17,091 bases of DNA from a virus. Both the position numbers and the translations under genes were made by a program. Below the pieces are notes generated by a model. That model worked only from the letters and a program-made list of their open reading frames with translations. It searched no databases and was not told the DNA's origin. Shown here piece by piece: positions 1 to 17,091 of this stretch (positions are counted from its first letter, which is position 1; the number at the start of each line of letters is the position of its first letter). The stretch spans positions 1-17,091 of the IMG/VR virus record IMGVR_UViG_3300047160_030535, one strand, 5' to 3'.

Positions 1-18
1 AATGCGCGCCCCTCCTGG

Positions 19-95
19 TGCGGGGTGGAGCAGTCTGGCAGCTCGTCGGGCTCATAACCCGAAGGTCGCAGGTTCAAATCCTGCCCCCGCTACCA
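19..95 (+). tRNA. Initiator tRNA-Met (tRNA-fMet), anticodon CAT at 53-55, CCA encoded
   Basis: 77-nt cloverleaf read by eye. Acceptor TGCGGGG/CCCCGCT, D arm GAGC-AGTCTGGCA-GCTC, T arm GCAGG-TTCAAAT-CCTGC, then A-CCA. Anticodon stem TCGGG/CCCGA has three consecutive G:C pairs next to loop CTCATAA. Layout and most bases match E. coli tRNA-fMet as I remember it. Positions 1:72 are T.T, and an unpaired 1:72 is the initiator hallmark. Confidence 0.9.
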
Positions 96-1705
96 ACGAA
101 ACTACAACGAGAGCCGCCGCCGGCTCTCAGCAGGGACGCCGCGACGCCCTGCTCACTCCAAAGCCTGACCTCCTGCTCGTCTGCCTCGACCGTCACGGTG
201 CCAACGTGCTCGCGGATCTCCTGGCGTGCGCGTGCGATGTCGCCTGAAGCCAGAGTGTCCTCAAGCCTCTCAACCGCTCGCTTGGCGCGTGTGGGCAGAT
301 CGGCCAGAAGCTCCGTAACGTCTGTCGCCGGCGACTGCGAGGCCTCGGCCTGTAGGCGCTCCAGTTCGGTCTCGGCCGCGGCCAAGCGAGCCGCGAGTGT
401 CGGCGAAGCTCGCCACGCACCGCTAGCGATGGCATCGGCTAGGTTGTCGACCTGGGCGCGCAGTTCCGCGGTGCGCCGGCGATTGTCAGGCGCTTTCGCC
501 GTCGGCTTCCGCACCTGTGCACGGAAGCGGCGGCACACCTCCTCGATGACCTCAGGCGACAGCATGTCGTGCTTGATGCCCGCCGTGACTTCCGCTTCGG
601 CCCACTGTCGCCGGATCGTGGCGCTGTTGGTGCACAACGCATGACCGCCGGTGGTGTGGCCAGCGCAGGCGTAGCGATCCACGCCGCGCATGGAGTACGA
701 CGCGCCGCAGTGAGAGCATTTGATCAGACCCGAGAGCAGGAACTTGTTCCCGGTGCCCGAGCGGATCGCGGCGCCTTTGGAGAGGCCACGCCTGACGCCC
801 TCGCCAATGCGGCGCGCCTGTTCCTCGCGGCGCGCCCGCGCCCGTTGCCAGAGATCATCGCTCACAATGCGCAAACGCTCGTCCTGGCGCGTGATCCACT
901 CCGAGCGCGGGTTCAACACCTGACGGCGCCGGCTCGAGTCGGCTGCCGACCGAATCCAGCGCGACCGGTTCCAGATCACCTCGCCCTTGTAAAGCGGGTT
1001 ACACAACACGCCGAGTCCGCGCGCGGGGTTGTTGTAGATCGCGCTCGACACCCACCCACGCTTCCGGCGCGCCTCGCGGCCCCATGTCGAGCCCGGTGAT
1101 GGCACGCCCTCTCGATTGAGCGCCTCCGCGATCGCGCGCGGGCTGTGACCATCGACGTACAAGGCGAACACTCGCCGCACGATTGCAGCTTGCGCCTCAT
1201 CGATCTCAACCTGCCCGGTGCCCGACAGCGCCGGCGGAACGTAGCCATAGGCGCGGCCGCCTGCGGTCTTGCCCTGGCGCGCGCGACCTTCGAGGCCGCG
1301 TCGCGTGCGCCGGCCGATCTCCTTGCGATACGCCTGGGCCATGGCACCGCCGACGGCGCCCATTATCTCTGCCGACTCGTGGCGCGTGTCGAGGTCATGC
1401 GTCACCACCGCGATTCCGAGGTCCGCGAGCTCGGCGAGCCGCGGCGATTGCTCGGCCAGGTTGCGCCACAGGCGCGACGTGTCCTCGGCGACGATTACAT
1501 CAAACTCGCGGTGCCGCGCGGACACCAGAAGCTTCTGATAGCCGGGCCGCTGCGCCGTGCCACCACTGATCGCCGCGTCGCTGAAGCGGGCGATTACCGT
1601 GAACCCGTTGGTATTCGCTATGCGCTCCGCGACTCGGAACTGATCGGGGAGCGAGGCCTCGGATTGCTTCTCCGTCGAGAAGCGGGCATACAGTGCGGCT
1701 CTCAT
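74..1705 (-). CDS. Large serine recombinase (serine integrase family), 543 aa
   Basis: N-terminus MRAALYARFSTEKQ has the resolvase/invertase catalytic-serine motif, followed by DVIVAEDTSRLWRN. Then comes a long recombinase domain, a Cys cluster (CSHCG...CAGH...C) and a coiled-coil-like, Ala/Glu/Leu/Arg-rich C-terminal third, which is the large-serine-recombinase architecture. ATGA start/stop overlap with the upstream gene. The stop codon (74-76) lies inside the tRNA T-loop. Confidence 0.9.
   Translation of the reverse strand: MRAALYARFSTEKQSEASLPDQFRVAERIANTNGFTVIARFSDAAISGGTAQRPGYQKLLVSARHREFDVIVAEDTSRLWRNLAEQSPRLAELADLGIAVVTHDLDTRHESAEIMGAVGGAMAQAYRKEIGRRTRRGLEGRARQGKTAGGRAYGYVPPALSGTGQVEIDEAQAAIVRRVFALYVDGHSPRAIAEALNREGVPSPGSTWGREARRKRGWVSSAIYNNPARGLGVLCNPLYKGEVIWNRSRWIRSAADSSRRRQVLNPRSEWITRQDERLRIVSDDLWQRARARREEQARRIGEGVRRGLSKGAAIRSGTGNKFLLSGLIKCSHCGASYSMRGVDRYACAGHTTGGHALCTNSATIRRQWAEAEVTAGIKHDMLSPEVIEEVCRRFRAQVRKPTAKAPDNRRRTAELRAQVDNLADAIASGAWRASPTLAARLAAAETELERLQAEASQSPATDVTELLADLPTRAKRAVERLEDTLASGDIARARQEIREHVGTVTVEADEQEVRLWSEQGVAASLLRAGGGSRCSFVGSGGRI
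77..95. repeat. attL core: left copy of the element-bounding direct repeat (13-bp perfect 83-95; 17/19 over 77-95)
   Basis: AATCCTGCCCCCGCTACCA here versus AATCGAGCCCCCGCTACCA at 16988-17006. This copy forms the functional T-stem/acceptor 3' strand of the tRNA. Confidence 0.75.
109..153 (+). other. Two consecutive GC-rich hairpins directly 3' of the tRNA, inside the recombinase 3' coding end
   Basis: GAGAGCCG-CCGC-CGGCTCTC (109-128, 8-bp stem). AGCAGGG(A)CG...CGCCCTGCT (129-153, 7+2 bp with one bulge). Neither has a U-tract. Function (tRNA 3' processing/termination, or recombinase mRNA 3' stabiliser) is not determinable from sequence. Confidence 0.3.
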
Positions 1706-2070
1706 CGCTGTCTCTCCAAGGTGTTGGCGACATCTCTTAGTGAGCTGTTGACGTCATCTAATGAACTGACCTCCATCCCCTGCTGGTCCCTCATCTGTTC
1801 CAGCAACCGCACCTGTTCTTGTTGCAGTTGCTTGATCCGCTCGAGGTGCTCCCCGCTCTTGTCCGACGAAGGCGTACCGCTCTTAAAAAGCATCGTGCCG
1901 AGCCAAGTCAGACAAAGTGCCTGCCAAAAGGTGATCGCCTTCAATCCGAAGACGTCCGGCACCACCTGATTCCAAAGCCACATCACTACGCCGGCTAACA
2001 CTACGCCGAGTCCCAACACAACCAGCACCCATACCGCCGCCACGGTCGCGGCTTCTTTGAAGGTCTGCAT
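1702..2070 (-). CDS. Small membrane protein with coiled-coil tail, 122 aa, unknown function
   Basis: Start set at ATG 2068-2070 (GGGGGA 9 nt upstream). The longest-ORF start at 2202 was not used because its first 44 codons are Arg/Ser-rich and overlap the upstream gene. Two hydrophobic segments (VAAVWVLVVLGLGVVLAGVVMWLW; ITFWQALCLTWLGTMLF), then a Q/E/L/R-rich heptad-like tail. Its stop overlaps the recombinase ATG (ATGA). Confidence 0.6.
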   Translation of the reverse strand: MQTFKEAATVAAVWVLVVLGLGVVLAGVVMWLWNQVVPDVFGLKAITFWQALCLTWLGTMLFKSGTPSSDKSGEHLERIKQLQQEQVRLLEQMRDQQGMEVSSLDDVNSSLRDVANTLERQR

Positions 2071-2071
2071 T

Positions 2072-2335
2072 TTATTGTTTCCCCCAGGTGAAGAAGAGGA
2101 TGATCCCCTGCAGGGCCGCGCTGACTCCGGTAGCGATCGCAGCCCATGCGTTGAGCCAGGTTTGGAGCTTGATGCGCGCGACGACTTCCTTTGGCGGCCC
2201 ACTGGCCCATGCTGATGGAAGCACCGGCCTCACCATCGCGGACGCCCACCACCAAAGGCCGCCTGATCCCAACGCCGTGATCGCCGCGGCGAACTGCAGG
2301 CATTTCAATACGCCCATTTGGGAATTTGTGCTCAT
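2072..2335 (-). CDS. Small hydrophobic/membrane protein, 87 aa, unknown function
   Basis: ORF with hydrophobic stretches (FAAAITALGSGGLWWWASAMV; WAAIATGVSAALQGIILFFTW). ATGA overlap with the upstream gene. Its stop lies 1 nt before the next ATG, so it is packed tightly in the operon. Confidence 0.55.
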   Translation of the reverse strand: MSTNSQMGVLKCLQFAAAITALGSGGLWWWASAMVRPVLPSAWASGPPKEVVARIKLQTWLNAWAAIATGVSAALQGIILFFTWGKQ

Positions 2336-3054
2336 TTGTGCTTTCTCGCTTTTTCAGAGCGCTGCCTCTCGCGGTGTGCGTGCACGTAGTAGAGATTCCG
2401 GTGAGCCGGTGAGCAGAAATGCTGTTGCTTGCTCACACTTACGATCTTGAAGTGGTTGCATTCGCGGCAGCGCAAGACCACGTGTCCGTGGGAGCGTAGC
2501 TCTGACAGTCTGATAATCGCCCAGGCGATGAGTCCGAGCGCGGTTCCAAATTTGATCTGCGGGGTGAACTCCGCGAAGCCCTTCGCGTTCAACACCACAC
2601 GCCCAGGCAAGAATTGCACGTCTGAATTAACGGTTGCGGCGAGCGAGGCGAAGGAACCTCCTCCGGCCGCAAACTTCTGTCCCGCACGGCCGAGCAGCCG
2701 CTTGTCCGTGATGAGATCAGCGAGCACCTCGCCCATCTGCCTGACCGCATCCACAAAGTTGATGTCGTAGCTCTGCTGCACGACGGCGGCGCCTTCCGGC
2801 GATGCGATGCGCTCCTCGCTCCAACCCTTGTGTCTCGCGTTCGCGATGATCGACTCGCGCAGAAAGTTGGTATTGCCGGGCGCGTGCTGATCAGCGATCG
2901 CGCGGAATGCGACGTGATCGATGTCTGCCGCCGTCGTGACTGCGGGCCGCTTGTATGGCGTCACCGCGTTGACAGCGGCGATGGCGCCAACGATGGCGGC
3001 CTGCTCGACCGCTGGCAGTGACTTGAACCTGAGCCTTGTAAGCGCTTTTGCCAA
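2332..3054 (-). CDS. Hypothetical protein, 240 aa, with a CGNR-like zinc-finger C-terminus
   Basis: GC-rich third codon positions. TTG start (no nearby in-frame ATG). The C-terminus CRECNHF-x10-FCSPAHRN-x5-HxHRER resembles the C-x2-C...CS...(C/H)xNR pattern of CGNR-type zinc fingers. It is the first gene of a 4-gene overlapping operon that ends in the recombinase. Confidence 0.6.
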   Translation of the reverse strand: MAKALTRLRFKSLPAVEQAAIVGAIAAVNAVTPYKRPAVTTAADIDHVAFRAIADQHAPGNTNFLRESIIANARHKGWSEERIASPEGAAVVQQSYDINFVDAVRQMGEVLADLITDKRLLGRAGQKFAAGGGSFASLAATVNSDVQFLPGRVVLNAKGFAEFTPQIKFGTALGLIAWAIIRLSELRSHGHVVLRCRECNHFKIVSVSKQQHFCSPAHRNLYYVHAHRERQRSEKARKHK

Positions 3055-3114
3055 CTACTCGCCCTTGCGTAATTACAAATGCCTGTAAGCGCTGGAATAC
3101 TCGGTACGCTTACA
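3037..3114. promoter_or_regulatory. Divergent promoter/operator region with three copies of half-site TGTAAGCG
   Basis: TGTAAGCGCT at 3037-3046 and 3084-3093 (direct), and CGCTTACA at 3107-3114 (inverted). TATAAA at 3118-3123 sits 5 nt before ATG 3129 with no SD in between, which suggests a leaderless transcript for the HTH gene. Confidence 0.5.
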
Positions 3115-3128
3115 ACTATAAATCACTT

Positions 3129-3389
3129 ATGGACATTAGAGAAGCCCATGAGACACCTGCACTGCAGGAGCAGTACTGCGAGACCGTTTCCACAATTGCG
3201 CGTCTCTCCGGGTGCGCCAGCGCCGAGATCGTCCGGTTGTATGCCGACCTCAAGTTGATCGAGTGCATTCGCACGGATAGCGGCCTGCGCCTCTTCAGGC
3301 CGAGCGCCGCACTGAAGGTGCGCGAGATTTACCGTGAGCGGCTAGCGCGTCGCGGGCGGCCCCGCAAGGTGGCGCAGGTCGCGGACTGA
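3129..3389 (+). CDS. MerR/excisionase-superfamily HTH protein, 86 aa (candidate repressor or directionality factor)
   Basis: VSTIARLSGCASAEIVRLYADLKLIECIRTDSGLRLFRPSAALKVREI fits the MerR-type HTH pattern (helix-turn-helix, then G.R.F/Y, then a second wing helix). Basic C-terminal tail. Start taken at ATG 3129 because the longer ORF start at 3048 would lie inside the divergent gene. Confidence 0.6.
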   Translation: MDIREAHETPALQEQYCETVSTIARLSGCASAEIVRLYADLKLIECIRTDSGLRLFRPSAALKVREIYRERLARRGRPRKVAQVAD

Positions 3390-3496
3390 GCCGATGGCCC
3401 TCCCCGCCCACCTGCAGCGCTACAGCGGCTTGATCGACCTCGTAGTCGAGGCGCTGGTGCGCGAGGCGCAGGGGGGAGCGGAGACCGAAAGAGAAA

Positions 3497-3526
3497 CGCC
3501 CGGCCGGGGACGAATCCGGCCGGGCG
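3497..3526 (+). terminator. Strong GC hairpin (11-bp stem, 8-nt loop) between the HTH gene and the replication-like operon
   Basis: CGCCCGGCCGG-GGACGAAT-CCGGCCGGGCG. It is followed only by a weak T-containing tract (CTATTC), so it may be a terminator or an attenuator. Confidence 0.4.
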
Positions 3527-3547
3527 CTATTCAGGCATCGAGAGGTA

Positions 3548-3832
3548 TTGACGATGACGAGTCTACAACCCCTGCGCCTCGCGCACAAAACTGAGGCGCA
3601 GAGCGCCGCCTCGCGTCGCAGACTTTGCACGGGCTGCCGCCACTTCGCCGCCGCTGCCGACATCACCGTCGTCAACTACGTACACGAGGTCGCGCCCTGC
3701 GCCTGGCGACTGGCCGTGCTGCGGTATTGCCCTCAATGCATTCGCATCTGGAACCGGCTGGAGCTCGCCGTCTGCCTGCGCGCCTTCCGCGCGCGACCTG
3801 CGCTGCGAGTGATCCCGGGAGGGCGGAGGTGA
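3548..3832 (+). CDS. Cys-rich small protein, 94 aa (putative zinc-binding)
   Basis: GAGAGG upstream of the ATG. High GC3. CTGC...C...CPQC arrangement. Its TGA overlaps the GTG of the next gene (GTGA). Confidence 0.55.
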   Translation: MTMTSLQPLRLAHKTEAQSAASRRRLCTGCRHFAAAADITVVNYVHEVAPCAWRLAVLRYCPQCIRIWNRLELAVCLRAFRARPALRVIPGGRR

Positions 3833-4140
3833 CCGCGGAAACTGCCAGCACGCCCAGCCTCGCCCACCTGCAGCGTGAGGCGCGCGAGATCATCGAGCGC
3901 GTCGACCGCGAGGCAGAAGAACTCCGCCAGCAGCTCGCTCGAGGTGTCCGCGAACGCGTGCCGCCCGCGGGGCTCTTATTGCGAACCGCTGCGGCACTTG
4001 GCGCCTGCGGCATCAACCATCGCGCGATGCTCGCGGCGCTCCGTGAGATTAATCAGGATTGCTTCCCAACACTCGATGGCGATGAGTTGGAGGAGATCGC
4101 GGTCGCTTTCACGTGTGATTCCAACGGGGAAGCAGCGTGA
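3829..4140 (+). CDS. Hypothetical protein, 103 aa
   Basis: Start placed at GTG 3829 (GGGAGGGCGGAG just upstream, GTGA overlap). The longer ORF from 3625 has an Arg-rich off-frame-looking N-terminus that overlaps the better-looking 3548 CDS. Helical, Glu/Arg-rich sequence. Confidence 0.5.
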   Translation: MTAETASTPSLAHLQREAREIIERVDREAEELRQQLARGVRERVPPAGLLLRTAAALGACGINHRAMLAALREINQDCFPTLDGDELEEIAVAFTCDSNGEAA

Positions 4141-5387
4141 CCGCCCAACTCGATGCGAGCGGAGGTGCAGCACTGCTCGATGAGTTGGAGAGCTTTCTCG
4201 CACGCTTCGTGGCGTATCCATCGCAGGACGCACGGATCGCTCACGCACTGTGGCTCGCGCACACGCATGCCATGGAGGCCTGGGAAAGCACGCCACGACT
4301 CGCGTTCCTCTCTCCAGAGCCCGGCAGCGGCAAGACCCGCGCGATCGAAGTATCGGAACTGCTGGTGCCGCGCCCAGTCGAGGCGATCAATGCAACTCCT
4401 GCCTATCTTTTCCGTAAGGTTGCGGACCCTGATGGTCTGCCCACGATCTTGTTCGACGAGATCGACACGCTCTTCGGTCCGCGCGCGAAGGAAAACGAAG
4501 AAATCCGCGGTGTGTTGAATGCCGGACATCGACGCGGAGCCATGGCTGGCCGCTGTGTCGTCAAAGGCAAGACCGTGATCACCGAGGAGCTCCCCGCCTA
4601 CTGCGCGGTGGCGCTCGCAGGCCTCGGCAATCTCCCCGATACCATCCTCACGCGCAGCATCGTGATCAGGATGCGCAAGCGCTCCCCCACTGAAATTATC
4701 GAAGGCTACCGGCGACGCCAGCACGCCCCCGAGGGGCACGCGCTGAGAGACCGCCTGGCCACGTGGATGCAAGCCAGGAGCCCCGAACTGAGCGATACGA
4801 GGCCCGCAATGCCAGAAGGCATCACCGATCGCGCTGCCGACGTATGGGAGTCACTACTCGCGATCGCTGATGCCGCAAGCGGCCACTGGCCTGAACGCGC
4901 ACGCGTTACCGCCGTTACCCTTGTTACCGATGCTAAGGCAGCCAGTCCCAGCCTTGGCGTACGCCTCCTCGCTGACCTCCGAACGGTCTTCGCGGGCGCC
5001 CCCGGCCTGCCCACGACTGAGATACTCCGGCGGCTGGCCGAGCTTGAGGATTCCCCCTGGGGTGACCTCAAGGGGAAGCCGCTCGACGCGCGTCGCTTGG
5101 CAAGTCTCCTCCGTCAGTACGAGGTGGAGCGCACAACGTTCCGTATCGGTAACGAAACAGCCAAGGGATACACCTCCGTTACCCTCCACGACGCATGGGC
5201 TAGGTACGTCAACCTTCCTAATAAAGGTAACAAAGGTAACGGAGGTGAGAGTGAGGGCGTAGGAGTGGCTACCAATGGATCGGTAACAGCGGTAACGCCG
5301 GTAACGGCAGGGTGTCGCCGCTGCGGTGGCGAAGGCTGCGAATGGTGTCGGCCCAAAGAGGCGCATCAGAGTGATATCCCGTTCTAG
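4137..5387 (+). CDS. DUF3631-like P-loop ATPase, 416 aa (replication-associated protein of integrative elements/phages)
   Basis: Walker A EPGSGKT, Walker B TILFDEID. The overall order of motifs is as I recall for DUF3631 proteins. C-terminal CRRCGGEGCEWC cluster. GTG start in a GTGA overlap with the previous gene. Confidence 0.75.
   Translation: MTAQLDASGGAALLDELESFLARFVAYPSQDARIAHALWLAHTHAMEAWESTPRLAFLSPEPGSGKTRAIEVSELLVPRPVEAINATPAYLFRKVADPDGLPTILFDEIDTLFGPRAKENEEIRGVLNAGHRRGAMAGRCVVKGKTVITEELPAYCAVALAGLGNLPDTILTRSIVIRMRKRSPTEIIEGYRRRQHAPEGHALRDRLATWMQARSPELSDTRPAMPEGITDRAADVWESLLAIADAASGHWPERARVTAVTLVTDAKAASPSLGVRLLADLRTVFAGAPGLPTTEILRRLAELEDSPWGDLKGKPLDARRLASLLRQYEVERTTFRIGNETAKGYTSVTLHDAWARYVNLPNKGNKGNGGESEGVGVATNGSVTAVTPVTAGCRRCGGEGCEWCRPKEAHQSDIPF
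4905..5305. repeat. Iteron-like array: 10 copies of GGTAAC/GTTACC, three clusters on a 9-bp register
   Basis: GTTACC at 4905, 4914, 4923. GGTAAC at 5148. GTTACC at 5178. GGTAAC at 5226, 5235. GGTAAC at 5282, 5291, 5300. An AT-rich patch TTCCTAATAAAGGTAACAAAGGTAAC lies at about 5215-5240. All copies are inside the DUF3631-like CDS. Confidence 0.7.
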
Positions 5388-5445
5388 GCACCGGCACCCG
5401 CGCTTGCCGTCCGGGTCCGGAGTTTGGTGGCCGTGCGCTGAGGTG

Positions 5446-5463
5446 CCGCGCGTCATCGCGCGG
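5446..5463 (+). terminator. Hairpin CCGCGCG-TCAT-CGCGCGG downstream of the DUF3631-like gene
   Basis: Perfect 7-bp GC stem, 4-nt loop, about 60 nt after the stop. The downstream tract TTGCGGTTGCTTC is only weakly T-rich. Confidence 0.3.
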
Positions 5464-5478
5464 TTGCGGTTGCTTCTA

Positions 5479-5510
5479 ACTTTCCCTATTCTTGTAAGAA
5501 TTGGGAAAGT
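5479..5510. other. 32-bp near-perfect palindrome with lox/FRT-like layout (12-bp arm, 8-bp spacer, 12-bp arm); candidate tyrosine-recombinase site
   Basis: ACTTTCCCTATT-CTTGTAAG-AATTGGGAAAGT. The arms match 11/12 as inverted repeats. It is AT-rich in a GC-rich background and sits 15 nt upstream of the recombinase ATG. A third arm-like copy, AAATGGGAAAGT, lies at 5578-5589 in the same orientation as the right arm. Confidence 0.55.
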
Positions 5511-5524
5511 CGATAGAGGCCACC

Positions 5525-6160
5525 ATGAGCAACGTCATAGCCTTACGCGCAGCGCGCACCCCCTCGCCGACAACAGAAAATGGGAAAGTTCCGCCGAAGC
5601 GGCGCAAGGACGCCAGGCCGCGGAAGCATCTGACGCCTGCGGAGGTAGCGGCGCTCCTGCGAGCGGCGCGGAAGTCGGGGCGCTACGGGCTGCGCGACGA
5701 GGTGGCGGTGCTACTTGCCTACCGGCACGGCCTCCGGGCCTCGGAGCTCGTCGCACTCGAGTGGTCGGCAATCGACTTCAAGGGCGGCACGATCGCGATC
5801 CGGCGCGCCAAGGGCGGCATGACGACCGAGCACCCGCTTCGCTCCGTCGAGTTGCGCATCCTCGGGAAACTGCGTCGGGAGCAGCCGGAGACGCGCTACG
5901 TGCTCATGAGCGAGCGCGGCACGCCGTGGAGCACGAGCAACTTCCGCAAGGTGCTGCAGCGGCTCGCCGAGGCTGCAGGGCCGGCGATCGCTGTCACCGT
6001 CAACCCGCATGCGCTGCGTCACGCCTGCGGCTTCTATCTCGCCGGCAAGGGTGTCGACACCCGGGCGCTCAGTCACTACCTCGGCCACCGCAGCCTGCAG
6101 AGCACCGAGCGCTACACCGCGCAGAGCGCTCATCGCTTCCGGGACTTCTGGCGCGACTGA
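5525..6160 (+). CDS. Small tyrosine recombinase, 211 aa (catalytic domain only; FimB/FimE / small Xer-Cre size class)
   Basis: Tyrosine-recombinase signature: LLAYRHGLRASE (Arg I), HALRH (His/Arg II), LGHRS, ERYT (catalytic Tyr). There is no arm-binding or long N-terminal domain. AGAGG lies 5 nt upstream of ATG 5525. The TTG at 5501 given by the ORF track falls inside the palindrome and is less likely. Confidence 0.85.
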   Translation: MSNVIALRAARTPSPTTENGKVPPKRRKDARPRKHLTPAEVAALLRAARKSGRYGLRDEVAVLLAYRHGLRASELVALEWSAIDFKGGTIAIRRAKGGMTTEHPLRSVELRILGKLRREQPETRYVLMSERGTPWSTSNFRKVLQRLAEAAGPAIAVTVNPHALRHACGFYLAGKGVDTRALSHYLGHRSLQSTERYTAQSAHRFRDFWRD

Positions 6161-6303
6161 TAAGCAGCAGCTGCTGCAGCTGCAGCAGTACTACTACCAA
6201 TAGATGCACCGAGGCCTGCGACAGATACTCCGGTCACCATCAGGGAGGCCACGAACATCACCATGATCATGATGATCATGATGATCACGACCACCATGGT
6301 CAT
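6130..6303 (-). CDS. Possible small hydrophobic peptide, 57 aa (speculative)
   Basis: MTMVVVIIMIIMIMVMFVASLMVTGVSVAGLGASIGSSTAAAAAAAAYQSRQKSRKR: one very hydrophobic segment, poly-Ala, and a basic tail. No convincing SD. The second half has low GC3. The 3' end overlaps the tyrosine recombinase stop region in antisense. Confidence 0.25.
   Translation of the reverse strand: MTMVVVIIMIIMIMVMFVASLMVTGVSVAGLGASIGSSTAAAAAAAAYQSRQKSRKR
6263..6289. repeat. Tandem 9-bp repeat ATGATCATG x2 plus ATGATCACG, giving three GATC sites 9 bp apart
   Basis: Read directly: ATGATCATG ATGATCATG ATGATCACG. It is embedded in a locally AT-richer, low-complexity segment (6160-6350). Confidence 0.8.
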
Positions 6304-6350
6304 GACGACCACGACCAGGGTGGCTCGGGGGCGAGAGATGTAAGGCGACG

Positions 6351-6641
6351 CTACGCCGCCAGAGCCTTCAGCACGTGGTCCGGATCCTTCTTGATCGCCT
6401 TCAGGAGAGCCTTGGCGGGCCCGGTGGGCTCGCGCAGGCCCTGCTCCCAATTACGCAGCGTGCCGACGTTCACGTGCATCAGGGCGGCGAACTTGGGCTG
6501 GCTCAAGCCGGTCTCCGCCCGCAGCGCCTTGATGGCCACAGCGTCGATGCTGAACTCGCGGGACGGCGCCCGCTCGCCGCGGGCGATTTCGCCCATCTGC
6601 GTCACGCTCTCAACCAGGTCAGCAAACAGCTTTTTGTTCAC
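6351..6641 (-). CDS. higA: HigA-2-like XRE-family antitoxin, 96 aa
   Basis: IKALRAETGLSQPKFAALMHVNVGTLRNWEQGLREPTGPAKALLKAI matches the XRE HTH plus the WEQG.R.PtGpA.aLL signature of HigA-2-type antitoxins. GTG start with GAGAGG upstream. It lies 10 nt downstream of the toxin gene. Confidence 0.8.
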   Translation of the reverse strand: MNKKLFADLVESVTQMGEIARGERAPSREFSIDAVAIKALRAETGLSQPKFAALMHVNVGTLRNWEQGLREPTGPAKALLKAIKKDPDHVLKALAA

Positions 6642-6651
6642 GGCACACCTC

Positions 6652-6963
6652 TCACCAATCCTGCACGAGCCTACGGAGAACCTTCTTTTCTGCTGCGCTC
6701 AGATCGTCTTTCACACCCTTGCTGTAGATCGCCAACAAGCGCACCTGCGATGCCGCGGTGAGGTAGAAGTAGATCACTCGTACGCCGCCGCTCTTGCCAC
6801 CGCCTGGGACCGCCCAGCGCACCTTGCGCAACCCGCCGGTGCCTTGGATGACTGGCCCGGCCTGCGGGCGGAGCGCCAGAAACCACTGAAACTCCGAATA
6901 AGCTTCATCGCTAAGCAGCTCCTTCACCTGCCGGGTGAAGACTGGCGTCTCGATGAAGACCAT
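6652..6963 (-). CDS. higB: HigB-2-like RelE/ParE-superfamily toxin, 103 aa
   Basis: GPVIQGTGGLRKVRWAVPGGGKSGGVRVIYFYL...LLAIYSKGVKDDLSAAEKKVL matches the conserved GtGGlRKlR...GKrGG.RviY...iY.K...dL core of HigB-2-type toxins. Toxin-first gene order is typical of hig loci. Confidence 0.8.
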   Translation of the reverse strand: MVFIETPVFTRQVKELLSDEAYSEFQWFLALRPQAGPVIQGTGGLRKVRWAVPGGGKSGGVRVIYFYLTAASQVRLLAIYSKGVKDDLSAAEKKVLRRLVQDW

Positions 6964-6972
6964 GCGGCATGG

Positions 6973-7004
6973 TACACCAATGGTGTAGATACATCAATGG
7001 TGTA
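6973..7004. promoter_or_regulatory. Tandem palindromic operators in the higB / 77-aa-gene divergent intergenic region
   Basis: TACACCAATGGTGTA (6973-6987) and TACATCAATGGTGTA (6990-7004), 17-bp period. Each has 6-bp arms TACA(C/T)C/GGTGTA. They are flanked by ATGCGGC...GCCGCAT symmetry around the two divergent start codons. Confidence 0.6.
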
Positions 7005-7019
7005 CGGTAGGGCCGCATT

Positions 7020-7253
7020 ATGCCCGTGACCAGCCCGCGCAATATCAAGGCTTTCCGCCGCTCCCAGCGCTATCGCGTCGAGATCCGCCGTGTGTGGATC
7101 GACCTGGTGCAGCGCCGGCCCTTCGAGCCTGTCACCGCGGCGGCGATCGCGAGGCACCTCAAGTTCACGCTGTCAGCCAGCGCCATTCGTTGGCACATGC
7201 GTGCGATCCGCACGGCCGCACTGGTAGCCGACGCAGATAGGTTGGCACTATGA
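7020..7253 (+). CDS. Small putative DNA-binding protein, 77 aa
   Basis: High GC3. VTAAAIARHLKFTLSASAIRWHMRAI looks like an HTH/winged-helix segment. It is transcribed divergently from higBA. Confidence 0.5.
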   Translation: MPVTSPRNIKAFRRSQRYRVEIRRVWIDLVQRRPFEPVTAAAIARHLKFTLSASAIRWHMRAIRTAALVADADRLAL

Positions 7254-7334
7254 GAATTCCTAGGTCGATAGAGTGCAGCTATGATGGCTGCAGTTGGTGA
7301 AGTACTTTTCTGCACCAACAGGAGAGTGCTCGCG

Positions 7335-7955
7335 ATGCCCGGCCAAGGTGGTAACCCGCACGTTCAATGCTCTATCTGCCGGCACGCGGAGCGGCCGCGT
7401 ATGGAGCTATTGCTGGTGAGCGGGGCTGCGGCGAGCGCTGTGGGGCGCAAGTTCAGTGTGAGCCCCCATGCCCTGGGACGGCACTTGCGGGCCCACGTAA
7501 GCCAGGAGAGGCGAGCGCAGCTGATTGCCGGCCCGATCAAGCTGCACGAGCTCGCCGAGCGTGCCGCTGAGTCCGATCTCTCGCTGCGCGACTATCTGGC
7601 GCTCGTGCGCTCCACGGTGCTCGCGCAGATGCTGGCGGCCGCTGAGGCGAGTGACCGGCAGGGGGTGGCGCTTCTCGCCGGGCGGGTGACGGAATGCCTG
7701 CGGCTCGAGGCACAGGTGAACGACGAACTGCGGCCGGTACTCTCGCAGGTCAACAACAACACGGTCATCAACAACTTCTACGCGTCGCCCGAGTTTGCGC
7801 AGTTCATGGATGACCTGGTGCGCGCCCTCGGCCCATTCCCGGAGGCTCGCGAGGCCGTGCTTGCAGTGTTCGAGCGCCGCCTCGCGCCCGCCGCGCAACA
7901 CCCTGCCCTGGAGCATCAGCCCGATGTCAAAGAAACCGCCGCAGCCGCCGTCTGA
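7335..7955 (+). CDS. Putative terminase small subunit, 206 aa (N-terminal Zn-finger + HTH)
   Basis: AGGAG lies 9 nt upstream of ATG 7335; the alternative ATGs at 7281/7284 lack an SD. CSICRH...GRKFSVSPHALGRHLRAH is a C-x2-C plus HTH N-terminus that I recall from small terminase-like phage proteins. The gene lies immediately upstream of TerL and overlaps it by 32 nt. Confidence 0.55.
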   Translation: MPGQGGNPHVQCSICRHAERPRMELLLVSGAAASAVGRKFSVSPHALGRHLRAHVSQERRAQLIAGPIKLHELAERAAESDLSLRDYLALVRSTVLAQMLAAAEASDRQGVALLAGRVTECLRLEAQVNDELRPVLSQVNNNTVINNFYASPEFAQFMDDLVRALGPFPEAREAVLAVFERRLAPAAQHPALEHQPDVKETAAAAV

Positions 7956-10128
7956 GCCCCCGGCGGCGAAGCCGCACCGCGCTTTTGTCGAGGCGTTGCG
8001 CGGCGCGTGGCGCCGTCAGGCGCGTCCCGAGCAGCTCGCACCGCCTGGTGCGTGGACTACGTGGGTGTTCAACGGCGGCCGCGGCAGCGGCAAGACGCGC
8101 AGCGGCGCCGAGTGGGTGCAGGAGCGCGTAGCCGGCGGCGAGAGGTACGTGCACCTGGTCGCGCCTACCGCGGCCGACGTGCGCGACGTCATGCTCGAAG
8201 GGCCGGCGGGCATTCTCAGTATCGCAGCGCCGCACATGCGCCCCATCTATCAGCCGAGCTTGCGCAAGCTCGTTTGGCCCAACGGTGCGCAGGGATTGCT
8301 GTTCAGCGCCGATGAGCCCGACCGATTGCGCGGCCCACAGTGCGGCACGCTCTGGATTGATGAGCTTTGCGCCATGCGTACGGCGCAGGACGTGCTCGAC
8401 AACGCCTACTTCGGGCTGCGCCTCGGCAAGGACCCGCGCTGCCTGATAACTACCACCCCGAGGCCGCTCAAGCCATTCAAGGCGCTGCTCGCGCGCGACG
8501 GCCAGGACGTTGTGGTGACGCGCTCGTCGAGCTACGCGAACCGCGACAACCTGGCGCCGTCATTCTTCGCGCAGATCGTCGCCAAGTACGCAGGGACGCG
8601 TCTACACGCGCAGGAGGTGGAGGCGCAGCTGCTCACGGACACGCCCGGCGCGCTCTGGCATCTCGATCGCATCGAGGAGTTGCGCGTGCGCGTCGCGCCG
8701 CAGCCATTCGAGCGCGTTGTCGTGGCGATCGATCCAGCCGTGACTTTCGGTCCCGACAGTGACGAGACGGGCATCGTGGTAGTCGCGCTCGCCGCGGATG
8801 GCACGGCGTACGTGCTCGATGATCTCAGCGGCCGTTATCCGCCCGAGGAATGGGCGCGCCGCGCGATTCAAGCCTACAGGGTGCACGCCGCCGATCGTAT
8901 CGTCGCCGAGATCAACAACGGCGGTGCGTTGGTTGAGAGCACGCTGCGCAGCGTCGACCCCGGGATTCCGTACACCGCGGTGCACGCGAGTCGCGGCAAG
9001 CTGACGCGCGCCGAGCCAGTCAGCGCGCTCTATGAGCAGGGGCGTGTGCATCACGTCGGCGTGTTCGGGCCGCTCGAGGATCAACTCACGAGTTATGACG
9101 GCAGTCGAAACGGCGCGAGTCCCGATCGGCTGGACGCGCTGTGCTGGGCGATCACCGAGCTCATGCTTGGCGAACCCCCGGGCCGCTTCATCCGCGCCGA
9201 GGCGCTGCTGCGCACGGATTCAGCGGGCGTACCGGCTCCCGTAGACATGCCCGACCAGGTGGAGCGTGTGTTCGCCTTCGCGGCCATCGTTGAGAGCGAA
9301 GCCGATGCGCTCGGCACGGTGTTTTTTGCCGTGGCGCCGGGCAGCCCGCGGGTGGTGGTCGCGGGCTGGGATATTCAGGCCCTCGAGCAGTCAACGCTTG
9401 ACACATATTTCCCAGCGGTGGCCGAGCGCCTGCAGGAGCTCGCCGCGCTCACCGGCAGTAGTCCGCTGCGTGCGCGGCTGATCGTCGAGCCAGCGGGGCT
9501 CGGCGCGGTGCTGCTCGAGCAAGGCCAGCTGCGGCGCTACAACGTTGCGGCGCTCGTCGACAAGGGTCTACTCGAGAAGGATCTGACGGCACGCGTGATC
9601 GAGGTCGGCAACTACCTGGCGGCTGGCGGAATCAAGCTGCTTGCGCGAGCACACGAGGAAACGCAGACGTTCAAGGGAGTGAATCGCAATCATCTGACGG
9701 CAGCGCTCGCCGCATTCAGGCTCGGCGACGCCGACAAGAAGATTGGTCCGCTGCTCGCGGCCTTCGCGACGGGCGCACTCGATGTATTGAACACGAACCC
9801 CGCTCTGAATACGTGGTTGCGGTTGGCGGACCGGTGGGGACTTACGAATCGTGCGCCCGCCGAGGGCGGGAAGCTCGCGAATGTCATGGCACCGCCCCCT
9901 GCGGCGCGCCCTGCGCCGGCCGCGGCGCCGCCCGTGCATCCCGAGGTCGCCAAGCTCATGGGGCCGCTGCTGTACGCGGGCTGCAACGTCGCGGCTATCA
10001 GGCGGCAAGCCGAGCAGACGCTGCGCAAGCGCTGCGAGATCGCGGTGAGTATCGAGCGCCAGGCGGGTCGCCACGCGGCTGCCGATGCGTTGATCGCCGA
10101 GCTGGCCGCCACTGGGCTCACCCCATGA
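7924..10128 (+). CDS. Terminase large subunit, 734 aa, with an unusual ~315-aa C-terminal extension
   Basis: Walker A GGRGSGKT and Walker B-like TLWIDE. Nuclease-domain motifs VVVAIDPA, IVAEINNGGALVES, SPDRLDALCWAITEL. This core ends near nt 9180, but the ORF continues to 10128. Start set at ATG 7924 (MSKKPPQPP). Confidence 0.9.
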   Translation: MSKKPPQPPSEPPAAKPHRAFVEALRGAWRRQARPEQLAPPGAWTTWVFNGGRGSGKTRSGAEWVQERVAGGERYVHLVAPTAADVRDVMLEGPAGILSIAAPHMRPIYQPSLRKLVWPNGAQGLLFSADEPDRLRGPQCGTLWIDELCAMRTAQDVLDNAYFGLRLGKDPRCLITTTPRPLKPFKALLARDGQDVVVTRSSSYANRDNLAPSFFAQIVAKYAGTRLHAQEVEAQLLTDTPGALWHLDRIEELRVRVAPQPFERVVVAIDPAVTFGPDSDETGIVVVALAADGTAYVLDDLSGRYPPEEWARRAIQAYRVHAADRIVAEINNGGALVESTLRSVDPGIPYTAVHASRGKLTRAEPVSALYEQGRVHHVGVFGPLEDQLTSYDGSRNGASPDRLDALCWAITELMLGEPPGRFIRAEALLRTDSAGVPAPVDMPDQVERVFAFAAIVESEADALGTVFFAVAPGSPRVVVAGWDIQALEQSTLDTYFPAVAERLQELAALTGSSPLRARLIVEPAGLGAVLLEQGQLRRYNVAALVDKGLLEKDLTARVIEVGNYLAAGGIKLLARAHEETQTFKGVNRNHLTAALAAFRLGDADKKIGPLLAAFATGALDVLNTNPALNTWLRLADRWGLTNRAPAEGGKLANVMAPPPAARPAPAAAPPVHPEVAKLMGPLLYAGCNVAAIRRQAEQTLRKRCEIAVSIERQAGRHAAADALIAELAATGLTP

Positions 10129-10129
10129 G

Positions 10130-10423
10130 GTGCGCGGCGCTGCGGGCGTCTGCGTGAGCCAGGCGCCGCGCAATCGCCTGACGCCCGAGCAGGTCGGCCG
10201 CTCGGTACTCGCGGTGCTGGCGCGCCAGGCTGACGAGAAGCGCCGCCAGGGCGAGCGAACCGCTGCCGCCGTGCGAGCGTTGCTCAAGGGCGATCCGGCG
10301 CTCTCAGCGCGCGAGGTTCACGCACGGCTGCCGATTGTGGTATCGGTGCGGCGCGTTCAACAGATTTTGAAAGCGCTTCGACGAAGCACCGTCGGTGTTT
10401 CGCTTCAGTCCGACGCACACTGA
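10130..10423 (+). CDS. Small HTH protein, about 97 aa
   Basis: High GC3. GTG start (10130, or alternatively 10154). LSAREVHARLPIVVSVRRVQQILKAL looks like an HTH. Confidence 0.5.
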   Translation: MRGAAGVCVSQAPRNRLTPEQVGRSVLAVLARQADEKRRQGERTAAAVRALLKGDPALSAREVHARLPIVVSVRRVQQILKALRRSTVGVSLQSDAH

Positions 10424-10427
10424 GTCC

Positions 10428-10652
10428 ATGGACGTCCAACTCGCACGCACCACGGGCCCGCTGGAGCGCCTCGCTTACTCGCTGGCCGAGGCCGAGGCGG
10501 CGAGCGGAATCTCGCGCAGCTCGCTGTACAACCTGATCGCGGCCGGGAAGCTCAAGACAATCCAGCTCGGCCGCCGGCGCCTGGTGCCGCGCGAAGAACT
10601 TGAGCGGCTGTGCAGCCTCAACCCAACCAACCAGGAGGAGCGACTCGCGTGA
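10428..10652 (+). CDS. Excisionase-family (AlpA/Xis-type) HTH DNA-binding protein, 74 aa
   Basis: YSLAEAEAASGISRSSLYNLIAAGKLKTIQLGRRRLVPREELERL matches the excisionase-family HTH pattern (s..eaA..lgvSrstly.li..G.l....iGrr.lip...l..). Confidence 0.75.
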   Translation: MDVQLARTTGPLERLAYSLAEAEAASGISRSSLYNLIAAGKLKTIQLGRRRLVPREELERLCSLNPTNQEERLA

Positions 10653-11113
10653 CAGAAACGAAGACACCATGGCTGCGCGCAGGAGACGGCCGCGTGCGCT
10701 TGATCGTGTTGAAGATGTTCTATTTCCTCCAGAAGGTTGGTGGCACCAACAGCACGACAGGCCGAGAGCGTAAGTTCGAGGTGAAGGAGCACCTGTTGGA
10801 TCCCAACAATGCCGACGACGCGGCGGTGCTCGCACACCCTTGGGTTCACCGGGACTTTTGCGACGGCTTCATCGAGTCGCCCGCCGCGACTCGCGCGCGC
10901 GTCGAGCGCGAAGCCGCAGCGGAAGCCGAGCGCACCGCGGCCGCCCAGCGTCGCATCGAAATATTGACGCGCGAGGCCGATGCAGCATTCGGACACGCAG
11001 TGCGCCACGCTCAGCAGCAGGGCGCCGCAGGGGCGGCGGTGGCTGACGAGCTCAACACCCCGTTAAACCAACTCGGCGGCGCTGCGCTCGACGTGCCGCT
11101 CGATGCACGGTGA
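10649..11113 (+). CDS. Hypothetical protein, 154 aa
   Basis: GTG start in a GTGA overlap with the excisionase-like gene, with AGGAGGAG upstream. The C-terminal half is Ala/Glu/Arg-rich and helical. Confidence 0.5.
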   Translation: MTETKTPWLRAGDGRVRLIVLKMFYFLQKVGGTNSTTGRERKFEVKEHLLDPNNADDAAVLAHPWVHRDFCDGFIESPAATRARVEREAAAEAERTAAAQRRIEILTREADAAFGHAVRHAQQQGAAGAAVADELNTPLNQLGGAALDVPLDAR

Positions 11114-11174
11114 GCGGATGAATCACATTCGAGCATGGGGGGGCCAGCGGGTTGGGCGCCGCACGCTCCGTCGC

Positions 11175-11193
11175 CGGGTTTTTACCCGTTTTT
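11175..11193 (+). terminator. Short intrinsic-terminator-like hairpin CGGGT-TTTT-ACCCG followed by TTTTT
   Basis: Read directly, about 60 nt after the stop at 11113. The stem is only 5 bp, so this is weak. Confidence 0.3.
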
Positions 11194-11353
11194 CTACCGG
11201 CGGCCGCACCACTGGTAGGTGTGCGCGAAAACCACCAGCGCCGGCACGGGGGGGAGCCTCCTAATAATCTTTTTCCCCCTGGTGGCCGCAAGCGCGCCGG
11301 TTGGTCCATGTCGGCGCGCGCCCCTTCGAATTCAACGTTAGGAGTTAGTTGAC

Positions 11354-12067
11354 ATGAATACTCTTGGTTATAGGCACTGCGGCGAACGCGTCGTGGGACC
11401 AATTCCAACACGCGATGGCAACGTGTACGCCCCGCTGAGGATTACGCGTGATCAGCTCAACAGCGTCGAGCCCACTGGTCAAACAATTAGCCGCGGCAAA
11501 GTGTGGACCGGTGAGGGCGTCAACGCACGACTTGACTCGAAAGCTGCGCCCGTTCGCGCTTTTGTCGGCGGGTATACGCTCGGCAATGTCATTCACGCCG
11601 TCGATCCGGGGCAATTGATTGATCTCGCGCGCACCTACAAAGGGCTCATCGAAGATGAAGACATTCGCGCTGGTGTCGAGCACCAGATCGATGCGTTGGA
11701 ACGCGAGTGGGTAGCCGATCCGCGCTCTGGCGGCATTGATCATCGCGGTGCGCGGGACCGCGGTGCAAAGGACTCGCCTGGCGCCGCCCTTGACAACCCC
11801 TACCCCGCCGAACACGAGGCGCCGCCGCTGGTTCCATCGCAGTCGCGGGATGCGATGTTCAACCCCGCACGCACTGAGGCCTTCGCGCGGAACATGAAGT
11901 CAGGCCGCACCGACCAGACCTCCGCAGTGCGGGACGCGGCCGTCGCAAGCGCGAAGGCCCACGCCGCAGGGCGACAGCAGCCAACGCGCAGCCGGTTTTT
12001 TGACCCCAGCCCGGCGCGGAGCTATGCCGAAAGACTCAGGGCCGGCCGGGCGGCGAAGAGTGCGTAG
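11354..12067 (+). CDS. Hypothetical protein, 237 aa
   Basis: AGGAG lies 9 nt upstream of the ATG. The sequence is plausible as non-repetitive protein in this frame, while the competing minus-strand ORF 11345-11815 looks off-frame. No family recognised. Confidence 0.6.
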   Translation: MNTLGYRHCGERVVGPIPTRDGNVYAPLRITRDQLNSVEPTGQTISRGKVWTGEGVNARLDSKAAPVRAFVGGYTLGNVIHAVDPGQLIDLARTYKGLIEDEDIRAGVEHQIDALEREWVADPRSGGIDHRGARDRGAKDSPGAALDNPYPAEHEAPPLVPSQSRDAMFNPARTEAFARNMKSGRTDQTSAVRDAAVASAKAHAAGRQQPTRSRFFDPSPARSYAERLRAGRAAKSA

Positions 12068-12320
12068 GTTGCAGCACGACGAACTCGTCGCGGCGGCTAT
12101 GGCGCTGCCCACGCCGGCGCACTGTGCGGGCTGCGGCCGCGCGTTTCGCGATGAGGTGATCTGGCGGCGCGTCGAGGAGATGATGTTGGGGCCGGTCGTG
12201 ATCGCGCTTTGCGAGCCATGCAATCAGCGAATCCCTCGCGGGAGCCTGGCAGAGCTGCCGTTGATAGCGAAGGCTGAGGGCGAGGTGCTCGCGGCCTTGA
12301 TTGCGCAAGGCCACGCATAA
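12060..12320 (+). CDS. Small CxxC...CxxC zinc-ribbon protein, about 86 aa (start uncertain: GTG 12060 or ATG 12099)
   Basis: HCAGCGRAF...CEPCNQ. The TAATG stop/start overlap with the next gene suggests translational coupling. Confidence 0.45.
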   Translation: MRRLQHDELVAAAMALPTPAHCAGCGRAFRDEVIWRRVEEMMLGPVVIALCEPCNQRIPRGSLAELPLIAKAEGEVLAALIAQGHA

Positions 12321-13339
12321 TGGCCGCCCAGTACCTCCGCAATCTCAGCCTCATCGTTGCCGATCCCGCGGGCAAAGGCTTGGAGCTTGGCGACCTGCGC
12401 TGTGTGTTCGAGGTGCGGCGCGGCGATCTGCAGACGCCTAACTCGTGCGACGTCAGGGTCTACAATTTAGCTGATGCCACCGCTAATCGACTGCGCACGC
12501 CTGAGTTCACGCAGCTGGAATTGAGAGTTGGGTACGCCGATCAGCAGCTGCAGCTGATTTTCCGCGGCAGCATCCGCCAGGTGCGTAAGGGCCGCGAGGA
12601 TCAGCGCAACTCCTACGTCAGCATCACGGCTGCCGATGGCGACGAAGCCTATAACTTCTCCGTCGCCGCGCTGACGCTCGCCGCGGGCTCGACACCGCAG
12701 AACGCGATCGAGCGGCTGATTCAGCAGATGGCAACTGCCGCGTCGGGTTCACCGACCGGCGGCTCCGGCGGCCAGGTGGTCACGCAGGGTTATCTGCCAG
12801 CGCTGACGACGAACAAGTCCGTGCGCGGGCGCACCTACTTTGGCATGTGTCGCGACGAACTTCGCGAGCTCGCCGAAAACAATGATTGTTTCTGGTCGAT
12901 TCAGGACGGTGCCGTCACATTCATTCCGCAGACGGCTTTCATCCCCGGCACGGCCGTGTTGATCACGCCGTTCACTGGCCTCATCGGCGTGCCCGAGCAG
13001 ACACAAAACGGTCTCGACATGACGGTGCTCATCAACCCGAGCATAAAGATTGGTCAGCTAGTGAAGCTCGACTCATCAGACATCAACAGATTCCGTTACG
13101 GCCTCGACCTGCCAGCGCAGCCCATCAATGTCTTGTTGGCGCAGTCGGTGACCAAACTCAATGCCGACGGCCTTTACTACGTCATGCGCGCCGATCACAC
13201 CGGAGATACGCGCGGCAACACGTGGTACACAAAGTTAGTATGCCTCGCGGTGGACGCCGCCTTCCCGCAGACCGCGGCGCCTCAGGCGGCCATCGCGCCG
13301 CCATTTCCGCCGCCGTTGAACGCAGTGCCAAGGTACTAA
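12320..13339 (+). CDS. Phage tail/baseplate hub-like protein (gpD / gp27 / XkdQ-like N-terminal pattern), 339 aa
   Basis: The N-terminal pattern L.L.V.D..G..L.L..L...FEV......PN.C.V.VYNL...T...L.....LELRVGY.....LIF.G.I......R.......V.I.A.DGDEAY resembles hub/protein-D-type tail proteins as I remember them. The CDS itself is well supported; the functional call is tentative. Confidence 0.5.
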   Translation: MAAQYLRNLSLIVADPAGKGLELGDLRCVFEVRRGDLQTPNSCDVRVYNLADATANRLRTPEFTQLELRVGYADQQLQLIFRGSIRQVRKGREDQRNSYVSITAADGDEAYNFSVAALTLAAGSTPQNAIERLIQQMATAASGSPTGGSGGQVVTQGYLPALTTNKSVRGRTYFGMCRDELRELAENNDCFWSIQDGAVTFIPQTAFIPGTAVLITPFTGLIGVPEQTQNGLDMTVLINPSIKIGQLVKLDSSDINRFRYGLDLPAQPINVLLAQSVTKLNADGLYYVMRADHTGDTRGNTWYTKLVCLAVDAAFPQTAAPQAAIAPPFPPPLNAVPRY

Positions 13340-13359
13340 ACGCCGAAGGTGGGCCAAAC

Positions 13360-14214
13360 ATGTCGTACTCAATCGCAACCGTCTTTGACGCCGATGGCAC
13401 GGCTAGCGGCGGCACGATTGGGGCGACGGGAACGCTTACAGTCGGCGGGCGCGCGCCAATACTGATCGTAGGCGCTGGCTTTTCCGACCTCGTATCTGGC
13501 GTGAGTGATGGCACCTCGAACAGCTATTCGCACGTGACGGGTGGGTCGCTCGCCAACCCCGGGTCCTCGGGACTGTTCTACTCACTCTGGGAGTGCAAGA
13601 ACATCGTGACGGGCGGCTCGCAGACCGTGACGGCGACGTACTCGAGCGCGGTGACGCAGCGCGCGATCGCCGTCGTGGTCGCGACAGGACTGGATACGTC
13701 GGCGGCTGCGGCGATTAACACGACCGCCAACATCACCCCAGGCAACGGGACTGACATCATTACATCGGGTACGGCGACCCCTGGGGCACAGCCGGCAATG
13801 GTTCTTGGCTTCGCTCAGGACGTGACCGCAGACTTCAGTTCGCTGACCGCTGGCACAGGATTCACTTCGCACAGCCTGCCAAACTTCAGCCTGATCAACA
13901 GCGGCTGTATCGCCATCTGTGAAGACAAGCGGGTCACCTCGACCAGTGCAGTCGCGGCAACCTTCTCGACCGCCGCTGGCGGTGGCGATGACTACGCTGC
14001 CTTGGTTTACATAGTCCCGGAGACCTCTACTGGAAATACTGGTATCACTCCTGGCGCGGGCTCGGCCACATGTACCGGTAACACCGCGATCGTGACCCCG
14101 CGCCTCAACACCGTCATCACGCCGGTTCGCGCGCAGTACGAGCGCGACACTAGCAGCGGACTCCTTGTGCCCTCACGCAAAATTTTTCTGCCGCCGATGA
14201 AAATAGCGGCGTAG
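13360..14214 (+). CDS. Ser/Thr/Gly/Ala-rich beta-type protein, 284 aa (possible tail fibre / receptor-binding or jelly-roll protein)
   Basis: GGTGG lies 7 nt upstream of ATG 13360; the ORF-track start at 12886 is an off-frame-looking extension through the previous gene. The composition and alternating beta-strand-like segments (TVTATYSSAVTQRAIAVVVATG; AVAATFSTAAGGGDDYAALVYIV) are typical of fibre/lectin-like folds. Confidence 0.5.
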   Translation: MSYSIATVFDADGTASGGTIGATGTLTVGGRAPILIVGAGFSDLVSGVSDGTSNSYSHVTGGSLANPGSSGLFYSLWECKNIVTGGSQTVTATYSSAVTQRAIAVVVATGLDTSAAAAINTTANITPGNGTDIITSGTATPGAQPAMVLGFAQDVTADFSSLTAGTGFTSHSLPNFSLINSGCIAICEDKRVTSTSAVAATFSTAAGGGDDYAALVYIVPETSTGNTGITPGAGSATCTGNTAIVTPRLNTVITPVRAQYERDTSSGLLVPSRKIFLPPMKIAA

Positions 14215-14236
14215 GGCCGTGTGACTGGCTCGTAGA

Positions 14237-14527
14237 TCACAGCCGCAGCTGCAATATGCGCGTGTTGTCCACAACCACGTGCAGCTGCACAGCCCTGCGC
14301 CTGGCGAGCTTGCGCCGGCGCCAGGCGGCGTCCTCACGGGCTTCAATCTGCTCGTGCCGCTCGAGCTCTGCGCGCACGGCTCGCAAGTACGCATGCACAG
14401 CAACGGCTGCCGGGGCTGCGGGCAGCGCGCGCACGGCGGCTGCGAAAACGGTGGCGAAGGCCTCGCCGAGCGCTCGGCGAACGGCTTCTTGGGCGGCGCG
14501 CTCCACGACCAGCGTGGCTGCTGACAT
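14237..14527 (-). CDS. Hypothetical Ala/Arg-rich helical protein, 96 aa
   Basis: GGAGG lies 5 nt upstream of the ATG on the minus strand. High GC3. It is convergent with the fibre-like gene and divergent from the Q-like gene. Confidence 0.55.
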   Translation of the reverse strand: MSAATLVVERAAQEAVRRALGEAFATVFAAAVRALPAAPAAVAVHAYLRAVRAELERHEQIEAREDAAWRRRKLARRRAVQLHVVVDNTRILQLRL

Positions 14528-14663
14528 GCTGACCTCCAGTTGTTTGGTGGCGAGTTTATGACGGCCGCTGGTCTCCTATACACGTACCGCAGCGCTTTAA
14601 TTCCGGCCAGCAATTAGGCGCTTGCGCGCGCGCATCCAAACAATGGATTCCTATGGGGGACGT

Positions 14664-15410
14664 ATGTCGCTGCCGCGACCTCCGGTAGACGACCGAGTCG
14701 CGTGCGAGGCCACCCTCGAGATCGACAGGACCGCTCACCGGCGGATCGATCCGCACCTGGTCGACCTCGACATCCGCCTGCAGCGCTGGGCCTGGTGGGC
14801 AACCGCCTTCTACAAGGCGAAAGGACTTCCCCTCCAGGGCAGTGATCTGGCCACGTGCGGCGCGCCTCGCGATGCCTGGCCGCCGTCCGTGGTGGCCACG
14901 GACGCCGCCGTGCAGGTTTTATCCTTGCGACAGGGGTGCGCGGTTTTCGCGCATTACTGCAGCCGGAACTTGCTGCCCGATAAGCGCGCGCAGGTCTTCG
15001 TCGGCCTGGTCCAGCACCTCGCGCGGCTGAAGGCAACCGCGGCGCCTGCCGTCAGCGCCCGCGCGTTCCGCGAGGATCTCGACCGCGCCCGATGGGTGCT
15101 GAGGGTTGTGCTGGCAGGTGTGAGACAAGAGGGCTACAGCGCCCCCGCGGCGAAGTACAACTGCGGCGCATATAATCGCACCCCCAGCCGTACAGTCGAG
15201 GCCCATCAGATGGTGGAATTCAAAGAACGCTCTACGCTCGGTCGCCCGTCCCAGATCGAAGTCATTAACAATAGTTTGCCCGTCGGGCATATCAGCAAGG
15301 GAGCAGACGGCACATATCGCTATTATCGGGGAATGCAAAACGAGACGACGCCGCAGTACTCGGACCGCAGTCTCGAGGCGCTCAAAGCGAAAGTCAGACA
15401 GGGTCCATAA
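14664..15410 (+). CDS. Putative regulator, 248 aa: Q-antiterminator-like N-terminal region plus a lower-GC C-terminal beta-beta-beta-alpha-like domain
   Basis: GGGGGA lies 3 nt upstream of ATG 14664. DIRLQRWAWWA followed by DAAVQVLSLRQGCAVFAHYC...FREDLDRARWVLRVVL recalls the LERWGAW...D.a..I......L...YY...l..ae..v..mL layout of phage-82-type Q proteins. The C-terminal GHISKGADGTYRYYRG...SLEALKAKV resembles AP2/arm-type DNA-binding folds. Both calls are tentative. Confidence 0.45.
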   Translation: MSLPRPPVDDRVACEATLEIDRTAHRRIDPHLVDLDIRLQRWAWWATAFYKAKGLPLQGSDLATCGAPRDAWPPSVVATDAAVQVLSLRQGCAVFAHYCSRNLLPDKRAQVFVGLVQHLARLKATAAPAVSARAFREDLDRARWVLRVVLAGVRQEGYSAPAAKYNCGAYNRTPSRTVEAHQMVEFKERSTLGRPSQIEVINNSLPVGHISKGADGTYRYYRGMQNETTPQYSDRSLEALKAKVRQGP

Positions 15411-15474
15411 GCCAAGGCGCCGCGCTAACAATCGTCATGTAGAATCAGCTCCCCGCATCAGAGGGGAACCGGTC

Positions 15475-15951
15475 GTGAAGAACTGGGGCAACGTCGAGAA
15501 CTCACTGCGATTCTGGGACCTTTGGCCCGTTCTGCTTGTCCTCGTGCTCCTCGGCGTGTTTGTCGCCGTGCTCGCTTGGGGACCATGGACCATCGACAAT
15601 GCTGCCGACCTTGGCGAGGCATTCGGGATCATCAACGCGGTGTTCACCGGCCTGGCGTTCGCGGGTCTCATCATCACGATTCTGATTCAGGCTCGCGAAC
15701 TGCGACTGCAACGCGAGCAGCTGGCGCTTCAGCGCGAGGAACTGGCCTCACAGCGCGACGAATTGAGGCGCCTCGCGAACGCTCAAGACGACCAGAACTA
15801 CGCGCTACTGGTCAGCGCGTTCGCCGCAGCCGAGGCGTTCGAGCAGCGCCTGAGTTCTTCGTCGCCCTCGCAGGAATTCGCCGAGGCGATTCGATATCTG
15901 AGGACTCACCTGAAGGCGGAGACAGCCAGACGGCGAGAGATCGGCGCCTAA
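15475..15951 (+). CDS. 2-TM membrane protein with coiled-coil tail, 158 aa
   Basis: GTG start with GGGGA 8 nt upstream. TM segments WPVLLVLVLLGVFVAVLAW and FGIINAVFTGLAFAGLIITILI, then RELRLQREQLALQREELASQRDELRRL. Reminiscent of the N-terminal TM-plus-Q/E-helix of putative AbiC-like proteins, at low certainty. Confidence 0.6.
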   Translation: MKNWGNVENSLRFWDLWPVLLVLVLLGVFVAVLAWGPWTIDNAADLGEAFGIINAVFTGLAFAGLIITILIQARELRLQREQLALQREELASQRDELRRLANAQDDQNYALLVSAFAAAEAFEQRLSSSSPSQEFAEAIRYLRTHLKAETARRREIGA

Positions 15952-15969
15952 CAATAAAGGGGGGTGGCC

Positions 15970-16323
15970 ATGGGCGGCATCGGTTTGCGCGAACTGGTAG
16001 TGATACTCGTAGTCGGGCTGCTTTTCGGCGGAGCGATCGCTCTGCTCTTTCCACGAAGGCGGGTACCGCTCAAAGTCAAACGGATTATCGCATGGGCGTG
16101 GATAGCGATCGGAGTGCTTCAGATCGTGATCGGCGCCTCGTACCAGACAACCGGGGGACATGCGATGGCCACCAACGGCCTCTCTGAGGTCGCAATCTTC
16201 GGTGGCGCGTTACTGACCTTCACAGAGAAACGATGGCTGCGGGTGATTGGTGGCTGCGCGATCTTCGTTGGCGTTGTGCTCATGGTGGCTGCTGGCGCCA
16301 TGAGAAACAGCCCCCCGCACTGA
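15970..16323 (+). CDS. 4-TM integral membrane protein, 117 aa
   Basis: The G-rich SD (AAAGGGGGG) ends 5 nt upstream of ATG 15970. Four hydrophobic segments are separated by short charged loops (PRRRVPLKVKR; EKRW). Confidence 0.6.
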   Translation: MGGIGLRELVVILVVGLLFGGAIALLFPRRRVPLKVKRIIAWAWIAIGVLQIVIGASYQTTGGHAMATNGLSEVAIFGGALLTFTEKRWLRVIGGCAIFVGVVLMVAAGAMRNSPPH

Positions 16324-16427
16324 GGCTGCAACGAAAACGCCGCCCGAAGGCACGCTTAAGAGGTTATAGCCGCCGGCAACCGCCGGAATCCTCGTAGAAT
16401 TGCCGCGCGCAACAGAGGCGGATTTAA

Positions 16428-16943
16428 ATGGCGGACGTGACAGTGACCGGAACTGGAATCATGGTGACCACTCGCTTAGGCAAGCCGGGCGAGGTGACTA
16501 TCGAGTACCGCGAGGCGCTGGTTCGGACGACGCGCCTGATGGTGGAGCACACTCAGGCCGAGCCCGATGTCGAGAAGCGAGGCTTCTACGCCCGGGCCTC
16601 AACGCTGTGCGCGCACGCGGCTGCCGAGGGCATTCTCAACGAGTGGCTGTTGAACCGCGATCGCGCCGCCTATCAGAAGCTCGTCGTCGACGCTAAGAAG
16701 AAGCTGGGTCTGGTGAGGCTCGCCGAGCTGACGGTCGGCATGATTGGCGGCACGGTGCCGGCTGACCTCGCCGACCTGAGCTCGCACAAAAACGCGCTGA
16801 CGCATCCGCAGCCGGAGCACCCGCGAACGAGAGCAGTGGGCGGCTGGCTGCTCAGTGACGGACCGCAGCGGGCCCTCGGCGTTGTGGAGGATCTCTATCG
16901 CCAGTTCTTCCCCGGCGGCCAGGCTGCTCCGGTAGCGCCCTAA
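16428..16943 (+). CDS. Hypothetical helical protein, 171 aa, with a KNALTH (R/K-N-x3-H, HEPN-like) motif
   Basis: GAGG lies 9 nt upstream of the ATG. Helix-rich sequence. LSSHKNALTHPQ resembles the RNxxxH HEPN catalytic motif with Lys in place of Arg. It is the last gene before attR. Confidence 0.55.
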   Translation: MADVTVTGTGIMVTTRLGKPGEVTIEYREALVRTTRLMVEHTQAEPDVEKRGFYARASTLCAHAAAEGILNEWLLNRDRAAYQKLVVDAKKKLGLVRLAELTVGMIGGTVPADLADLSSHKNALTHPQPEHPRTRAVGGWLLSDGPQRALGVVEDLYRQFFPGGQAAPVAP

Positions 16944-16987
16944 GTGACTGATTTGCCGCGCCTTGGCAGCCTTGCAAGTAACGTCCG

Positions 16988-17006
16988 AATCGAGCCCCCG
17001 CTACCA
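16988..17006. repeat. attR core: right copy of the element-bounding direct repeat
   Basis: AATCGAGCCCCCGCTACCA. Bases 16994-17006 are identical to tRNA positions 83-95. The CGA replacing CCT would break the tRNA T-stem, so this is a non-functional partial copy. AT-rich flank follows. Confidence 0.75.
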
Positions 17007-17048
17007 TAAAAATCAATATCTTAGAGAAATTTCCTAAGCAGTAGCGTG

Positions 17049-17069
17049 GCTTTACTACCGCTTTACTAC
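17049..17069. repeat. Tandem 11-bp repeat GCTTTACTAC(C) GCTTTACTAC in the host flank
   Basis: Read directly in the AT-rich sequence right of attR. Function unknown. Confidence 0.6.
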
Positions 17070-17091
17070 TTTTCGGCAATCTGACGATTCC

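Follow-up and report, generated by a model that had tools for sequence, protein, structure and literature searches.

How a 16.9-kb element came to occupy the tail of an initiator tRNA-Met gene, and which class of enzyme placed it there, is the question raised by the 17,091-nucleotide stretch of viral DNA analysed here (the window), a virus-database record extending 95 nt beyond one junction of the element and 85 nt beyond the other. Transfer RNA 3′ ends are overwhelmingly tyrosine-integrase targets (PMC10484663), although the most likely agent in this case is a large serine recombinase (LSR) and not the usual tyrosine integrase.

The initiator tRNA gene and its duplicated end

The assignment of a tRNA-fMet gene at the left edge of the window is upheld by ARAGORN, which calls a single tRNA-Met(CAT) in the window at 19–95 on the plus strand, and by an Rfam tRNA (RF00005) match at 19–92 with 64.4 bits. 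Direct reading of the intact gene reveals initiator features, namely unpaired U/U at positions 1 and 72 and an anticodon stem closed by GGG/CCC pairs, and an identical tRNA adjoins related integrases. The last 13 nt of the gene (GCCCCCGCTACCA, 83–95) recur exactly at 16994–17006, as originally predicted, and the longer match of 17/19 when the neighbouring AATC is included is likewise correct. These are the only copies of the 13-mer in the window even with one mismatch, both on the plus strand; further copies of the last 21, 16 and 13 nt of the tRNA were absent from the window at up to 5, 3 and 2 mismatches, respectively, and ARAGORN called no tRNA at the right copy.

An identity of only 13 nt, in GC-rich sequence and in a metagenome-type record, might have arisen by chance or through misassembly, an explanation that we consider barely credible: shuffled sequences gave 0.03 expected matches and two copies in 0 of 200 trials, assemblers work with words much longer than 13 nt, and independent genomes carry the same repeat with matching orientation and position with respect to the LSR, a family comparison that effectively refutes it. 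Across five relatives' genomes (3.5–4.9 Mb) the 13-mer occurs in same-strand clusters at these tRNA/LSR loci only, so it is not the common genomic word that would have weakened its interpretation.

A large serine recombinase at the left junction

The recombinase gene described as abutting the left copy in fact overlaps it: the open reading frame (74–1705, minus strand; 543 aa) runs across the att core and ends within the tRNA, its stop codon lying at 74–76. Judged by its domains, the product is an intact LSR, not the tyrosine type that the logic of a duplicated tRNA 3′ end assumes, with a resolvase catalytic domain at residues 3–146 (PF00239, 1.7e-29), Recombinase and zinc-ribbon domains (PF07508, 1.6e-19; PF13408, 9.1e-10) and a match to the integrase family phrog_95 over residues 1–514 (7.7e-88). 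The motif Y-A-R-F-S-T, containing R8 and S10, is kept in alignment across relatives and two phage LSRs, and solved catalytic domains are matched at E-values of 1e-6 to 4e-4. Within the last ~18 codons of the frame lies a terminator-like hairpin followed by a T-rich run (108–129, minus strand), and upstream of the integrase is a gene for a small, phrog_2169-like membrane protein (1702–2202, minus strand).

A second recombinase, of the tyrosine family, is encoded at 5501–6160 (plus strand; PF00589, 2.9e-35), and its presence invites the view that this enzyme, not the LSR, made the tRNA junctions in the manner of classical tRNA islands. We find this highly improbable, given that the protein comprises a catalytic domain only (219 aa), that 5.4 kb separate its gene from the closer junction, that LSR and tRNA end remain linked at dozens of loci with differing cargo, and that the att arms show the symmetry typical of LSR sites. 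Tyrosine-integrase islands carry their tyrosine integrase at the att junction; here, the junction gene is the LSR.

Attachment sites and the predicted crossover

The interpretation of the two 13-mers as attL (83–95) and attR (16994–17006), both on the plus strand, at the tRNA-fMet 3′ end is retained, and the attB and attP sequences reconstructed on paper in the original prediction are identical to those of an independent reconstruction; its use of the 13 bp as an exchange core is not retained, because the adjacent integrase is an LSR. The dinucleotide CC at positions 2–3 of the repeat, found in attL and attR alike, is the likely 2-bp crossover (84–85 and 16995–16996): among six attP sites reconstructed in silico, the best symmetry centre falls at this same CC, with 12–16 of 23 positions complementary, and the summed dyad score there is 88 vs 53 for the next centre. 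The remaining 10 shared bp would represent a copy of the acceptor end that the element brings with it and that restores the tRNA, the integrated element thereby supplying approximately the last 10–11 nt of the gene at 19–95.

Flanking the crossover in attP are an integrase-proximal P′ arm (96–110, plus strand) and an integrase-distal P arm (16970–16993, plus strand). The P arm contains GCAAGTAA at 16974–16981, mirroring the TACTTGC motif of relatives' P′ arms. The P′ arm of the window contains AAACTACAA at 99–107 vs TTACTTGCA or TACTTGTA in close relatives, and is the most diverged half-site of the family. With a dyad score of 12/23, tied with relative L014 for the lowest, together with the off-motif P′ arm, the window copy may excise poorly.

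In the proposed mechanism, attB would consist of the tRNA T-arm, the acceptor end and a few flanking bases, and attP of a ~50-bp imperfect palindrome overlapping the 3′ end of the integrase's own gene. Following established LSR chemistry, integrase dimers on attP and attB would synapse, both sites would be cut at the same non-palindromic CC at the boundary of T-stem and acceptor stem, and the half-sites would rotate before religation. As the P′ half-site carries CCCGCTACCA, the tRNA would be rebuilt in attL, and for the same reason 13 bp are duplicated, not just the 2 bp needed by the chemistry. LSR integrative elements recombine attP with attB in the absence of cofactors and need a directionality factor for excision; excision of this element would likewise need such a factor. 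The crossover position, the activity of the window's LSR copy and its excision are inferred.

Relatives at the same tRNA

Linkage of this recombinase family to the initiator tRNA is consistent across the sampled relatives. At 17 of 17 loci encoding an LSR 45–75% identical to that of the window (L003, L004, L013–L018, L020, L040, L042 and L067–L072), the gene adjoins an identical tRNA-fMet or a copy of the core, in hosts that include Steroidobacteraceae and other bacteria; distant LSRs (30–34% identical) adjoin tRNA-Met in Sinorhizobium, Acetobacteraceae and Acidoferrum. Five relatives (L014, L015, L017, L020 and L040) have a second core copy 8.8–11.3 kb away, and for L020 a base-exact empty site is found in genome G098, where tRNA-fMet ends at position 369 and the L020 distal flank follows directly from 370. 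Elements of relatives at this site (9–11 kb) encode an HK97-type capsid, a VapE or D5 primase-helicase, or a large terminase subunit (TerL). We therefore hold with considerable confidence that 96–16993 is a mobile element put into the 3′ end of the initiator tRNA-Met gene by the LSR encoded at 74–1705 on the minus strand.

Whether the insertion is a single element is less firm. Tandem arrays are common at tRNA-fMet, one G006 contig carrying four same-strand core copies and G007 two clusters of three, and hybrid junctions are evident in L015, L017, L018 and the record behind L004 and L007. The window element is 1.5–2 times the size of its relatives (16.9 kb vs 8.8–11.3 kb), and its tyrosine recombinase and a gene for a small HTH_17 DNA-binding protein of the AlpA/excisionase family (10395–10652, plus strand) lie far from the LSR. 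In view of the larger size and second recombinase, the 16.9 kb could be an accretion of at least two elements that has lost its internal att site, or else a member of a tandem array with the end of a neighbour as its right flank. We regard these possibilities as rather unlikely, since the tRNA end does not recur inside the element even at 5 mismatches in 21, the sequence that follows the core in arrays is a GC-rich integrase 3′ end and not the AT-rich, non-coding-looking sequence seen here, and tyrosine recombinases also occur within single relatives' elements, that of L071 being likewise internal.

The right flank and the extent of the element

At the right junction the predicted shift in composition is confirmed: the 85-nt right flank (17007–17091, plus strand), presumably the B′ side of attB contributed by the host, has 37.6% GC vs 64.5% in the element. 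This flank contains an exact IHF consensus match (WATCAANNNNTTR, 17011–17023) and a direct repeat (GCTTTACTAC, 17049–17058 and 17060–17069), and lacks the terminator seen after the tRNA in relatives' host flanks. The proposed search for an empty site using the window's own flank gave either a negative or an uninformative result in each collection searched: neither the tRNA joined to TAAAAATCAATATC nor a circular junction of the element was found in these collections, both absences being weak evidence. The claim of a complete element with its whole cargo visible is consequently likely but unproven, with only 85 nt of right flank, no empty site for that flank, and tandem arrays common at this tRNA; the visibility of both junctions partly reflects the cutting or assembly of the record.

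Cargo

The cargo most resembles that of a phage satellite, or else of a decayed prophage. A putative replication module comprises a weak PriCT_1-like open reading frame (3625–4140, plus strand; Pfam E = 0.0013) and a DUF3631 protein (4137–5387, plus strand; Pfam 1.4e-60), the latter also present in the element of relative L067. On the minus strand are an HTH antitoxin-like gene (6351–6641) and a gene for a RelE-like toxin (6652–6963). A TerS-like frame of the packaging module (7281–7955, plus strand) is shared with relatives L015 and L016 according to tblastn, its counterparts lying upstream of their TerL genes, and is followed by TerL (7795–10128, plus strand; Pfam Terminase_6N/6C and PHROGs), which has about 270 extra C-terminal residues and is also carried by L015. 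A baseplate-hub-like protein is encoded at 12320–13339 (plus strand; phrog_196 at 1.2e-68; Pfam E217_GP41). TerL and the hub-like frame are the only matches to virion or packaging families among the window's reading frames in Pfam and PHROGs, in which no capsid or portal family was matched and several frames received no assignment.

The window element shares with phage satellites (PICI, P4-like), whose mobilisation depends on a helper phage, its size class, a terminal integrase, a primase/helicase-type replication module and a small number of packaging or virion genes, falling short of a full virion set; its serine-type integrase sets it apart from these, and it matched no defined satellite family in sequence. 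The LSR-inserted element may by now be immobile, the remains of a decayed prophage as opposed to a satellite or element that is still active; we give this possibility some weight while thinking it the less probable state. TerL and the hub protein persist where capsid, portal and other tail genes are undetected, a database completeness estimate stands at 31%, the P′ half-site departs from the family motif and the tyrosine recombinase is cut down to its catalytic domain; against this, the LSR frame is complete and retains its catalytic motif, the two 13-mers are identical, and the small relatives (9–11 kb), which combine a primase-helicase with one or two virion genes, follow the pattern of satellites and not that of random decay.

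Known serine recombinases at tRNA-Met

Insertion by LSRs at tRNA-Met is real and already documented. Nickel islands of the C089B type in Mesorhizobium use a serine recombinase at the tRNA-Met 3′ end, have a 14-bp repeat, and span 53–172 kb with metal-tolerance and mobilisation genes (PMC10990125). On their published description, these islands have a serine recombinase in common with the window element, which is smaller (16.9 kb) and carries cargo of phage type. Paracoccus aminophilus phage phiPam-6, one of six prophages of 32.9–43.9 kb in this alphaproteobacterium and a complete tailed phage that is induced by mitomycin, likewise encodes a serine recombinase and resides at tRNA-Met between 17-bp repeats, CCCTCCTCCGCTACCAT (PMC3925955). 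Compared on its published description, phiPam-6 shares with the window element the recombinase family, the tRNA-Met target and a direct repeat of the tRNA 3′ end (17 bp vs 13 bp); the window element differs in its size, in its undetected capsid and portal genes and in having relatives in Steroidobacteraceae (Gammaproteobacteria).

LSRs of Rhizobium phage RR1-A (NC_021560) and Microcystis phage Mae-JY30 (PP438422) are 32–35% identical to that of the window over about 510 residues. Their records contain a tRNA-fMet-like core (complement of TGGTAGCGG...) between inverted repeats within the last ~20 integrase codons, a reading of the sequence and not an annotated feature, with the same spacing from dyad centre to CCA end as in the reconstructed attP of the window; unlike the window element, these are phage genome records of 53–62 kb in which the site is uninterrupted, as in attP. 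The classical serine integrases of phiC31, Bxb1, TP901-1 and A118 have in common with the window's enzyme a three-domain architecture, a catalytic serine motif and small att sites dyad-symmetric about a 2-bp crossover. These four target protein-coding genes or sites between genes, their attP and attB share only 2–12 bp, and their attP lies outside the integrase reading frame.

Two predicted ends for one integrase

As the integrase frame crosses the att site, its last residues would differ between the integrated and circular states. The predicted protein ends in ...GSGG-RI when integrated vs ...GSGG-SIRTLLARLPRRGKSVT when circular, amounting to tails of 2 and ~17 residues after ...GSGG, respectively; elsewhere in the family the tRNA encodes a tail of 13 residues in the integrated state. 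Both tails are a consequence of attP lying within the 3′-terminal part of the gene. It is conceivable, though we think it quite unlikely, that this tail swap is functional and acts as an integration-state sensor, conserved across a large clade of tRNA-fMet LSRs, that would bias the enzyme towards integration or excision.

The duplicated initiator tRNA end

The sole tRNA gene of the window, tRNA-Met(CAT) at positions 19-95 (called by ARAGORN, with Rfam concordant), can be assigned to the bacterial initiator type, as had been proposed, since direct reading of the sequence leaves positions 1 and 72 unpaired and ends the anticodon stem with three G-C pairs. Its last 13 nt (GCCCCCGCTACCA, 83-95) recur exactly at 16994-17006, forming the only such pair in the window with one mismatch allowed; two copies arose in 0 of 200 shuffles, and a chance repeat was accordingly rejected. 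Other features of the duplication described in the original prediction were borne out, including the wider 17/19 match beside the 13-mer, the partial nature of the right copy, where no tRNA is called, and a fall in GC content after 17006 (37.6% in the 85-nt right flank vs 64.5% in the interior). No further degenerate copies of the tRNA end are found inside the window, ruling out a third, internal att copy. The two 13-mers are read with good confidence as the attL and attR of an insertion into tRNA-fMet mediated by a large serine recombinase (LSR).

The window constitutes an entire virus-database record (17,091 nt, classed as linear, estimated completeness 31%), and, with no host genome attached to that record, host inference is drawn from relatives only. 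The record's overhang is 95 nt to the left of the attL junction and 85 nt beyond the right end of the attR core, or 98 nt when measured from where the identity begins; Logan contigs of two relatives (L068 and L072; L-numbers denote loci of related LSRs or matched contigs) likewise break off no more than ~10 nt from the integrase stop. The two overhangs, nearly equal and close to a large assembler word size, offer only a hint that the assembly graph broke at att junctions that are polymorphic or repeated.

Within the right flank, the first ~18 nt (17007-17026; TAAAAATCAATATCTTAGAG) include a perfect copy of the IHF consensus (WATCAANNNNTTR), and the same motif occurs at 91-100% identity in unrelated places in other Steroidobacteraceae-family genomes (L054, L055, L056, L058, L059, L060), including directly upstream of tRNA-Arg(CCT), directly after a partial tRNA 3' end, and immediately ahead of what appears by eye to be a pseudouridine-synthase (RluC-like) gene. 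From its sequence contexts, it seems to be a regulatory or protein-binding motif specific to the family rather than a host-specific flank. A tandem direct repeat (2x GCTTTACTAC) follows at 17049-17069, with an analogous pair (2x ATCTGTCTACTAT) beyond the same motif in L055, at about 1560-1600.

The integrase gene and its variable tail

The recombinase gene reported to adjoin the left copy was confirmed as an LSR of 543 aa (74-1705, minus strand) with Resolvase, Recombinase and zinc-ribbon domains; residues 1-514 match a PHROG integrase family, the R8/S10 catalytic motif is conserved, and the protein matches solved catalytic domains of serine recombinases. As the stop codon is located inside the tRNA, the open reading frame (ORF) reads through the repeat, and in all full-length family members the ORF crosses the core in one of two frames, ending in the integrated form either in ...GSGGRI (the window, L013, L016 and L042) or in ...VAGAGFEPATFGL (L014, L017, L003 and others). 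In the predicted circular form, the window LSR would continue for 17 residues past GSGG in place of the integrated tail. Circular-form tails resemble one another (TLLA..PR); this similarity coincides with a DNA half-site motif, making constraint on protein and on DNA inseparable.

A terminator-like hairpin with a 9-bp stem, followed by a T-rich run, lies on the minus strand at 108-129, within the last ~18 integrase codons and just before the att core; relatives also carry a hairpin, 12-20 nt from the core. Were transcription to end at this hairpin, the stop codon would be missing from the integrase mRNA. The LSR genes of L020 (10001-11624) and L040 (10001-11609) are interrupted, their reading frames staying open from the start for no more than 71 and 287 codons, respectively, while tblastn matches run on; these may be pseudogenes or assembly frameshift errors.

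A second recombinase, a tyrosine enzyme of 219 aa at 5501-6160, was rejected as the maker of the junctions, lying 5.4 kb inside the element and comprising the catalytic domain only; an internal tyrosine recombinase is also present in L071 (6274-7185, 303 aa).

Relatives at the same tRNA

Relatives of the LSR were sought in viral contigs, species-representative genomes and a large protein collection, the last yielding at least 790 matches at E<=1e-50, of which the best has 75% identity. Where hosts are named for the closest relatives, they are Steroidobacteraceae and other Gammaproteobacteria. For LSRs 45-75% identical to that of the window, the 3' end of the gene adjoins an identical tRNA-fMet or a tRNA-less core copy at every locus: the tRNA in L003, L013, L014, L017, L020, L040, L067, L069, L070 and L071; the core only, inside a tandem array or partly masked tRNA, in L004, L015, L016, L018 and L042; and the core only, at a contig end, in L068 and L072. 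A second core copy lies on the same strand 8.8-11.3 kb away in L014, L015, L017, L020 and L040, and LSRs of 30-34% identity in Sinorhizobium, Acetobacteraceae and Acidoferrum likewise adjoin tRNA-Met.

Commonness of the 13-mer outside tRNA-fMet genes would have spoken against the original prediction; in five relatives' genomes (3.5-4.9 Mb), it is confined to same-strand clusters at LSR/tRNA loci, and is therefore not a common genomic word. A chromosome record (G005) holds two copies and none elsewhere, and tandem arrays are evident from 13-mer counts, with four copies on one contig and two clusters of three in another genome. Arrays of at least three different elements at one tRNA-fMet, with a core copy between each, occur in genome G006 (contig C28, 50698-82652), in genome G007 (C1, 74599-87565; C9, 565729-579799) and in the viral record behind L004/L007. 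In some neighbouring array elements the duplicated part of the tRNA end is 21 nt long rather than 13, indicating that at least two element types use the same tRNA-fMet site.

Empty sites and completeness

A base-exact empty site was identified for the relative L020 in a different genome, G098, where tRNA-fMet ends at 369 and the distal flank of L020 begins at 370 (flank identity 92% over 115 nt upstream and 95% over 39 nt downstream, including a terminator hairpin); the 11.3 kb between the L020 cores thus represent a precise insertion at the tRNA end. For L014, no empty site was found at the DNA or protein-synteny level in 30 relatives' genomes.

For the window itself, the right-flank 30-mer was absent from genome contigs and metagenome contigs, the predicted circular junction (attP 30-mer) from viral contigs, the empty-junction 24-mer from metagenome contigs, and the empty-junction 29-mer, with up to three mismatches, from 401 family genomes; the 85-nt right flank as query returned only 17-24 nt motif matches in unrelated contexts. 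No second copy of the element was found, the closest LSR relative in the protein collection being only 75% identical, and look-ups for proteins identical to the LSR or to the product of the window's last gene returned no record. The negatives for the window's own empty site and circle carry little weight, the source of the record apparently being excluded from the collections searched. Of the single complete element originally proposed, both 13-mer junctions stand, but the presence of precisely one element, complete and still mobile, is likely rather than proven, because arrays are common at tRNA-fMet, the right flank extends for only 85 nt, and no empty site was found for its own host.

Attachment sites and the inferred crossover dinucleotide

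An attP site was rebuilt for the window and for each of five relatives: the arm to the left of the distal core was fused to the one on the right of the proximal core, and inverted symmetry was then scored at every possible centre. In 6/6 rebuilt sites the best dyad centre is the same CC, nucleotides 2-3 of the 13-mer, with 12-16 of 23 positions complementary and a summed score of 88 vs 53 for the next-best centre. The symmetry is plain to see in L015, where GGCAAGTA and TACTTGCC lie on opposite sides of CC at equal distance from it; a seventh pair (two L018 cores, only 785 bp apart) does not show the CC centre. In the window, the integrase-distal P arm carries GCAAGTAA (16974-16981) and the integrase-proximal P' arm AAACTACAA (99-107), where close relatives carry TTACTTGCA or TACTTGTA, making the window P' half-site the most diverged in the family.

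The crossover dinucleotide of a serine integrase must be non-palindromic; CC is so, and on the tRNA falls at the boundary of T stem and acceptor stem. The reconstructed attB (the tRNA followed by TAAAAATCAATATC) and attP (...GAATCGA, the core, then ACGAAACTAC) were both upheld, whereas the mechanism differs from that originally implied: a serine enzyme with a probable 2-bp exchange at CC. The chemistry would need CC alone, and the other 10 shared bases (CCCGCTACCA) would be an element-borne acceptor 3' strand, discriminator base and CCA that rebuild the tRNA after insertion.

The same layout is found in the records of Rhizobium phage RR1-A and Microcystis phage Mae-JY30, whose LSRs are 32-35% identical to that of the window: a tRNA-fMet-like core (TGGTAGCGGGAG or TGGTAGCGGAGG, coding strand) lies within the last ~20 codons of the integrase CDS, between inverted repeats that in Mae-JY30 form a perfect pair of 13 bp, with the same spacing from dyad centre to CCA end as in the window. 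By core, inverted repeats and spacing, both phage records thus carry the uninterrupted site as rebuilt for the window. The attP-like core of Mae-JY30 (L063, PP438422, 2740-2800; complement CCTCCGCTACCA) also resembles a published Paracoccus phage repeat.

Cargo

Beyond the two recombinases, the element encodes a strong DUF3631 match (the domain also occurs in L067) next to a weak PriCT-like ORF, a small membrane protein and a RelE-like/HTH pair. It also has an ORF that relatives carry too, upstream of their TerL, and a TerL extended at the C-terminus by about 270 residues; a baseplate-hub-like protein and an HTH protein of the excisionase family complete the list. The TerL extension (9181-10128) lies beyond the recognisable ATPase and nuclease domains, has high third-position GC in frame and matches no family. 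No capsid or portal families, nor tail families other than the hub, were matched among element ORFs, and in a megablast search of phages with the entire window as query the tRNA alone was matched. Hardly any of the cargo other than the integrase is shared with the 9-11 kb elements of relatives. Those elements have a gene set of a similar type: an HK97-type capsid protein, VapE or D5 primase-helicases, TerL, or an AAA_25 ATPase. As judged from gene content, this pattern appears to fit a phage satellite better than random decay, with a decayed prophage a possible alternative.

Precedents and implications

Integration into tRNA genes is overwhelmingly attributed to tyrosine integrases (PMC10484663). 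Serine-recombinase insertion at tRNA-Met is already documented, in the inducible Paracoccus phage phiPam-6, which encodes a serine recombinase and has a 17-bp repeat (CCCTCCTCCGCTACCAT) at tRNA-Met (PMC3925955), and in Mesorhizobium Ni islands, with a 14-bp repeat at the tRNA-Met 3' end and a serine recombinase (PMC10990125); the window is another example, and contributes an exactly mapped member, together with a well-populated clade from Gammaproteobacteria, to the few serine integrases documented as targeting a tRNA gene. For annotation, a duplicated tRNA end need not mean a tyrosine integrase and, with a serine enzyme, the length of the repeat reflects tRNA repair rather than how much sequence is exchanged. 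Both the inferred crossover dinucleotide and the attP of 50 bp lend themselves to direct testing.

In the initiator tRNA, the T-arm and acceptor end, which form the attB half read by the enzyme, are almost universal, while the outer flank varies freely among hosts; tRNA-fMet LSRs could therefore serve as broad-host integration tools, and the stacking of elements in arrays at tRNA-fMet would follow from this tolerance of the outer flank.

Follow-up and report, generated by a model that had tools for sequence, protein, structure and literature searches.

Does a recombinase whose gene runs across its own attachment site acquire a different C-terminus each time the element that carries it integrates or excises, and would such a change matter to the enzyme? 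The question is raised by a 17,091-nt stretch of viral DNA (IMG/VR record IMGVR_UViG_3300047160_030535, here called the window), which holds a 16.9-kb phage-like integrative element inserted at the 3' end of a tRNA-Met gene of the initiator type. We consider it quite probable that crossover falls in the end of its large serine recombinase (LSR) gene and that excision gives the enzyme a conserved tail, most likely a regulatory one.

A recombinase gene antisense to an initiator tRNA

The window holds the marks of a tRNA-gene-borne island, namely an intact tRNA (19-95), a displaced 3' tRNA fragment (16994-17006) and an onboard recombinase (74-1705). The tRNA is an initiator-type tRNA-Met(CAT) on the plus strand, called by ARAGORN and by Rfam (RF00005, 64.4 bits; 19-92 in the Rfam call), and by sequence reading it carries a 1:72 mismatch, an A11:T24 pair and GGG/CCC in the anticodon stem, all of which are established initiator identity elements. 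The 13-mer GCCCCCGCTACCA is found exactly twice, at 83-95 and 16994-17006, where it bounds the element, and it had 0 matches in 200 shuffles. The left copy, on the plus strand, is the attL core and comprises the last T-stem bases, the acceptor 3' strand and ACCA; the right copy, on the same strand, is the attR core, where the tRNA's own 3' end now lies after being pushed aside by the element. Similarity between the two ends reaches 24 nt imperfectly (72-95 against 16983-17006, 83%). Beyond the original tRNA end, the plus strand from 17007 to 17091 reads as AT-rich host flank (the B' arm and further), and A/T-rich flanks also adjoin the attR cores of loci L080, L096 and L045.

Element cargo includes a terminase, a baseplate hub, a DUF3631 replication-type protein and two recombinases. 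One of these is a small tyrosine recombinase of 219 aa (PF00589; plus strand, 5501-6160), which lies mid-element, is common to only some related elements and is not the one linked to the tRNA. A 45-nt inverted repeat near this gene was considered as an invertible switch and dropped, as its GTTACC-N3 iterons are more like a replication origin. The other is the LSR, encoded on the minus strand at 74-1705 and identified from its ORF and domain calls. Its Pfam domains are Resolvase (PF00239, the catalytic domain, 1.7e-29, residues 3-146), Recombinase and Zn_ribbon_recom (PF07508 and PF13408), and alignment of 32 sequences shows that Y6, R8 and S10 are invariant, of which S10 and R8 are catalytic, as are zinc-ribbon residues C330, C333, C347 and C358. 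The structure model has long helices at 384-455, as expected of a zinc ribbon with an inserted coiled coil, and the best Foldseek matches are Bxb1, SPbeta-type, phiC31 and LI integrases (Bxb1 9iu2, 9dxh/9y66, phiC31 9tep/9rah, LI 4kis; E down to 4e-15). No directionality factor for the LSR was identified. A small membrane-protein gene immediately upstream (minus strand, 1705-2070) overlaps the recombinase start and is probably co-transcribed with it. At the far end lies the last gene of the element (plus strand, 16428-16943), which encodes 171 aa without a family and is convergent with the recombinase; neither it nor other cargo has homologues in the related loci, so synteny lends no support to a permuted excised genome.

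The LSR gene crosses the left junction in the outward direction and continues antisense into the tRNA. From 100 to 74 the minus strand reads TTC GTT GGT AGC GGG GGC AGG ATT TGA (F V G S G G R I stop), giving an integrated-state isoform of 543 aa that ends in ...FVGSGGRI. Codons AGG ATT (RI), the final two, and the stop TGA come from host T-arm DNA (74-82, minus strand); on the plus strand the stop reads TCA (74-76) and falls within the T-loop TTCAAAT (73-79). The placement of the att core inside the serine recombinase ORF, with the stop in the T-loop, had been claimed in an earlier note, and the sequence, ORF and tRNA calls agree on it. Just before the core and still inside the ORF is a terminator-like 9-bp GC hairpin followed by a T-rich tract (108-129, minus strand), which could end many LSR transcripts ahead of the translation of either tail.

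This arrangement extends well beyond the window. The best 120 homologues include 61 LSRs that end in SGGRI and 27 that end in GFEPxTFGL, the latter from the same tRNA read in another frame, which terminates in the anticodon loop. Among related loci, 55 non-duplicate ones (28 + 27) have their stop within a tRNA-Met gene that runs antisense to the ORF, and one relative has it within a tRNA-Arg. The prediction that orthologues would stop in tRNA-derived DNA is therefore borne out, by these 55 loci and by 88 of the 120 best homologues, and read-through of the core is retained in relatives down to ~43% identity. Orthologues that stop before the core, which the earlier note had named as grounds for refutation, do occur at the edge of the family, in the distant relatives L040 and L045 (41-47% identity), where the ORF ends 13 nt short; read-through is thus not obligatory for every member. 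By these comparisons, a self-overlapping site is the rule for a large, uncharacterised LSR family, in two reading frames.

Junctions that lack a tRNA diverge right after GGTAGCGGGGG(C). To read all of them as excised attP forms was rejected, as second core copies and neighbouring recombinase 3' ends identify many as tandem arrays, in which a recombinase reads into its neighbour's arm; such junctions are therefore no proof of excision, and an arm was counted as cognate only if it was in physical linkage with its own recombinase. Among the contigs examined, none was circular by terminal overlap and no excised junction was seen; an exact look-up of the window's own LSR in the protein collection found no entry. 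Four further long chromosomal contigs (L141-L147) provided host context and no more far ends, the elements being longer than the 10-kb flank, and cultured-phage records held no close relatives (best 36% identity).

The attachment site and its predicted crossover

The crossover point was located by symmetry. Ten loci with both ends supplied reconstructed attP sites, and their dyad-symmetry profile has a single peak at 84-85 (0.51 vs ~0.25 background), with the dyad centre between nt 10 and 11 of GGTAGCGGGGGC; the attB peak is weaker and at the same position. The predicted central dinucleotide is CC on the plus strand and GG in the recombinase sense. Mirrored motifs, GCAAGT...ACTTGC, are spaced 32 nt in attP, and the reconstructed sites have the form of an LSR site, a short attP with an imperfect dyad of ~46 bp around the central dinucleotide. 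In L067 and L037, attL and attR carry different bases at nt 12 of GGTAGCGGGGGC (equivalent to window position 83), and the base present goes with the outer arm. Crossover is thus likely at 84-85, the tRNA-proximal edge of the 13-mer, and this predicted point, reached from attP symmetry and attL/attR differences, falls within 83-95 as had been proposed. Since the last Gly codon (GGC, 85-83) straddles it, the isoforms would differ from the next residue on.

On the inner side, the P' arm (96-118, minus strand) lies within coding sequence (codons SRCSFV) and mirrors the GCAAGTAA of the far-end arm; relatives have GCAAGT or GCAAAT at this position, 6 nt before GGTAGC. The P arm (16940-16993, minus strand) has homologous arms in L018, L067, L086, L025, L001 and L078. 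Within it, arm comparison picks out GCAAGTAA (16974-16981, plus strand), a distal DNA motif that mirrors the P'-arm motif, encodes L-L-A of the tail and, by analogy with solved LSR-DNA complexes, is probably a zinc-ribbon-domain subsite.

Strand exchange would take place at the central GG/CC (84-85), where the T stem meets the acceptor stem, and integration would swap element DNA for all tRNA sequence 3' of that point, so that the last 10-11 nt of the tRNA at 19-95 would come from the element. The element would therefore have to reproduce the acceptor 3' strand and ACCA exactly; this rebuilding of the tRNA, and not the recombinase mechanism, would explain why the identity is as long as 13 bp and would fix the codons G-S-G-G. 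The predicted junctions are ...GGTAGCGGGGGC/TCGATTCGG... in the circular form and, in the empty site, the tRNA followed by TAAAAATCAAT.

Two other accounts of the junctions bear on this scheme. That the 13-bp repeat is a chance match, with the true ends elsewhere and no tail swap, is scarcely credible: other 13-nt repeats exist in the GC-rich window (family D9), but 0 matches are expected for this 13-mer, the repeat lies exactly at the tRNA 3' end, and the sequence past the right copy has homology with far-end arms in related elements, TCGATTCGG being identical in L001 and L018. It is also very unlikely that the small tyrosine recombinase (5501-6160) integrated the element and that the LSR merely adjoins the junction. 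Islands in tRNA genes classically use tyrosine integrases, and a PF00589 protein is indeed present; however, it is short and mid-element, the link between LSR and tRNA-Met recurs in 55 loci with the junction always within the last LSR codons, and the site has the dyad architecture of serine integrases. Moreover, LSR prophages at tRNA-Met and tRNA-Arg have already been listed (PMC6536676, PMC9658991).

The predicted excised-state tail

Excision would rejoin the ORF to the far-end arm. When the ORF is joined at the core to the reverse complement of 16940-16993, it ends in ...GSGGSIRTLLARLPRRGKSVT* at 558 aa, exactly the sequence given by the earlier reader; in this reconstructed isoform the RI of the integrated form is replaced by the basic 17-residue tail SIRTLLARLPRRGKSVT, with the stop TAG at 16942-16940, which would overlap the stop of the convergent last gene by 4 nt. 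Far ends of related elements repeat the tail as ..LLAx-hydrophobic-PRR, each in its own recombinase frame: the translations are SIRTLLARLPRR for the window, SIRHLLARVPRR for L018, SICHLLATIPRR for L067, RLSLLIATLPRR for L086, TLPTLLADIPRL for L025, PQPPLLATIPRL for L078 and SIRQLFASLPRP for L001. In the window the conserved peptide motif is encoded by CTG CCA AGG CGC (L P R R; 16958-16969, minus strand), outside the symmetric att site. The expectation that an extended basic tail would be conserved in the attP context thus held, and it did so with synonymous codon turnover: all four Pro codons are used, and Arg appears as both AGG and CGN. In one clade (clade B: L024, L080 and L096) the offset of TTxCTTGC is unchanged while the codons for P/S-R-R are displaced by +1 nt, in step with the clade's own recombinase frame, so that a frameshift ahead of the core is made good past the DNA motif and PRR stays in frame.

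Codon statistics point the same way, with the scope that they cover 11 arms (8 surely cognate) related by descent, and 5 codons. Amino-acid identity of the tail is 0.505 in the recombinase frame vs 0.22 and 0.20 in the others, nucleotide identity by codon position is 0.51/0.75/0.32, and pN/pS is 0.50 in the recombinase frame vs 0.88 and 2.24; for cognate arms only, the contrast is small (0.57 vs 0.73 for frame +1). A second tail family, ..PTxRRLSLAA*, encodes Ser by AGC, AGC, TCG and TCC. From the synonymous variation and the compensated clade B frameshift, the excised-state tail seems to be under selection at the peptide level.

Tails fall into several unrelated families of 0 to ~46 residues with no family-wide motif. 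Sister tails end in ..RLSLAA, ..LLRAA or ..LVRAA; the window tail ends in ..RRGKSVT, and its ..GKSVT terminus reads as one without a recognisable degron. AlphaFold pLDDT is <50 from residue 530 in the 543-aa form and from 521 in the 558-aa form, for which no confident tail structure was returned. A scan of viral contigs for window-type arms with the pattern GTAGCGGGGGC-N12-TTRYTTGC gave 0 matches, a scan with the exact arm of the window found two unrelated loci only, and the 95 C-terminal residues of the excised isoform, used as a protein query, matched only two fragments, neither of them tailed.

How the tail should be read depends on whether what is conserved matters as peptide, as DNA or not at all. 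A real but neutral swap, in which the overlap reflects compactness and the protein effectively ends at its last folded helix (~528), is a possible though rather unlikely reading. It would fit the predicted disorder past 528, the range of unrelated tails including some of zero length, the tandem-array recombinases that take foreign tails, some in the wrong frame, apparently harmlessly, and the stops ahead of the core in L040 and L045. It fits less well with a peptide that is kept within tail families despite codon change (all Pro codons, AGG/CGN, AGC/TCN), with the compensated frameshift in clade B, with pN/pS being lowest in the recombinase frame and with core read-through persisting to ~43% identity. 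Conservation of the stretch beyond the core as DNA, whether as an extended or accessory site or as a signal for the convergent last gene, seems improbable. The early tail (SIR, LLA) does coincide with DNA motifs expected of recombinase subsites, GATTyG resembles the tRNA arm, TTACTTGC mirrors the P' arm, and the literal string CCAAGGCG is common to the window, L018 and L024. However, the hydrophobic-PRR codons lie 25-36 nt from the dyad centre, beyond the symmetric site, the same residues are written in different bases elsewhere (CCT CGC CGG, CCA CGT CGG, CCG CGC), third codon positions are the least conserved (0.32), and the motif moves by one base exactly in the frame-shifted clade.

We therefore favour a tail that acts as peptide. 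By this hypothesis it would be a regulatory appendix of the episomal LSR, hanging from a linker that is predicted to be disordered and altering stability or integration activity. Integration would delete it automatically, so that the prophage would make a tail-less LSR, as with Int and IntX of Mx8. A further step, that a large LSR family senses its own integration state through the C-terminus, with the tail controlling stability or integration competence, is put forward only tentatively. Under such sensing, the episomal gene would encode a selected basic tail, which in some lineages ends in an ssrA-like ..LAA, and recombination into the initiator tRNA would remove it.

Relation to known systems

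The closest precedents are the Mx8 tyrosine integrase, the SSV integrases and mycobacteriophage integration-dependent immunity. The target of phage Mx8 is also a tRNA gene. PMC6070905 (citing Tojo 1996 and Magrini 1999) and PMC4383910 place its attP within the int coding sequence, so that integration yields a recombinant gene with a new 3' end, and PMC6070905 describes a prophage integrase with a different C-terminus that is still active and has altered properties. The window likewise has its attP core inside the integrase ORF, with a C-terminus that differs by state (the excised form being a reconstruction). Mx8 Int is, however, a tyrosine recombinase, with other chemistry and site architecture, whereas here the enzyme is an LSR, only residues past a disordered linker change, and the trait is family-wide in two reading frames.

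The earlier note had also likened the locus to viruses whose int gene is split by integration. SSV-type fuselloviruses do share an att site inside the integrase gene and a tRNA gene target (PMC5861418, PMC4383910), but their tyrosine integrase gene is partitioned in two, while here all domains remain in one 543-aa ORF and only the residues after GSGG change. Its comparison with integration-dependent immunity holds to a similar degree. In phages BPs and Brujita (clusters G, I, N and P) attP lies in an ORF and integration removes a C-terminal extension; the protein made by the virus bears an ssrA-like tag for degradation, and that made by the prophage is stable (PMC4557955). Integration would likewise strip a C-terminal extension here, where a sister tail family ends in ..RLSLAA. 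The split gene in those phages is the repressor, and their integrase is a tyrosine recombinase, whereas here the recombinase itself is affected, and gene and domain calls in the window place no repressor at either junction.

With phiC31, Bxb1, A118/LI and SPbeta the LSR shares its domain set, its fold, the ~46 bp imperfect dyad with a central dinucleotide and related attP/attB arm subsites. To our knowledge, the canonical large serine integrases have attP outside coding sequence and protein-coding targets; here the target is an initiator tRNA, 13 bp of attP/attB identity serve tRNA repair, and the site overlaps the 3' end of the gene. A literature search found no description of a serine integrase with attP in its own gene. 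Serine recombinases are listed for Paracoccus vB_PamS_Pami6 at tRNA-Met and Variovorax PDNC026_pp_2 at tRNA-Arg (PMC6536676, PMC9658991); both are tabulated only, with no gene-site overlap or isoform switch described.

A 2015 survey held that tRNA-gene specialisation was unknown for serine integrases (PMC4383910). The present family shows that they can specialise on a tRNA gene, in this case that of the essential, nearly invariant initiator tRNA, and how having to restore the tRNA moulds the att site as well as the last codons of the protein.

Serine integrases are prized for genome engineering because they are simple and directional, and they are not known to control direction by anything beyond coiled-coil interactions and a separate directionality factor. 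A family whose integrase gene is rewritten at each integration and excision would offer a new coupling of activity or stability to integration state, and, if state sensing is true, a layer of directionality control built into the structure of the gene. Software for gene calling and island finding should also allow for LSR ORFs that run antisense into a tRNA gene. Most loci, which come from several bacterial lineages, have an identical target half-site, and host range may therefore be broad.

Recombinase genes that end in tRNA genes

The sole tRNA gene found in the window (ARAGORN, Rfam) is a tRNA-Met(CAT) on the plus strand at 19–95, which by established identity rules we take to be the bacterial initiator tRNA and whose sequence is mismatched at 1:72, has A11:T24 and contains three G:C pairs in its anticodon stem. 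The ORF of the large serine recombinase runs on the minus strand from 1705 to 74, encodes 543 aa with three Pfam domains of that class, and has a predicted fold best matched by the Bxb1, SPbeta-type, phiC31 and LI integrases. Because its last codons are TTC GTT GGT AGC GGG GGC AGG ATT TGA, the stop lies as TCA at 74–76, in the T-loop of the tRNA. The att core, the 13-mer GCCCCCGCTACCA, is found on the plus strand at 83–95 and at 16994–17006 with no third copy in the window; the repeat was matched in 0 of 200 shuffles, and weaker similarity around the copies reaches 24 nt. Between them are encoded a large terminase subunit, a baseplate hub, a DUF3631 protein and a small tyrosine recombinase, along with several further genes without a family match. 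When the ORF is joined in silico at the core to the reverse complement of 16940–16993, the product is 558 aa long and ends ...GSGGSIRTLLARLPRRGKSVT. Since the anatomy and this joined product are both reproduced, what the earlier note stated as fact (the ORF end, the core copies, the T-loop stop and the 558-aa product) is correct throughout.

Right of the element, the last 85 nt of the window (17007–17091) are markedly AT-rich, compared with roughly 65% G+C elsewhere, and are like the A/T-rich flanks adjoining the attR cores of the related loci L080, L096 and L045; this stretch may represent a spacer that hosts conserve beyond the tRNA, or else the host's half of the attachment site.

Among the best 120 homologues (52–75% identity), 61 end in SGGRI, as in the window (clade A), and 27 in GFEPxTFGL (clade B), while 24 have the core-encoded residues and then another tail and eight are truncated or end otherwise. 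The GFEPATFGL ending is read from the same tRNA, antisense, in a different frame (GTA GCG GGG GCA GGA TTT GAA CCT GCG ACC TTC GGG TTA TGA), with its stop in the anticodon loop, and a one-base difference in the spacer before the core separates the two clades. We also sampled 135 related loci from viral contigs, species-representative genomes and metagenomes; of those fetched, 28 + 27 non-duplicate loci have the recombinase stop inside the antisense tRNA-Met gene, which bears out the expectation that orthologues stop in tRNA-derived DNA, and 27 have the core followed by something other than the tRNA. Named hosts are mostly Steroidobacteraceae and other gammaproteobacterial MAGs, and on long contigs the tRNA adjoins the nuo operon or a HIT-family gene. 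One relative, L038 (48% identity), ends ...AGVEPATPRLGGECSIH within an antisense tRNA-Arg(CCT) at about 1338–1520, so the habit of ending in a tRNA has moved to another tRNA at least once. The proposal that the ORF runs through the core holds for most family loci but fails for the distant L040 (about 11590–11615) and L045 (about 11564–11620), with 41–47% identity and AT-richer junction surroundings, where it stops short of the core by 13 nt, at ..LLINQ; integration leaves the enzyme of these two unchanged. The closest match to the window C-terminus (73%), a 136-aa fragment from ENA (P0121), reads ..GSRCSFVGSGAGFDPYLEVRLG and seems to lack one G of the core run, a loss that would switch its frame to that of clade B; the change may be genuine or an artefact of sequencing.

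Predicted position of the crossover

attP (recombinase-side arm, core and far-end arm, the last being element DNA beside the attR core) and attB were rebuilt from ten two-junction loci, the window included. The rebuilt attP has a single peak of dyad symmetry, with 0.51 complementary positions vs about 0.25 elsewhere, centred between bases 10 and 11 of GGTAGCGGGGGC in the recombinase sense (window 85/84), and attB has a weaker peak at the same place. A spacing of 32 nt separates the mirrored motifs GCAAGT...ACTTGC and gives a site of about 46 bp, the typical size for large serine recombinases. Base 12 is not the same in the attL and attR of L067 and L037 and travels with the outer arm, which excludes an exchange beyond base 11. 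Together, the symmetry of the ten attP sites and these two loci uphold a crossover within 83–95. We infer that the central dinucleotide is GG (CC at 84–85), at the junction of the T stem and acceptor stem, so that the crossover would fall at an end of the 13-bp identity. The other ten core bases (86–95) are the acceptor 3' strand plus ACCA, and must be supplied by the element, as the tRNA would otherwise not be intact. It therefore appears to be tRNA repair, not recombination chemistry, that maintains the long identity and fixes the G-S-G-G codons (V-A-G-A in the other frame).

The predicted tail of the excised form

Far-end arms physically linked to their own recombinase were translated in the frame of that recombinase. 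In clade A the tails are SIRTLLARLPRRGKSVT (window), SIRHLLARVPRRTRPA (L018), SICHLLATIPRRRRNR (L067) and RLSLLIATLPRRRSIQRIG (L086), each closed by a stop, and TLPTLLADIPRLQARRYPR.. (L025); in clade B they are RYGTYLLTVPRRSAAP.. (L024) and, closed by a stop, RLWHCLLRLSRRTR (L080) and CFWRCLLCIPC (L096). The arms of L001, L078 and L068 match this pattern. The L-L-A of the tail is explained by the binding site, as its codons coincide with the DNA motif TTACTTGC. The hydrophobic-P-R-R codons, 25–36 nt away from the dyad centre, are not part of the symmetric site; they use all four codons for Pro and both AGG and CGN for Arg. In clade B the offset of the DNA motif from the core is unchanged and the PRR codons are shifted by a single base, which restores the clade B frame, so that the frameshift is compensated. 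In the five codons that follow the DNA motif, amino-acid identity reaches 0.505 when read in the recombinase frame vs 0.22 and 0.20 in the two alternatives, the three codon positions have nucleotide identities of 0.51/0.75/0.32, and pN/pS is 0.50 vs 0.88 and 2.24 (0.57, 0.73 and 2.73 for the eight surely cognate arms only), a signal suggestive of selection on the peptide. An extended basic tail is thus conserved at the amino-acid level among far-end arms, a point that the earlier note had asked to be checked for the attP context.

A second tail family (L140, L033 twice, L138 and the protein P0072) reads ..P-T-x-(x)-R-R-L-S-L-A-A with Ser codons AGC, AGC, TCG and TCC, a variety which points to peptide-level selection, and a third ends ..RRSRALLRAA. 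Sister lineages have far-end arms whose tails end ..RLSLAA, ..RLSLAG, ..LLRAA or ..LVRAA (L138 11616–11674, L140 6307–6365, L033 4610 and 5395, L096 11618; proteins P0061, P0072, P0087 and P0069), with AGC and TCN both in use for Ser; the ..LAA end resembles an ssrA-type degradation tag. Several observations count against a role for the tail: its families are mutually unrelated, with lengths between a few residues and about 46, the L040 and L045 ORFs stop before the core, and a terminator-like hairpin lies within the window ORF. The tails are basic and, by AlphaFold prediction, disordered, with pLDDT <50 from residue 530 on in the 543-aa model and from 521 on in the 558-aa model, which has a short low-confidence helix at 543–548.

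A 9-bp GC hairpin (TGAGAGCCGGCGGCGGCTCTCG) followed by T-rich TTGTAGTTTC lies on the minus strand at 108–129, inside the recombinase ORF and 13–34 nt before the core, and thus precedes the stop codon in either state. It scores as terminator-like, and the equivalent 40 nt rank in the top decile of same-gene windows for stability in 31% of 77 distinct relatives. Were it to act as a terminator, many messages would be cut off ahead of both stop codons and so lack one; it might also block antisense transcription into the tRNA gene.

Junctions without a tRNA were considered as excised forms, a reading dropped for many of them once tandem neighbours were found at L018 (257), L030 (2849, 11606), L032 (1816, 11625), L033 (4610, 5395) and L078 (9585). 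In these loci two or more family elements share one initiator tRNA gene, and with another element between recombinase and tRNA the distal recombinase reads into the far-end arm of its neighbour, at times in the wrong frame; some frames stop at once (VVAGA). No demonstrably circular contig was found among those examined, so the excised state is reconstructed rather than observed.

Known systems and the second recombinase

The closest precedent is phage Mx8: its int coding sequence contains attP, and after integration the gene has a different 3' end but its product stays active (PMC6070905). The window system works like Mx8 Int/IntX, although its enzyme falls outside the Mx8 integrase family, as chemistry and fold differ. 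The Islander paper lists Mx8 and SSV among integrases extending across attP, and in the SSV type the integrase gene is split on integration (PMC5861418). For mycobacteriophage BPs and its relatives, the gene that contains attP is that of the repressor; integration removes the ssrA-like tag of the viral form, and the integrase, too, has a proteolysis signal at its C-terminus (PMC4557955). Serine-recombinase prophages at tRNA-Met (Paracoccus Pami6) and tRNA-Arg (Variovorax) have been tabulated without further analysis (PMC6536676, PMC9658991). We found no description in the literature of a serine integrase with attP in its own gene, and no close relative among deposited phage genomes. The comparative tests named in the earlier note support its structural interpretation. 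Its functional hypothesis, that the isoform changes with integration state and may thereby alter stability, activity or directionality, gains indirect support from the peptide-level conservation of the predicted tail.

The small tyrosine recombinase (PF00589; 219 aa; 5501–6160, plus strand) lies mid-element and is shared, at 42–77% identity, with several related elements in which the serine recombinase is present too (L002 6290–6919; also L031, L057 and L078). As it is found in some related elements only, the serine enzyme is the one tied to the tRNA site, and dimer resolution or inversion are candidate roles for the tyrosine enzyme. GTTACC arrays with 3-nt spacing (4904–4948, 5226–5246, 5262–5306) flank, in inverted orientation, about 300 nt of sequence within the 3' part of the DUF3631 gene. 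They resemble replication-origin iterons more than an invertible switch, a reading that was considered and rejected. The equivalent place in L002 has a different inverted array (CAGTCTCGG).

Follow-up and report, generated by a model that had tools for sequence, protein, structure and literature searches.

The closest described counterparts of the locus analysed here are pMEA300 of Amycolatopsis methanolica, whose RepAM protein was reportedly studied by te Poele et al. in 2006, and the AICEs pMEA100 and pSE211. Purified RepAM of pMEA300 binds, as seen in EMSA, identical 8-bp repeats that lie within its own coding sequence and were proposed to constitute the origin, and orfA-repAM together with korA suffices for replication (PMC2440964). 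RepAM corresponds to DUF3631, and PF12307 serves as the RepAM profile (PMC3218068). The RepAM/DUF3631 family has thousands of members, and DUF3631 proteins currently carry the annotations "unknown function" or "DNA primase." All three elements belong to the same DUF3631/PF12307 family as the initiator encoded in the stretch of viral DNA that we analysed (17,091 bp, hereafter "the window"), and they share with it an initiator gene whose 3' end carries identical short repeats in an inverted, hairpin-capable arrangement, a small coupled ORF upstream, a recombinase module directly downstream and integration into a tRNA gene. The arrangement in the window is of a kind already demonstrated experimentally in its relative pMEA300, and the locus is another case of it. 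It differs, however, in having a repeat core of 6-7 bp instead of the 8 bp of pMEA300, and a first cluster that is situated ~350 bp upstream, in a folded helical domain, whereas pMEA300 has one compact hairpin. Its loop of ~310 nt is far above what would be expected of the compact pMEA hairpins, and a pC194-like CTTGAT is lacking, unlike in pMEA300. Moreover, the host element resembles a prophage, and its nearest relatives come from the environment and are for the most part not actinomycetes; in 2008, by contrast, only a few actinomycetes were believed to harbour the family.

The GGTAAC/GTTACC repeats of the window probably form an intragenic iteron array that is bound by the RepAM-type initiator of the same gene and acts as the origin of replication, and that possibly doubles as an autoregulatory site. 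The idea of iterons and an origin inside the initiator gene, put forward in the original prediction from the window alone, gains support from the RepAM-family precedent (PMC2440964), and we infer origin activity here as well. In the whole window the word occurs 12 times, compared to 2.75 ± 1.5 expected from 200 dinucleotide-preserving shuffles of the window, none of which reached 12. Ten of the 12 copies lie within 401 bp (4905-5305), where 0.065 are expected (Poisson P ~3e-19), which bears out the over-representation that had been claimed; on recount the coordinates and orientations given for all ten were correct (Table 1). They occupy codons 257-390 of the 416 codons of the initiator gene, and eight of them keep a 9-bp register, while outside this interval the window has just two scattered copies and no second cluster of the word.

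Table 1. Features of the putative replication module and its surroundings (positions are those of the window).
Feature	Position	Strand	Remarks
Upstream ORF	3625..4140	+	171 aa; stop overlaps repAM start (GTGA)
repAM-type initiator gene	4137..5387	+	416 aa; Pfam PF12307
Cluster 1	4905..4928	-	three iterons, GTTACC at 4905, 4914, 4923; 9-bp spacing
Wing-encoding DNA	5130..5171	+	residues 332-345, RTTFRIGNETAKGY; beta-hairpin of the predicted winged helix
Solitary iteron GGTAAC	5148..5153	+	codons G338-N339, turn of the wing
Solitary iteron	5178..5183	-	GTTACC on the plus strand; codons V348-T349
AT-rich patch, candidate DNA-unwinding element	5201..5250	.	30-bp GC down to 0.33
Cluster 2	5226..5240	+	two GGTAAC iterons at 5226, 5235; 9-bp spacing; G-N frame
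Cluster 3	5282..5305	+	three GGTAAC(A/G) iterons at 5282, 5291, 5300; 9-bp spacing
CxxCxGEGCxWC	5313..5348	+	zinc-ribbon-like C-terminal motif, after the iteron tail
Tyrosine recombinase gene	5501..6160	+	Pfam PF00589, E 2.9e-35; directly downstream of repAM

Cluster 1 encodes V257-T258, V260-T261 and V263-T264 within a helix (residues 251-269) of the AlphaFold model. Cluster 2 sits in an insertion that is unique to this window in the protein alignment, and cluster 3, which is the reverse complement of cluster 1 and represents the "tail" array found family-wide, encodes V383-T384, V386-T387 and V389-T390 in a predicted disordered tail. The solitary GGTAAC at 5148 is window-specific, its position not being conserved in the family. 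The repeats are translated in different ways, just as originally described: GTT ACC and G GTA AC both yield V-T, and GGT AAC yields G-N. The valine codons used in the repeats, GTT and GTA, account for only 11% and 9% of the valine codons in five window genes outside the repeats, and the joint probability of this codon choice is ~1e-7. An otherwise odd peptide repeat written in rare codons is explained as a by-product of DNA sites. The left cluster is indeed inverted with respect to the right ones; the arms 4904-4948 and 5262-5306 are 80% complementary over 45 nt, and in a single-strand fold of a 421-nt stretch (z = -4.95) cluster 1 is paired with cluster 3. The central spacer bases between the words match only at chance level (22-32%), and the size of a site is ~7 bp at 9-bp spacing. 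The AT-rich patch of the original prediction is real, if short, and falls into the lowest 1% of window GC, to which ~13 such patches belong, but instead of lying cleanly between the clusters it adjoins and overlaps cluster 2.

For comparison we used 210 related genes; the loci that proved usable numbered 202 and were drawn from genomes, viral contigs and metagenomes. A constraint on the protein seemed favoured at first: V-T motifs look conserved in alignments, with T384 and T387 invariant in 29 aligned sequences, and GGTAAC itself, whose count in homologous DUF3631 genes had been proposed as a check, showed no enrichment in 80 homologous loci. This apparent refutation was overturned by the DNA of the homologs. 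Each of them repeats its own (C/G)GNNAC(A) word in the same two places and with the same 9-bp period, and the codons, far from varying freely under a conserved V-T motif, are locked to the locus-specific word and its reverse complement. The encoded peptides change in step (VT/VT, VS/ET, VA/AT, GT/VP), with reverse-complementarity kept, and the constraint is thus on the DNA and not on the protein, as had been proposed. At the codons aligned to cluster 1 a locus-specific GTnnC word is repeated in 123 of the 202 homologs, and in 100 of these 123 loci the tail carries a 9-periodic array of the word of its own cluster 1 in reverse complement, compared to 20.2 ± 4.0 (maximum 36) in a permutation null, with cluster 1 defined by protein alignment alone. 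This covariation between the arms was found in genomes (41/49), viral contigs (12/16) and metagenomes (46/57), and between the arms the matrix of the seven word classes is essentially diagonal. The inverted pair of clusters is preserved across loci.

Over 81 homologous genes, period-9 arrays (at least three copies of a 5-mer) occur at 1.12 per kb in the 3' regions versus 0.068 per kb elsewhere, and periods of 6, 7, 8, 10, 11, 12 and 15 yielded 0-2 arrays in all. A 9-periodic GNNAC-type word was detected in or just after the tail of 172 out of 201 homologs and is absent in the other 29. The 9-bp spacing persists outside ORFs, past the stop codon in locus L151 and between genes in L211, the latter with ~12 sites in mixed order and orientation. 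Where a matching cluster 1 is missing, a second, inverted tail cluster is found more often (42/72 loci, vs. 21/100 with one; Fisher P 1e-6). The module also exists on free Streptomyces plasmids of 13.5 and 14.3 kb, the larger of which has ~12 CCGCTAC sites at and beyond the 3' end of its DUF3631 gene, and arrays accompany repAM in AICE plasmids without a terminase. In the family as a whole, GC content is lower in the tail than in the gene body in 154/199 loci, but the 30-bp GC minimum of the tail undercuts that of the body in only 75/199, so that the AT enrichment is modest. Most of the 202 usable loci follow the arrangement that had been demonstrated once, in a single actinomycete plasmid, which makes it a rule of the family.

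The iteron word covaries with residues 341, 334, 342, 332, and 343 of the initiator (z = 19, 14, 11, 9.5, and 8.8, respectively, over a background with a median z of 1.0). T at word position 3 goes together with V/I at residue 341 in 43/52 loci, and A or C with T/S in 43/48; GC[A/C]AC is accompanied by Pro342 in 18/18 loci and GAAAC by Gln334 in 11/11. Among close relatives that differ at position 3, the class of residue 341 switches in 152 of 154 pairs, and T341-A342 of this window's protein fits the GTAAC specificity class. The covariation of residues 334, 341 and 342 with two variable bases makes RepAM itself the likely reader of the iterons, and suggests the wing as its iteron-reading element. 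An artefact of embedded sites was discarded as a source of this signal, since the wing codons of the homologs are devoid of the word; the only word-containing wing codons are GGC TAC at the invariant G344-Y345, in one class. We also rejected that specificity moves as a larger recombining cassette, as the word class tracks the wing only (AUC 0.645, vs. 0.49-0.55 for every other protein region).

The data yield a concrete residue-to-base recognition code, in which T/S at residue 341 may specify A/C at position 3 and V/I may specify T, while Pro342 may stand for GC[A/C]AC and Gln334 for GAAAC. That the RepAM family carries such a simple code, with three wing residues specifying 2-3 variable bases of (C/G)GNNAC(A), and that independent rewriting has occurred many times, in at least five bacterial phyla, is a proposition for which we see the chances as evenly balanced. 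In the literature that was searched, no recognition code for the whole family was encountered. If true, origin specificity, and hence the incompatibility of co-resident elements, would be predictable from sequence and could be re-engineered by a few substitutions. Since the sites must stay translatable in the initiator gene, the folded domain would admit fewer of the specificities: a GGNAC site in a helix there would call for Val-Pro, and none of the eight loci of the GGNAC class has a matching cluster 1.

The gene harbouring the repeats had been taken for a DUF3631-like ATPase, and it indeed matches Pfam PF12307 over the full length of the profile (E 1.4e-60, residues 178-357) and encodes a P-loop GSGKT (residues 63-67) and a Walker-B-like DEID (107-110), followed by the predicted disordered tail (358-416). 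With its AlphaFold model (pLDDT 79, pTM 0.74), Foldseek retrieved RuvB, ORC/Cdc6, MCM, PriRep1 and MPXV E5 at low TM-scores (0.2-0.39), and every significant match was an AAA+ or SF3 protein. The predicted fold is that of an AAA+/SF3-like ATPase with a C-terminal winged helix, in which DSSP places the wing strands at residues 333-337 and 340-346. No HUH (rolling-circle) nuclease was matched in Foldseek and no RCR domain in Pfam, the PDB sequence-profile search with RepAM gave no matches, and PHROGs contained no family for RepAM or the adjacent small ORFs. A rolling-circle origin of the pC194 family was rejected, as the initiator is not of HUH type and there is no CTTGAT between the inverted repeats or anywhere on either strand from 3435 to 6389. 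The AAA+/SF3-like fold with a winged helix, together with the lack of a nick motif, speaks against a rolling-circle mechanism, which was still considered an option in 2006-2008.

Classical theta-type iterons are 17-22 bp long, are spaced about one helical turn apart and are recognised by a winged-helix initiator without an ATPase. An origin of this type (Rep_3, lambda O) was rejected for the window on the grounds of its ~7-bp sites and the P-loop ATPase of its initiator, although an adjoining AT-rich stretch, here a candidate unwinding element, is common to both. Theta-type origins also have DnaA boxes near the iterons, whereas matches to TTATCCACA with up to two mismatches are at chance level in the window (16 vs. 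15.8 expected) and zero in number between 3195 and 6983, with a consensus that may not be that of the host. SV40 large T antigen, with its GAGGC pentanucleotides, and papillomavirus E1 exemplify the origins of SF3 initiator-helicases. Similar to the window, these have short sites of 5-6 bp in opposed groups beside an AT-rich or easily melted segment. The sites are read by a ring ATPase with its own origin-binding domain, a design that RepAM may share: SF3/AAA+ helicases are what the fold search recovered here, at the low TM-scores given above, but no link was seen at the sequence level (PDB, PHROGs). The origin-binding domain of T antigen is N-terminal, while the predicted winged helix of the window's protein is C-terminal, and the arms of the window are far apart. 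Phage P4 alpha, with the ori/crr iterons, and the Pri-Rep proteins of SaPIs, with an origin 3' of rep, are primase-associated ATPases, as RepAM may be too, and have a C-terminal winged-helix origin-binding domain like the one predicted here. Their short, element-specific iterons also form two sets with an AT-rich stretch between them, and the origin lies beside the rep gene. But their origin is not embedded in the coding sequence of the initiator, and no sequence similarity was found (PDB, PHROG). Archaeal Orc1/Cdc6 combines an AAA+ ATPase, a C-terminal winged helix, wing-DNA contact and inverted sites flanking an AT-rich element, much as proposed for the window, and a remote fold similarity exists (PDB 2v1u, Foldseek E 6e-4, TM 0.23); unlike in the window, its origin recognition boxes are long (>20 bp) and intergenic.

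With respect to the location of its likely origin, the window resembles lambda, where ori lies within gene O, in the coding sequence of its own initiator, with iterons of ~19 bp in a linker region. The parallel to lambda O drawn in the original prediction is valid for this architecture only, as RepAM, with its AAA+/SF3-like ATPase fold and winged helix, is not of the lambda-O type. In plasmid RA3, oriV is placed at the 3' end of repB (PMC9455977). Both systems have unrelated initiator folds and lack the 9-bp period and the two-base specificity code. An origin inside the coding sequence of its initiator, as in lambda, RA3 and presumably the window, means that the DNA serves as code and as binding sites, and the window offers a natural system in which one stretch encodes a protein and probably also forms the binding sites of that very protein.

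In the mechanism that we infer, the iterons would be ~7-bp double-stranded (C/G)GNNAC(A) sites, 9 bp apart, bound by the RepAM of the same gene, whose beta-hairpin wing (residues ~332-343) would read the two variable central bases of each site. Several RepAM molecules would load side by side on each cluster, and the opposed orientation of cluster 1 versus clusters 2 and 3 would place oppositely facing assemblies around the AT-rich patch, where the duplex would open (~5201-5250). This geometry is speculative, because arms ~350 bp apart are much farther from each other than those of classical SF3 origins. A primase would then start replication of the excised element, here probably that of the host; none was recognised in the window (Pfam, PHROGs). 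In relatives the primase would be either fused to RepAM or encoded nearby: some homologs are Toprim fusions (P0016, P0031, P0106), and others have a primase-polymerase gene in the vicinity. Since repAM contains the sites and the recombinase gene follows them, their occupancy would probably also damp transcription.

Regulation might even be the main purpose of the sites, in that an autoregulatory operator or roadblock limits repAM expression or read-through into the recombinase gene and the origin lies elsewhere. This was considered by the pMEA300 authors themselves, who also suggested control of a downstream recombinase by bound RepAM (PMC2440964), and the recombinase gene of the window, a possible target of such control, begins ~115 bp past the repeat sites in an order that matches repAM-xis-int of AICEs and recurs on L211. 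The covariation evidence suits any RepAM-binding function equally. We nevertheless regard an operator without origin function as unlikely: the minimal replicon of pMEA300 is korA plus orfA-repAM, so that its origin must lie there (PMC2440964), multi-copy inverted arrays beside an AT-rich patch are typical of origins, and the window contains no other iteron-like cluster of the word. As a second role, an operator is compatible with the iteron origin. Alternatively, the functional form could be a single-stranded hairpin between clusters 1 and 3, serving as a rolling-circle double-strand origin or single-strand initiation signal, in line with an earlier proposal for pMEA300, or as an mRNA structure that controls translation or stability. 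Hairpins have been described for pMEA elements, the complementarity of the arms and the fold score given above are in line with one, and a conserved helix would also be expected to produce covariation from arm to arm. Yet a helix does not require the three words of one arm to be identical, as they are, and it alone leaves the covariation with wing residues unexplained. A continuous RNA or DNA helix was rejected because the spacer bases match at chance, although a segmented hairpin keeps some probability in view of the single-strand fold. Cluster 2 adds same-orientation sites in another frame, solitary copies exist too, and the ~12 sites of L211 are in mixed order and orientation. An Rfam search gave a tRNA as its sole match and nothing for the repeat region, and a rolling-circle origin is further opposed by a RepAM without an HUH nuclease fold and by the lack of CTTGAT. 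We therefore judge the hairpin quite improbable.

Arrays of short repeats are a common feature of pac and parS sites, and a terminase gene is located ~2.4 kb downstream of the repeats, which could hint that the repeats serve in packaging (pac/TerS) or partition (parS-like) and that some other protein encoded by the element reads them. The covariation of the word with wing residues of RepAM itself, in more than 100 loci, speaks against both alternatives, which the original prediction had raised. The arrays moreover travel with repAM in plasmids that have no terminase, and neither ParA nor ParB was found in the window, so that we give this reading very little chance. Least credible of all appears selection on the protein for V-T repeats, or recent slippage or duplication without a function of the DNA. 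The apparent conservation of the V-T motifs, with its invariant threonines, would speak for it, but peptides that vary with the word while reverse-complementarity is kept, a cluster 2 in another frame, arrays outside ORFs, rare valine codons and the predicted disorder of the tail all speak against it, and this reading is refuted in practice by the DNA of the homologs.

For an otherwise unannotated prophage-like element, a replication module and a likely origin are thereby identified. The ORF preceding repAM occupies the place that orfA has in pMEA300 and that the small ORF before the DUF3631 gene has on the Streptomyces plasmid NZ_CP108973. It gave a weak match to PriCT_1 (E 1.3e-3), below the Pfam cutoff; for this reason, and since it shows no similarity to the N-termini of the Toprim-fused homologs, its interpretation as a primase remnant was rejected. 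Besides the terminase, the element encodes a baseplate hub and a serine integrase. No match of the window's DNA to GenBank phages was obtained, and the protein-level phage search returned two weak Pseudomonas phage matches and nothing else. The window looks like a mosaic, possibly degenerate prophage, and its origin may therefore be a relic. The zinc-ribbon-like CxxCxGEGCxWC motif is kept in a subset of the homologs.

The 416-aa product of repAM has a P-loop motif, GSGKT, and matches the DUF3631 domain over its full length (residues 178-357, E = 1.4e-60), so that cluster 1 of the GGTAAC/GTTACC repeats lies within this domain and clusters 2 and 3 in the C-terminal tail. All coordinates of the original prediction were reproduced by rereading 4700-5600 and by a search of the window for GGTAAC on both strands, and the proposed excess is real: the window holds 12 copies versus 2.75 ± 1.5 in 200 dinucleotide-preserving shuffles, of which 0 reached 12, and a region of 401 bp holds 10 versus 0.065 expected (P about 3e-19). 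The valine codons of the repeats, GTT and GTA, account for 11% and 9% of the 146 Val codons of five window genes outside the repeats (joint probability about 1e-7). The AT-rich patch was likewise confirmed. Directly after the iteron tail RepAM ends in a zinc-ribbon-like CxxCxGEGCxWC motif, which is kept in some homologs, while others have different Cys-rich or unrelated tails.

Features of the window around repAM
Feature	Position	Remarks
tRNA-Met gene	19-95	adjoins serine integrase gene
Serine integrase gene	74-1705	3' end overlaps tRNA-Met gene
18-bp inverted repeat	3457-3474/3569-3586	perfect; arms 94 nt apart
Terminator-like hairpin	3495-3528	minus strand; strong; between the inverted repeat arms
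Small ORF	3625-4140	stop overlaps repAM start
repAM	4137-5387	plus strand
Cluster 1, GTTACC	4905, 4914, 4923	
Lone copies	5148 (+), 5178 (-)	
AT-rich patch	5201-5250	30-bp GC down to 0.33, window's lowest 1%
Cluster 2, GGTAAC	5226, 5235	
Cluster 3, GGTAAC	5282, 5291, 5300	
CxxCxGEGCxWC motif	5313-5348	
Tyrosine recombinase gene	5501-6160	
Second 9-bp-period array	6233-6313	
RelE/HigB-like toxin gene	6652-6963	minus strand; of a RelE-type toxin-antitoxin pair
Two tandem 15-bp palindromes	6973-7004	
Large terminase subunit ORF	7795-10128	777 aa; terminase domains cover residues 92-454 only
Baseplate hub gene	12320-13339	

Relatives of RepAM number in the thousands (7818 of 8000 scored candidates pass E 1e-3; top identity 72-74%). 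An alignment of 29 sequences shows apparent conservation of the cluster-1 peptide 'RVSAVTLVTDAK' and of 'SVTSVT..T' in the tail, and cluster 2 (G-N-K) falls within an insertion unique to the window. Together with GGTAAC counts from 80 homologous genomic loci, none of which was enriched for the hexamer, these motifs seemed to speak for a constraint on the peptide with free codons, the case named beforehand as refuting a DNA-level constraint, but the DNA of the homologs overturned this reading. At both positions each homologous locus repeats a 5-mer of its own with 9-bp spacing, and reverse-complementing the cluster-1 word gives the tail word: GTTTC (V-S) is paired with GAAAC (E-T), GTTGC (V-A) with GCAAC (A-T), GTGAC with GTCAC, GTGGC with GCCAC, GTAGC with GCTAC, and GTAAC with GTTAC, the last pair being found in either order. 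Reverse-complementarity is maintained across loci while the encoded amino acids vary.

Arrays of at least three copies of one 5-mer at a fixed period reach 1.12 per kb for period 9 in the 3' 750 bp of 81 genes versus 0.068 per kb elsewhere, and periods of 6, 7, 8, 10, 11, 12 and 15 yield 0-2 arrays in total. The cluster-1 word was read solely from the positions aligned at the protein level with window residues 257, 260 and 263, and nothing was presupposed about the tail word. On these definitions, 42 of 50 loci of the genome set had an array in which their own word recurs, reverse-complemented, every 9 bp (permutation null 8.3 ± 2.5), and the word-by-tail matrix was essentially diagonal across seven classes. 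When 50 viral and 80 metagenomic loci were added as a replication sample, the arms (cluster 1 and tail array) matched in 41/49 genomic, 12/16 viral and 46/57 metagenomic loci, overall in 100/123 against a permutation null of 20.2 ± 4.0 with a maximum of 36. The site in common orientation reads (C/G)GNNAC(A); arms agree at the flanking bases in 73-90% of loci, at the central spacer bases only in the 22-32% given by chance. GNNAC-type arrays are present in 172 of 201 loci.

Tails holding both orientations are found mostly where cluster 1 is unmatched (42/72 loci without a matching cluster 1 versus 21/100 with one, Fisher P 1e-6), and the conserved unit therefore appears to be the inverted pair. 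None of eight loci with GGNAC/GTNCC words (e.g., GGAAC) has a matching cluster 1, which would need Val-Pro inside helix 251-269, so that protein coding limits the DNA sites that can be embedded; in three of these loci (L037, L049, L051) the tail carries both orientations. Untranslated arrays hold the 9-bp period as well, directly after the stop codon in locus L151 and between genes in the Streptomyces plasmid locus L211. The family has iteron types beyond (C/G)GNNAC(A), since the RepAM tail of a Pseudonocardiaceae MAG (L012) contains a longer repeat, CCGGAAGGT, three times with an inverted ACCTTCCGG-type partner (peptide TEGPEGPEG) and no GNNAC word.

In the AlphaFold model of RepAM (pLDDT 79, pTM 0.74) a P-loop alpha/beta core is followed by a helical domain, with cluster 1 encoding part of helix 251-269, a winged-helix-like module (290-357) with a beta-hairpin at 333-346, and a disordered tail. 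Foldseek matches of the model to RuvB, ORC/Cdc6, MCM, PriRep1, MPXV E5 and ASFV PrimPol (E 3e-5 to 3e-3, TM 0.2-0.39) place its predicted fold among AAA+/SF3 initiator or helicase ATPases and not among rolling-circle nucleases. For 100 loci with agreeing arms, each alignment column was scored for mutual information with the iteron word. Residues 261 and 264, whose codons belong to the sites, come first. The leading columns after these, 341, 334, 342, 332 and 343 (z = 19, 14, 11, 9.5 and 8.8; median 1.0), all lie within the hairpin of the wing, and an artefact of embedded sites was rejected as their source because the word does not occur in the codons of the wing. T at iteron position 3 goes with V/I at residue 341 (43/52 loci) and A or C with T/S (43/48); GC[A/C]AC goes with Pro at 342 (18/18) and GAAAC with Gln at 334 (11/11). 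Of close pairs, with at least 75% identity in the first 250 residues, 152/154 of those with T versus non-T at position 3 differ in their residue-341 class, compared with 57/198 of those sharing position 3. Word class is related to regional protein similarity in the wing (AUC 0.645) and in no other region (0.49-0.55), which suggests that specificity has switched repeatedly and locally and was not inherited in blocks. The window (word GTAAC, wing ETAKGY) is consistent with its class.

The best-supported explanation is that the wing of RepAM recognises both variable bases in a site of about 7 bp. Several RepAM protomers would load each cluster at 9-bp intervals, and melting and priming would start in the AT-rich patch bracketed by the opposed clusters. 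We consider it highly probable that the GGTAAC repeats are iterons bound by RepAM, and rather likely, with somewhat less confidence, that the array functions as an origin. The original prediction of a constraint on the DNA, and of iterons or an origin inside an initiator gene, gains support from the family-wide arrays, from the wing covariation and from precedent. RepAM, for which PF12307 serves as the profile, initiates replication of pMEA300, an integrative element of actinomycetes (PMC3218068). The purified pMEA300 protein bound copies of an identical 8-bp repeat inside the repAM coding sequence, and these hairpin-capable repeats are a putative origin (te Poele et al., 2008, PMC2440964); a pC194-like CTTGAT motif had suggested rolling-circle replication there, yet RepAM has no rolling-circle motifs (PMC2440964). 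A free 14.3-kb Streptomyces plasmid with the gene order primase-polymerase, small ORF, DUF3631, xis, int has about 12 CCGCTAC/GTAGCGG sites sharing the GNNAC core with the window, three of them at exactly 9-bp spacing, which span the tail, the stop codon and the gap before xis. The array of the window is therefore a member of a known RepAM kind, although its context, unlike that of pMEA300-type elements, is prophage-like and probably non-actinomycete, and one arm lies inside a folded domain. The fixed 9-bp period, the inverted-pair rule, at least seven interchangeable word classes, the residue-to-base code in the wing and the limits that translation sets on words inside the domain appear to be new; no description of family-wide covariation or a wing code was found in the literature searched, which did not include the primary 2006 paper.

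A mainly regulatory function of the sites would look the same as an origin in these data, and the two are compatible. The pMEA300 repeats are placed where they might also regulate repAM or xis (PMC2440964), and occupancy within repAM would probably also damp its expression. A hairpin role of the arms is possible because they pair in a single-strand fold (z -4.95), but it leaves unexplained the identity of words within an arm, the extra sites in other frames and orientations and the covariation of word and wing; moreover, spacer centres match at chance only, CTTGAT is absent between 3435 and 6389, and Rfam gives no match. Packaging or partition sites are disfavoured, since the word follows residues of RepAM itself and the arrays accompany repAM in elements without terminase. 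DnaA-box-like matches occur in numbers at chance level.

The neighbourhood of repAM is prophage-like, and the overlap of tRNA-Met and serine integrase genes probably marks the end of the element that holds the attachment site. Between the terminase and baseplate hub genes neither a portal nor a capsid gene was recognised, and a mosaic or degenerate element is possible. In IMG/VR, repAM was found on 50 viral contigs (L081-L130), many only 8-15 kb long, and the RepAM of the window matches no PHROG family, a hint of small elements, satellite-like or AICE-like, that phage protein libraries cover poorly. By analogy with the 14-bp inverted repeat bound by KorA upstream of orfA in pMEA300 (PMC2440964), the 18-bp inverted repeat, which directly precedes the replication module, may be a comparable regulatory site. 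The second array, between the tyrosine recombinase gene and a HigA-like gene, consists of ATCATGATG-type units with palindromic TGATCA cores, encodes a His/Asp-rich run in one frame and could be another protein-binding array. The tandem palindromes TACACCAATGGTGTA and TACATCAATGGTGTA, directly upstream of the toxin gene, are probably a toxin-antitoxin operator.

What the first reader, a model, noticed from the sequence alone, without database searches (positions are those of the whole stretch)
5479..5589. lox/FRT-like 32-bp site immediately upstream of a minimal tyrosine recombinase, with a third arm copy inside the gene
ACTTTCCCTATT-CTTGTAAG-AATTGGGAAAGT has two 12-bp inverted arms (11/12) around an asymmetric 8-bp spacer. 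That is the canonical architecture of simple tyrosine-recombinase sites (loxP, FRT, dif-like). It lies 15 nt before the ATG of a 211-aa catalytic-domain-only recombinase. A further arm-like copy, AAATGGGAAAGT (5578-5589), follows in direct orientation to the right arm, reminiscent of the third symmetry element of FRT. Together with the iteron-like region and the neighbouring toxin-antitoxin pair, this suggests a plasmid-style maintenance module (multimer resolution) for an episomal stage. Alternatively it could be an autoregulatory or invertible switch. A self-contained new recombinase/site pair would also be a potential genome-engineering tool.
Basis: partly seen in the sequence, partly recalled or inferred. 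Interest (0 to 1): 0.65.

Follow-up and report, generated by a model that had tools for sequence, protein, structure and literature searches.

The report
Three-arm site of a minimal tyrosine resolvase
A very small DNA-cutting-and-rejoining enzyme in a prophage-like element sits next to its own 111-bp, three-part target site; the pair belongs to a widespread, apparently undescribed family whose other members mostly sit in Tn3-type transposons, where such pairs separate fused DNA molecules.

Summary
Window 5479-5510 is a 12-8-12 inverted repeat. It lies 14 nt upstream of a 211-aa, single-domain tyrosine recombinase gene (5525-6160). A third arm copy lies at 5578-5589 inside that gene.

In 96 of 160 related loci (40-100% protein identity; cyanobacteria, proteobacteria, CPR and others) the same layout recurs: inverted arms, an 8-bp spacer, and a third direct arm 76-79 or 89-91 bp downstream. 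All three arms change together between clades. The amino acid encoded at the third arm follows the DNA change, and its synonymous codon positions are frozen.

Outside the window's clade, 20 of 27 well-flanked loci lie next to a Tn3-family transposase. Two pairs of such transposons switch sequence similarity at the core.

The window's clade lacks the transposase. It always sits between the replication and terminase genes of small prophage-like elements.

A conserved -35/-10 promoter overlaps the left arm.

Best reading: a res/IRS-like resolution site with one accessory arm, which also acts as an autoregulated promoter. Its closest functional analogue is TnpI/IRS of Tn4430 and Tn5401. By sequence the enzyme is closest to FimB/FimE. 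An inversion switch, an attP site and a terminator are not supported. This is a new variant of a known kind.

The parts
5464..5469 (+). -35-like hexamer TTGCGG; the clade consensus is TTGAC
   Evidence: It sits exactly 17 nt before the -10-like hexamer. The position is conserved in 13 of 15 orthologous sites although the surrounding upstream sequence is unrelated. In this window it is weak, 3/6 to TTGACA, and the promoter scan did not call it.
5479..5490 (-). Left arm of the core site, ACTTTCCCTATT (reverse complement AATAGGGAAAGT)
   Evidence: It is conserved in class A orthologues and co-varies with the other arms across clades.
5487..5492 (+). -10-like hexamer TATTCT, formed by the inner half of the left arm
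   Evidence: A TAnnnT hexamer at this fixed position in 14 of 15 class A sites (L071 has TAATAC); most have a TTGnnn -35 hexamer 17 nt upstream, which is weak or absent in L071 and L091. Its promoter function is inferred.
5491..5498 (+). 8-bp central region CTTGTAAG, the presumed crossover region
   Evidence: It varies between orthologues while the arms stay conserved. In the L148/L046 transposon pair, similarity breaks at the second base of this region. The cleavage positions are not known.
5499..5510 (+). Right arm of the core site, AATTGGGAAAGT
5533..5545 (+). Conserved TCA-N5-TTA block (CGTCATAGCCTTA), a candidate bending-protein (IHF-like) site midway between the core and the third arm
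   Evidence: It matches 6 to 9 of the 9 specified positions of WATCAANNNNTTR in all 15 class A sites. Only 0.15% of background positions reach 7 or more. The rare Leu codon TTA is used in 14 of 15. The IHF consensus is from my own knowledge, and binding is untested.
5578..5589 (+). Third (accessory) arm AAATGGGAAAGT, inside codons 18-22 of the recombinase gene
   Evidence: It lies 79 bp from the right arm in every class A site. Family-wide the distance is 76-79 or 89-91 bp. It co-varies with the core arms. Its synonymous positions are frozen: GGG 14/15 and AAA 15/15.
5525..6160 (+). Gene for a 211-aa tyrosine recombinase that has only the catalytic domain
   Evidence: PF00589, E = 2.6e-35. R71, K96, H162, R165, H188 and Y197 are aligned with the XerD catalytic residues and are invariant. 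The model shows one domain, residues 38-208. The best fold matches are Xer catalytic domains.

Best explanation
Window 5464-5589 is the complete target site and promoter of the adjacent minimal tyrosine recombinase.

Proposed mechanism. Two recombinase molecules bind the inverted arms (5479-5490 and 5499-5510) and exchange strands across the central 8 bp. A further molecule binds the third arm, 79 bp away inside the gene's own 5' end. That arm is possibly folded back onto the core by a bend at the conserved TCA-N5-TTA block. This asymmetric accessory arm gives the site a direction. It favours deletion between two directly repeated copies on one molecule, as the DR1 and DR2 repeats do for TnpI at the Tn4430 resolution site.

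In most relatives the reaction would resolve Tn3-type transposition cointegrates. In this prophage-like element, which has no transposase, it would resolve multimers of the replicating or episomal form, or circularise terminally redundant DNA.

The -10 hexamer lies in the left arm and the third arm lies in the coding region. The same binding should therefore repress the recombinase's own transcription.

Shown: the anatomy, its conservation, arm co-variation, DNA-level constraint on the third arm, an intact active site, Tn3 linkage of relatives, and similarity breaks at the core.

Inferred: binding, cleavage positions, resolution selectivity, autoregulation, bending, and the role in the phage.
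For: 1. The three-arm layout was found de novo in 96 of 160 related loci, giving 79 distinct site sequences. Scores were mostly 27-32 of 36, against a mean of 21.7 and a maximum of 26 in shuffles.

2. The arms co-vary by clade, including the third arm: GGGAAAG, GGGCAAG, GGCAAAG and GGTCAAG. The encoded residue follows the DNA (G-K, A-K, V-K) and the reading frame differs between clades.

3. Third-arm codons are GGG in 14/15 and AAA in 15/15. Elsewhere in the same genes these codons make up 21% and 15%.

4. The distance from right arm to third arm is 76-79 bp (71 unique sites) or 89-91 bp (8 sites), with none in between. The step is about one helical turn.

5. There is one site per element. No further arm copy occurs in 15-20 kb loci.

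6. Outside the window's clade, 20 of 27 loci with long flanks have a Tn3-family transposase within 1.5 kb, in several gene orders. The site always stays at the recombinase 5' end.

7. Natural mosaics exist. L148 and L046 are 93-95% identical up to and through the left arm, then about 50-75% identical from spacer base 2 onward. L022 and L016 are 72% identical to the left and 97-100% identical from the left arm onward.

8. All six catalytic residues are invariant.

9. A -35 hexamer, a 17-nt gap and a -10 hexamer inside the left arm are conserved although the upstream DNA is otherwise unrelated.

10. There is precedent. In Tn4430 and Tn5401 the site has a core plus accessory repeats bound by the same recombinase, lies just upstream of its gene, and overlaps the promoter (PMC2847244, PMC7157771).
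Against: No experiment exists for any member of the family.

The window's clade is never next to a transposase (0 of 13), so its substrate is unknown.

A phage that packages from concatemers does not obviously need multimer resolution.

Only one accessory arm is detectable, whereas TnpI/IRS has two.

In this window the promoter match is weak, 7 of 12, and it was not called by the scan.

The similarity breaks could also arise from homologous recombination next to a conserved block.

The codon statistics use related sequences, so the P values are nominal.
Confidence: 0.6

Rival explanations
1. The site is only an operator. In this prophage clade the palindrome and third arm serve just to repress transcription, either through the recombinase acting as a repressor or through another regulator. 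No recombination takes place.
For: The -10 hexamer lies inside the left arm, and a -35 hexamer is conserved 17 nt upstream. The third arm lies in the transcribed region. The clade has lost the transposase context that explains resolution in its relatives.
Against: All six catalytic residues are invariant across the clade, which a mere repressor would not need. The site co-varies with the recombinase rather than with its neighbours, which differ between loci. The 12-8-12 geometry and the variable spacer are those of crossover sites. Relatives show similarity breaks at the core.
Confidence: 0.12
2. The site is used for integration or module exchange. The recombinase would join the element, or the 0.75-kb site-plus-gene module, to a matching site elsewhere, as with attP-like or pdif-like module capture. 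It would not resolve multimers.
For: The 14.9-kb element in L071 is flanked by 46-bp tRNA-Glu repeats and has no other integrase. In class A, homology starts exactly at the left arm and the left flanks are unrelated. That pattern is what site-specific module exchange would leave.
Against: The site is intact and internal in integrated elements, 5 kb from either end. The 46-bp att repeats of L071 have no arm motif. The window and L077 carry separate integrases, serine and tyrosine respectively, next to tRNA genes. No second site was found in any locus.
Confidence: 0.12
3. The site is an invertible switch of the FimB/FimE type. The left arm and the third arm, which are inverted relative to each other, would flank an 87-bp segment holding the ribosome-binding site and start codon. 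Flipping it would turn the gene off.
For: The closest named protein models are the FimB/FimE 'tyrosine-type DNA invertase' models, at about 40% identity to plasmid invertases. The repeat finder reports inverted repeat I3, 5478-5495 with 5573-5590.
Against: The third arm is a lone half-site. The 12 nt that should form its partner arm match 4 of 12, and the adjacent 8 bp (ACAACAGA) share no homology with the core spacer (direct reading). No inverted version of the intervening segment occurs in 15 class A sites or 49 cyanobacterial sites. The protein scores fall below the family cut-off, 133 against 221. The layout is the same in Tn3 transposons, where the expected reaction is resolution.
Confidence: 0.05
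4. The palindrome is a transcription terminator for the upstream DUF3631 gene, or a chance palindrome.
For: It lies 91 nt after the stop codon of the upstream gene.
Against: The stem is AT-rich with a 2-nt centre and no T run follows it; the terminator scan did not call it. It is conserved with the recombinase gene next to unrelated upstream genes.
Confidence: 0.01

Closest known systems
TnpI / IRS resolution system of the Tn3-family transposons Tn4430 and Tn5401 (PMC2847244, PMC7157771)
   Same: A tyrosine recombinase gene sits directly downstream of its site. The site is about 110 bp (116 bp in Tn4430, 111 bp here). It consists of an inverted-repeat core where exchange occurs plus directly repeated accessory copies of the same motif on the gene side. 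In Tn5401 the binding sites overlap the promoter. There is one site per element. Most relatives of the window protein lie in Tn3-family transposons.
   Different: The protein here has 190-215 aa, with only a catalytic domain and a disordered basic tail. TnpI, from my own knowledge, has 284-306 aa. There is one accessory arm instead of two. That arm is embedded in the coding sequence or start codon, 76-79 bp from the core. By sequence the nearest models are FimB/FimE. The window's clade is not in a transposon.
FimB / FimE tyrosine invertases of the E. coli fim switch
   Same: These are the closest named sequence models (NF007370 and NF007371). Size is about 200 aa, and there is no N-terminal core-binding domain. 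Use of a bending protein between sites is possible here, as IHF is used in fim (own knowledge).
   Different: Scores fall below the family cut-offs. There is no pair of inverted sites flanking an invertible segment. No inverted variants were found. The genomic context is transposons and prophage-like elements rather than fimbrial operons.
Tn3 / gamma-delta resolvase with the res site (serine recombinase)
   Same: The functional logic is the same. There is a crossover subsite plus accessory subsites bound by the same protein. The site lies between or upstream of the transposition genes and doubles as the promoter and operator for autoregulation. Hybrid transposons arise by exchange at res (own knowledge).
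   Different: The enzyme family and chemistry are unrelated: serine rather than tyrosine. res has three dimer-binding subsites.
Cre / loxP of phage P1, and Flp / FRT
   Same: The core geometry is the same: inverted arms of 12-13 bp around an 8-bp central region. The recombinase gene is close to its site in a phage genome. In P1 the system resolves dimers and circularises the genome (own knowledge).
   Different: Cre and Flp have two domains and need no accessory site. The third FRT element abuts the core, while here the gap is 67 bp and phased. Sequence and fold similarity to Cre is only at superfamily level (rank 39).
Single-recombinase Xer systems whose site lies next to the gene (XerS/difSL, XerH/difH)
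   Same: One tyrosine recombinase gene lies next to a site of about 30 bp with two arms. The function is dimer resolution. The best structural matches of the model are Xer catalytic domains.
   Different: Xer proteins have a core-binding domain. All Xer models score far below their cut-offs. The site here is on mobile elements and has an accessory arm.

Membership tests
Tyrosine recombinase superfamily (Pfam PF00589) | Match to the catalytic-domain profile above the curated cut-off | tested here: met
   122.2 bits against a cut-off of 27.1, over residues 35-202.
Tyrosine recombinase superfamily (Pfam PF00589) | Catalytic residues Arg, Lys, His, Arg, His/Trp and the Tyr nucleophile | tested here: met
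   R71, K96, H162, R165, H188 and Y197 align with XerD R148, K172, H244, R247, H270 and Y279 (the XerD numbering is from my own knowledge). They are invariant in 39 homologues.
Tyrosine recombinase superfamily (Pfam PF00589) | Catalytic-domain fold | tested here: met
   The AF2 model has pLDDT of about 87-96 over residues 41-150 and 63-74 over residues 151-210. Foldseek hits are XerA, XerD and lambda Int, with E down to 1e-8.
FimB/FimE tyrosine-type DNA invertases (NCBIfam NF007370, NF007371) | Score at or above the curated family cut-off | tested here: not met
   133.4 and 132.1 bits against cut-offs of 221 and 222. These are nevertheless the best-scoring models.
FimB/FimE tyrosine-type DNA invertases (NCBIfam NF007370, NF007371) | About 200 aa with no N-terminal core-binding domain | tested here: met
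   211 aa. Residues 1-37 have no secondary structure and low confidence.
FimB/FimE tyrosine-type DNA invertases (NCBIfam NF007370, NF007371) | Acts on two inverted sites that flank an invertible segment found in both orientations | tested here: not met
   There is no second full site in loci of 15-20 kb. The third arm is a lone half-site. No inverted intervening segment occurs in 15 plus 49 sites.
TnpI/IRS resolution modules of Tn3-family transposons | Encoded within a Tn3-family transposon, next to tnpA | tested here: not met
   The window and its clade have a transposase nearby in 0 of 13 well-flanked loci. Relatives outside the clade have one in 20 of 27. A public record annotates one such neighbour as 'transposase Tn3 family protein'.
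TnpI/IRS resolution modules of Tn3-family transposons | The site lies just upstream of the recombinase gene and has an inverted-repeat core plus direct accessory copies of the same motif | tested here: met
   The core is 5479-5510 and the accessory arm is 5578-5589. The layout is conserved family-wide. Only one accessory arm is detected, whereas Tn4430 has two (PMC2847244).
TnpI/IRS resolution modules of Tn3-family transposons | Protein homologous to TnpI over its full length, including the N-terminal domain | not tested
   No TnpI sequence was available to compare. Bacillus plasmid hits are at most 29% identical, and the two I inspected are not TnpI. The protein is too short to have an N-terminal domain.
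TnpI/IRS resolution modules of Tn3-family transposons | The recombinase binds all motifs, and the accessory motifs impose resolution selectivity | not testable with these tools
   This needs footprinting and plasmid topology assays.
TnpI/IRS resolution modules of Tn3-family transposons | Binding sites overlap the promoter, giving autoregulation as in Tn5401 | tested here: inconclusive
   A TTGAC-N17-TAnnnT arrangement is conserved, with the -10 inside the left arm. The window's own match is weak, and the promoter scan found nothing.
Simple lox/FRT-type sites (Cre, Flp) | Two inverted arms of 12-13 bp around an asymmetric 8-bp spacer, sufficient on their own | tested here: inconclusive
   The geometry is met. 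Sufficiency is doubtful, because the third arm is conserved at a phased distance in 79 distinct sites.
Simple lox/FRT-type sites (Cre, Flp) | A third FRT symmetry element directly abutting the core | tested here: not met
   67 bp separate the right arm from the third arm.
Xer / integron integrase families | Score above the curated cut-offs of the XerC, XerD, XerA, XerS and IntI models | tested here: not met
   All are far below cut-off, for example XerA 88.8 against 220 and IntI 44 against 265.

The most novel reading that the evidence does not exclude
This would be a fourth, undescribed type of Tn3-family resolution system. The three types described so far are TnpR, TnpI and TnpS/T. The new type would consist of a recombinase of about 200 aa with only a catalytic domain, working at a three-arm site of about 110 bp. 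The accessory arm of that site is written into the recombinase's own start region, so the protein binds the DNA that encodes its N-terminus. One lineage has been taken over by small prophage-like elements as a fixed module between the replication and packaging genes. If the accessory arm gives directionality without host factors, this would be among the smallest self-contained directional recombinase/site pairs.
Probability: 0.4. Interest if true: 0.7.

Novelty: new variant of a known kind. Interest (0 to 1): 0.6.

Why it matters
The 2020 survey of Tn3-family transposons lists three resolvase types and only three elements with a tyrosine resolvase of the TnpI kind (PMC7157771).

Here a different, much smaller tyrosine recombinase occupies the resolvase position in many Tn3-family transposons of cyanobacteria, proteobacteria and candidate phyla. 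Its site is well defined and co-evolves with it.

The family supplies natural specificity variants in which arms and protein change together. It also shows a phased accessory arm and an overlap between a protein-binding site and the codons for that protein's own tail. All of these are directly testable.

Its transfer into prophage-like elements raises the question of what a resolvase does for them.

For genome engineering, recombinases of 190-215 aa with 32-bp cores and several orthogonal arm classes would be attractive, if they are active outside their hosts.

Tried and rejected
1. An exact-pattern scan of genome contigs for the 32-bp site, with W at two positions, found nothing. The host genome is not in that collection, so copy number in the host could not be counted.

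2. Viral contigs gave only one distant relative, at 40% identity. Deposited phage genomes hold nothing closer than 36%.

3. My first palindrome scan, with a strict threshold, missed the cyanobacterial sites. They appeared only when the sequences were read directly and with the three-arm scorer.

4. I suspected that the roughly 4-kb high-coverage cyanobacterial contigs were rRNA or another RNA. Rfam found nothing. They hold a Tn3 transposase that runs off the locus end.

5. A search for a fourth arm, an equivalent of DR1, with clade-specific weight matrices found no consistent peak.

6. The inversion hypothesis was rejected. There is no inverted middle segment, no partner arm and no spacer homology.

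7. The terminator reading was rejected.

8. The attP reading was rejected for the integrations actually seen, because the site is internal and intact and the att repeats carry no arm motif.

9. I tried to reach Bacillus thuringiensis TnpI through plasmid hits. The two hits I inspected are ordinary 340-aa integrases.

10. Five literature searches for a description of short FimB/E-like recombinases as Tn3 resolvases, or in cyanobacterial Tn3 elements, found nothing. The library does not cover subscription journals, ISfinder or TnCentral.
Full report
**1. The observation**

Window 5479-5510 reads ACTTTCCCTATT-CTTGTAAG-AATTGGGAAAGT.
- The repeat finder reports it as 15-nt arms, 93% complementary, around a 2-nt centre. 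It also reports the direct copy AAATGGGAAAGT at 5578-5589.
- The arm motif occurs three times in the window against 0.43 expected, all within 111 bp.
- It is the only inverted repeat of at least 14/15 with a short spacer in the window. Dinucleotide shuffles give a mean of 0.065.
- The site is 34% GC in a 64% GC window.
- The gene starts at ATG 5525, not 5526, and ends at 6160.
- The product has 211 aa and one Pfam domain, PF00589, over residues 35-202.
- A structure model shows residues 1-37 disordered and a single catalytic domain over 38-208. Its best fold matches are the catalytic domains of Xer recombinases.
- R71, K96, H162, R165, H188 and Y197 align with the XerD active site. They are invariant in 39 homologues.

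**2. Context in the window**

The 17-kb window is a small prophage-like element. In order it holds:
- tRNA-Met at 19-95;
- a large serine recombinase at 74-1705, minus strand;
- PriCT and DUF3631 replication-type genes at 3625-5387;
- the site and the short recombinase;
- a convergent RelE/HigB-like toxin with an HTH antitoxin at 6351-6963;
- a possible terminase small-subunit gene (7281-7955, no family match) and the terminase large-subunit gene (7795-10128);
- a baseplate-hub-like gene.

**3. Conservation in the window's own clade**

The protein search listed more than 100 clusters at 66-83% identity. Fifteen distinct orthologous sites align without gaps.
- Conserved blocks are a -35 hexamer (TTGAC), the left arm, TA in the spacer, the right arm, the start codon, a TCA-N5-TTA block and the third arm.
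- The sequence upstream of the -35 is unrelated between loci, at about 50% identity, which is the alignment baseline. The right side is 74-84% identical.
- The spacer varies (CTTGTAAG, CTGCTAGG, GTTATAGA, ACTACAAG and others) while the arms stay fixed.
- The third arm is always 79 bp from the right arm.
- Where flanks are long enough, the module lies between replication genes and the terminase.
- The integrase varies: serine in the window, tyrosine next to tRNA-Lys in L077, and none in L071. The short recombinase is therefore not the element's integrase.
- A different toxin-antitoxin-like pair (DUF4160/DUF2442) occupies the downstream position in L071. L077 has none.
- Each 15-20-kb locus has exactly one core and one third arm.

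**4. Conservation across the wider family**

A de novo scorer looked for a 12-nt arm, an 8-nt gap, an inverted 12-nt arm and a third direct copy. It found the layout in 96 of 160 loci, giving 79 distinct sequences. Scores were mostly 27-32 of 36. Shuffled controls gave a mean of 21.7 and a maximum of 26.

The arm sequence differs by clade, and all three arms change together:

| Clade | Left arm | Right arm | Third arm |
|---|---|---|---|
| Window clade and L052 | ACTTTCCCTAWW | AAWTGGGAAAGT | AAATGGGAAAGT |
| L027 | TCTTTCCCGAAA | TTTCGGGAGAGT | TTTCGGGAAAGT |
| Cyanobacteria | ACATTACCAAAA | TTATGGGCAAGT | TTATGGGCAAGT |
| Two further clades | ACTTGACCGAAA | (variable) | TTTCGGCAAAGT or TTTCGGTCAAGA |
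| A CPR genome (L036) | ACTTCCCCAATT | AAATGGTGAACT | AAATGGGCAAGT |

The third arm is read in different frames and encodes different residues. It gives N-G-K-V in the window, S-G-K-L in L027, S-A-K-L in L059 and S-V-K-T in L046. In cyanobacteria it holds a possible ATG start (M-G-K-L). The encoded amino acid follows the DNA change, not the reverse.

In the window clade the Gly codon at the third arm is GGG in 14 of 15 and the Lys codon is AAA in 15 of 15. Elsewhere in the same genes GGG is 21% of Gly codons and AAA is 15% of Lys codons. The P values are nominal, because the sequences are related.

The distance from right arm to third arm is 76-79 bp in 71 distinct sites and 89-91 bp in 8, with nothing in between. 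The step is one helical turn, which points to physical contact between the third arm and the core complex.

Weight-matrix scans found no consistent fourth arm.

**5. What the relatives are**

- In cyanobacteria the gene lies divergently next to a transposase of about 930-1030 aa. Its N-terminus and length are those of the Tn3 family. A public plasmid record annotates it as 'transposase Tn3 family protein'.
- Several contigs of about 4 kb consist of just these two genes. The one I read in full (L016) ends in a Tn3-like terminal repeat.
- Among loci outside the window's clade that have the three-arm site and at least 1.5 kb on both sides, 20 of 27 have the transposase within 1.5 kb. In the window's clade the figure is 0 of 13.
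- Gene orders vary (divergent, co-linear, convergent). The site always stays at the 5' end of the recombinase gene.
- This is the position and logic of a Tn3-family resolution site.

**6. Evidence that exchange happens at the core**

- Two transposons, L148 and L046, are 93-95% identical through the end of tnpA, the intergenic region and the whole left arm. Identity then drops to about 50-75% starting at the second base of the spacer.
- L022 and L016 show the reverse pattern: 72% identity to the left and 97-100% from the left arm onward.
- Sharp breaks that bracket the core are what exchange between two res sites leaves in hybrid transposons. That comparison is from my own knowledge of the Tn21 group. 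Homologous recombination at a conserved block is the alternative explanation.

**7. Promoter and possible bend**

- In 13 of 15 class A sites a TTGnnn hexamer lies 17 nt before a TAnnnT hexamer formed by the inner half of the left arm.
- In the window these are TTGCGG (5464-5469) and TATTCT (5487-5492). The match is weak, and the generic scan did not call it.
- Binding at the core should therefore repress the gene, as reported for Tn5401 TnpI (cited in PMC7157771).
- The block at 5533-5545 matches 6 to 9 of the 9 specified positions of the IHF consensus WATCAANNNNTTR in all 15 sites. Only 0.15% of background positions reach 7 or more.
- That block includes a Leu codon that is the rare TTA in 14 of 15.
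- A bend there would fold the third arm back on the core. This is inferred only.

**8. Comparison with known systems**

- By sequence, the nearest curated models are the FimB/FimE invertases, but at 133 bits against a cut-off of 221. Plasmid-borne invertases are about 40% identical.
- By function and site anatomy, the nearest is TnpI/IRS of Tn4430. That site is 116 bp, with an IR1-IR2 core and DR1 and DR2 accessory repeats bound by the same enzyme. The repeats impose resolution selectivity and strand-exchange order (PMC2847244).
- Differences from TnpI/IRS: a much smaller single-domain protein, one accessory arm, and that arm embedded in the coding sequence.
- lox and FRT share only the core geometry.
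- The 2020 survey of the Tn3 family lists TnpR, TnpI and TnpS/T as the resolvase types, with TnpI in only three elements (PMC7157771).
- I found no description of this family in the searchable literature. Subscription journals, ISfinder and TnCentral were not covered.

**9. Rejected readings**

- Inversion. The third arm has no partner arm (4 of 12 matches) and no spacer homology. No inverted segment was seen in 64 sites.
- attP for the observed integrations. The site is internal and intact, and the att repeats of L071 lack the motif.
- Terminator. There is no T run, and the scan did not call it.

**10. Verdict**

- The finding is real.
- The better model is a Tn3-type resolution site with an accessory arm and built-in autoregulation.
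- The function in the prophage-like element remains inferred: multimer resolution or circularisation.

Noticed in passing
window 4905-5305: The hexamer GGTAAC occurs 12 times in the window against 2.75 expected, and 10 of the copies lie here. They form 9-bp-period triplets on the minus strand (4905-4928) and on the plus strand (5282-5305), plus further copies between them. All are inside the 3' half of the DUF3631 gene. This could be an iteron array or replication origin.
   Followed up: partly
window 6161-6340: Between the recombinase stop codon and the antitoxin gene lies a run of trinucleotide and 9-nt arrays: GCAGCAGCT x2.8 at 6164-6188, and ATGATCATG and related units at 6262-6317. It has no clear ORF. 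In one frame it would read His/Asp-rich, in another Ile/Met/Thr-rich. It is unexplained.
   Followed up: no
window 5533-5545 and the same position in 14 orthologous loci: The TCA-N5-TTA block resembles the IHF consensus. Leu7 of the recombinase uses the rare TTA codon in 14 of 15 orthologues from GC-rich genomes. This suggests a DNA-level constraint inside the coding region in addition to the third arm.
   Followed up: partly
L071 5055-5100 and 19969-20014: A related 14.9-kb element is bounded by perfect 46-bp direct repeats, one of them inside tRNA-Glu. Two further degenerate att-like copies lie in tandem at 4612-5103. The element carries no integrase other than the short recombinase, so how it integrated is unclear.
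   Followed up: partly
window 5499-5524, and L001, L003, L089, L090: The right arm contains an in-frame TTG (in the window) or ATG (in some orthologues), reading M-G-K-S, eight codons upstream of the Shine-Dalgarno-preceded ATG. With the predicted -10 at 5487-5492, transcription would start about there, so a leaderless alternative start is conceivable.
   Followed up: no
L162 (Legionella pneumophila plasmid NZ_CP021280.1, 52982-57194): Two short tyrosine recombinase genes lie in tandem directly upstream of a Tn3-family transposase. Only the first has the three-arm site, with a third-arm distance of 78 bp. This may be a two-recombinase variant, reminiscent of the FimB/FimE pair.
   Followed up: partly
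L092 (third arm region): In one orthologue the third arm is duplicated in tandem 9 nt apart (GGGAAAGTAGGGAAAGT), encoding G-K-V-G-K-V.
   Followed up: no
window 6351-6963, and L071 10654-11336: Different toxin-antitoxin-like pairs occupy the same position: RelE/HigB with an HTH protein in the window, and DUF4160 with DUF2442 in L071. In both cases the pair lies immediately downstream of the recombinase gene and is convergent with it. This echoes the reported habit of toxin-antitoxin pairs sitting next to Tn3-family resolvase genes (PMC7157771).
   Followed up: partly
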